From contig NC_068986.1 of NCBI RefSeq assembly GCF_001194135.2, forward strand, positions 44,654,943 to 44,718,942: a stretch of 64,000 bases of DNA, read 5' to 3'. Origin of the DNA: Octopus bimaculoides. Lineage: Eukaryota. Positions 1 through 64,000 of this stretch are shown in pieces. The position numbers and the translations under genes are program-made. Numbering within the stretch: position 1 is the first letter of the stretch; every line of letters begins with the position of its first letter. Below the pieces are notes generated by a model. It searched no databases. It saw nothing but the letters and a program-made list of their open reading frames with translations, and was not told the DNA's origin.

Positions 1-27
1 ACACACACACACACACACACTCACACA
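1..27. repeat. (AC)n microsatellite, truncated by window start
   Basis: (AC)10 followed by tcacaca. Confidence 0.95.
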
Positions 28-173
28 GGGTAAAAGATACCACTTTTTCTATGTTTGTATTCTACTGTTTTTTTTTTTATTTTGTACTTGGATATTCAGC
101 TAGCTACACTGAAGAAGGTGATCCACTTTGCTTAAGGGGATGATGCAATACCCCCAGTAAGAGGTGGACCCAT

Positions 174-182
<9 letters not shown>

Positions 183-210
<28 letters not shown>
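183..210. repeat. (AT)14 microsatellite
   Basis: Perfect AT dinucleotide run. Confidence 0.95.
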
Positions 211-214
<4 letters not shown>

Positions 215-901
215 GCATCATAACTATTTAGTCATACAAATATTCTTAAATTTAATTTCATTTATCTATTTTATTGAGAGCAAAGGTGATTCCTGTCTAT
301 ATTTCTAAGATGTGTTCTAATCAGAGCAATGTGCATAAGTAGAACCTTTAACTTAATACTTTCTGTTTCTAGTTTCACTGTAGCCCTATGACCAAAAAAC
401 ATTCCAATCATAGTCACCCCATCCTTTTTGTTTTATTACAGTGAAGTTAGGATTACATTATACAGTCAATGTGTCCTTCTTTTGTTTGTTTAAAATGATA
501 GTGTGTTATTTGGAGAAGATACCTGCTATATCTAGCAAGCTGGATGACTATGAAGAGTAGGCACGAGCAACCCTTTTTCAAGAAGTAGGCTATATGATAC
601 ATGGTTCATCATCATATAGGCCACACTACAAATGAAATTCATATAACTTTCTGTTGGTGTGCCATTCTGGCTGCATATTTTGGTGAATTACATCTACCAA
701 CATTATGGTGGATCTCTGAACCTCCAGAAACAGCTGTTGGACTTGTAACACTTTACCCCCTTCTCTTTAATTTTCTCTGTTGCTTGTACTCTGTGTAAGT
801 TTGATCTATTAATATATAAATATCTAAATATTTATAAATAAATATTCATCGTCTGAAAATCTTTAGTCTTTGCTTTCTCTCTGTTTATATGCACACACAT
901 A

Positions 902-1452
902 NNNNNNNNNNNNNNNNNNNNNNNNNNNNNNNNNNNNNNNNNNNNNNNNNNNNNNNNNNNNNNNNNNNNNNNNNNNNNNNNNNNNNNNNNNNNNNNNNNN
1001 NNNNNNNNNNNNNNNNNNNNNNNNNNNNNNNNNNNNNNNNNNNNNNNNNNNNNNNNNNNNNNNNNNNNNNNNNNNNNNNNNNNNNNNNNNNNNNNNNNNN
1101 NNNNNNNNNNNNNNNNNNNNNNNNNNNNNNNNNNNNNNNNNNNNNNNNNNNNNNNNNNNNNNNNNNNNNNNNNNNNNNNNNNNNNNNNNNNNNNNNNNNN
1201 NNNNNNNNNNNNNNNNNNNNNNNNNNNNNNNNNNNNNNNNNNNNNNNNNNNNNNNNNNNNNNNNNNNNNNNNNNNNNNNNNNNNNNNNNNNNNNNNNNNN
1301 NNNNNNNNNNNNNNNNNNNNNNNNNNNNNNNNNNNNNNNNNNNNNNNNNNNNNNNNNNNNNNNNNNNNNNNNNNNNNNNNNNNNNNNNNNNNNNNNNNNN
1401 NNNNNNNNNNNNNNNNNNNNNNNNNNNNNNNNNNNNNNNNNNNNNNNNNNNN
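902..1452. other. Assembly gap (551 N) flanked by CA/TA microsatellite sequence
   Basis: Run of N; flanks are gcacacacata and atatatatatatacatac. Confidence 0.98.
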
Positions 1453-1635
1453 ATATATATATATACATACATATATTTAATGGACTTCCATCCAGTTTCC
1501 ATCTTTCACTCAAAAGGCATTGGTCAATCCTAGGCTATAATAGAAAAAACTTGCTCAAGGTGCTGCACAGTGAGGCTAAATCTCAATTAACATGGTTTTA
1601 AAGTGAGTTGCTTAACGACCTCTATATATATATAC

Positions 1636-2129
1636 TACTCCCTGGTGTGCAGGCGGGAGAGATATGTAATAATTTACATATGAAAAATACTGGAAGGACT
1701 GGTACCAAACTTTGGCATCAAGTACTACACAAATACCCACACAGGTCGCCACTGTATAGTACCAAGGGTACCATCCACTGCATCTCACATAAGAGCAAGG
1801 TATTGCAACAGCCTCAGTTTCAGAGGACCTCAGCTCTTTAATGCCCTGCCAAAACAATTGAAAGACCTGCAAAACATGGATATAGAGGTCTTCAAAACAA
1901 AACTCGACATTTTCCTATCCATGATACCAGATGAACCGATGGCTCGAAATGAGACACAGTTGAGGGGCCCAATGTCAAATTCTCTTATACACCAGATGTG
2001 CCATCGAAAGTCTTGATTGGACTACATCAGGTGGTGGAGAAGAGCCATACAAAGAATGTGCAGAGAGCACAGCATAAGGAGGAAAAGTCATGGTGGTGCT
2101 CTAGCACAATCACAGCCACTTGGCTGAAA

Positions 2130-2132
<3 letters not shown>
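1636..2132 (+). mobile_element. 5'-truncated, inactivated CR1/L2-clade LINE: ORF2 C-terminus plus 3' UTR
   Basis: Frame from 1636 reads YSLVCRRERYVIIYI*KILEGLVPNFGIKYYTNTHTGRHCIVPRVPSTASHIRARYCNSLSFRGPQLFNALPKQLKDLQNMDIEVFKTKLDIFLSMIPDEP...SNSLIHQM, with stop at 2014-2016. This matches the post-RT C-terminal motifs of CR1/L2 LINE ORF2 (SLERRRERY..IY.WKIL; GP.LFN.LP; FK.KLD.FL). TGA at 1681 is probably a W-to-stop mutation. The element runs into an (AT)n tract. Confidence 0.85.

Positions 2133-2201
<69 letters not shown>
2133..2201. repeat. (AT)~34 microsatellite at the LINE 3' end
   Basis: Perfect AT run. Confidence 0.95.
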
Positions 2202-2205
<4 letters not shown>

Positions 2206-2314
2206 TATATGCCAAATAACTATATATCCCAAATTATATATATAATTATATATGCCAAATTTTAGCCAGTCTTACGATGGCTTAACAGGCCAAGATTTCG
2301 AAGGCACTGTCAAC

Positions 2315-3218
2315 AATAGTTTGATCAATGTTTACTATTCAGTACTAAGAATAAACTTGTATTCCACAAGAGTATAGACTAACACCTCAGATTAATGTAA
2401 AATTGTTTTTATTATAACCAAACATAAAAACAAACATCAAAAATATGCTTCTCAACCACATGGTTCCAGGTTCAGTCTCACTGCGTGGCACCTTGGGCAA
2501 GTGTCTTCTACTATAGCCTTGGGCCAACCAAAGCTTTGTGAGTGCATTTGGTAGATGGAAACTGAAAGAAGCCTGTCGTGCATATATATGTATATATATC
2601 CATGTGTGTGTGTAGGTCTTTGTGTCTGTGTTTGTCCCCCGCACCATCGCTTGACAACTGATGTTGGTGTGTTTATGTCACTGAAACTTAGCGGTTTAGC
2701 AAAAGAGACTGATAGAATAAGTACTAGACTTACAAAGCATAAGTCCTGGAGTTAGTTTGTTTGATTAAAAGCAGTGCTCCAGCATGGCCGCAGTCAAATG
2801 ACTGAAATGTATAAAGGAGTAAAAGAGTATATGCTGAGTAAAAAATAACAATTTCCTGAGAGAATGTACCAGTCTTTGAGGTAGACCTTTGAAGATTTGA
2901 GAACAAGGTTTCATCAAAGAAATAGATTAGTGTTCAAATACGTGTAGCAGTTTTAAAAAGCCATCATAAATATGCTGCTGATGATGATAATTCTCCTTTG
3001 ATTATACTTGAGTACCATATTTTTAACAGAAAGATAGTATGTTGCTTATAGAGGCTTGAGAATTCAATCCTGTTTCAAGGACTCTGAAAACACAACTAGA
3101 TTAGAAATTGTATTAAGAGAATATATTAATATTGTGTAAATTTCTTTTTATAGTAAAAGATAAAGAGCACAAAATATTAGGCTAATAGTTTGATCAATGT
3201 TTACTATTCAGTACTAAG
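2315..3218 (+). repeat. Exact 35-bp direct repeat pair (2315-2349 and 3184-3218)
   Basis: aatagtttgatcaatgtttactattcagtactaag occurs identically twice, 869 bp apart. Confidence 0.9.
2446..2829 (+). mobile_element. tRNA-derived SINE (octopus-type), 5'-truncated
   Basis: B-box-like GGTTCAGTCTC at 2469-2479; core ccttgggcaagtgtcttctactatagcc...tggtagatggaaactgaaagaagcc; internal (TA)/(TG) tract; 3' part gtgctccagcatggccgcagtcaaatgactgaaa ending in a short aaagagt repeat. Matches my recollection of an abundant Octopus SINE; not database-verified. Confidence 0.8.
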
Positions 3219-3431
3219 TATTTGGCATGTTGTTGACAAAATTATTAAAAAATAATTTGTTTTAAATTAATTTCCAAGTTAGCATGGATACTGAAATATC
3301 TATATTTGGATATATTTTAGACTAAAGTGTTTTATAGTTAGTTTATTCATCAGTTCATCAACCATTCAGTCAGGTGATAATATCTGCTTTCTAGCAAGTG
3401 AAATAATGACTTCTTGTAAGTAGTTGACATT

Positions 3432-3659
3432 TTAACCCTTTCGTTACCAACCCGGCTGGAACCGGCTCTGGCTCTGAGTACAAATGTCATATTTTCATAA
3501 GTTTTGAATTAAAATCTTCCACCAAACCTTAGTCAAAATTTATGTTCCTAACACTAGCTTAGTGATAACTAAGTTATTTTACTAAATTCTTTGTGATATT
3601 TAAAGGAATTGAAAGAAACACAGAGCATCTCAAAATAAATACAGTAACAAAAGGGTTAA
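3432..3659. mobile_element. Non-autonomous DNA transposon (MITE), piggyBac-like, 220 bp
   Basis: TTAA (3432-3435) + CCCTTTCGTTAC (3436-3447) ... GTAACAAAAGGG (3644-3655) + TTAA (3656-3659). The terminal inverted repeats match at 11/12 positions. TTAA duplication and CCC...GGG ends are typical of piggyBac. Confidence 0.85.
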
Positions 3660-4610
3660 TCACATCCAAAATGCCTCTCAAACTAACTCTTATGAAATGA
3701 AATTATAAAATCAATAAATGAATGAAGCATGTTAAAGAATACTGTATTTTCAAGTATATAAGTTGATATAGCATATAGTGCAAACATGGTGTAAACATTC
3801 AAACATCATCACTATCTTTCCAAGTCCTGCTGCATTTCTCATGGAATTGTTTGTCCTTCAAAATCATCTTGGTGTATAAGTCAGCTTACCTTTTTTGACT
3901 GTAAATTTTGGTTGGAAAAATTTAACTTGTATGCTGGAAAATACGATATATTCACAAACTTTTGATTGGTTATATACATCTGAATTTATGTTCTACTAAT
4001 GAAATTAGGATAATCATGGAATTTTAAAATTTGTAATTGTGATATTTTATGTCATCTTCATATGTATGTTTCTGTTTTCTTAAAACAATATATTTTTGTT
4101 ATTAGAATTGATACTTTTGAGGTTGTTATCTTTCCTTTTATTTTCTCTTTTAATATAAATGTCCTTATAATATGTTTACCATAACTGCTTTGTGAATTGA
4201 GTATGGGTTAAGACGTATTAATACTCTTAGAAAAGACAAAAATGTTATAATTCCTATTTATTCTTCTAAATATTTGAAGTTTCAGGTCTAGCTGGAAGAA
4301 GCAACAAGAATCAGTTTTAGTGTAACTGTAATTGTGTACTATGACAGTGTTATGACCTGTTAAACCCAGACAAAGATTTTAGTAAAAGATATCTTAGTAT
4401 GCATTATCTATAACTGCTTATAGTTACAACATTCCTTCACATATATTGTTACCATCACGAAGTTATATTTAATTATAGTAGATATTAACTGGAAATAGCA
4501 TCGTTGAAATAATGTTATATGTAACATATATTATTAGGAAAGACAGCAAAAATGCTCAAAAGCTTGATTTTAATAACTGTAGTTCAAAAGATTATTAAAA
4601 AAAATGATTT

Positions 4611-7600
4611 TTGAGTTTTAATGAGATCATAATGGATATTTTTATTTCTTTTTCAGGTCTGAAACCAAACTTGGTGATTATCTTAGTAGTATACTCTGTA
4701 ACCTTCAAACCATTAATAATCCAAGCAAGTAAAAACCAATATATTATTGAATATTGGACTAAAAAAGCTGAAAAACAAATGGAAATCAATACAAATATGC
4801 CAACACACTACAAACCCTATGAAATTAATTATATTAGGACAAATAAACTCTTAGATGAACAAAGTTTACAGAAAAAGTTAAAAAGTATATTAGATCTAAG
4901 AAAGCTTAGGCAAATTACTAATTTTAAATTTCAAAATTCATTTAATGAATCTGTGTTGTCATTGGAAGTATTTAGTGATAAACATAAGTTTCAGGAGATT
5001 CATATTGTATATATCAACCATCTTAGTGACTTAGTAACCATAAAACCAAATTTAACATTAATCAACAAAAATCACAAGTTTTTTAAAAAAAGGAAAATTA
5101 AAGTGATTCTGGTGCCCTTGGAAGAATTATATCATAGTAATAGCTCAAATTTTATTCTTGATATCATAAAGCAAAAGCATTTACATAATAATTCTAAAAT
5201 TAGTAGCTTTTCTAATAGTAAAAAATTAAGGGTATTTTATTTTTTGCCAATTAAGGATAGAGTAGATGTTTTAAGTAATATGTTTCTCAACCAATTCTTT
5301 AAAATTTGTTTTCTTTTACATAATAACTTGGAAATCTGTGATAGGTATAACATTACAAAATTAGTGGAGCAAAATTCAGCTGTAAATATTAAAATATTGG
5401 TTATTATGGAAGATACTTTTATGAATATTTCAGAAATTGCATGGTACTTCCTTAAACCTCAAGGGATGAATGGTTTTGTAAATTATGTTTATTTAGTCAA
5501 TTACAACTTTCTACTTAAAAAGACTAACGATAAAATAAATCATTTTGTAATTATTTGTAAGATTAAATCCCAAAACAGTACTTTTTCAACACTATTTGAT
5601 GATAGACTTAAAGATGAAGTGGTATGCAAATATCTTAGTTCTCTGGGATCCTCTGTGATATTAATAGTAAACCATGCTAAAAGTAATACAGACTTCATTG
5701 ATGAAAAATCTGTTGAACTTCTCCATAATTATATCCCTGAAATTAAAGTTTATGTATTAAAATCAAATATAATTCTCTATTTTAAAAGTCATTACCTGAA
5801 ATATAGAATAATTTCTCAAGCCCAAAGTAACTACTCAACAAAAAAAGATGTAAATAGTAAATTCAGTTTAAAGAATTTTAAAAACAAAGGCATTTATGCA
5901 CCAAAAACTGCAGTTTCTCAACTACCCTACATCCTTTCATCTAATTTATTTCATTTTGATATTCAAAACCATCGTCTATTTTTTGTTAAGTCTACAGCTT
6001 CCATAATTTTTACTCAATTACATTCTGGTGAAACAAGTACCCTGAATCCAAGTGTCAGTCTGTTTATGACAAAATCTGTGTTACAAATGCTCAACAACAC
6101 AAATAACATAAAGTTATTTGGCAAAAATATAATACAAGTAAAGAATTACAAATTATTTACTTCTAGAATCAAACGAGACATTAGTTTTGGAAACAGAAAA
6201 AAGTTGCATTTAAAAAAGAATGATGATTCATCATACTTAAAAAAACGAAAAAAAATATTTAAAATCCAATCACCAAAGAAACTAGCCAAACAAAGAATAG
6301 TTTCAAACCAAAAATTAGAAGATGAAGCTGATAATGAGGAGTTTGAAACTAGGTGCTCACAAGAAAGAGAAAAAGAGGAGGGATCAGACGACAGTCCTAA
6401 AAAAATACCTGAAATATTTGATAAATTTAATTCAGATCAAAGAGATTATTATGAAGATGAGAAAGTTAAGCACAGGCGAAAAATACATTTTCCATGGAAA
6501 AGAAATAAATTACAGAAATTTGTAAATTCTAAAAAGAGAATTTCTAAAGTATTTGGCTCAAATAAAGTAAACAAAATAGAGTTATCTTTACAAAACACAG
6601 CAGTTAAAGGTGGAAATGGAGACAGCCAGTCAATTGCAATTTCTCTCGTTTGTATTCATGAGACCAATTTTATAAAATATGGAAATAACATACCTGTAAC
6701 ACTAAATTGCTCTTCTCCTGGCAAAGTTGCTCCTAAACCAGATGATGTAATTGTTTATTTGTATTGCACTCCAAAAATAAGTAGCAACAATAGCAGTGGG
6801 GATAAAGTAGATATAAACTTAAACTGTGTTCCTGGACTGAGTGCTACTTCTAATGGCTCACTCTTACCAGTGAATCTTCACTGTACTAGTGACCTTGATA
6901 TTCCTTCATATAAAGACTTTCTTCATATATCTTTAAACTGTCTGCCTATTGTAAATTATAACCATTCTGTGGATGAAAAGTTCTCCCAAGGAATGGTAAC
7001 TAGTAAAACAATTGAAATATTAATGACAGGAAATAAATCAGACCAATCAGAAAAACATCTGAGAAAACTCTCTGTATCTCTCAGATGTATAACACGCCGA
7101 GGCTTTGCAGTAGATGGGAAAACTATAGATGTTTATGTACATTGTATACCAGGTTATGTATCTAAAACTCCCCGTAAAAAGCTTGTTGCAAAATCAAAAT
7201 TTTCAAGGAGACAAGGAAGGCAGAAATGTCCTTATCATAGGCTAAAAAAGGGGAAGAGGTTGTATATAAAGAGATATTCCTTGAAAGATAAAAGAAAAAG
7301 ACTTTTGTTGATCGATAAAGCAAAGAAAAGGGGATCACAGTCAAGTGTAGGGCAGCCAAAACTGAAAAGCAGAAAAAAGTCCTTACTGAGAAGGAAAAAA
7401 CAGAAATATTTAAAAAAACATTTCCCTACTAAACCTTGTAAAAAGCTTATGACTAAAATATTTACTACTCCAGCACCTGTTTCATCTACTACACTGAAAA
7501 TGCTCAAAATACATCACACTTTATCTGTTTTATTAAAAAAAACTGTATTATTTAATACTGTGGCTACTGTCAATTTAAGGAGAACAGTAAGTAGCAGACT

Positions 7601-10600
7601 TTTTAATCAAGTGACAATAAGTCGGAAACTCCCAATATTTTCTATTCCACTGAAAGATACCATTCAAAAACAATGGCATAGTTCTACAGAATTGATCCCT
7701 TCAGTGAGATCAACACCACCTGTTTATGCTGAAAAATACAACACAACAGAAAGAGTATTAGGTATATTTAAGGAAGTCCTTACAACAAACAGACAAGAAG
7801 TGAAAACTAGCAACTTAAAATCATATAAAACATCACAAAATATAATACAACATTCACCATTCAGTTTTAATATCTCCAAAATAAATAGTACCAGCAAAAA
7901 ATTGGAACTCATAAGATCAGAGAAATTATCTCCAATTAGAACACAATCTTACATGGTTACATCAAAAACATTACCAGTCATTCCACATAATATACCTACA
8001 AAAATTACATCTAATTTTAGTCTGGATATTGTAGAAGTCACTGATACATTTCTGTATCCAGAAAAAACAACTTTGATGATAACCAAAATAGTTAAATTAG
8101 GTGAAAGTATGAGATTATTTCCTAATATCTCCTATACAGAAGGAACAACATTCTCTAATTTGCATCTTAGGATCCAGTCTCAATTATATCAAAATAATCA
8201 AAGTAAAAGTATTCCTTCAAAAGATTTGAGTTCTTTAAAAAGTTATTATACTACTGTGAAAATATCTCTGTCAAAGCAGAAGCCCTATTCCAAAACTACC
8301 ATGGATTCATCATTTATATTCAAAAAGTACTTGTTAGGACTACTTCAGACATTTAGAAGTATTGAGAATACATCAAAAGCCTCAAAAGTATATCAAACTA
8401 CACCTACTTGGTGGGAGTTATTGAAACTAAATGAGTCTAAATCACTAGAAACATTAGTAAAACCAGTTGAGAAATTTGTAACAGTTGCTTTAGACCAAAC
8501 CAAATCAGTTGATGATTTGTTTAAAAGCTTATCATTCATGTTAAATCAGTCATCAATATTCATGACAGATATTAACCAAACTACAGAACAAAGAGATGGT
8601 AGTAAAGTAAAAATATATGAAATGCTTTCAAAGTCAACAAAAAGAAAGTTATTTAGTGGGGAACAGATAACAACACAAGTAATTCTTCAATATACATTGT
8701 TTGAAAAAATAAAAACACATGTAAAATATCAGCTAACACCAAAATATTTTTATACATTTTTAACACCAACTTTCTTATCTGATCAGATAACTACACCAAT
8801 TACCAGAGAGAAACTACATAAATCACACTTTATACCAACTGTATGGTTTATTGAGAAAAGTACATCTCAGTCTATATTTCTTAGTATAGGCAGTCCAAAG
8901 ATTCCACTGTTGATGAGCACAACGCACATTCTAGATCAACTTAAACTACAGTTTTGGGACAAGATTTCTAGAAGAGTAACTGAGAAAATATCGACAAAAA
9001 AAGCAAGACAATTAATTAAGGAATTTACTTTATCAGATGTCTCACAGAGTTCTGACAAAGGTTTCACTTCAGGAGATACAGATTTACTATATATCAATGC
9101 AAGCAAGAAATTACTTTCTCCTGGATCAGCTCATATTAAGTATGTTCTTGGAGGAAATGTTGGTCAAGATGTAGGCTTGAACTATAACTTAAACACATAT
9201 GAGATTTTTGTTCCTTGGTTAGATATAACAGAACCTATGGCACCATTAAATGAGTCTTTGATTACAGCAAAACATGGAAGATCAACTTCAGTAGAACGAC
9301 TGAGACAAATTACCAAAAGTGAGGATGAATCAAAACAAATTGATTTAAAATCCAAAACTATTCATGATGATCCAAAAGTAATTTTGGCTTTGTCAGGAGC
9401 AGAATTTGACAAGAAAAGTTTAAACAAGCCAATATTACCTGCCCATTCTCTACCAGAAGAAATTGCAACCCCTATTTTATTCCAATCCAATGTACAGTAT
9501 TTTGACCAAGAAGTTACTTTTATAAATCTGACATATACTTATGACAAGGAAATATATGAAGCAAGAGAAACAGGCTCAGTAAAAGAAATGTCAGTCCCGT
9601 TTACTACTTTTCAAGAAGGGATATCAATTGTGCCTCCTGAAAGCAGAGATTACATTGACTCTGGTGTTGATACAACAGAGTTGGAATTTATCACACAACA
9701 AATGATGCTAAAACATAAAACTGAAGTAGAGGATAAAAGTGGATTTGAAATTTTGAAAATTCCAAGAATTAGTGAAGAAAAATCAAGTGATCTTTTCAGT
9801 TCTACAACAATAACATTTGAGAAAACTCTGACTTTACTTACAAGAAATTTGTCAACTAAATTATTAAAATATGTAAGGACTGGAAGATTAACAGAAATTA
9901 TCATTCAACATAAAGATGTGACAGAAGCAACCATTTCAAGAAATACAACACATGTGCTTCTTTTAGAGGAATTACATACTTATTCTTTTGCAACAACAAT
10001 CTCACTGTTCAGAAGTAGTATAACTGCTGTTGCTAAGAAAGTTGTGACAGTTCCCCAAATACATATAGGTGGATCAGTTTCTACTAGTTATGTTATTGTT
10101 GATAGGGATAACATCGTAGTTCCACAAGTATATACAAGTGGATCAATTTTTTCTGAGGATTTTATTGTTACTATGGATGAAGTTCTACAAGCACATTCAG
10201 ATCAATCATTTGTTGCTAGGGACATCACAATTTCACAAATACACATAAAAGTATCAACTACTCAAAAGAAAGCAGTTGATATTAGGGAGACTGTTACAGT
10301 TCCACAAATACACATAGATAACATTCTTGGTTCTGGGAGTGTTGTTACTTGGGAGACTGTTACAGATCCGCAAATACATACAGAAGATTCTCTTTTTACT
10401 AAAGACGTTGTTACTAGAGATATGATCACATCTCAACAAATACATACAAATGGATTCACTGTTTCCAAAACTATTGTCGTTGCCAGTAATGTGTCCAAAG
10501 TTCCACAAATACACACAGTTGGCTCCTTTGTTTTTAAGGACAGCTTTCCTAGAGATATTGCTTCAGTTTCATCAAAAAGTATTGCTGAATCAAGTATCAC

Positions 10601-13600
10601 TAAGTTTTTACTTATTGATCTACAACTAAGCAGAACAAAACCAGAGATTACCCTAGATGTTAGTACAACTCTGAAATATGATAGTAAGGATTCAGTTTTT
10701 GTTACTGATGCAGGCGCATTTCCCAAAATTTTAGAAAGATTAGCTATTAATGTTACACTGATGGAAAAGGATGTAGATAGTTTGATTTTTAAAGATTTTG
10801 TCACAGCTACACAATTACTGAGAAATGGATCAATTATTACTAAAGATTTAGTAATTGCTGGTTATGTATCTATTACTACAAAGAAAGTTATTACAGTACA
10901 AGTTGATTTAAATGGATCATTTATTACTAAAGATGCATATACAGTTCCAAATATTGATATTGCCAGATTAGATATCCCAATTGATGAAGCTACTCCAACA
11001 AGAATTACTAGTGATGGATATATTGTTGCTACTAACATTACATCTGTTCAACAAATTAACATTGATGGGATGATTATAGCCAAGGATTTTGTTACTATTC
11101 CACGAATTGATCTTGTTGGTACTAGTGTCATTGTTACAGTTCTAAAACCAGAGAAATCATTTAATATTATGGATACAGTTACTGTTTTACTAAGCAATAC
11201 AGAGGGACTAAGTACTACTGTAGATGCTGTGGTGAAGATTGGTCAAGATGAATTGGCTATTGCTATACATACTGTCCAGTATCCACAAGTAGATGTATAC
11301 ACTTCATTTCATACTAGAATACCTGTTACCTTTAAACAAACTGATATGGCTGTTACTAAATCAGGAAGAGTAAAAGATGAGTTTCTTGTTGCTAAATATA
11401 TTGTTTCAGACCCACAAATTTATGGATCAGACATTGTTAGTGATGCTGTTGTAACTAGTTCTGTTGTTATAGTTTCACACAGATACTTTGGTGGATCAAC
11501 TGTAGTTCAGGACAGTGTTAAACCAGCAGAAATTGACATGTATAAATCATTTGTAACCAAGGTTTCTTATAGCATGCATATTGATCAATTGGAAGATGCT
11601 TACATTACTAGAGATAAATCATCCATAGATAGATATATTTCTGTTGTTTGGTATCCTGTTATAACGATTTCTAAGGATGGTGTTACTGTTCCACATATAG
11701 CTGGGCCAGTTCAACAAAGTACATCACTTGCAACTAGAGATCCTGCCTTTGTTTTGGAAGTAGTTAGTGGCAGATCATTTAATCCCAGATATACTGTCAA
11801 AGTACCTCATGTCGATACTGATGGATCAATTAGTTTTAGAGATTTTGTTAATGTTTCACAAGTTGTTATTGAAGAATCTACATCAGTTGCTATGGGTACA
11901 TCTGTAGTTTTGCCAAGTAACACAAATAAATCAATGATTACTACAATTTTCATTAAAGTTACAAAAAAGGATATATCTACTAATACTAAAATAACTGTTA
12001 AAATTCCACAAATAGACAGGGAAGAACCAGTTTTTGGTAGGGATGTTGCTGATGATGTTAGGAAGATTATTAGTGTTCTACGGCCTGATGTAACTGTAAA
12101 ATCAGTTGTTATTATGAGTGCAGTTACAGTTCCACAAGTAGACAGAGATGGATTGGTTATTAAAAAGGAAAAAACTGGGACAGATCCCCAAGGATATATA
12201 ACAGCAATGAAACCACTAACCTATTTTCAGTCGCCATTAACTTTTCGGAAACAGAAAACAATTACAATATATTTACCATGGCATAAGGCTTTTACTTCAA
12301 AATTTATAACTGAGCAGTCTACAACACAAACTAGACTAGATGATATTTGGTGGAAAAGAACACAAATATTGGCTGATAAAGGTACTGATAAAAGAATAAC
12401 TGCTACAGTTATGAGAATAATGGATATACAAACATTAGAAACTCCTCTCCAATTAGGAACTGTCAAAACTTTAATGTTTAGAGTTGGTAAAGATTTTTTA
12501 AATGCTTTATCAACATTCACTACAGAAAGAGAAAGCTGGAAGTTAACTTGGAAATACAATGTGACAACGTTACTAGATATAGTAGTTTCATACCCTACAT
12601 TTTTCTTAACAGTATCACCTACACTGTTAATTTCCTCCACAAATATAAAAACAGATATTGATAAAAGCAAGCCAACAGTTATTCCCATTCAGTCAACAAG
12701 TCCAACTAAGTTGTTTGGTGCAACTATGAATGAAATCATTCAGCTAACAGCAAAAGAACTTTCAGAAGTGGATACTGTTACTTCTCTGACTATACTAAAT
12801 GAAATGATTAGTAGCACTCTTACAGAAGATATATTTGTTTTTTCTGAAACATCAGAAACAACAACAGAGACCACTGATCCTTTTTATTCAATGCTGGAGA
12901 TATCTGGTTATGAAATGCTTCATAAAAAAAAGTTATCTGAACATTTTAAGCAGATGTCTCAGTTAACCGACAGAGATATGGAAATCTTAACACCAATGTC
13001 TTTATTGGCTCCAGGATATCATTCTGCAGACCATCTGAGCTCAGATTTCAGTTCTACCCAACAAAGATATTTGACAAGTATTGTTATCTCTCCCATTGAA
13101 GAATATTTTAGAAAAACACCAGAAACTACACAGTTATCAAAAACCTTTTTTACAAGAAAGGAAAAACATGTGTCTCAAACTGATTTTATACCTAGTTTTA
13201 GGATGCCATCAGTTACTATAGAGACTATAAAGTCAAGAAAATTTGATGGAGTACATAAAATTAAATCTAAAATTATAGATATTACTACATTTAATACCAT
13301 TGATATCACCCATGGAAGATTACAGGGAAACAAAAGCAGATACGGGGAAGGATTAATTCTTTCTACTTACACATCACAAAGTGTAAGTCAACATTCTGAA
13401 GCTCTTTTTATAGGTAAACATGATAATATGAGTGGATTTACTGAGAATTTAGTTCCAACAGTCAGCTCATTTGATGGGAATAGATACCTGCACAGGCTTG
13501 TTCCTTCAAAAAGCAGTTCACAAAATGGGTTAATTTCTTCTTTGAGTTTGGAAATATCAAATCTAACTAAATTCAGTCTTTCAACAACTGAAAAGAAATA

Positions 13601-16600
13601 CAAATTAGACCCAACAGAATTATATGAAGAGCATGGCCTTGGGGGAACAACAGATGTAACATTTATATTGGAAAATACACTGTTGTTTTTACCATTTGCA
13701 AGCCCACCAGTACTGAGTGAATTTATGAGTGAAACCTTAACTTCAGAAACTTCAACAGATGAAGGAGATACAGTATCATCTTCCTTACCAAAAAGTACAT
13801 CAACCCAAACATTATGGAAACCTGATGCATTTCAAAAAACTTCTGATAAGCCAAAATATGACAAAGAGGATAAAATTACACCAAGAACATTACATACTGA
13901 AAATCAGTCTAAAATATATTTTCCATTCTTAAAATTACACAGCCAAGAAACTAGTTTTAAAACTAAAACCTTCTCAGAAGTACAGTCAAGTCCCTTGTAT
14001 CAAAAACTAAAACTTGAATTACAAACTGAACCATACATGCATGATTTCTCAACTAAATTTGATAAATACAGAAGAAGTTTAATAAGTCAGCAAAAAGTGA
14101 AGTCATCCACAGATATAATGCAATCAAAACCCATTAAGTGGCTAGATAGAACAACTGATGGTATTACAAAGAGTTTGGTTAGAAGTGAAGTAAAAGCAAT
14201 GTTGGATCATACAAAACCAACAAGAAGGCATTTTAAGAAAAGAGATATAAGTGAAACTTTTTATCCATATCAAACAAGCACACCAGGCGAGTTTATTGAT
14301 ATTGTTGATTTTTATGATAGTGACACCGTAAAAAAATTAAAAGTTATAGGTTATGTGACAAAAGAACATGGAATTATAATTAAAAATGCTTCTTTTCTTC
14401 ATACTATAACACCTAAAATATCTTCACATAAAGAAAATATTTCAAGCAGTTCTCTTTTAACCCTACCATCATATGAAAGCAATTACGGAGAATTGAAGTT
14501 TAGTAAACATGGTAGAAGTGATTTGGGTGAAATATTTACTGAACAATCAAAAATGCCACAAAATGTATCTAAACCAACATCGAAATTATTCGAGTTGTTT
14601 GAAACTAAACTTGGGACATGGCAACCACTTCTAGTTACCCAAACACCATTGATCTCTGAATTCAAATCTCAGCATCAACTAAAAGAATATACAAAGGGAA
14701 AGATATTACATTCTTTGACTACACTTGCCAGATCTACAAATATGACTAAAACTACTGCATCAAAAGATGAAACATGGGTTTCTTTTAAAAAGGAAAGAGG
14801 AGAAATGACACCCGCTTCATCAATTTATTTATTAATAAATGGCAGTTTAGCCATAGAAGCAAAGACAAAGAAGCCAATAGCAACAAAAGAACCAATGACA
14901 AGAACTACCAGTCGTAAAATGAGCAGTGAAATTACTTTAAGCATTAGGACAAACATTTCTCATTTATCAACACAACACACTAAGACAATCCTAGATAAAA
15001 TAACATTTGATTTATTGGAAAAACTTCATACAACTTTATTTACTCTAGCTGTTGTTTCAAACGGCACATCAAAGGGGTCTTTTATTATTACACCAGCTAG
15101 CAATGACATGCAGTCACTTTTAGCTACACCAGAAACAATATACCAAACATCATTTGAAATGTTTTTATTTAACAAAACTTCAAATGAAAGTAAAGTTTTC
15201 ACAACGATGATGCCTAAAATTAGACATAATATGTTTCAATTAAATGTACTGAATACAACTATGTTGACTACTGCTCAAAAGATATCACAGGTAAGTAAAT
15301 TATTGCACATAATTAAACAAGCTGTGATAACTAATGCAACATTTGAATTAGTAGAAGTATCAAGTACAGTATTCCCAAATATAACAAGTATCACTGCATC
15401 TGAAGTAAAATTGTCTGCAACTACAGATAGAGTGATTCATGTGAAAGGATTAACAATTACAGTACAACAGATGTATGATGCAACAACAGAATTACCTGAA
15501 ATGGCTTTGGTTGTTCTCCATATTTCAGAATATTTTGATTCCTTATTAGCTACAAGTACCAGTGCATTATTTGATAGAAATCTAGATGTGTTCAAAATGA
15601 AAAATGAAAGTAATTTGAAACAATTCCTTCAACTTAGTAGCAATCAATTAAATATACACATGAAAGAGACAACGAAAACATTTCATATTGGTATAATCGA
15701 AACAACAAAATCTCAAAGCAAAGCAACAGAACTGCCTATGTCTGAAATTCAGCAGAAAATTAGTGAAGTTGCTACAAGAATACTACCAACTGAGGTAAGT
15801 GAGAAAATAGATACAGCATTATTAGATGTAGCTGTTTTGCAGGGCACAGCCAAAACACAAATGGCAGTTACAATTCACTTTGAGATATTACACTTTGATA
15901 GTGATCATAATATTTCAGCATTGGTTTTGGAAAATAAAAACATATCTGAGGCTGTTTTGCTTTCTTTCAAAGAAAACAGCACTCTAGCAAAACAGCCGTT
16001 TATTACTGTAGATATTTGGTTTAATAATAAGACTATAAATGAACTGCAATATGACCAAACTGAAAATTACGGGATTACATGGATACAGCAATCTTTAACC
16101 CCTAAAGTACCCATTAAATTCATGACAGAGAGAAGAGTACAAATAACATCACATGATCACTTAACACAAACCTGGAAATTAAGTGAAGCAGTTAAACAAA
16201 CCAATGAGGAAGCAATAACAACAAGAATCCTACTTACTAAAACTACATCTCTAGAAATAGCAACGAAATCTAAGTCCCAGGAATCACTAAATGAAACAAC
16301 TGGAAGTATGTTCTTGTTTAGTAGGGCCCCAGAGAGTTCTTTAGCAACACAGTTAACCCCAGAAATGGAAAGTAAGGTTAAAAAAGCAACCAAATCTAGA
16401 ATAGAAGTTGAAAGAAAATCCTTAGATAGAAAGACTATCAGTAAAACTGAAATATCATTGATTTACATTACAGAGAGTATAACTGTATCAACAGTAGAAC
16501 AGAAGCAAGTTTTACCAAAACCATTGATACAAATTAATGAGTCAAGTACTGTTATAATAAAAAGTGAAGAAAATGCTTATAGTACAGGAAATGTTAGCAA

Positions 16601-19600
16601 TATGCTGCATGTAACCAAGCCATCAGTAGTAATGTTTAAAACCATCAAAACGAAAGCTTTGGCTGACATTGATGTTTATAGGACTGAATTAATAACTATA
16701 AAAAGTATGCCTAAATTTTTGCCTTTCTACCTTGAAGGGGATATTACAACACCAAAGATTCTAATAATCACGATAATATCTAAAAGTGTGATTCCATCTC
16801 AGAGCAAAAAAGTTGTTGAACCATCATTGTCAATTATCCAAATAACATTTGGAACATCAAGTTACGGTAGCATGAGTCAAACTAAGTCTCCATCAGTTTA
16901 CTTAAACAAGTCTATACAGACCATCGCAACATATTTAGGTGTAGATATCAGAAAGACATTGACAAACACTCAGATAAATGAATTTGTATGGCCATTAACA
17001 TCTAAAATAATCCTGGACTCACAGATATTCAGAACACCATTAAGAGAAATTGTAACAGTGACTACTGAAACATCAAAAATGCTAATAGTCAGTAACATGA
17101 CTCATTTATTAACCAAAGCTATACCTGAATTTTTGTCAAAGCACAATACAGAAATCAAAACAACATATTTAATTGGTGACTCAGTAAATTTAACTGAATT
17201 ACCCACCAAATTCATGTGGGATGTATTACTATACAACGTAGGATCACCTAAAATGATTCAGTCACATAGACCAAGACATATTTATCAAATGTCAAATACA
17301 AACAATGAAACACTAATTCTAGTCCCAACCGTTGCTAATGAAAGGTTCATAAGAAAATCTCTAGATTTTGATCAGAATACAAGTTTGTCTTTTCATATTT
17401 CAGAATCTTTGACTTTAGAATCCATTACAAAGAAATCCATAACAGAAAGTACAATCTTTGCCCAAAAAGAATCATTAAAAACTACATTGGACTTAGCAGA
17501 TAAATCGATCGAGACTGAAAGAGTGATTTTTAACATTACAATGCATATCACCCCTGATATTCCTCTTATTTTAGTGACCTCTGTAATGAAGCCACTTAGC
17601 AGTCAATATGGCTTGGAAAAATCATTTGTGTCAAGATATAAATGGGAACAATATTATATGTATAAGGTAGATAAAACAACCTTCCATTTACAGTACTTCC
17701 AACCCTTTGCAAATACATCATTAAAACTAACTCTTTTGAGCACACCCAAGATAGAGTATGATTCTAGTCCACAACTAAACTTATCAGATGTTAAAATTCA
17801 GATTACAACTTTACCTTTTATACCAACACAGAAAATACTCGCACCTAACACTGGTTATGATACCAAGCTTTTTAACTTTACATTTCTCCTGCAGCCTATA
17901 AAAACTAAAACTAAGATAGATCTTAAACATCTTTTCTCAAATCGGACATTTATGACAGACTTGATTAGTTTAGTCCCTTCAAAGATGTCAATTCTAAATA
18001 CATCAATAGATTCCTGGCAGAAAGGCATTTCTATGACTGTTATGCCAAAACTAAACTTTTCTTCATTAGTTTCACCAAAAACTTATTTTAAGCAAGTAAC
18101 AAAAAGAATGAGGAGAATACCATATGTGTCAGTAATAACTGTTACAAAAAGAACTAACTCTGAACAAATGGCTTCTGTGTTAGAAATGCAGACTCCAATG
18201 AAAATATGGACATTAAGAGAAGTAACAAGACAATGGCAAAGAACTGCAAGTTTCTCTGAAATGTATGGGTTAAATTTATATCTTTATACTACAAAATTAA
18301 GTCAGACTTCTCTTCATGGATTTTCGGTTTCTCTAACTCCTCTCAAGTTATTTCCTATTACCTCTCAATCCAATGCTCCTTCTCTCCCAACAATCATTAC
18401 TCTGTCTCCTGTCACTGCTACTCCCTCATATATAGTTACATTTGAACTGAAATTAAAGCAAAGAGAAAAAACCTCAAGTTTGCCAATAATCCAATCAACT
18501 ACTGATGTTACATTTTATAATCAACCCATCTCAAAAACAGAAAAAACATTAACAAGTGTGAAGCCAACTTACAGTGAATCCTATGATATAGTATCCTACT
18601 TCAGTAATGTTAAATTAATTCCGTTCTTCTATGTGGGAGACATCATGTCAACAAATATGGTGTCAATGCAGCTAAGTAATAGAACTGATAGTAGACTTCC
18701 AAAATTAAACTTTACATTAGACAAAGAAATAGCATCTACAACTATGGAATTTATTGAAACAATTATAGACCCAAGTGATGAAAAGGTTTTAAAAATTTCA
18801 TCTTCAACACCTATTAAATTGATCATATCAAGACAAACTTTTCTGACTAATCCTAGTCAACTTTCCATTACACCTATTACTGATTCTAGCTTTTATTACA
18901 GATCAATCCAACCTTCAACTATAACATATTTACACCAAATCACAATGACAACTGGCTTGATGAATGCTTCTATAACAGCATTTTCTCACTGGACAAGTGA
19001 ACAGAAATTAGGAAAAGCTTTTATATCTACATATATGTACAAATTAGAAGAAAAATCTACTTCAAAAAGTTTGCATTTTGTATTTCCAGTTGGTAAAGAG
19101 GTTACTACTGTTTTATCAGGATTTAGTTTTGATGACAGATTAATAAATAAGACAAACAATATTTCACACATAAAGTATTTATTTTCAAAACCTGTGGTAG
19201 TTGATAATAATCTACTATATACACCATCATTTCAAAAGTTATTAGAAAATAGAACATTATTGGTAACAGTCAGACAAGAAATATCTGTAGTTAGTCAGCC
19301 AAAGGTGTTTTCTCCTCAAGAAACATCTAAAGGATTTCTGTTTGCTGTATCATCATTTCAAAATCTATCAGAAAATACATCACCATCTCAATATCTATCA
19401 GAAAGCATCAAGCTCTTCACTAAACCACAAATTCTTAAAACACCTGAAGATATTCTGTTGACCTCAGCTTCATTCCAACAGGTATCAGAAGACATTAGCT
19501 TACAAATAAGATCATCGTTCATTGAAACATCCAAAGATATCTTGTTCACAACAGATCTATCCCAGGGGATATCAGAAAGAACCAGCCTACTAGTTGGAAC

Positions 19601-22600
19601 ACCTTCTCAAAAAATGTATAAAGATATTTTAGTAACAACATGCCCAATTCAAAAAATACTTGAAGAAAGAACAATCTATTCTGAAACGAGGCATTTACTC
19701 CAGACACATCAACTTTCATTCGATGTTACAACCAAACAAGTACTAGAAGAAAATCTTGACTCTATTTCATCAAAACCATATAGTTTTGGAAAATATGTAA
19801 TGCCAGCCTGGATGCATTTTACCACCACATCAGCTTGGAAATTGGGAGAGGTTTCAAAACTGAAAAACCAAACTGACAAACCGGTCACCAGTGGTTTATT
19901 CAGAGTAACCAGAAGTCACTTTATCAAAGAAGAGCAGTCTATTACAGAAAATACTGAAACTGAATGGTATAAATTGCTAGAAGTTTCTACACTAAAACTA
20001 ATTTACAAATTACCAAAAACTAAAAAAGCAACTCGATTATTGATTTCATTTATAGCTTATTCTAACACCTATTTTGACAGTATGATTACTTTTATTACAA
20101 CTCAAACTACAGTTTCATCAAAAGTATTTTCTCCAATTGAAGAAAGTGAGTTAAAAATCAAATCAGTATCACATCACACGGTTACACAATCATTTCAAAA
20201 GTTTGAATATGGTTTAATATCTAAAGATCACAGGCATAAAGTAAATACAATATTTATATTAGATTATTATGATTTTTCAACAAGCCGATACTTTACAACA
20301 GACTCCTCTGATACTTTACCATTTAAAACAGTTCAATATTTTAAAGAGTCAAGCAGTGAAATTTCGTTCTTCCCACACTTACTTTATAATATAACTTCTT
20401 TGTTATCTAGATATCCTAATCAAACTAATGCTTCTCTTTCATCTGCCCAATTGATCAAAAGTACTGATGCTACTTTTGCATTTAGTCAAATCTCTAAAAT
20501 AAAAGTAATAGGTCCAACTACTGAAACTAATGCTAGTCAAATTAGTAAACTTCCTTTCAGTACACTAGTTTCTTCAAAACCAAGTGCTATTACTACTGAA
20601 AGTACAAGCAACTATTTATTAATCAAACCAATATTTAGTGTAGAACCAAAATATCCAAATTTAACAATCAAGTATGAAACAAGTAGAAATGTATCTGAAA
20701 CTTTTGCTGACATTAATGAAAGAAGTATTTTGACAACAGATGTACAATTCCTGACATTTCCTGAAACCAAAGTGGTAAAGAGAACAAGTACTGATTATGT
20801 AATTTGGCTTTTAGATGATACTTCTGAGAAAGTCACACACTATACTTACAAGGAAATTACTAGCTTCCATAAAACAGGGAAAACATTTTATATTTCAGAC
20901 AAAATTTATTCAGAATCATTACTTCAAACCTCTTCTGAAGTAATTGGTTACATTTTGGTAACAAGCCAAGCATTTCAAGAATCTTCTTTGTTTAGAGAAA
21001 GTTTTCAAAGAAAAATAAAATTCACTCAAAAGTCTGATTTTATTAAACAGGTTCAATTGAAGTCAATTTCAGTTACTGTGCCTTTCAGCCATAAGGATTA
21101 TTTTGCCTTACTTCCATCTAGCTCAAGAGCAAAAACTGCTACTGAGGAAATTTACACATATAGACTTAATTTGGAGGACACTTCAATTTCAAAAAGGCCT
21201 CAACACTTATTATCCACTAAAATTAAAACAAGTAAATTTTCTTTAAGTAGTTTTACTATAATGTTTGATGCATTTGAAGATAAAAGAGACCACACTATCT
21301 CACCTCATATTTTTATGTCAACTTTACCTTTTGTAGTCACTTTAGATTATAGCAAAGATGATGCTTTTGCAAAACTGAAAAGGCTTTCTCAAGTCCCAAG
21401 TTCATCAAATATTACTAAATTGATTGTAACTATACTTCCTCCTAAAGGAAGACAAGAATTTTTATCAGAACTTGATAAAATAAGCATTAGCACAGGCTCA
21501 GAGCAAACTGCTATAGTAACAGAAATGGAAGTTGATTATGAAACTCATGAAAAAAATGCTACAACATACCAAGAAAATTCTGAAATATTTACATTCACAA
21601 GCAAAATAAAGACTAGAGTAGCCAATGAAAGTAGCATAAAGAGTGACATTTTAACTGAATCAACACCTAGAAGCATCATAAAACATTCTTTAGAACATAA
21701 ACTAGTTTCAGAAGAAACACTAAGTTATACAACAATTCGAAATGTAACTGACATAATAACAGTATTGCAAGTTACTGACATTGTTACTCAATTTGAAATA
21801 TCAACATTAGCAACCACATTATATAGACCCATGGTAGCTTTAGTAAGTGATGTCAAATCAACAACTGACTCTTTCATTATTACATCAATAATTTTTTTCA
21901 CATCAACAGAAAGCATGTTACTAGATTTTGCTTCAAGTTCTAAAGCATTAATGCATGAACAGAAATTACTTCAAAATAAAGGTTTGCAAAGCAAATATTA
22001 TACTACATATTCAACAAAAGGATTTACAGATTTCACATCAACTTTGCAGGAAAATCTTACATCCATGCTCACAGATTCAGTACAATTACCTGCTTTTGTA
22101 ATTGGATTGTATTCAACAGATATGAAGACATTAATTTTTATTAACACTACTTCAAACACTACCGAATATGTTACCAGAACCTCCAAAACAACCATTGAGG
22201 AACAAAGTGATAGTAAAGTAATAAAGTATACTGCTATACCAGTTGAATTAGATAAACGTAAATTAATATATTTGAAAGAAGTCATAGAGCAGAAATCTAC
22301 CCCTGTGATCTTTACACCAATATCTATGAAAATATATACATTATCTAAAATTATTTCAGAGGAAGTAACTCAAATAACATTCATCACTCTATCTACATAC
22401 CCTGAAACAATAACAGAAACATTCTTCACAAATATATATAATGTCAGACATATTTTGAAAAACATTACAAGGAAAACAGTTTCCCATATATTGAAAAAAT
22501 CACTTCATACAAAAATTGCTCCTGCTGGTCCAATAGATAGTTTGAATAAATCTGTAATGATATCAAAGGATTTAAGCACAACTTTTTTTGTTAAGATTGA

Positions 22601-25600
22601 AACCATAACCTTTCCTACAAAGGAATTCAGTATTTCTCTTCAGTACTCTGATTTGAAGGAAGATATAAGTACCTATGTGCCTAGTCCTGTTGTTGCAATA
22701 TCTACTGAAAATATTTTGGTAACAGGTAAAATGAAACCTTTAATATATCTAAATGTGTCAGATACGAAATATTTTTCAAAATACAACATTAGTTTTAAAC
22801 CTAAAGCACAAGTAATCAGCACTGAACTTAGTCTCACAATGATTATCAAAAACACAACTGGTGATACGACAATTACAAAAAGAGCAAAAAAGATAAGCAA
22901 GAAATTTAGTGAGCTGGAACCAACTTTAAGAACAGTTATTCCAGTAGATATGATATATACTAATCAAACAAATTTAACCATCCCTCAAAGTGCTACTACT
23001 AATTTGGATTTTTATTTGGAAACATTTGCTGTTGTCAAAGATATAATAAAATCAACAACTAAGGAAGATATAAATATGCTTGACATAATAACTACTCTGG
23101 CATTCATTAATCAAATTTCAGAAGAAACTATTTCTGAGAAGCCAGCAATAAGTGTTTCAAATATAGCTTTCTTAAAAGAAACAATTACATCCAGAGCTTA
23201 TGAAGATAATGTTACTGGCATAAAATATATATGGCAATTTGGAATTAGGTATTTTACAAGCTTACCTTATTCTAAAAATGACTACTTTAATATAACACAT
23301 ACCCAAGAAAAAATGTCTGAATTATATATAACAGCAACAACAACAACATCAACTACACCAGTATTTATCATTAAAAATATTTCTATTTCAAAAGATTTTC
23401 ATCAAGAAAAATCATTTTTGACAATAACAATAAAGTTACCTATTTGGATGAAATCTCATGAGGAAGGAACTAAAAAGAGTAGCAAAGATATTTCTGAAAT
23501 GCAAACAACATTTTCTGATAGCAAAATCCTCATAGATGCACCTGCTGGAAGCCTGTACATAGGTGCTGATGTGTATACGAGTGAAGTAACCAGTAAGCCA
23601 ATTACTCATGGTTACATGAATATGACACATAATATTTCAAGTAACGTGTTAACAAAGCTAGATGTTATACCACATCTAAGCAAGAGAGTAAGTATGCTTA
23701 TTACTAATTTTTATGATGAGATTCATCAACAGACTATTCAGAGTCCAAATGTAACCAGTAAGAAAAAGATCATTGAAGAATCATCCAAGATTTTGCCAAA
23801 GCAATCTGCAAGACATACTGGATTTTACTCTACTGTCTTTAGCAAAAAATTCTCTACTCTGATATCTTCATCATATCATTTTTATATAGTTACCACTACC
23901 AGCATTAAAAGGAAATATTTTGTGGGATATACTGTAAGTCCATTTAAATTAGATGACAGTTATTCAACTTTAAAAAGTAGCTATTTCCTATCTTGGAAAG
24001 ATGTTCAGTCAACAGTTAGGTTAGCTATATCAAATATTACTGCTAATACTAGTGACACATCAAGTGAAAAAGCTGAAATAATAATACATGGATTAAGATC
24101 TGGCACAATTTTTCCTCTAGAAAAATTAACTAAGAAGCCTGTCTTCTATACAAGTTACAAGAATGATTCTCAATTAAGTAAAATCGTGGACACTATGCTA
24201 CAAGATACAATTACTGAAATTATAACACCAAGTTTTATTTTGAGGAAAATATATACAGAAATCTTGTCATTTAAGAAACAAATTACTGGAAGTCCATTAA
24301 CATACTTTTATAGACAAGATGACAGTTACAACCAAATAATAAGTACACATGAGGTAATAACTGACAGATTTCAAACTAAATTTGCCACACCTAAAACTGA
24401 GCCTCAGCTTAGTTTTGTTGCTATAAAGAGTACATGTTGTGACTTATATGAAGTCATATATCCTAAGAGCAAAGATGTAACAATACCAAATATATCCTTT
24501 AACATATCTTTTGCTACTTTGCTTTTTAACCAAAGCATTTATATGCTGGGTAGTTACACAGCAGCTATTTTTGATAAAGTAACTATAATTCCATACTCCA
24601 AAGATATTATTATAGAAACAACTGAGAATACATGGGGTAGAGTTCATATACTTCATATACCATTAACAACTGATATGGTATTTGGTATCAACGTTATAAA
24701 TGTATCTGACATTGGCATTTATGAAAGCAATGATACAGTACAAACATTGCAAAAACCAACAGAAACATCAATTGACATTATTGATACTACTGATAATGTA
24801 GTTAAATATTTTAAGGAAACAGAGACATCTAAAATAATTATAGCCACATCCCAAATAAAAACTGATATCAGAATGAAAACTACTGAAGCTGATAAAATGG
24901 CTTCATCTACAGTAAGCAGTCTAATATCAATGTTGTATCTAAAAGCTAAGACCAAGTTAATTTCTACTTTTCATACATTAAAAGATTCACCTGGAGTATC
25001 ATATAAAACAAGCCTTGAAGTAATTTCAAAGAAAAATGACACAGAAACAGTAATGACAACATATTTTATTGTTCCTCATATGGAAGATAAAAACTATAGT
25101 AATCTGATGATATTTGGTATGACACCAATTTTAGAAAGTAAAATCATTCTTAAAAACAAAACAGAAATAATGCTAAGTTCATTCCCTGAAACATTAGAAA
25201 CCTCCTTATTGCATTCTGGATCACCTGAAATATCAACTGATCATTTTAAATCACAAGAAAAATTTTTATTCTCTACTTTTGAAAAAAAAGTGATACCTGT
25301 TACCCATAGAACCACCACCACAAAAATCAATGTAGATAAATTACCATTAATAGAAACTATCTTTCCGAGCTTGCAAACAGTTAGTATCAGAAAAAACCAC
25401 ACTGTTTCAATACCAGTCATCACTTCCACAAGAAGTTTTAAAAAATCATCTCAAAAGGAATATAAAAAGGATGGGCTAAGTTATCCATTTAAACTTAAAT
25501 CAGAGACAATGAAGGAAACATATACAAAGGTAAGAGATAAGACAACAATGCCAAACCAAACCATGGAACAAATTGCCATAAAGAATATTCTGCATTTAAA

Positions 25601-26710
25601 TACAGAACAAAACATGTTTGATTCCTTATTAATAAACACTCTACTTATACCAACACTTGTCATTGCAAAAGAAAACACTTCTTCCTTTCAGAATCAGACA
25701 CAGAGAGATTCTGGGTTTCATACTAGTAGAAAGATTCATGATCCTTTTATCCCATTCACTACAAGAGAAACTTGTAAATATACAAGAAAAGAGTTAATAT
25801 CTACTTTACATCAAGCAGTTGTATCAAGAAGACAATCTTATAGAAGTTTCCTTCAGAGTAAAACAGAGCTGTATGCATTGTCAACAGAATTTACACCCTC
25901 TGTTTTACAATTTACATTAAAAATAACAGAAGAGGAGTATTTTAAAGAACAGCATGTTATTATTACAGTACCACATACTATCACAACAGTATCATATACA
26001 ACTACTAAATTGCCGCACACTACAGTGAATCCATATATTACTTTTACTGCAGCGCACATTATCCTGATAGAATCATATACAACCACCACATCTTATACTA
26101 CCACTGAGATGTTATACTCAACCACCACAATTCTACAGACTCCTACTCCAATTCCATATACAACCGCTACAATTCCTAATGATACATCTACATTGCCACT
26201 TGGAATCAGTATTTTCTCAAATTCTACAACTGCCTCAACATATACTACAGCTGTACTACAAAAACATGATTCTGTATTATCACATTTCCTCAATGAAACA
26301 GCATATACAGCCACTGAGAGTATAAATAGCACAATAACTCTGTATATCAGAACTGAAATAATTGACAAGACAATTTTAATATTGCATAACATAACTGTAA
26401 CACCACTTAACACAACAGTAACACCATATAACATAACTGTGACAGCACATAAAATAACTGTAACACCACTTAATACAACTGTTATACCACATGACACAAC
26501 AACGACACATAACATAACTATAGTATCACATAACACAACTGTTAGACCAGATTACAAGACTATAACACCACTTAACACGACTGTAACATCACTTAACACA
26601 ACTGTAACACCAGGTAACACAACTGTAACACCACATAACACAACGGTGACACATAACATAACTGTAACCCTATATAACATAACTGTTACACCATATGACA
26701 CAACTGTAGC
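4611..26710 (+). CDS. Giant secreted mucin-like/structural glycoprotein, part 1 (N-terminal ~7,366 codons). True start is either ATG 4632 or an upstream exon spliced to 4657.
   Basis: Stop-free frame over 22 kb in AT-rich DNA (ORF track 4611..27086). Hydrophobic N-terminal segment, Cys-repeat module, then S/T/I/K-rich low-complexity sequence. No TE or microsatellite insertions seen. Confidence 0.9.
4618..4656 (+). promoter_or_regulatory. Candidate 3' splice acceptor (branch point, polypyrimidine tract, CAG) of the giant exon
   Basis: TTAAT branch-like motif at 4618-4622; tttttatttctttttCAG|G ending at 4656, at the very start of the open frame. This would be a phase-1 intron. Confidence 0.6.
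4632..4727 (+). other. Probable signal peptide
   Basis: MDIFISFSGLKPN-LVIILVVYSVTF-KPLIIQA|SK: a basic residue, a 12-aa hydrophobic core and an I-Q-A cleavage-like end. The hydrophobic core lies downstream of the splice acceptor, so it is kept under either start model. Confidence 0.5.
6630..7151 (+). repeat. Cys-periodic peptide repeat, 8 copies of [ILV]-x-[IV]-x-[LV]-x-C
   Basis: Cys codons at 6651, 6708, 6765, 6825, 6882, 6939, 7086 and 7143 (spacing 19,19,20,19,19,49,19 aa). Confidence 0.85.
7164..7457 (+). other. Polycationic block: 42 Lys/Arg in 98 aa, only 2 acidic residues
   Basis: KTPRKKLVAKSKFSRRQGRQKCPYHRLKKGKRLYIKRYSLKDKRKRLLLIDKAKKRGS...KSRKKSLLRRKKQKYLKKHFPTKPCKKLMTK, counted by hand. 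Confidence 0.9.
10035..12190 (+). repeat. Degenerate coding repeat, motif (T)VTVPQI(H/D)x(D/x)GS, about 18 recognisable copies
   Basis: Examples: VVTVPQIHIGGS, IVVPQVYTSGS, TVTVPQIHID, TVTDPQIHT, KVPQIHTVGS, VKVPHVDTDGS, AVTVPQVDRDG. DNA motif actgttacagttccacaaat. Confidence 0.75.
19200..19690 (+). repeat. Degenerate ~29-aa coding repeat, 4-5 copies
   Basis: KTPEDILLTSASFQQVSEDISLQIRSSFI / ETSKDILFTTDLSQGISERTSLLVGTPSQ / KMYKDILVTTCPIQKILEERTIYSE, plus weaker upstream copies (ETSKGFLFAVSSFQNLSENTS; YTPSFQKLLENRTLLV). Confidence 0.6.
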
Positions 26711-27114
26711 NNNNNNNNNNNNNNNNNNNNNNNNNNNNNNNNNNNNNNNNNNNNNNNNNNNNNNNNNNNNNNNNNNNNNNNNNNNNNNNNNNNNNNNNNN
26801 NNNNNNNNNNNNNNNNNNNNNNNNNNNNNNNNNNNNNNNNNNNNNNNNNNNNNNNNNNNNNNNNNNNNNNNNNNNNNNNNNNNNNNNNNNNNNNNNNNNN
26901 NNNNNNNNNNNNNNNNNNNNNNNNNNNNNNNNNNNNNNNNNNNNNNNNNNNNNNNNNNNNNNNNNNNNNNNNNNNNNNNNNNNNNNNNNNNNNNNNNNNN
27001 NNNNNNNNNNNNNNNNNNNNNNNNNNNNNNNNNNNNNNNNNNNNNNNNNNNNNNNNNNNNNNNNACACAACTGTAACACCAGGTAACACAACTGTAACAC
27101 CACATAACACAACT
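26385..27114 (+). repeat. 21-bp (7-aa) coding tandem repeat [HLYG]-N-[TI]-T-V-T-P spanning the gap
   Basis: 16 units before the gap and about 3 after. 26596-26644 is identical to 27065-27113 (49 bp). Decayed 7-aa periodicity extends upstream to ~25950. Confidence 0.92.
26711..27064. other. Assembly gap (354 N) inside the 21-bp repeat, causing an apparent frameshift
   Basis: The same repeat peptide is read with codon starts at 0 mod 3 before the gap and 1 mod 3 after it. Confidence 0.95.
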
Positions 27115-30100
27115 GATATAACCTTATCCCCGTATGGCACAATTGCATCTCTACATAAAGCAAGTGTTACATCACATAAAACATCTCTAAGTCAATATGC
27201 TACATCCATAACTCAATATATACACCATGTAGGAGTAGATACAACATACTATACCTCTACTACAGATAAAATTACTGCAGTTTTACAGAAACCTTATGTA
27301 ATATTGCATAGAAATTTTACAACATTGCATTCAATTAATTCCACAATCTATACAATGATTTCAAGTCTACAAAACATAACTGCAACATTGCAAACAACTA
27401 CATTAGAAATCCAGACAGAGAGCACAGTCCCACTAAGTTCATTAGCTACAATAACTTCAACTGGACATAGTAAAAACGAAACAGTGCATTCAGTTGCTGC
27501 AGTTCAATATATGATGAGTAGAATTTCAAAAAACATCAGTACACCACTGTGGGCAACAAATGTAGTACTAGATACTAGTATTGTTACATCACATAGCACA
27601 ACTACAACACCATTTACTCCTTTGGTGTCCTTGGATACAAAACCTTCACTTCATTATAGAGTTACTGTACCAACATATTCTGTAACATTTTCCAGATTCA
27701 TAAAAGTACTTGAAATTACTGCATATAGAAGCAGTTCAAGTGTATCTGTACATTTGATTACTGCAACATCATATGTGCAAACTGCACCTCAACAAACTAC
27801 AACTGATAATATGTTACACATATTAACTGCTGATATATATACTGTTACCAAAGTACAGAGATCAATGCTACATACTGCTACTGTAGTAATGTACATACTA
27901 TCTTCTCCACATTCTACTGATGGTGTATTGGATGCCTTGACTATACCTCAGCATACTACTTCTCCTACTGATACACTGTATATACTGAATGTTACTCCAT
28001 ATACCATGATTAAAATGCCAGATGCACCTCTATACAAGCCAACTACAATACTAGATACTACTCCAGCACTACATCAGCCAGTCTCTATAATATTACACCT
28101 AAGCAAGGTTACCTTATTTAACAGAACAACATTACAAACAATCATTGCATATCCAGAGAGTAAAACACTATACAACACAACTGTGACTTCAAGTACAAAT
28201 ATCACAGTTCAAGACACAATCAGTTCAACACAGTATAGAATGAGTATAGCTTTACTTACAACGAATCTTACATTACATATAGGTACAGAAATACCAAATT
28301 CAACTACAACTTCACAACCTACACAAATAGAAACAGTAACCACTGAAACTCTAGATGCAACAATTGTAACCAGTGATAGTAGTGCCACTATAACATCATA
28401 TGACACTATGTCTGTAATATCAAATACAACAAATGTAACGATCTTTACAAAAGAGGTAACACTTCATAAAATAACAGCAGGCAATTTAAAAGCAATCATA
28501 AAGTTCTTAGCAACAGGTCCAGTTTCACTTGAAACAACTTTCGTCTTGAGTTTGGAGCAAACTATGGTTCCTGATGACTTTTATGATGATCAAACAAATA
28601 TGTTAACAACTTCTAAAGCTGAATCCAGTTCTTATATTTCTGTCCTAATTTATGACTCTGATATTGAAAAGCTAAGAACAGTTACGAGGAAAGGATTTAC
28701 AGGTATATCAACTGTTGAAATGGACTATTTGGTTGTGTCAGCAAGTGACATAATGTATACAGATAAGTTGGAAACCTTAATTCAGAATAATATAACAGAT
28801 AAATTCACCCTAACAACATGTAGCCATAGGAAGACAAATACAATTTTCAAATTGGCCACCATTAAAATGACTGATCCTTTTGATTTTAAACAGCAAAAAG
28901 ACATCTTAATAACACCAAGTAGAAAATTGGGTTTTGTATCTCCAAAACAACAGATACATCTGACTGTATTGCAAAAGCAAATGACTTCAAGTTTGACAGT
29001 TGCAAAAAAAGAAACAGAATTTTATACAAGTAAGCTTCTGTATGTAACTAAGTTCCCTTCTACTCAAAGAGAAAAAGAAATTCCAGAAAAATATAGGGAA
29101 GTTAAAACTGGAACCAAACAAGAAATTGAATTTCATGTATCTGGGATTTTCTCAATGCCTTTTAAAAGAAAGAAAATTGAGATATTATCTGTGACACCAA
29201 CATTAAAATTACAAACAAGTAAACATTTTATGACATCTTATTTCAAACCAATGTTTTCTAAATTACAGACTTTCCAAACATCTAGTCAGCGAGAGACTGA
29301 ACCTTCGACAACAAAATTCTCTATCACTTATATATCCACAATCCCACCTGAATCAAATAAAACTTCACTATCAGCTTCTTACCACCCTAACCATTCAGTA
29401 ATAATTTTGACAGATGAATTAAAAAGAACTTTAGCAACAAAATTTCAGATTTCCTCTTTACCTGCAACAAAATCAGCAGTTTTCACAGCTTTAGCATCAG
29501 ACATTGTTACTGATAGTTTGGAAAGAAAAGAGTCAAGAACTGTAAAGGGCCAGTTTCAGGTAATACCAACACTTCAACAAAATTATACATTCACTAATTA
29601 TATTTTCTTAAAGGAAAGAATAACATTGCCTATACTACAATCAACAGAAGAAGGAAAACATCATTCAGAAGCAAGATCCAGCTCTTTCAGCAAAGATTTA
29701 GAAACATTTCAATTGAAGTCATCCAATGAAGTGATGACTTATACAGACAAAGAAAAACTAATACATCCATCTTTCACATTTAAAGAAGTTACAGACTTTA
29801 TTAACTTGTCACAAGTGGAATATAAATTAACAACAGACACTATTCCTAGTCAAGAAAAGCAACAAATGGATGAACTTGGTAGTGTTTCCTCAAGAATTTC
29901 AAACATGGTCATTTCTAGTAGTAGAATGAAGACATTACTACATTTACATTCCAAAATATCAGTAATAACTCCTTTATATGACTCTTACATTACTAAAACA
30001 AATACAATAACCTCTACCTTAGAGAATAAAACAAGATATATTACCTGGAGTACTAATGGAACTTCATTACATTTCGATGATAGATTAACTATACAGTCTA

Positions 30101-33100
30101 TTGAAAGTAAAATTATACCTCCATCAAATGTTACAACATATCCAGAAGATGAAATGAAAGTATATATTGCTTCAATTCTACCTGAATTATCATCATCTTT
30201 TTATGTTGCAACTTTTACAACTATATTGAAATATGTTTATATATTTCCTATATCTACTCCATACTTTGAAGATGAAACGAATGAAACAATGTTACTGAAA
30301 AATAAAACTTTCTATTGGATAAATGATAATTTAAAGTTGTTTACCACCACATTTTATGAAACAACAACAATAACCCATACACCCTTTATAGAGAGTGAAT
30401 ATAAAATAAATGCTTCTTTTCCTCTGAGCAGGTATGCTTTCAGAACATCAAAAAGTGAATTTATATCAGACAAAAGTCAAATAATTTCATTTACTCAAAG
30501 AAGTATTAACATACGTTTTTCTACAGTTGAACAGAAAAGACAAGAAATATTTGTTTATAATGAAACAAGCATTGACTCTCTACTGATTTTACCAAAACTA
30601 TCACTTTATTTATTTGCAACATTTAGACCAGATTATTTCAATGAAAGTGAAATCAAATTTCCAACAGACACAGATAAAACTTTACATTCTTATTCAAAGG
30701 AAACATTTCTTAGAAGCTCTGAGCCATCTATTTTTTCTGAGATGTCACAGACTAAATTAATATCTGTTAAACAAGAACATTCCACTCAAGTGATAAAAAG
30801 TGAAACACCATTCTTGATTGAAGAAACTTATATAGACATTGGTTTTAAAAATGTAACAGGGAAATGGGTAATGATCAAGTTAGATGCTACTACAAAAGAT
30901 GAAACATCTTTGATAATAATTCAGGAAAAGACAAGTATCATTCCTATAGCTTATACTGAATCTCAAGTCACAGAAAGTGTAATTTTGCAATTCGGTCAAG
31001 TGACAGATTCAATAATTACTTTGAAAATAAAACCTGAAATTACACAGGGTATAAAACTTCATTCCATAAAAAGGCCATTTGAACCAACCATGAAAAGTAC
31101 ATTACTGATGTGGAGTACTAAGGAAGAGGTAGAACATGTTGATATATTGGGAACAACAACTAAATCTCCAATATATGTTAAAGAAAACACAAGCATCATT
31201 TCAATGGATAGCGATTCAATAAATGTAATATTATATCCAGTTGAAGACAGTACTAAAGTGCCATCAATTGCTAGTACTTCCAGCTCAATATTTGGAAATA
31301 TTACAAAAACATATGAAATAGAAAATGTTACACACACATCAAAATTTCCTTTGTTAAAGCTAAGTTTAAAAGATGATATTTTAAATAAGTATTCTACAAA
31401 AAGTACTGAAATAAGTAGAGAAATTACATCAGAAATGAAGAGCTTGTATTCAATGTTTTACCTAAAACAAAGTATTTCAGAAGAGATGTATTTAACTAAT
31501 GAGACTTTAGTTTTATCTACATTTACCCCTGTTTTTACAACAATAATACCATCTGTTAAACTATTTTCCTCCAAAGAAAGATTATTTATTGAAAAACTGA
31601 CACTTACTTATAGCCCATATACAATCCTTGAAAGATTTACATCATTTACACATAGTGTTGTTTCTGGAACAACTGCATCAGTTAATCACACTGTTATTCC
31701 TATAACAAATATGTCAAGTCATAGTATATTTCCTTCAATAACTATACCAGTTAACCAGAGTATTTATTCTATAACAACAATACTATTTAATTATAGCATT
31801 CCCCCTATGATGAATGCATCAGTTATTAACTATAGTATTTTTCCAGTAACATCTGTTTCCTCCAACTACAGTATTTTCCTTCCTACAGTCATACCATTTA
31901 TCTATAGTGCTTTTCCACACTCGAAAACATCTTTTGACTATAGTAATGCTTCTCTAATAACTACATCAGCCACCCATAGTATTTCTCTATCTATAACTGT
32001 TTTGTTTGACCATAGTACTTCTATAACAGATACATATTTTAATCACACTATTCTTCCCAAATCAATTGTAACATTTAACCATAGCACTATTCCTGTAACT
32101 AGTATATTTTTAAACCGTAGTATGTTCCATATTTCTACTGCAGAATTTACTCTTAGCTCTTTCCTCAAAACATTATTAAACCATAGTAGTGCTCCCATGA
32201 TTACATCCTTTAACCACAGTTCATTCCCAGTAAAAACTAAATTGTTTAACCATACTCTTTTCACTACATTCATTTATCAAAGTATTATTCCTTTATCAAC
32301 CTTCTCATTTGACTATAGCATTTTTCTTACACCAACTTTATCATCTTATCATGATACTGATTCATTAACAACCATATCATATAATCATAGTATTGTTCCT
32401 ACAACTGTAACATTTAGCTACAATGTTCTTCCAATAACATCTTTACTTAACTATACTATTTTTTCTAGAACAAATATGCTTTTTTTCCATAGCACCGATT
32501 CAAAAATAATTGTGCCATATAACTATAGTGCTGATCTAATAACAACCATACCTTTTAACTATAGTACTGATTCAAAAATGATGGCAATATTTAAACACAG
32601 TACTAATACAACAATTTCCTCTAATGATACACTTTTACTTGGAGCAAATATATCATATTACCATAGTATTGCTCCTGTAACAATCACTCCATTTAACTTT
32701 AGTGTTTTTCCAATAGAAACCAGATTAATTAAACTTAGTATTATTCCTACAAGAGCCATGTTATTTAAACAAAGTACATCATTTCCTCTGTTAGATATTT
32801 CATTTGTTCAGAGCTTTTTCACTAAAAAACATGTGTTATATAATCATAGTATGTTTCCTGAAACAACTGTTTTATTTAATCATAGTAAAATATCCATAAC
32901 AGATTTGTCATTTAATCATAGTATCATTCCTATAACAACAATGTCCATCAATCACAGTATCCCACCTGTTTTCTTTAATTATAATATTATTTCTACTAGT
33001 CTGATGTTTAGCCAGTCTTTTGTTATGGGATCAATGAGTCCAATTGTCTTGGTGTCTAAACAATCAATGATACATGTAGATAGCAAGAATATAACAACAG

Positions 33101-36100
33101 TAGCTTGGATCTCAGATGCAAAGGATTATACAATTCTCTCTAATAGAACTGAATGGAATAATTTGACAGGCATGGCACAAGTGAAAAGGAGAATGCCTGG
33201 TACTCTTGTTTCTCCAGTAAATATATCAACATATATGGTAAGAATATTGCCCAGTTATCTTGAGAGTTCACCAGTAAGTATAATTTTGAGGAAGAATACA
33301 TCATTTTATCTCAGTAACACAATAACTATTACGAAAGATGAACACAAGTTCACTCATTTCATTTTGAAATATACTAAAATGACCACAGACACCAGAATAG
33401 ATGGGCTCTCAACCCAGTCCTTAACTTTCTTTGATGTTTCACATGGTTATATTTCCCCTTACAGCAGACCATTTTTTAAATCAACAGATGAAAGAAGTCA
33501 ACATGCATACTCTATTTATACGGATGAAACTAACCCAGTTACAATTTCTCTAATTCAGTTTGCATCAGTTTTAATGAATACAACAAATGAACTTACTATA
33601 CATGAAATAGAAACATATAAAACCTTTCCATTTGAGTATTTTCCAATGTTAATAACTCGGGTTAAAGCTATTGTTGATGAGAGCAGAACTTCCAGATCTT
33701 TAATAGTTGTGGAAAGAACAGAATATCCAACCATGCATCCAACAGTGACATTCAGACATCATATTGAGAGAACAAATATTGATAAAGTAGTGAGAATGAG
33801 AAAGTTTGTAGACACTTCTTTAATATCCCCAAAATTTACAACAGAGGGAAAGCTGACGTATGATTACAGTTATATTACAGTAACATTGCCATTCACTGTT
33901 GAAACTGATGAATCAAAAGTTTTCTATTATAAGTATAAAATTGAACCCTGTACTAAAATACATCTGTTGCCAAAATCAGATTTATTTATTTCACAAGAGA
34001 AGCAAAAACTGAATGCCACATCATCTGTAATTTTCTCTGAATATTTAATCTCTATAACCAATGATTCATTCATAGAACACACTTCATTAACAAGACATGA
34101 TAAAATGTCAACAGATACAATAGCATTGGTAAATAAACAAACTTTACAAGAGGGAACACAAAAATCTCTTACCAGCTTTGAACTGTTAGATTTTCAAAAT
34201 TTGAGTTTTCCAAAAGAAATTTATTTACAAATTCCTGTAAAAACTTCCAGATTTACAGATTTCCATTTAATGCAATACACTGTGACACTACCTTTTTATG
34301 AAACTACTTCAAATATACCTAAGTTAATTTCCAGTGATGACATCAAGGATTTTACCAAAATTCCAGACATTAAGTTTTCAAAATATTTTATCTCTGAAAT
34401 AAATGCTAGTCAACTGATCCAAACTTCATTCTACTCAATAAATGAAACAAAAAAATTATTTCCCCAAAGAACTTTATCAAAATATCTTAGCAGCAAGGAA
34501 GTTTCACATGTTTATGCTCCTTTTCAATCAGAAGTTACAGTAAAAATGTATATGACAGATTTAGGATCATCTGAAGTTACAGAAAAAATGTATATTACAG
34601 ATTTAGAATCATCTGAAGTTACAGAAAAAATTATAACCAAGCCTATATTTTTTTCACACTTTGTGTATACTATTTCAAATAAGACATATAAGATACAAAA
34701 GTCAGGTAATTTAGAGGAAGAAGAGTACACAATTGGTTTCAATGTTTCTCCTAAGTATATTTCTGGGTCACCCATTACCAAAAGGTATAGTTTGACTTCA
34801 GCAGTCTTCACAAAACGAAAGGAATTTAAATTTGAAGATAGTAAAACCATACATGCAAAAACAATTTCTGTTTTAGATTTAAAACAAGAAAATGTATCAA
34901 GAGCCAGTACAGTAGTGCAAGAAAAAAGCAAAGCATCAGAGGTTTGGACCAAGTGTTTAGAAAGTATTCCAATGATCTTTTATCAAACAACATATACAAT
35001 AAAGTCTTGCATTTTTAATCATACTGGTACTACTAAAATGAGTGAAATATTTGGAACTTCAACTGTAGAATCAGGCGATATGTATAAATTAATTGAAACA
35101 AAAATTATTCCAGAAACAAGTAAGGAAGCATCAACATATGTTACATTTACAAATTTATCCTATTCTATCTTAACAAACTATCTTATTAAATCAAAGTCTT
35201 TTACATATGCAAATGCAACTAAAATTACATACAGTTATATAAATTATATTACAATGGAACCAATTTACAAATTGAGTGAAGAAAAAACAAATGTCTCATG
35301 GATAAACATTACAGATCTCCTTATTGAATCAAGAAGAACAATAAAACCAAACATTTCAGGTGAAATTTCTATGTCACAAGAGTCAGAAATGGAACATGTC
35401 CAAACTCTTCCTTCAGTACTATCTTTAAAACAAATAAAGGAGATATATGTAATATCAACAATTGCTGTAGAAACTGAAGCATATCTAACAAAAAGTCTAC
35501 AAATACCTGATTATTTTTTGACACATATTACTCAAACTAAAATAATGCATACAGAAACTGTGTTAGATATGAAAACAAAATCTGTTACGTTGAAACCTCT
35601 TCTTACTGATAAAACACTCATAAAAGATATTTTCTTAGATTTTGGTCATAAAGACGATTCTCTTGGTTATTCAACATTACTTTCTTTTTTCAGCACAGCC
35701 TTAACGTTAAATGTTGTAGGAATGAACACATCAATTGAAGAGAGTCCTTTGGACACTCTTGGTATTGGAAGCCTGGATAATACCAGAGGCTCTAAGCCAG
35801 CTAGTTTTATAATGGAAACAGCAACCCAAATGGTAACAGACCTTGTGGCATACAATTCTACTTTTGTTAAACTGGATTTGGGAAAATACACGGTATATGG
35901 AAAAAATGTATCACAGATAGCTATCCATTTGTTTAAGGATTATACAGTAAGCCCAGAAATAACAAAAGAAATCATTTTTAAAGAAACACCGAGTTGGAAT
36001 GTTACAAGTCATGATGAAATTAAATACATTCATATTCCTAAATTTCAGTCACTAGCTTCATTGAACACTACAAATTTAATGGATACCACAACACTTTATA

Positions 36101-39100
36101 AAACCAAACAGAAAAATGAAACAATAACAGTAGGAAGTAGTCATGAATTAGTATTCCAACAAACATTAATAACATCAAATATATCAAAACTGCATTCTGT
36201 TTATACCAGTGAATCTTATGGAAAGAGAGAAATTCAGAAAACATTGCCAGGTTTTGAAATAATATTTGCAGAAAATCAAAGCACAGTAGAAATAATGGAA
36301 TGTAGAAATACTTCATCATTATATCAATCTGATATCTCAATGCTTTTAACAAAGGATTTTAATATTCAAATGACAACAGTGGAACCTTATTTGATAAATA
36401 CCACAGAAACATTTGAATGGCAACGAAGTACCCATTCCAAGATATTTGTTATCTCTACAAATTTGACAGGTGTACTAAATAAAACAATAAGCAGCATTAC
36501 ATTTGTTGAGGGAAAAATAGGTACTTCTGCACCTGAAATCAAAACATCCATATTAGGATTCATAACATCTGAAACTAGTAAACAAAGCTTCACATACTCT
36601 CGTACAGCAACTATTTATCCCAAACAAATTGATATTATTGATAATTATGTGACTAACATTAGCACAGAAACTATTTCTATAATATCAAGAAGTACCTTGA
36701 AGATTAAGGAAACATATTCTACTCCAGAGGAAATTAGTATTTTTCCAACAAACACGATATATTCAAGTGAGTTCATATGGGTTCAATTATCAGATACAAT
36801 TTCAAAAGTTCCTGAAATCATTTCCAGTTTAGAAATTACAACTCCAGTGAAAGAATTTAGCATTTTGATGAGCAGTAATTTTACATATGTTTCAAGACAA
36901 AGGATGTCAAAATCAAAAACTTTTACAATCCCATTTTCTCCATTGAAAGAGGTTTCAAAGAGTCAATTTATTTTTCCTAAGAAATCTTCAATGAAAATAA
37001 AGCATACACCTTTTAAAACAACAGCATTTTCTTTAATGAAACCAAAAAATGTTTCAAAGACATTTGAAATTACCGTTGGTTCTACTGTTAAGGAAATATT
37101 TCAAGACACTACAGATAAATTTCATTTACCAAGTAAAGTTGTTGATAAATTTATTTCTATTCAAAAATATTTCACGCAATTAACAGAAACTACTACAACT
37201 GTTTCTTATATTTTCGATATAACTGAAAAACTATCAATTGGAGTACCACAAGATGCTTCATGGGAAATAAGAAGCGAGATGACATTTCCATTGCAAACAT
37301 ATAAAGAAATTTCAACAAAATATAGAGAAAAGATGCACATACAATCGATTAAAAGACATCTTCCATCAAAAATACTTATAACTTTTTCAACAAAGTTTGA
37401 TTTGAGGTATTTAGACAGCTTAAAAACGTATCCCTATACAATATTCTTTTCTCTCAAACCCCAACTCACTACTGAGACACAGTCATTAGAAAGTCAGCCC
37501 GGTCTCACCCAGAAGCAGAGAATAGCTACACTTTCACTATTCGGTGTTCTACACACACAAACCAAAAGAAGCAGTGAGCTGGACGAGCTAAAGAAAGTGT
37601 TTGCAATTTCATACAAACCAACTGCTGATATATATTTTTCTACATTGACAACAGATATTAAACTAACTACAGTTATAACACACCAGACTTCTATCCTCAA
37701 CATATATTTTTTATCAAAAGATTTTAAACTGACTACTATTAAGTATACATTCCAGAAATTGCTGTCGACAATTAGACATATGACAGATAGCTACACCTCA
37801 GCAGCAATACCTATCATAATGACCAGCCCAACTACTAGCACACATTCATCAATAACATTTCCACCAGTAAGAGATAAATACACAAGTAGACAACCATTCC
37901 AAAGTATAGCTTCATCTTTAATGCAAACAGAATTATTGAGCGATGACTTTATGAAATTAAAAACACACAAAGACATATTGACCAAAGAGATAGCTATTAC
38001 ATCTATTGAAGACAGTAGTGGATTAACTAAACAAACAGTTTCGAGTTATTTAATTGATGTATCTTCATTAAGTAGGTTTCAGAGTTATGCCAGTGAACTG
38101 CTGGTTCATACAACAATTGAAACAATTCAAAAATCCTTTGCTAAAGAGGGTTTCACTAAGACACTTACATATGAAACATTTTCAAAACCAATTCAAGGTC
38201 AATCTGTGGCAGATGGCATACTTATTTTGAGTCAAAGAGTTGATGTATTCCAATCTTTTGATGTAATAATCACTGCTGAATCAGGTTTAACTTCTATTCC
38301 TGAACCACTTCTAATGAATACAACTGCTAAAGAACTTCTATTGTCTTTATTTACAAACAGTTCTGCTCCTTCAGAAGAAATTTTTGTATCAGTTGACAGT
38401 ATTGTTCAGTTTAATGAATCTAATCTAATCTATATCATAACAACTAGTAAACTACTTCCAGAAAGTTTTACTAGATCATTGTCTTTTCAGCAATATATAA
38501 AAGGAACTACTATGATTCTAGAAATGGAGACTGAGAGAAAAATGAAATTTTCAAGAATGGAGATTTTAAGTGACTTTCTTCTAACTACACCCACCAAAAT
38601 CAAGAAAATAACACCAAGAATAGTAATTACAGAAAAGCCTGAAACTGCTGTTTCTTTTTTAAATATATCAGATGAAAAGTATAACTTTACTCTATCTCTA
38701 AGTAGTATGTCTTTTGAAAGTCAAACAACATCAAGCTTTGAGGTTGAAAGAACTCAATACAGAAGCTTTGAATTAAGTTTTGTGACTGGGTCTGTTAAAA
38801 CAGTGAATAGGAGTGAAATACTCTACAGTAAAAGAATGGCTGGAATAAAATACGCAACTCAAAAGGCATGGTCTGATGTTTTAAATGTTTCAACAAAGGT
38901 TTCAAAACCAATCAGACCATCAATCTATGGGTTGAAATTCAAAAGTTTATCTACACCAGATGAAAAGGGCAAAGTAATTATTACTCCAACTGATACATTT
39001 CAACTACAGTTACTTCATTCTATGACAGATTGGCATCAAACCCAAGAATTTAGTTCAATGTGGATGACGAAAAAGAAACAAGAATATCTAGAAATCTCAA

Positions 39101-42100
39101 GAGAAACAACTCATATGTCTGATGAAAAGAGTACTAAATATTCTATTGAAACATTCACATTTTTTACTGTAGCTGATGAAACTGATAGCAATGTAATACA
39201 GATTACATCAGCTGTGACATCTATAACACAATATAGACCATTAAGTATGACAGTTAAAACAGAATTTTCATTATCTTCTGTGACCCCTAAAAAAGAAACT
39301 ACACTTCCAACTATAACACTTCCTACATCTCCAACTATGATCCTCAGATCACAGTTTACAATGACAACTATGACTTCTGTAGCACAATCTACATCTCCAA
39401 CCAAGTTTCTTTTCCTGCAGGCCAAAACACAATCAAATATGATTACAATTCTATCAACTCAGTATAAATCACAAATAATGACCTATGAAACACAGTCTAC
39501 ATCATCAGTTATGAATTCTACAATAAAAATTGATCCACTGACTATAAGCTCTACAACACTGATTTCCTCAAGTGTAACCAACAAAACATATATTACACCA
39601 CCGTTTATGCTTGCTAAATCACTGTCACTACTACTAAATATGACTCACATAACATCGACTACATCACTAAATATCACTTCTTTAATACAGTCAACATTAA
39701 GTATCATACCTAAAATTAAGACTCTCCCATTATCCACAGCATATATAATTCAAAGAATATCATCAACTAAAAGATTAACTATATCTTCAACGATGATTCC
39801 CCCCACAGAATTTATATCAGTAATTATAACACCTACAATACAGTCTAAATCTCCACCTATGAATCCTCATATAACACAATCAATGTCACCAACTAAGCTT
39901 CCTATACTATGGACTAGACCACTAACTAAACAGTTGAAAACACCACAATCTAGTTTCTTTAAAGTACAATTAACATCAACAGCCACTACTTTATTAAAGC
40001 AAGCTAGATCACAAATTGTGGCCCTTACAAGGCAATCTGCACAGTCTTCTCCAACAATTCCTCTTCTAATATCAAGAACCATATCATTAGCCATCAAGGA
40101 AACATCTGTTTATTTTTCACCTCAGACATTACAGCATTTGATAGAAAGTGATACTGGGGATCAAATATATGACATCAATGGTCAACAATTACTGACATTA
40201 CAAGTGACAACTGGTTATTATGATATAGCAATAACCACAGGAATAATATTTCAAGTGTTTAATGAAACATTAAAAACTATGTCATGGGGAAAGACATCCA
40301 ACTGGGTTACCACAACTACTACTAGGGAAGTAATTGATGGCTATGACCCAATGGAAAGTATCATTAGCCTTGTGATAACCAGTACCACTTACAAAACAAA
40401 TGTAACAACAAACACAAGCACTGGTAGCTACTCATATTCTCCTTACAGTGTGCACAGATTTAATAAAACTGTTTCTAGTTATTTATTCAAAGAAATTTCC
40501 ACAGACACTGCAAAGGTTACTAAAATACTTAAAATACATAATGATACAGAAACAATGCCTGGAGATTTTAATGAATTTCAAATTAATATGTTTATGGCAA
40601 CATTCACTGTTGGGGCCTTGTTTGATGGGCTAAAAATAAAAGAATTTACAGAATTATTTTCTAAGGAATCTTCTACATTCCTATCATTGCCTGAAGGTTT
40701 AATAAATACAACTACTCCTTTTATAGTATTTACATCTTTTGACAGAAGCACAATCAAAGACATGACTGCTGTTAGTTACCACAGAAAACAATTTTTCATT
40801 TCTGAGCATTTGGTAATGGTCACTGATGCAAAAGACTCGCTTATGATTGTAACACAGGTTCCAATATATGACTATTTTTTAAGCAGTTCTGTAGTCACTG
40901 ATATTTCTTTGCTTTCACTAACAGAAACAACAAAAAGAATAAGAGATTACATTACAACAACACTGTCAATGACTCAAATTTCTTCAGAGGTTTACACAAT
41001 AATCTATGAAGCTAAAGATATTTTGGTGGAAAAAGAGTTGGATAACATGACAAATATAATTGTAATGACTTTTTCAAACACAAGTACTAAAAGTAAATAT
41101 CTAACACAACCAGTAATTCCATATGGAAAAGTTGATAACAGAACAAAGATAGTCATAGAATTAAAATCTTCAAATTACTTAGAAGGTTCATTATCTTTTC
41201 CTTCTATGACTGTTCGTATCGTAGATAAAGACAGTGTATCAACTCCTACTGTGCAATGTACTGTGAGACATACAAGCACTGAGATACCATCAAGATTGAC
41301 ACATGTTCAAAAACTCTCAGAAATGCTCACTCTTAAAAGGGAAACTCCATTTACCACAGATTTAGATACTAAATCATTAGCTGTACCAATAATAAAAATG
41401 ACTGCATATTTTACAGTTTTTTCAAAGATTCCCACAGATAAACTGTCAGAAAAATATAAGTATACTACCAGAAATGAATCTAAAATACTGGCAAGTACTT
41501 CAACTGAAAAGTCCTCACAAAATACTACTGACTTCAGATATATTTTGTTTCAAGATTTGACTCATACAATTCAATATGAAACAAGTGATGATCAAGGTTT
41601 TCAAGTAGAATTTGATGAAACTTCCACTAGAAAAAGATATATTTACATGAATAAAACAATTATAGAGGGATATAGTTATACTGGCTCTGCAGACTCTACC
41701 CATTTGATATCATCATATTCTATTGATATATTTCATCCTGTAACTTCTGCTCTCTTAAAGTATGGTACTATACTATTTGATCTGTATACAACACAAACTA
41801 TGGCTGAAACTACTACCAGTATTTTCCAGAGACATACTGTAAATGATTATTCATACACATCTACTAAACCATTTAAAATCAGTACAATAGATATAACAAG
41901 CCAAAAAATATTATACACATACTTTAAAGATTTATCAAAGAGCAGAGATATGTGCTTTTGGGACAGTAAAGATTCTAGCTGTGTTGAAGCCCAACTAACT
42001 GATCTAAAAACGACAAGTCAGCAAGAAGAGTACCCAAAAATAATTAAAGAAATACTTATATCAAAAAGTGACAGTTCATATAAAATGTTAACAGAGTCTT

Positions 42101-45100
42101 CCAGTGTTATTGTAACATTAGATTTCAAAATTATAAGGAAACAAACAAAGGAATTCATGAAATTGTTTAACACAGTGACTAATCCTATGATAGAGTTCAA
42201 AAGTTATTCAGATATACTCCTAACTCAATCAAGTAGAGGTGCAAGTTCAGACAGATATATTAAGCTTATAGAATATGTTCATGACAAAACTATAGCAAAG
42301 GGATTTGTAACTGAACATGTGCTGAGTGACAGACAAACTGACAGTCAACAATCTTTTCTTTTTACTGATATTCAGTTTGTGGTTCCCAGTCAGTCGAGCA
42401 TAGTACCAAGAGACAGCACATTTCTGAGTCAATCTATCAAAATATCAATAGAAACAGCGACTGCCATTTTACCGATAAAAACTGCTAGTCTTAGTCTGCC
42501 TATGAAAGTAGTTACAGAAGCAGTAATATCAAGTCTGTTTACCAAAAGACCAATAAAAACAGTAATCTCCAGTCTATCTATGGAAAAGCCAAAACATATA
42601 TCTGTTAAATCTTGGAAAGCATTTATGGTGACTGAGACCCAAATATCAACAATGAATGTCACAGGAATTACTCAGAGAATAGGTATTTCCTCTGATAAAA
42701 TATTATATGATGACTTTGGTATTTCATATTTTCCAAATATAACTGTTAGTGCTAGATATGCCAGAATGTCTGAGAGTCCTTTGTTTAGGACAAGTTTCCA
42801 TCTGTGGTGGAAACGGGCAGAAAAAGTCACAAACTTTGAAAGAATGAAGATTAAGCTTGATTATGAATCAACTTTAAAAACTAAAATTGGAATGTTGAAG
42901 TCAACAGAAATACACACAGATATAGTTTTTGACAAAATACCTAAAATAATATTTAGATATAGCCTGACCACCCCAGATATAATTGATGTTACCATACCAA
43001 TGAAAAATCTTAGTTATTTTGAGATTTCAAATGCTACTACACATGCAATTGCCAGTATATCGCATAGACATCTGAAAGCAGAAATAAAAGATTATCAGTT
43101 AAAATCCTTTACTCTTGTTGATGTTGATTACCAAATGCAAAACACATCTCTATGTACTTTCCAAACGGATTTAGATAAGAAAACAGTAACAGATATATTA
43201 TCACCCTCCAGCCTACACCCCAAACCACTTACAAAAGATGTATTGTGGATGGCTGCAACTCCAGGCTTTAGAGATTATATGGAAACTATAATTATAGAAT
43301 TTGCTTCAAATGTTAGCCTGATTGTGACAACACCAAATGCTACTTTGTATAGGAGTTTAACGATTCACTCTAGTGGAAAAACTAAGGCTTTGGAAAGGGA
43401 TATTACTATGCAGGCTGTTTATCTTGGATATAAACTGTCAGGAATAACTACTGTTAGCATCAAACAAACATTATTAAGTAGTGTCAAGACAATACACTTA
43501 AGTTATGATGATTCAGCAATTATGTCAAAAAGATTAATAGAATTAGCTACTAATACAATGACATATGAAATATCAAAATATGAACAAGGAATACAAACAT
43601 TAAGTGTTACTAATTACTATAAAGTTCAAGGAGATAGTGTGAGTTTAATATTTGAGAAGGTGGAAATCACAACCTATGAAAGTTTGACAACAGAAAAAAT
43701 AAAAACTATTAGACAAGAAACTAGATTGACTTATTATGATAGTGCTCGTACAGGCATATTTAATGAATTGAAATTATTATCAACAAGCAAAGAATTAAGT
43801 TCAGAAAGTAAAAAAGAAATGACTATGGAAAGCAAGCAGTTTATCAGGAAAACAGATGATGTTTTACTATATGGTTATGTTACAAAATCTGTGAAAACAG
43901 AGTCTATCAGTAAAGACATGTTCCTTGATAAAAGATTTTATGAAATAATAAAAGTCTCTACAGTTTCACACTTACCAACTGATACCAAACAGATGGTAGT
44001 TGCAACAGATTATAAAATAAAGAATGAAACAAGTTTTGACTTGAAACTCATCAGTAAAATGGAAGATAAAGATATTGAAAAATATGTAAAAACTGATAGA
44101 CGTTTGATACTGCACACTGGCATTATGACACAATCGTTATTTTTACTTCAATATACAAATCTAACATCTGAAAACATATTTGATAGTATTATCACAAAAA
44201 TATATCCAAGAATAACCACAGAGGCAAAAATTATAAAAGACCTAATAACTCCAAGTCAGTATTCTCATTCAATGATATCTGAAAACCTTACAGCAAAAGA
44301 TGTAATATACAGATTATCTGAAACATCAAAAATAGATTTCAGTCATTTAGATATGAAATATTTTCATATTAACGACTCTTCTCTATCCTTTATAATCCCT
44401 CACATGACAACAGCATTAAGCTTTGATAAAATATCAAATGTGATGTCTTCATTAGTAATACTAAAGTCAACAATAGGTACAAGTGTAACAGTGATACCAT
44501 CTATAACAGAGCCAAAAGCAAGTAAAATGTTTGCTGCTGTATTCATTGATAGCATTACAGAAGATAAATTATTATCAACTATAGGAACATTAGTTAATTA
44601 CACAGAGGAATTTATAAGTAAAAGCACAATAGTAACTGATGTTACAGAAACATTTCTAAAAGACGATATTAAGATGAGTATAAAATATCTGTTACCAGTA
44701 AGTACATCAACAAGTCCCTCACACACAGTTTATTTAAGCATTACAGAGTCAACAATAATTCCTGTACATCAGTCAAGAATTGATTCTACTGAATTCTTTC
44801 CAACATCAGGAACACTAGGATATATTTCTACCACCATCAATGTATTTCCAGTGTACCCAATATCTCCTGTTCTTCATGTTAATGTAACAACAGCTAGTTT
44901 AAAGAGTGACATAATATTAACCTATGACAGTTTGCATACAGCTTCTAGTTTTATTACAGAGAAATATATTGCTCCACTTACTCAGAGAACTGTGCAAACA
45001 GATATTACAAAAAAAGGGTCTATAATACAAGTTTTTCAGCGTAAAAAGACTAGTACCTCATTAAATGTAAGTTCTTTGATTGATATGATAACACATTTCT

Positions 45101-48100
45101 CTATAACCAAAAAACATCAAGAAACAATGAAAATCTCTAAGGTTCATATAGTAAGCTCATCATATCCAACCCAAAGAGCATCGAGTTACAAAATAATATC
45201 TTCTGTAGCTTCAGTTGCTGAAACTTCTAAAAGAGATGGTACAGCATTATTAGGAAAATTAGTCAAGGAGCTCAAACTGGGGGATGTAACAATTGCTGAA
45301 GAATACATTCTATTTGGAATTCCTACTGCTCAATCAATTAAAACCTTTGTAGTTAGTAAAATGGAAAGTAAGGTTATTAGTGATAATATTACTGAAGTGC
45401 AAGATGAAAGTACCACAATTATCTCAAGTGTCTCTGCAGAAATATCACATATTGGTGTTTTTACAAAACATTTTAAACTTCAATATTTTTCAAAGCAAAT
45501 TTTTCAAAATTTTTCCTCAGAAAATAGGACTTATAGTGTATTATTTGCTGGTTTATCAACTACTACACAACATCAAGATGCATTCAAAATAAATGACACT
45601 ATGTTGAAAAAGTCAACAATCCAAGATGGTTTTCTACAAATTCAGATACAGACTTTATCAACATCATTTCCAATCCTTGCTCAATACTCAGAAACAACAA
45701 GCTCTGAAATGTTATTAAAAATATTTCCAGAACTATGGTCAACCAAAATTTATCAACCACTAAGCAGTGTTACTGTAAAAAGTATCCAATCAGCAGACAC
45801 TATTATGTCAACAGAATTATTTCATGCAATTCAGGAAACTACAGACATAATACGTCATGACAATGTTTCCTATTTAGATGAATACAATATATCCCAGACC
45901 AAGCTTCTACTTCTTAAATCAATGGAAACTTTTAACACAACACTACCATTGATTTTAAAAAAGAAAACACTCAGTATGACAACAGTTAAAATCATACCTT
46001 TCCAATATTATACAGATGAAATGAAAATAGTCGATATCACAACAATTCAAATGATATTATTTTCCTCATCTCCTGATATTTCTACACTCAGAATATTATC
46101 TCACTATTATCCAGATAAAGGAAAAGTATTTAATATTACTATGATCCAAACGATACCGTCTAAATATCATCCTTATGAAATGATATCTATTGAAAGTGAC
46201 TATAGTAAACCTATTGTAGTGACTGCTATGAGAAGCATAAACATCTCAAAAAGGGAAATGGTTCAGGAAAGAGATATGTTGCAAATCACTAAATTATCTG
46301 TTTTACCAATTTTTAGCAAAAGTTTTATAAGACTTACTTCAGTTAAACTTACAGCATCCATCACTACAGAACCACCAAAACCATTTGTTCTAGGTAGTGT
46401 CATAAGCTTGATAATAAATACTGTTATACCACTGACATTTTCAGATTCTGAAACTGAAATGATATATAATATAACTAGGATTCTAACACCTTTCAATAGA
46501 AGCATTTCAGATGAAACTACAGGTGAGGAGTTTATAGACGAGCCAAGTATTACAAAATTTCATCAAGAACCACTGAGTGTTGTCACCTTAGGTGATAAAA
46601 GAGTATCATTTCATTCAACAGCTGAAGAACTTTCAGAGACATCTACATGCATGTCTACTGCAAAGATATTTGCCAATCTTTCTCAAGGATCTATTTTACA
46701 AACAAAGCAAATCACAAAATTCTTAGGCAAAAAACATGTGACATCAACTAGCATAACAAAGTTTAGAGGGGAAAGACCTCGTTATAAAGTATATGACATA
46801 CAAACAACACTTAGTGTAACAACTATGTCAGCAGCTACAGACTTATTAACAGGATCAGCAAGTTCACTGGATACTGTTGACATTCTAACTGACTATATAA
46901 TGGGATCAGCTAAAAGTTTGATATCTCGATTAATATTAACTGAAGCTAGAAGTAGATCAATAGATATAACAAGTAAATCATTTGCTATTGACATAATAAA
47001 TGGATCAATGATTACTGATATAACAACTAGATCCTGGGTTATTGATATAAGAACTGGATTATTAGGTTCTGGAGATGTAGCTGGATTAACTGATGCCTCA
47101 ATCCCTAGAATAATGGTTGATAAGATAACTAGATCACAAACTATGGTTTTAACACCAGGTTTGGTGCTAACTAACCTAACTAAATTGCAAAATACTACTA
47201 ACTTAATATCTGAACTGAAAACTACTGACGTATATGGTGCAATTTCTTCTATGATAACTGGATCGAAAGATATTGACATGGTAATTAAATTGATAGGAAC
47301 TGATTATATAACAGTACCACAAGGTACTGGATCGATGTCTCCTGATATAAGTAGCATAGAAACTACTAGGTTTATACATGGATCACAATCTGACATAGCT
47401 GGTACAATTACAACTGATATGATAATTCCATCAATGGTTATTGATATACTAAACAGATCAGTTACTGATAGACACAGCATTACAACAATGAGTACATTTA
47501 CAACAAATTTTACTTTAATTGGATTAGTTTCATCTGAACCAATTACACCTGAAGAGACAATATCTAAAGTTACTGATGATATGATGATAGAACTGCTTAC
47601 TATAGACACAGTATCTGTACCTCCTAGAAGACTTGTAACAGCTAAAGCTGTGACTCAGTTTATCACAGCAGGATCAGATGTCATTAGTACAATAACAATA
47701 AGATCTTTTATAACACAAGTTGCAGTATCAATCAGAAAAGATATGACTGAAAGTGTTGTTACTGATCATACATTGATTGAGTCTGATATTAACATTACAG
47801 AAATTTATTCACTTGCTGTTGAAGGTGTAGTTACTGACTCAATACTTTCCAAAGAATTGAAAATAAAAGTAGGTTTACTACCTGAATTCACTGCTACAAA
47901 AGATATTAGAACTCTGGTTCTCTATGATGACATAAGCACAAGATTAATTGCTAAAAGTGACACTAGGAGCATAAAAGTCACATCTTTTGTGGGATCCAGG
48001 CCTTTTGATTCAGGTGATAAAACATTAGGAAATACAGTTAGTGATACAATAATGAAATCAGTAATAACTGGATCTGTTCCTTTTGCACATGTCACAAGAG

Positions 48101-51100
48101 AATCTATTGCATATGATGATAGGGAAATCCTCACTGACTTTAGTGATATATTAATTAGATCCAAAGACTTTCATGAAGCAACAACAGAATCTATAACAAG
48201 GGAACATAATATTTCTCAGAAGGTGATAACAAAGGGAATTGCTGTTGATACCAAAATCATTGAATCTAAAGTCTCAGATGATACAATAACAATGCAGAGT
48301 TTAGTCTTTGATAATATAACAAAGGAATCGACAATATTTTATCAAATGATAAAAGAAGTAAATATTTCTAAAGCTGTAACAAAGAAATCTATCATCTCTG
48401 ATGATGTAACAACATATATCTTATCTGATAATGGAACAATGGTAGCTGTCACATCTGACAAGTTAACAGTAAAATCTAGCCTTCTTGGTAATGTAACCCT
48501 GGAATCTACCATTTCTCATAAGGCAACAGTAACTTCCATCCTTATTGATAGTATAACAATGGAATTTACTATTACTGACGATGTAAGAAAAGCATTCACT
48601 ATTTTTGATAATTTAACAACATTTATTACTCCTGATTATGTAAGCTTAAGACATATAGCTTTTAACAACATAACAATGTATTATATAGGTTCTGAAAATG
48701 TAACAATAGAATATAGAGTATCTGATGATGGATTAATAACACTTATTGGAACAAGTGATCATGTAAAACTCATATCTAAGCATTCTAATGACAGTACAAT
48801 TAAATCCATTGATTCTGATGGTGTAAAAATGAAGCATATAATTTCTGATGAATTAACAGTTGCACCTTTAGTTTTCACTAGGAGAGTAATAGAGACTAGT
48901 TCCTCTGGTGATGGAAAAATTGGTTCTATACTCTTTACTGAACTATCTTTGAGACCTGTAGACTCCGACAATGCAACTATAGCATCTGTAATATCTGATG
49001 AAGCAATAACTGGATTGATTATTCCAGATCACGAAATTTCGAGATCTGACTACACATCAAAGAAAACTCTTCGTATTCATGATGTAAAACCAAGGACTCT
49101 TGTTTCTGGTAAGGTAAAAGTTAAGACTCAAGTGGTAACTAAAGCCATACACTTTATATCAAAGCAATTTCTTGTTAGCGATGATATAACAATCAGATCT
49201 TTAATCAGTGATTATAGAACAACAAGATATCTACATAGAGACGATACAACAACACAGTTTCTAGTGAGTGATGACACCAAAGATGATATTTTAACATCAA
49301 GATTTAAAATTATTGCTGATGAAGAACCAGTAACAAAGTCTCAAATTGATCATGATGTCACAAGTTCTATGCTTAGTGATCATATAATATGGTCTCTAGT
49401 GAGTGCCAATATAACAAATTCTCTAATTAAAGTTGAGGTAACAATGAGATCTATATTTGGTAATTATGTAACATGGAAGTCTAGAGTTGATGAGGATGCA
49501 ACAAGATTTCTTGCTGAGGATGACAATATAACAATGAGATTGCCTTTTGTCAGTGATGATGAAAAAAAAGCATCTGTTGACTCAGTTGATGAACATATGG
49601 GCTCTACTCTCTTAGCTATTGCAACAGTTGAATTTGCAATCCCCCATGATGCAACAAGGAAAGACACAATTTCTACAGAAATACTCTCTGATAATGAAAC
49701 AATTGAAGAACCTGTATCAGAATATGTAACAATGTCATCCATGTTCACTCAGGATGTAACAGCAATAACCACATTTTCTGATTATGTAACAATGCAACCT
49801 ACAATATTTAATGATACGATAATGAATAGTACCATATATGATGATGTTATAACAGGATCCGTAACATCTGACAAAACAATGGAACTCATGGTCTTTGAAG
49901 AAGTGACATCAAAATATACAGTTTTTGATAATATAACAATTGACTCTAATGCTACATCGAGATCCACAGCTTCTGATGATGTAGCAACGATATTTTCACT
50001 AAAAGATGATACAGCAATAATATCCACAGTCTCTGGTGATATAGCAGTCAAATCTAAATTTGATGTCAAAACAACAAAGTACATAGTATCTCGTGACATA
50101 AGAGAACAATCCAAAGTCTCTGGTGGTGTAGCAATGAAGTTCATAATTTCTGGTGATGTAACAATGAAATCTACAGACCGTGATGATGATGGTGTCACAA
50201 AAATATTCACTTTCATTCAGATTGTAACAATGAGAACTATAGTTTCTTTTAAGGCTACAAGGAAATTTCCATTGCCTCATGGCATAACAAAGAAATCCAC
50301 TGAATCTATGACAATGAAATTCAAGGTCTCTGATGTAAGGAGTTACACGGTCTCTGATAATGTAACCACTAAATTCACACACTCCAATGATACAAAAATT
50401 ATAAAAACGGGATTGGCAATATTTGATAATATGACATTTAGATCCTCTAGCAGTAGAGCAATACAATTTGTGGATTCTGAAAATGCTACTACTCATACCA
50501 CTGTCTCTGATGATCTAACATTTGGGTCTATTTTCTCTGATGAGACTATAAGTGAATCTGTTGTTTTTAGTCATGTGACAACAGGATATATTTTACCAGA
50601 AGATATAACAGATGCAATTGACTGGGATTCTAAAGCAGGAGAATTAATTACTAAGAAAGATGTAGTAACAAAACAAACATTCATTGACTTATCAACTGTG
50701 ACTTTTAATGTTTCAAGTATATTGACTACTATGGGTGATTCAGTCACAACGTTTGTTGTTTTACAAAATTCTACAACCATTGCTACTGATGATTATATTA
50801 CAATACGTATCGCCGTAAATGGCTCATTTGCTGTGGCTACTACTACAGATGACTCAATCACTAAGACTGTTTTAATAAATGGTTCTATCATTGAGTCAGT
50901 TAACATGTCTGCTTCTATGGAGGATTCAGTCCCCATGCTTGTTGATAAAGATGATTCAGTGAATCAATCAGTAGCTACAAATGCTTCTATATCCATAACA
51001 GCTATCACTGATGATAGAGCAGGTCTAATTATTAGAGAACATTCAAAGGTACCATCAAGTGTGGAAGACGATGATACAATATCTACAACAGTTCAGACTA

Positions 51101-54100
51101 GCATTAAAATAATTATGTTAACTACTTATGGTATTGTAACAAGAGCTGCAGTAGTTGATGATCACACATTAAGATCACTTGCAACTGATCCCCAATTGAC
51201 GAGAGTATCTGCAACTGATTATATAAAATCTTCAGTAATTATAGACAAGTTAATCATTGGTTTAATTACTGCTAACAAGACACTATATGTGTCAGATGCT
51301 ACTGAGGAGGTGGTGTATAAGCCAGTGGTTATTGATGTAATGATATCCAAACCGGTTACTACAGGTATGACAATATATAAATTGATTGGTAGTGATGTCA
51401 TAACATATAGAACAATTCTATCTGATGTAGTGACTCACAAAGCAATTGGTATTGACAATAAAACAACTCAATCACTCAGTACTCATGTAGTAATGTACCA
51501 GCCTTTGACTATTAATGTAACAATATATAGACCAGTTATTCCTTATACTGAATTGAATAAAACAGTTGGCATTGATGATAAAGTGGGTGGGTCTCTTACT
51601 ACTGATCTAATGATATACAAATCACTTGCAGTTGATACTATCATTGCTACAGATGTGGTAACACATAAACAAAATGGTACTGTTCTCCTAACATATAGAC
51701 CACTTGCTTTTGATTTTGTGACATACAGACCAGATGTTACAGGGGATACAGTAGATAAACTATTTGCTACCCATGTGATTACATATAAACTAATTACAAC
51801 TGATGTTGTAACATACAGACCAGTTGTTACTGGGAAGAAAGTTGATGCGCCACTTGTCACTTACCTGGTAATATATAGAATGATTGTTACTGATAAGCCT
51901 GTTGCTACTAATAAAACAGTATATAGATCAACTGCCACTAATTTGGTAATACATAAAACTGTTACCACAGAGATGTTGACGCATATACCAACAGTTGCTG
52001 GCGTGAAACTATATAGACTAGAAGCTATTAGTGATGTAATGGTTCCAGCAACTACTACAGGTCATGTAGTGATTGAGCCAACCACTAGTGGAGATATAGT
52101 GGTTCAACCAACAGCTACAAATGTAGTTTTGTATAAACCAGTTGTTATTGTTTCAGTAACATATAAACCAGTAGCGACTAGTATTGTAATATATAGACCA
52201 ATATCTATTGATGTCATGGAATATAAATCAGTTACTTCTGATAAAACTATACATGAACCAGTTGTTATTGGTGAAACTGGTGAGGCTGAAGATATGTCAG
52301 CTACTACAGATGAAGTCAAACCAAGATCAGTTGCTGCCCTCAAAGCTGTATCAAGTTTGATCAAAGGCAATGAAACAATATCTAGATTGCTTACCACAAA
52401 CAAAAGTGTATCTGAATCAATTTCAAGCACAGAAACACTATCAGGAATAATTGCCACTGATGAAACAGGTACAGAATACAAAGCTATAGCAGGTTTGGGT
52501 GTCACAGTTAAAGCAACATCAGGATTAGTTGCTACTGATAGAGTAACATCTCATTTAATTGACTCTTTTAGAGCAATATCTACTTTAGCTGCAACTGGTA
52601 AAACAATAACTGGTTCAACTGGTATGGATAAAGTATCATCTAGATTATTTACCTCTATCGAAGCAATGTCAGTCACCACTGAGAAATCAATATATGGACC
52701 AGCTGATGAGGCTGAAACAATATCTGTATCAACAACTGACACAGATATAGCAATATATAAATCAGTTGATGATGTTAAAACTGTATCTGTATCAATGATT
52801 GCTACTGATGTAGCAATATCTGACTTGGTTGATTCTGATGAAGCAATAAGTGTAACTGTTATCACAGTCTCCCCTGATGAAGCAGTATCTGTATCAACTC
52901 ACACTGAAACAATATTTGGATCAATTGAGACAATGCCTCATGCAGTTGTTGTCAAAGAAACAGCACTGGTATCAGCTATAACTATCAAAACAAAAATTGA
53001 GCCAATTGCTTCTGATGATGGATTAGTTACCATTGATGAATCAGTATATGGGCCACTTGCTACTAATTTGATTAAAGATAGACCAGTTGCTACTGATGTT
53101 ACAATATATAGACCAGCTGTTACTGGTGTTACAATATATAGGCCAAGTACTACCGATGTTACAATCTCTAAACCAGTTGTTACTGATGTTACAATATATA
53201 GACCAGATGTTACAAATGTTACAATCTATAAACCAGCTGATACTTATGTTGCAATCTATAAACCAGTGGCTACAGATGTTAAAATCTACAGACCAGCTGC
53301 TACTCAAGTTACAATCTATAGACAAACTGCTACTGTTGTAACAACCTATACACCAGCTGCTACTAATGTTACAGCCTATAGACCAACAGCTAGTGATGTT
53401 AGAATCTATAGACCAACAGCTAGTGATGTTAGAATCTATAGACCAGTCTTTTCTGATGTTACAATTTATAGACTAGATGCTACTGGTGTTACAACATATG
53501 CACCAGTTGCTACTGATGTTATAATCTACAGACCAGCTGTTACTGATGTTACAATCTATAAACCAGCTGCTACGGATGTTACCATCTATAGTCTAGCTGA
53601 TATTGATGCTACAGTCTATAAACCAGATGTTACTGATGTTACAATCTATAAAGCAGAGGCTATTTATGTTACAATGTATAGCCCAACAGCTAGTGATGTT
53701 ACAATCTATAGACAAAATACTTCTGATGTTACGGTCTATAGACCATCTACTACTGATGTTACCATCTATAGACTACCTACTACTGATGTTACAATATATA
53801 GACAAGCTGCTACTTATATTACTGATATTATTATCTACAGACCATTTGTTACTGATGTTTCAATCTACAAACCAGCAGTTATTGATGTTTCTATCTATAG
53901 GCCAGCAACTACTAATGTTACAATCTATAAACCAGCTGCTACTGATGTGGCAATATATAGACCAGCTGCTACTGATGTTATAATCTATAGACCAGCTGCT
54001 ATGGATGTTACCATCTATAGACCATCTGCTACTGATGTTACAATCTCTAGACCAGCTATTTTTAATGTTACAATCTATAAAGCAGATGCTACTGACATTA

Positions 54101-57100
54101 CAATATATATAACAGCAGCTAGTGATATTTCAATCTATAGATCAGATACTACTAGTGTTACTATCTATAGACCTCCAACTACTGATGTTACAACCTATAA
54201 ACAAGCTGCTACTAATGTTACTGATATTACAATCTATAAACCCGTAGCTGCTGATGTTTCAATCTATAGATCAGCTGTTACTGATCTTACAATTTATAGA
54301 TCTGCTACAACTAATGTTACAATCTATAAACCAGCTGCTACAGATGTTACAATTTATATGCCAGATGCTACTGATGTTACAATCTATATACCAGCTGCTA
54401 CTGATGTTACAGTCTATACACTAGCTGATTCTTATGCTACTGATGTTGCAATCTATAGATCAAATGCTACTGATGTTACAATCTATAAACCAAATGCTAC
54501 TGATATTACTGATGTTACAATCTATAGACCAGCTGCTACTGATATTACAATCTATAGACCAGCTGCTACTGATGTTACAACCCACAGATCAGTTGTTACA
54601 GATGTTACAATCTATAGACCAGTGGTTACTTATATGTCAACATTTAGAACAATTGTTAAAGATGAAAAGGAATATGGACCAGTTATTACTTCTGATGACA
54701 AAGTAACACATAGATCTGTTGATGGCACATTATATGGAACAGCTATGTATGAGATCACATATAGATCACTTACATTTAATGAGACAAAGTCCAGGTCAAC
54801 TGCCATTGATAAGAAAATATATAAGCCATCATTTGAAACTAATGTTACTGATGATACTGATGAAGACATAAGAACATTAATCACTAGTGACTATGTGTTA
54901 GAAAGTGGTCAAGTTAAAGATTATCTATCAGTTACTTCTGGAGTAATAATGTTTCATTCAATCACTTCAAAGGATACAACATATAGCCCAAATGTTACAG
55001 TCAAAGCAAAATATAAAACAGTTATCACTGATGAAACAATACATGGTACAGTTACCACTGAGGAGGCCACATACAACCTGGTATTGCCTGGTGCAATTGT
55101 TCCTGGTACAATTGTTTCTAGTACAATTGTTTCAAATAAAACAATATCTGGCACAAATGAGACAATATCTGGCACAGTTGCTAAAGATATGATAATAACT
55201 AGCAAAGTTATCGCTGATCAAACTATATCTAGCACAGTTCCTACAGATGAGACAATATCTGGTAAAATGGTTATTAATGAGACAATACATAGTACAGTGA
55301 CTATGGATGAAAGGATAACTGGTTTAGTAACTACAAATAAGATGATATCTGATAAAATTGTCACTAAAGAGACAATACCAGGTACAGTTGTTACTGATGA
55401 AATAATAACTGGCATAGTTGCTAGAGATGAGATAATATCTGGGACAGTGGCTACTGATATGATATCTGGGACTGTTGCTGCAGATGGGATAATACTTGGC
55501 ACAGATGCCACAGATGAAATAATACCTGGTGCAGTAGCTACAGATGAGATAAAACCTGGCACACCGACTACAGGTGAGATAATACTTGGAATACCTACTA
55601 CAGAAGAGATAATAACTAGCATATCTGCTGCAGATGAGACAATACCTGGCATACCTGCAACAGATGAGATAGTACCTGGCATACATGCTACAGATGAGAT
55701 ATCTGGCACATCTGCTATAGATGGGATAATACTTGTTACATCTGCTACAGATAAGATAATATCTAGTACGCCTGCTACAGATGAGATATCTGGCACATCT
55801 GCTACAGATGAAATAAAATTTGGTACATCTGCTACAGATGAGATAATACCTGGAATACCTGCTATAGATGAAATAATACCTGGGACACTTGCTACAAATG
55901 AGATAATATCTGGCACACCTACGAGAGTTAAGATAATATCTAGCACACATGACACAGATGAGACACTACCTGACGTAGTTGCTATGGATGAGACACTCCC
56001 TGCCAAAATTGTTACTAATTACACAGGACGAGACACAGTAGCTACAGATGACATAACATTAGATACAGAGGCTACAAATGAGACAATACCTTATACACTT
56101 GTGGCTGATAAGACAATGCCCATTAAACTTGGTACTGATATGGAAAGCTATGGTACAGTTACTATTCATGAGGCAATGTCTGGTGTAGCAACTACAGATG
56201 AGATGATATCTAGTTCTGGTGACACAAATGAAACAATACAAAGAACAGTTGCTACTGATGAGACAATATTTCACACTGATGTTACTGCTGAGGCAGCAGC
56301 TTCTACACTTGCTCCTGATGACACAACGCAAGGCACAGATGCTGCTGATGAAATAATACTTGGCACAGATGCTACAGATGGTACAACACTTGGAAGTTTT
56401 ACTACTAATGAAGTAACAGCTGGCACAGTTGCTACTGATGAGAAAATGGCAATATCTAGACTAGCTACAATTCAGGAAGCAATATGTTATGCAGTTACTA
56501 CAAATACGATGGCACTTCACACAGATGTTATTTATAAAACAATTCTTGGCACAGCCATTACTGCTTTCACAATATCTGATTGGCTTGTAGCTACAAATGG
56601 AACAATGACTTGTACAGCTGTTACAAATAAAACATTGCCAGGTAGAATTGTTACAGATGAGATAACATCTGGCATAGTTACTACAGATGAGACAATGCCT
56701 AGTACAGTTGCATCAAGTAAGACCAGGCCTGGTACAGTTCTTATGGACGAGATAATACCTGGCATATTTGGTACTGTTGAGAATCTAACTAGCAGAGTTG
56801 TTACTAATCAAACAAGGCACGGTACAGTTGTTACTGATGAAATGCTTCGTGGCACAGCTATGACTAATGTGGCACCACCTGGCATAGCCGTTACTAATGA
56901 GACACTACCTAGCACAGCTGCAACTGATGTTATGCTAGCTCGTACAGCTGTTACTAATGAGGCACTACCTGACACAGTTGTTACTGATGAGATACTACAT
57001 GGCACAGCTGTCACTAATCAGATGCTCCCTGGCACAGCTGTGACTGATGTAATGCTACCTGGCATAGCTGTCACTAATGAGACATTACCTAGTACAGTTG

Positions 57101-60100
57101 TGACTGATGTGATGCTACCTGGCACAGTTGCTACAGATGAGACACTACCTGGCATAGCTGTGACTGATAAGGCACTACCTGGCAAGGCTGTTACTAATGA
57201 GACACTACCTAGCACAGCTATAACTAATGTGATGCTACCTGGCACAGTCGTTTCTGATGATACACTACCTGGCACAGCTGTTATTGATGAGATCCTGCCT
57301 GGCATAGTTGTTACTGATGTGATGCTACCTGGCACAGCTGTGTCTGATGTGATGCTACCTGGCACAATTGTTACTAATGTGACACTACCTGGTACAGCTG
57401 TGACAGAGATACTACCTGGCACAGCTGTTACTGCTGTGATATTACTTGGCATAGCTGTGACTAATGAGACACTACATAGCAAGGCTGTTACTAATGAGAC
57501 ACTACCTAGCACAGCTATGACTGATGTGATACTACCTGGAAAAATTGTTACTAATGGGACACTAACTGGTACAGCTGTGACTGATGAGACACTACCTGGC
57601 ACAGCTATTACTAATGAGACATTACCTAGCACAGCTGTGACTGATGTGATGCTACCTGGCACAGCTGTTACTGATGAGACACTACTTGGCACAGCTGTAA
57701 CTGATAAGACACTACATGGCACAGCTGTTATTAATGAGACACTACCTGGCACAATTATGTCAGAGACACTGTCTGGCACAGCTGTTACTGATATGATACT
57801 ACTTGGCACAGCTGTGATTGATGAGACAGCACCTGGCAAGGCTGTTACAAATGAGACACTACCTAGCACAGCTATGACTGATGTGATACTACCTGACACA
57901 ATTGTTACTGATCAGGCACTACCTGGCACAGCTGTAACTAATGAGACACTATCTGGCACAGCTGTGACAGAGACACTGCTTGGCACAGCTGTTACTGATG
58001 TGATACTACCTGGCACAGCTATGACTGATGAGACACTACCTGGCACAGCTGTAACTAATGAGACACTAGCTGGCACAGCTATGACTGACGTGATGCTATC
58101 TGGCACAGTTGTTTCTGATGAGACACTACTTAGCACTGCTGTTACTGATGAGATACTGCCTGGCAGAGTTGTTACTGATGTGATGCTACCTGGCACAGCT
58201 ATGACTGATCAGACACTACCTGGCACAGCTGTGACTGATGTGATGCTACCTGGCACAGTTGTTACTAATGCAACACTACCTCACACAGATGTGACTGATA
58301 TGAAGCTACGTGGCAGAGCTGTGACTGATGAGACACTAACTGGCATAGCTGTAACTGATCATACACTACTTGGCACAGATGTTACTAATGAGACACTACC
58401 TGACACAGCTGTGACTGATGTGATGCTACCTGGCACAGCTGTAACTGATGAGACACTACCTAGCATAGTTGTGACTGATGAGACACTACATGGTATAGCT
58501 GTTACTAATGAGACACTACCTGGCACAGCTGTTACTAATGAAACACTACCTGGCACAGCAGTTACAGATGTGATGCTGCCTGGTACAGCTGTTACTAATG
58601 AGACACTACCCGGCACAGTTGCTACTGATGAGACACTACCTGGCACAGCTGTGACTGATGAGTCACTACCTGGTGCAGCTGTTACTGATGAGACACCACC
58701 TGGCACAGCTGTTGCTGATGAGATGCTACCTAGCACAGCCATTATTGATAAGACACTACGTGGCACTGTTGATGAAACATTGTCTAGAACAATTAGTATT
58801 GACAAATCAGTATCTAGCATATTTGCTACTGATAAGTTATCACCTGACACAGTTGTTACTAATGGAACACTACTTGATAAATTTGCTGCTGATGAGTCAA
58901 TACTTGGTATAATTGTTGGAGCAATGTCTAGTGCTGCAGTTGTTAGTGATGAGACAATATCCCAACCAATTACTACTGGCACTACAAATGAAACAGTAGA
59001 TTGGCCAGTTGCTACTGTTCAGACAGTCTATTGGCTAGTTGACACAACTAAAGTAATGTTAGAATCATTTGCTAATGATACAACAATAAATGGAACACTT
59101 GCTGTCATTGAAGTCAAATATGGACCATCTACAACTAAAGAAACAATATCCCAATTTGTTACTAGAAAAGAGAAAATTCCTGAACCAATTCACTCTGATG
59201 GGATAACACAACTGAAACGTTCACTTGCTACAACCGAAACATTCTCTAAATCAATTTCTACTGATGAGGCCGTACTTGAAACTGTTTCCACTGACATGGT
59301 AATATATGAATTAGTTTCTACTGATGAAAAGATTCTTGAATCAGTTTCCACTGAGGCAGCAACACTTGAAACAGTGTCTACTGATGAGGTAGTACAAGTA
59401 TCAGCTTCCACTGATGAGGTGATAGACAGATTAGTTTCTACTGGTGTGACAATATATGGATCAACTTCCACTGATACAGAAATAAATGTATTAGCTACTG
59501 TTACTGCTGATACCGTAGTAAGACTATTTTCTGCTAACTGGACCATAATTAGACCAGTCATCACTGATAATACACAAGACAGAAATATTACTATTGAAGG
59601 AAAGGTAGCTAGACAAACTACTATAGTCAGGATGGTTGTCACAGATGAGACAATAACCAAAACAACTGTCTCTGACAGAACAAAATATTATTTAATATCA
59701 ACATCAGTTACAATCATTGATTTAACACAAAAGTCAGTCGTTAGTTATGATGCAAGACACATTGAATCTGCTTGTGATGTAAAATCTCTACGAGTAGATA
59801 CTTCTGGTATAATGTTATCTGGGCCAACGATAACTGAAAAACAACTAACTGAATCATATGAAGACAGTTACACAACAGCTGCACTAGTTGGTGCTTCTGA
59901 TTATATCAGGAGCACTCTAATTATTACTGATTATGGCTTGTACACTACATCACAAAAAGCCATTCTTGTAATGAAATCTATTAAATATAAATCTGATCAA
60001 ACTGCTTTATATAAAATGACTGAAACAATTACAAAAACAGGTGTTACTGACATTCAGAAAAGAATACCACAAATCATCCATTCCAAACTTTTTTCTGATG

Positions 60101-63100
60101 ATGGTATAAATACAACTGTTATTCAAGATAAAGGAATATCAATAACTACTTATTCAAGTCTTTTAGTACCAGATAGCTCAAAGCACTTTATTGATATTAA
60201 AAGCCTCTCTCAAGCTACTGTCAGAGAAAAATATTTAGTTATGACTGAAATTATGGTAACTGTTACCACTGATAGCAGCCAACAAAGCTTTTCACTTCCA
60301 GTCACTGACATTACAAAACTCTTAACTGATTCCAGTGTAAGTATACCATTTATTGATTATATTTTCTCCAAAAGAGTTAGTGAAAAGGTTATCAGAAAAG
60401 AACTGGGATATACTTTATCTATAGATATATTAGATATAAGTAATATCACTAAAACACAACCAACATTCATAAATAAAACTGAATTTAAAATTACAGAAAT
60501 TATATCTGTAGGCTACCAAACTAAAGTAACACCATCACAAAGCAAGGAAATAACAGACTTATTATTTGTAAGTGATATCATAAATGTTGTCACAGACATG
60601 ATAGCAATGTCAACTAATATTTATAGAAATATATCCCATGAACATTATGCTTCAGATACTGGTGGAATCATGATATACAGTAAAGAAACTTCTTCAAGGA
60701 CTAGATCTGATATTCAGACTGTAACAGTGTCATTCCTCATCATACCAACATTTCTAGCAAGACAGTCTAAACTTTATGAAATCTGGATGTCTAGTAGTTT
60801 ACCAACTATATCATCTGCAGCTGCAATGAAAATCACAGCTAATGAAACAGAAACGTATACAAAATTACCAAAAATTAGTAAAACTGTCAAATATTCACAA
60901 GTAAAGAATGTTACTGCATATGAAATCAGCATAAAAGTGATAGAACCAACTTCTATTACAATAACAACACAATTTGATTGTAAAGTAACAGTAGTCAACA
61001 TTAGTTTAACTGAATGTGTAAAAGCTTATAAAACTAAAACTTCTACACCATATCTTGTTCACTTACTCCACACAACTGAGACAACAATCCAAACTTCAGA
61101 AATTACAAATATTAGCACTATAAAGGATCTTTTTATTGAAACCAGAATTCCAACAACCATCCAAACGAATGTAACTACATTGATTTTAGAAGTTAAACAT
61201 TTAACTTCATTTTTGGGAGAAGAACTATCTCATCAGTCACTAACAGACCAATTTGTGACAATGGATTATAAATTGTTTCAGTTCTGTACAGATATTTTAC
61301 CCATTGATAACAAGACAATAGATGGGATTATTGAAGCAGCAACTGCCATTTTAACTAAGATTATACTTGTAACAGTCACACCAAAATCTTTTATTTCAAC
61401 AGATGTAGTTTCGTCTCACAAACTATTTTATTATTTCACAAATGGAACTCTCATAGTACTAAGTCAAACAAAGACAGTGAAACCTATCACTACAGCAACT
61501 AAATTTGAAGATAGCACAGAGATGATAAAAATAAAATATGATTATTTAAGAGAAAGATCAGTGATTAGTAAAGAAACAATGAGTTCAGTTGATAATATAA
61601 CAGAAATCCACTGGACGGAAGCATACAAATCAGCAATAGCAACTGACACAAAACACAAAGATCTTACAATTCTATATATCTTTACATCAACAGAAGAACA
61701 ATTAATTTCTGTGCAATCTGATAGCATATCAAAACAATTAGTTGGTTTGATACAAAAGACAACGATATTGTATGATGGAATTGAAACAATGGTAACTGAA
61801 GAATTCATACCTGAGAAAGAAATCTCAGAAGAGGAAAAAAGTCTTATATTCAAACCAACACATGTAATATATGATGGCAAAATAATTAAAGGAACTATTA
61901 CACCCATCTTAGAGTATTTAAGAACCAAAGTTCAAGACATGGCTATTCCAGTTATACCACAAGTAACATCTACAGATGTTGTAGCAGTTATATTCACACA
62001 AGAGTATGTAACTTTTAAAGATGCATTAACTATTGTATCAATAACAGAAAATATATCAGTAGATATAATATATGTTACTTTTACTCCAGAATATGCATTG
62101 TCTCAAGATATAACATATGTTACATTAGTATCAGATCAAGTAATAATGTCTGATACTTACATACTAGAACATATGTCACCTAGAGATAAAGTAACTAATA
62201 TTTCTACACAAAAATCTGTAACAGATAATGGAACATTTGTGGAAGTTATAACTATCTCAAAGGTATCAGATAATATAATATTTGGAGATAATGTATCTGT
62301 GACACTTACATCAGAATTTTTAACACTTGCAGATACATTAACTATTATTCTTACAACAGAACAGACAACATTTAGAGATACATCATTTATTATTTCTTTA
62401 CCAGAACAAGTAATATCCAGTGATATAACAATAGTTAGTTCTATATCAGAACATATAGCATCTGAAAAATTGGCAAATGTGAGTTCTAGATTAAAGCGAA
62501 TAATGTTTGGATACTTGATAACCAATATTTCTGTGTCAGAATATGCAGCACCTGTTACTTCAGTATCAAGACATATATATGCAACATCTGGGTATGCAAT
62601 CACTACTAGTCCTATATCAGATCATGTAACATTTGGGTATGTAGTAATCACTGTTTCTATACCAGAATATGTTATATCTGAAGTTATAACTGTTAAAACT
62701 ATATCAGATGCTGTAATAACTGAATATGCAATAACTTTCACTTCTCAAACAAAACCTGTAATATCTGAAAATACAACAAACGTTGCTGTTCCAGAATATA
62801 CCCAATCTCCAGATATAATGACTATTATTTCACGTGCTGATAGAGCACTAGGTACCACTAGATTAGAAGTATTAACATCTGAACAACCTGTTGTGGCAGA
62901 AGAGGTAACATTTGAATATGTTGAAGCTGCTAGCTCTATTCTGTATGATGTAATGTCAAGGCTGACTGGTTCTTCTATACTTGAATATGTAACATCTAAG
63001 GATAAGGCATTTGTTACTGTTTCTGTAACAAAGCATATAATGTCTAGTGATAAAGAAACTGTTACTTATTTACCACAATATGCGATATCATCTATAGATG

Positions 63101-64000
63101 GAAAATTTACTATGTCTATAATAAAACCTGTAAATTATACACAAAAATATACAATATACCACCCTACTGAAGTTCTTTTAATATCAGAATATATTACAAC
63201 TAAAGATACAATAACTGTCTCTTCAATACAAAAGAAATTAACATCTGAAGATAGTGCATCAGGCATTTCTATCACATCTAAACAGACAGTAAAATCTGTA
63301 TCTGTTACTTCTATGACAGCACATGTAAGATCTAAGGAGGCTGAAATTCAAAAACCATATGAAGATAAGGTACAATATATTGTACCAGAAATCATAACAG
63401 GTGTGGCAACTAGTTCTGTTATAGAAAAAGCTACTCCAACAGCAGTTGAAGAACTTGTAACATCTAAAGTTCATGTCACTTTTATATGGAGATATAAAGC
63501 ATCAAAAGATACAAGATTAATTATACCTGAATGGAAAAGAATATTTGCCACTGCTGTAACAACTTACAAAATATCCACAGAAACAGAATTCAGTATTTTA
63601 GAATCAGGAGAAATATCATCCACAGATGTAACTGTTAAATCATCTGAAGACAGTATGTTTACAAGTCCTGTATTCAAAACAATTACATTGGTAAAAACAG
63701 ATGGAGATTTTTCAGGTTCCCAGTTTGAAGATAAAGCTACTTTGGACTCTAGACTGAAATATGTAACATCTAAATATATACAAACTATTACTTCTGATTC
63801 AAAATATGTAACATTTGAGGATACAGAAAATATTACTTTTCTACTAGAACACACAGCATATAAAGATTCCACAGTTGTAATATTTAAAATTGTACAAGAT
63901 GGCACTTCCCAACAAAGGCTTAAAACATCTGGTGATACACATATCATTACTCTCATACCTGAACATATAACAACTGAATATTCAATAAATTTTACTCACA
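27067..64000 (+). CDS. Giant mucin-like/structural glycoprotein, part 2 (12,311 codons, open to window end; absent from the ORF track because no stop is reached)
   Basis: Frame begins TTVTPGNTTVTPHNTTDITLSPYG... and ends ...EHITTEYSINFTH at the edge. I hand-checked 27067-27660 and many later lines and found no stop. The ORF track lists no + ORF in this frame after 27086, although any later stop would have produced one. Confidence 0.88.
31681..33030 (+). repeat. Degenerate ~36-bp (11-12 aa) coding repeat, consensus F-N-[HY]-S-I-x-P-x-T, about 38 copies
   Basis: VNHTVIPITNM, INYSIFPVTSVS, FNHTILPKSIVT, FNHSTIPVTSIF, YNHSIVPTTVT, YNHSMFPETTVL, FNHSIIPITTMS. Confidence 0.85.
34528..34629 (+). 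repeat. 42-bp in-frame tandem duplication x2.4
   Basis: SEVTVKMYMTDLGS / SEVTEKMYITDLES / SEVTEK. Confidence 0.85.
46830..48100 (+). repeat. Highly degenerate ~9-aa coding repeat (I-I-T-G-S-x-x-T-D)
   Basis: LLTGSASSLD, IMGSAKS, IINGSMITD, ITTRSWVID, MITGSKDID, FIHGSQSD, VITGSVP. Confidence 0.55.
48240..50600 (+). repeat. Degenerate 30-bp (10-aa) coding repeat, consensus I-S-D-D-V-T-M-E-S-T
   Basis: VFDNITKEST, ISKAVTKESI, LSDNGTMVAV, TSDKLTVKSS, LLGNVTLEST, LIDSITMEFT, ITDDVRKAFT. Confidence 0.75.
51210..52280 (+). repeat. Older, degenerate Tyr-Arg/Lys-Pro decapeptide array
   Basis: VVYKPVVIDV, TIYKLIGSDV, VTYRPDVTGD, ITYKLITTDV, VTYRPVVTGK. Confidence 0.75.
53080..54630 (+). repeat. 30-bp coding minisatellite encoding T-I-Y-[RK]-P-A-A-T-D-V, about 51 copies
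   Basis: DNA unit acaatctatagaccagctgctactgatgtt; three in-frame 9-bp (TDI) insertions near 53821, 54220 and 54500. Confidence 0.95.
55210..58980 (+). repeat. 30-bp coding minisatellite encoding acidic V-T-D-E-T-L-P-G-T-A and variants; homogeneous core ~56800-58760 (about 65 copies)
   Basis: DNA unit gttactgatgagacactacctggcacagct. Subtypes TNETLP, TDVMLP and TDETLP, with occasional 27-bp units. The upstream subarray reads ATDEIISGTP. Confidence 0.95.
59248..59500 (+). repeat. 10-aa coding repeat S-T-D-E-x-x-L-E-T-V, about 8 copies
   Basis: KSISTDEAVL ETVSTDMVIY ELVSTDEKIL ESVSTEAATL ETVSTDEVVQ VSASTDEVID RLVSTGVTIY GSTSTDTEIN. Confidence 0.85.
61995..63470 (+). repeat. Degenerate ~15-aa coding repeat I-S-E-[YH]-V-T-S-x-D-x-I-T-V-S
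   Basis: TQEYVTFKDALTIVS, LPEQVISSDITIVSS, ISEHIASEKLANVSS, ISDHVTFGYVVITVS, IPEYVISEVITVKT, ILEYVTSKDKAFVTVS, ISEYITTKDTITVSS. Confidence 0.7.

Follow-up and report, generated by a model that had tools for sequence, protein, structure and literature searches.

The central exons of the vertebrate mucins MUC12, MUC16, MUC4 and MUC19 encode Ser/Thr-rich, glycosylated and Cys-poor extracellular stretches, grow by in-frame repeat expansion, and are routinely broken by annotation liftover. A 2026 long-read study reports human MUC12 alleles of up to 23,080 aa, and calls its central exon the largest in the human genome (PMC13345508). In Drosophila, Mucin 14A (Muc14A, CG32580) spans 52.6 kb and has a tandemly repeated coding region (PMC7108745), while the single-exon silk genes, such as spider AcSp1 (about 19 kb), are very long intronless coding regions (PMC3563967). 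We report here an octopus reading frame of comparable or greater length, most of which shows no detectable repeat.

An open frame of at least 59 kb

The window analysed, a stretch of 64,000 nucleotides from Octopus bimaculoides, had been noted in a sequence-only reading to contain a single frame of about 19,700 codons, interrupted only by an assembly gap of 354 N. This observation was confirmed. Scanning the + strand gave stop-free stretches at 4608-27083 (reading through the Ns) and 26710-63999, the real sequence being made of part A and part B (Table 1), both without any in-frame stop. The other frames carried 643/779 (+) and 625/260/735 (−) stops in part A, and 1123/1439 (+) and 892/416/1344 (−) in part B, i.e. 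one stop per 9-12 codons in the other + frames. Given position-specific base composition, about 340 and 425 in-frame stops are expected in the two parts (log10 P = −151 and −188). Period-3 composition is strong, GC3 is about 0.2, and every 100-codon window preferred the same frame.

Table 1. Features of the octopus frame (window positions).
Position	Strand	Feature	Observations
902-1452		N run
4605-4607	+	In-frame TGA just upstream of the frame	Same in O. vulgaris, as are the first 62 residues
4608-26710	+	Part A: 7,367 codons plus the first 2 bases of a codon split by the gap	Colinear with O. vulgaris ORF codons 1-7376, 90.7% aa identity
4632-4634	+	Candidate start codon (ATAATGG context), first Met of the frame	Conserved in O. 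vulgaris; single-base indels at about 4504 and 4597 show that coding does not continue upstream in this frame
4638-4656	+	Alternative 5′ boundary: pyrimidine tract followed by CAG|G, resembling a 3′ splice site	If used, phase-1 junction, with an upstream exon supplying the start codon
4671-4727	+	Hydrophobic segment LVIILVVYSVTFKPLIIQA, candidate signal peptide or signal anchor	One of only two 19-residue windows in 19,678 residues with mean Kyte-Doolittle hydropathy above 2.0; 14 residues after the first Met
5307-7439	+	N-terminal Cys-bearing region, 15 of the protein's 36 Cys	Eight spaced h-x-L-x-C motifs (ISLVC, VTLNC, VYLYC, INLNC, VNLHC, ISLNC, VSLRC, VYVHC); all 15 Cys conserved in O. vulgaris
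10029-10940	+	Degenerate repeats of about 17-21 aa	VTVPQIHxxGS...
21843-22622, 27067-27780, 29878-32142, 32587-33663	+	Stretches concerned by the internal splicing of the O. vulgaris gene model
26385-26710	+	21-bp (7-aa NTTVTPH) tandem array	Runs into the gap
26711-27064		Assembly gap (354 N, length only estimated)	Matching stretch in O. vulgaris open, in frame, made of the same repeat
27065-63999	+	Part B: last 2 bases of the split codon plus 12,311 codons (27067-63999)	No stop by the window end; codons 1-6232 colinear with O. vulgaris at about 90.5% aa identity
27084-27086	+	False stop
31636-33009	+	Degenerate 12-aa periodic region
48067-59466	+	Zone of 10-aa periodicity, decayed at its edges and fresh at its centre	30-bp arrays at 53078-54664 (RPAATDVTIY), 55087-55993 (TDEIIPGTxA) and 56310-58766 (TAVTDETLPG); sub-threshold Extensin_1 match

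The false stop lies where the sequence-only reading had placed it, and its arithmetic for the gap is also correct. The left side ends 2 bases into a codon and the right frame starts after 2 bases, so that the true gap length must be 2 mod 3. The same 21-bp repeat lies on both sides, and whole repeats in register give 8+21n, which is also 2 mod 3. The claim that most of the frame is not tandem repeat holds as well: arrays detected with TRF cover about 9% of it, internal paralogy detected by blastp covers 3% of part A and 26% of part B, and a periodicity scan flagged 22 of 95 windows. Overall, about 78% of the frame shows no detectable short-period repeat.

Conservation in Octopus vulgaris

To ask whether the two parts form one frame, we turned to a gap-free chromosome assembly of Octopus vulgaris. 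The orthologous locus (OX597819.1, no Ns) has one stop-free frame at 7109-48337 of the locus, 13,743 codons long and colinear with both parts. It crosses the place of the gap in frame, with the same 7-aa repeat and no stop. The stretch missing from the window comes to 260-302 nt, which is 2 mod 3 either way. We conclude that the apparent frameshift is an artefact of an estimated gap length.

The comparison between the two species also revealed selection on the frame. We found dN 0.038 and dS 0.068, giving a dN/dS of 0.565 (Fisher p = 1e-26). The first 964 codons have the lowest dN (0.0175), with a dN/dS of 0.39. All 42 nucleotide-level indels are multiples of 3 (1.0 per kb), against only 6 of 22 (6.8 per kb) in 3.2 kb of upstream non-coding DNA. 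About 109 ± 10 new stops are expected under third-position rates, and none was seen. Selection therefore maintains the frame against stops and frameshifts, at least up to window position 45762 where the comparison ends, while most individual residues evolve fast.

The sequence-only reading had also predicted that annotation pipelines would probably split or truncate such a frame, and this is the case in O. vulgaris, where it is filed as separate "hypothetical proteins". The gene model starts at an internal Met, leaving out the 964 best-conserved N-terminal codons, removes four GT..AG "introns" of 780, 885, 2265 and 1062 nt that are in-frame and stop-free, ends in a 14-aa out-of-frame tail, and is followed by a second model inside the same frame. 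No paper mentioning A0AA36AZK7 or CAI9724496 was found, nor any on giant exons in cephalopods, and the accession is absent from the portion examined of the supplements of an O. vulgaris skin-mucus proteome.

Features of the predicted protein

The part encoded in the window weighs 2.20 MDa, in agreement with the mass above 2 MDa proposed earlier. Ser+Thr amount to 25.4%, Thr+Ile+Val to 31%, and Cys to only 0.18%, the 15 conserved Cys being confined to the N-terminal region. There are 392 N-x-S/T sequons against 153 ± 10 in shuffles, a 2.5-fold enrichment, and 62% of Asn lie in sequons. Sequon Asn are conserved more than other Asn (248/271 against 175/213, p = 0.002). Furin-type and dibasic sites are not enriched.

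Searches for known domains were negative. A Pfam scan of all 19,678 aa gave only the sub-threshold Extensin_1 hit in the 10-aa arrays, and the N-terminal 1,000 aa of both species gave nothing at E ≤ 10. A PDB sequence search of the N-terminal 1,000 aa found nothing meaningful, and Rfam found nothing in the window. Searches for homologous proteins found nothing either but, as they failed to return the O. vulgaris model present in the same collection, this says nothing about homologs. AlphaFold2 predictions on aa 1-600 and on the region of about 20-aa repeats, run as single sequences, gave pLDDT of about 31, from which no structural inference is possible. Hydropathy periodicity of 5/10 comes mainly from the 10-aa arrays, with no alternating beta pattern, and an analysis of codon-position variability by column in the 30-bp arrays was spoiled by register shifts and is uninformative.

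We next asked whether the frame avoids cryptic processing signals. It does not: AATAAA/ATTAAA motifs are not depleted (121 against 135 ± 12), nor are GTRAGT donor motifs (18 against 23 ± 4.5).

Interpretation and comparison with known systems

We are fairly confident that the locus is one continuous protein-coding frame of an octopus gene, covering at least 59.3 kb (about 19,766 codons) in the window, with its end lying beyond. It most likely lies in a single exon starting at 4632 (own ATG) or 4657 (splice acceptor), two options that could not be told apart; in the absence of RNA, cDNA or peptide evidence, transcription as one unspliced exon and translation remain inferred. The product is most likely a giant secreted, heavily N- and O-glycosylated extracellular protein, although, without a signal-peptide prediction on MDIFISFSGLKPNLVIILVVYSVTFKPLIIQASKNQ, its N-terminal segment can only be called signal-like. 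A conserved region of about 950 aa would follow, with Cys that could link molecules by disulfides, and then a body of at least 18,700 aa almost free of Cys and rich in Thr, Ser, Ile and Val, which would act as a long glycan-bearing filament or gel former, in the manner of a mucin. The decayed-edge, fresh-centre pattern of the arrays suggests that the body grows by expansion of short in-frame repeats of 7, 10, 12 and about 20 aa that then diverge beyond recognition.

The main alternative, which we consider unlikely, is that the frame is coding but not one exon, with in-frame internal stretches removed by splicing, as in the O. vulgaris gene model or as alternative "exitrons", so that mature mRNAs and proteins would be much shorter. 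The four annotated introns do have a higher dN/dS (0.76, not significantly below 1) than the annotated exons (0.53), and, as seen above, donor-like motifs are not depleted. However, all four are multiples of 3 and stop-free in both species, 1,664 codons in total where one stop per 10-20 codons is expected, indels inside them are in frame, and their codon-frame signal is the same as elsewhere. The truncated N-terminus and out-of-frame tail of the model are what a gene predictor produces when it cannot cope with a giant exon.

The other explanations are rejected. Two genes abutting at the gap would account for the difference in frame as written, given that the gap length is unknown, but this is very unlikely in view of the open, in-frame O. 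vulgaris sequence, of the repeat running from one side to the other, and of the register of this repeat. Openness without selection, in a recently expanded stop-free repeat or a decaying relic, could be invoked because parts of the frame are arrays of stop-free units and dN/dS is high for a coding gene. It is very improbable nonetheless, as most of the frame has no detectable repeat, dN is significantly below dS, and neither the stops nor the about 28 out-of-frame indels expected under neutrality occurred. An assembly artefact or chimera is just as improbable: the window comes from a scaffold with estimated gaps, but an independent assembly of another species is colinear over 41 kb, including the upstream flank. 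Finally, for a transposon- or virus-derived ORF, no reverse transcriptase, integrase, polymerase or capsid domain was found with Pfam, and position and upstream flank are conserved between the two species.

A more speculative possibility, which we hold only tentatively, is that this is the longest mostly non-repetitive coding exon so far noticed in an animal, belonging to an octopod-restricted orphan gene whose full frame may approach or exceed titin in length. Repeated birth and decay of short in-frame repeats would have built it, while selection preserved only openness of the frame, composition and glycosylation sites, not the sequence. If the frame is transcribed and translated as one piece, it is an extreme case for exon definition, transcription and translation of an mRNA of 60 kb or more in an AT-rich genome full of cryptic poly(A) and splice-like signals. 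It would also show that selection can hold tens of kilobases open while constraining residues only weakly, without the help of recent repeats. Transcriptome and proteome studies of octopus secretions using current models would under-detect or mis-assign the product, a candidate major structural glycoprotein for mucus, egg coat, sucker lining or another surface, that nobody has looked for.

How does the locus compare with known systems? The sequence-only reading took human MUC16 exon 3 (about 22 kb) and TTN exon 363 (17 kb) as the largest well-known human coding exons, and the frame as nearly three times larger. In view of the MUC12 alleles this comparison is outdated, and the frame is not three times larger than every human exon. 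It shares with the vertebrate mucin exons a very large uninterrupted coding stretch, its exon status being inferred, but differs in being mostly non-repetitive. Vertebrate mucin exons are VNTRs with S+T of 40% or more plus Pro, whereas only 9 of 1,958 100-aa windows here reach S+T ≥ 40% and P ≥ 5% (overall P 3.9%), so that the body fails the usual PTS criterion. Ile, Val and Leu are abundant, N-glycan sequons are enriched as well as Ser/Thr, and no vWD, SEA, EGF or cystine-knot domains were seen in the part contained in the window, which lacks the C-terminus. Muc14A is likewise an invertebrate mucin-type gene of about 50-60 kb with coding sequence in very large exons, but its coding region is dominated by a unit of about 271 nt repeated many times, while the octopus frame is mostly unique sequence. 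Dumpy, among the giant apical-matrix proteins of Drosophila, is built from hundreds of EGF/DPY modules and a ZP domain spread over many exons, and no such domains were found here. The Ig and FN3 arrays of titin/obscurin-type proteins were not found either. Compared to the silks, which are highly repetitive and Gly/Ala/Ser-rich with conserved terminal domains, the frame is about three times longer, with Gly at 2.6%, Ala at 2.7-4.3%, no such repeat architecture, and no Pfam spidroin domains.

Continuity of the frame across the assembly gap

On the + strand of the window, one frame is free of stop codons over 7,367 codons up to the assembly gap and, with an offset of one base, over 12,311 codons from the other side of the gap to the last full codon (Table). 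Over the same two spans (parts A and B), the other two + frames carry 643/779 and 1,123/1,439 stops, and the three − frames carry 260-1,344. Using the position-specific base composition of the frame itself, about 340 and 425 in-frame stops are expected (log10 P of none = −151 and −188). Base composition has a strong period of three, GC3 is about 0.2, and every 100-codon window was found to prefer the same frame. The numbers of the sequence-only reading, including the false stop that it had placed just after the gap and the stop density in the other frames, are all correct.

The left side ends two bases into a codon, and the right frame begins after two bases, meaning that the true length of the gap must be 2 mod 3, whereas the 354 written in the assembly is 0 mod 3. 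The same 21-bp unit (NTTVTPH) lies on both sides, and whole units in register give 8+21n, which is also 2 mod 3. To test this decisively, we turned to a relative. An exhaustive HMMER search with the first 1,200 residues returned one protein, CAI9724496.1 / A0AA36AZK7, "Hypothetical predicted protein [Octopus vulgaris]", of 7,276 aa. Word-indexed searches did not return this 92%-identical protein, although it is a representative in the collection searched, and negative results obtained that way for very long, compositionally biased queries should not be trusted. Its locus, hereafter L001 (OX597819.1:84,212,294-84,260,630 reversed, from GCA_951406725.2), has no Ns and contains a single stop-free frame of 13,743 codons running to the end of the fetched DNA. 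This frame is colinear with the window: codons 1-7376 match part A, and codons 7465-13743 match part B codons 1-6232, at about 90.7% amino-acid and 94.7% nucleotide identity. The stretch without a counterpart in the window is 88 codons of the same 7-aa repeat, open and in frame. Depending on how the repeat is aligned, the implied missing length is 260 or 302 nt, and both are 2 mod 3. The two parts are therefore one frame, and with a 260-nt gap the window holds 19,766 codons.

Features of the window and of the O. vulgaris locus L001
Feature	Sequence	Position	Remarks
Assembly gap upstream of the frame	window	902-1452	551 N, in non-coding DNA, 3.2 kb upstream of the frame
(AT)39 microsatellite	window	2133-2210	
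Flank with an inverted duplicate in L001	window	2150-2884	matches L001 4339-3641 (minus strand) as well as 4924-6168 (plus strand)
Longer upstream region with several (AT)n tracts	L001	about 2700-5030	orthologous upstream region about 2.5 kb longer in O. vulgaris
Conserved stretch just upstream of the frame	window	3656-4607	950 nt
Open frame, part A (+)	window	4608 to the gap at 26711	7,367 codons
First Met	window	4632	ATAATGG
Alternative splice-acceptor start	window	ending at 4656	pyrimidine tract plus CAG|G, phase 1
Repeats of about 17-21 aa	window	near 10.0-10.9 kb	
Assembly gap in the frame	window	from 26711	354 N, 7-aa repeat on both sides
Open frame, part B (+)	window	27067-63999	12,311 codons
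False stop	window	27084-86	
In-frame length difference	window; L001	about 29720; 32176-32392	72 extra codons in O. vulgaris
12-aa repeats	window	31.6-33.0 kb	
Second hydrophobic 19-mer	window	46384-46440	FVLGSVISLIINTVIPLTF
10-aa repeat zone	window	48 to 59.5 kb	decayed at its edges, fresh in the middle
GC-richer 30-bp arrays	window	56000-60000	GC 0.40-0.43
Antisense open stretches	window	57021-57911 (minus strand)	up to 297 codons
Stop-free frame	L001	7109 to end of fetched DNA	13,743 codons
Second gene model	L001	40385-48337	4,617 aa, running off the locus

Selection on the frame and its annotation in O. vulgaris

We next asked whether the frame is maintained by selection. Over 13,515 aligned codons, dN = 0.038, dS = 0.068 and dN/dS = 0.565 (Fisher p = 1e-26), the two species differing by 4-6% in DNA. 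A nucleotide-level alignment revealed 42 indels of 3-48 nt, every one a multiple of 3, in addition to one 72-codon difference, the largest length difference found outside the gap. In 3.2 kb of alignable upstream non-coding DNA, 22 indels were found, of which only 6 are multiples of 3; this is a density seven times higher, with a mismatch of 5.7%. The 950 nt closest to the frame are about 95% identical to O. vulgaris with only three small indels, i.e. as conserved as the ORF and more than the DNA further upstream (about 90%), and may hold the promoter, the 5′ UTR or the end of an intron. The inverted duplicate of the flank in O. vulgaris is about 700 bp long. If all sites had changed at the rates seen at third positions, 109 ± 10 new in-frame stops would have appeared, but none did, in either species. 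The frame has thus been protected against nonsense and frameshift changes since the two octopus species split, while individual residues are only weakly constrained.

The O. vulgaris gene model starts at an internal Met, codon 965 of the frame. It removes four "introns" of 780, 885, 2,265 and 1,062 nt, ends in a 14-residue out-of-frame tail, and is followed 2 kb later by a second model inside the same frame, the annotated "intergenic" space between them being open frame too. The 964 codons left out at the 5′ end are the best conserved part (dN 0.0175, dN/dS 0.39). The sequence-only reading had predicted that pipelines would split the frame, and this is borne out.

Whether the frame is a single exon can only be inferred, as the support is indirect and there is no RNA evidence. 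All four "introns" are multiples of three and stop-free in both species, 1,664 codons in total, whereas introns of ordinary length would carry stops in DNA this AT-rich. No stretch of the frame looks non-coding, and all interspecies indels are in frame. However, the "introns" do have a higher dN/dS (0.76, not significantly below 1), so that facultative splicing cannot be excluded, and the frame is not depleted of poly(A) hexamers or donor-like motifs.

Anatomy and inferred nature of the product

The first Met is followed after 13 residues by LVIILVVYSVTFKPLIIQA, one of only two strongly hydrophobic 19-mers in 19,678 residues. The other lies deep inside the body; it is probably due to chance, but is long enough for a membrane span. 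Sequence and conservation cannot decide between a start at this Met and the alternative splice-acceptor start. The first 950 residues or so are Lys-rich and hold 15 Cys, eight of them in spaced h-x-L-x-C motifs. All 15 are conserved in O. vulgaris, while the few later Cys are variable. The remaining 18,700 or more residues have a strikingly uniform composition: S+T about 25%, T+I+V 31%, K+R about 11%, D+E about 11%, Cys 0.18% overall and Trp 0.4%. N-x-S/T sequons number 392, against 153 ± 10 in shuffles, and 62% of all Asn lie in sequons. Sequon Asn are better conserved than other Asn (91.5% against 82.2%, p = 0.002). Detectable repeats are local arrays (Table), and about 78% of windows show no periodicity. 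In the 30-bp arrays, GC rises from the value of about 0.30 seen elsewhere, and the open stretches on the antisense strand there are most likely a by-product of the repeats. The part of the product encoded in the window weighs 2.20 MDa before glycosylation. No Pfam family, PDB sequence (for the N-terminus) or Rfam family was found to match, and two AlphaFold runs were uninformative.

Beyond one conserved, selected coding frame, the nature of the product is inferred from the signal-like start, the sequon excess and its conservation, the S/T richness, the Cys-free body and the conserved Cys-bearing head. On that basis, it would be a secreted or surface glycoprotein, whose head would link molecules or anchor them, and whose body would be a long glycan-carrying filament or gel former, working like a mucin or an apical-matrix protein. 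The gradient from fresh to decayed short repeats, together with the uniform composition, suggests growth by in-frame repeat expansion, followed by divergence under selection for openness, composition and glycosylation sites.

Comparison with known giant exons

The closest known things are the giant central exons of mucin genes. Older tallies give longest exons of 17 kb in human and 27.7 kb in D. melanogaster (PMC3563967), and Drosophila Muc14A spans 52.6 kb with a tandemly repeated coding region (PMC7108745). A 2026 long-read study reports human MUC12 alleles of 4,677-23,080 aa, and calls the central exon of this gene the largest in the human genome (PMC13345508). The size alone is therefore extreme but not unprecedented, and the statement of the sequence-only reading that the frame would be nearly three times larger than the largest well-known human coding exons is outdated. 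Several properties nevertheless set the octopus frame apart from those exons. It is unrecognised as one gene in the only annotation inspected, it has no homolog outside Octopus in a library of 1.84 billion proteins, for the part tested, and no recognisable domain in the part available. It also fails the PTS criterion, which only 9 of 1,958 windows meet, and it is mostly non-repetitive.
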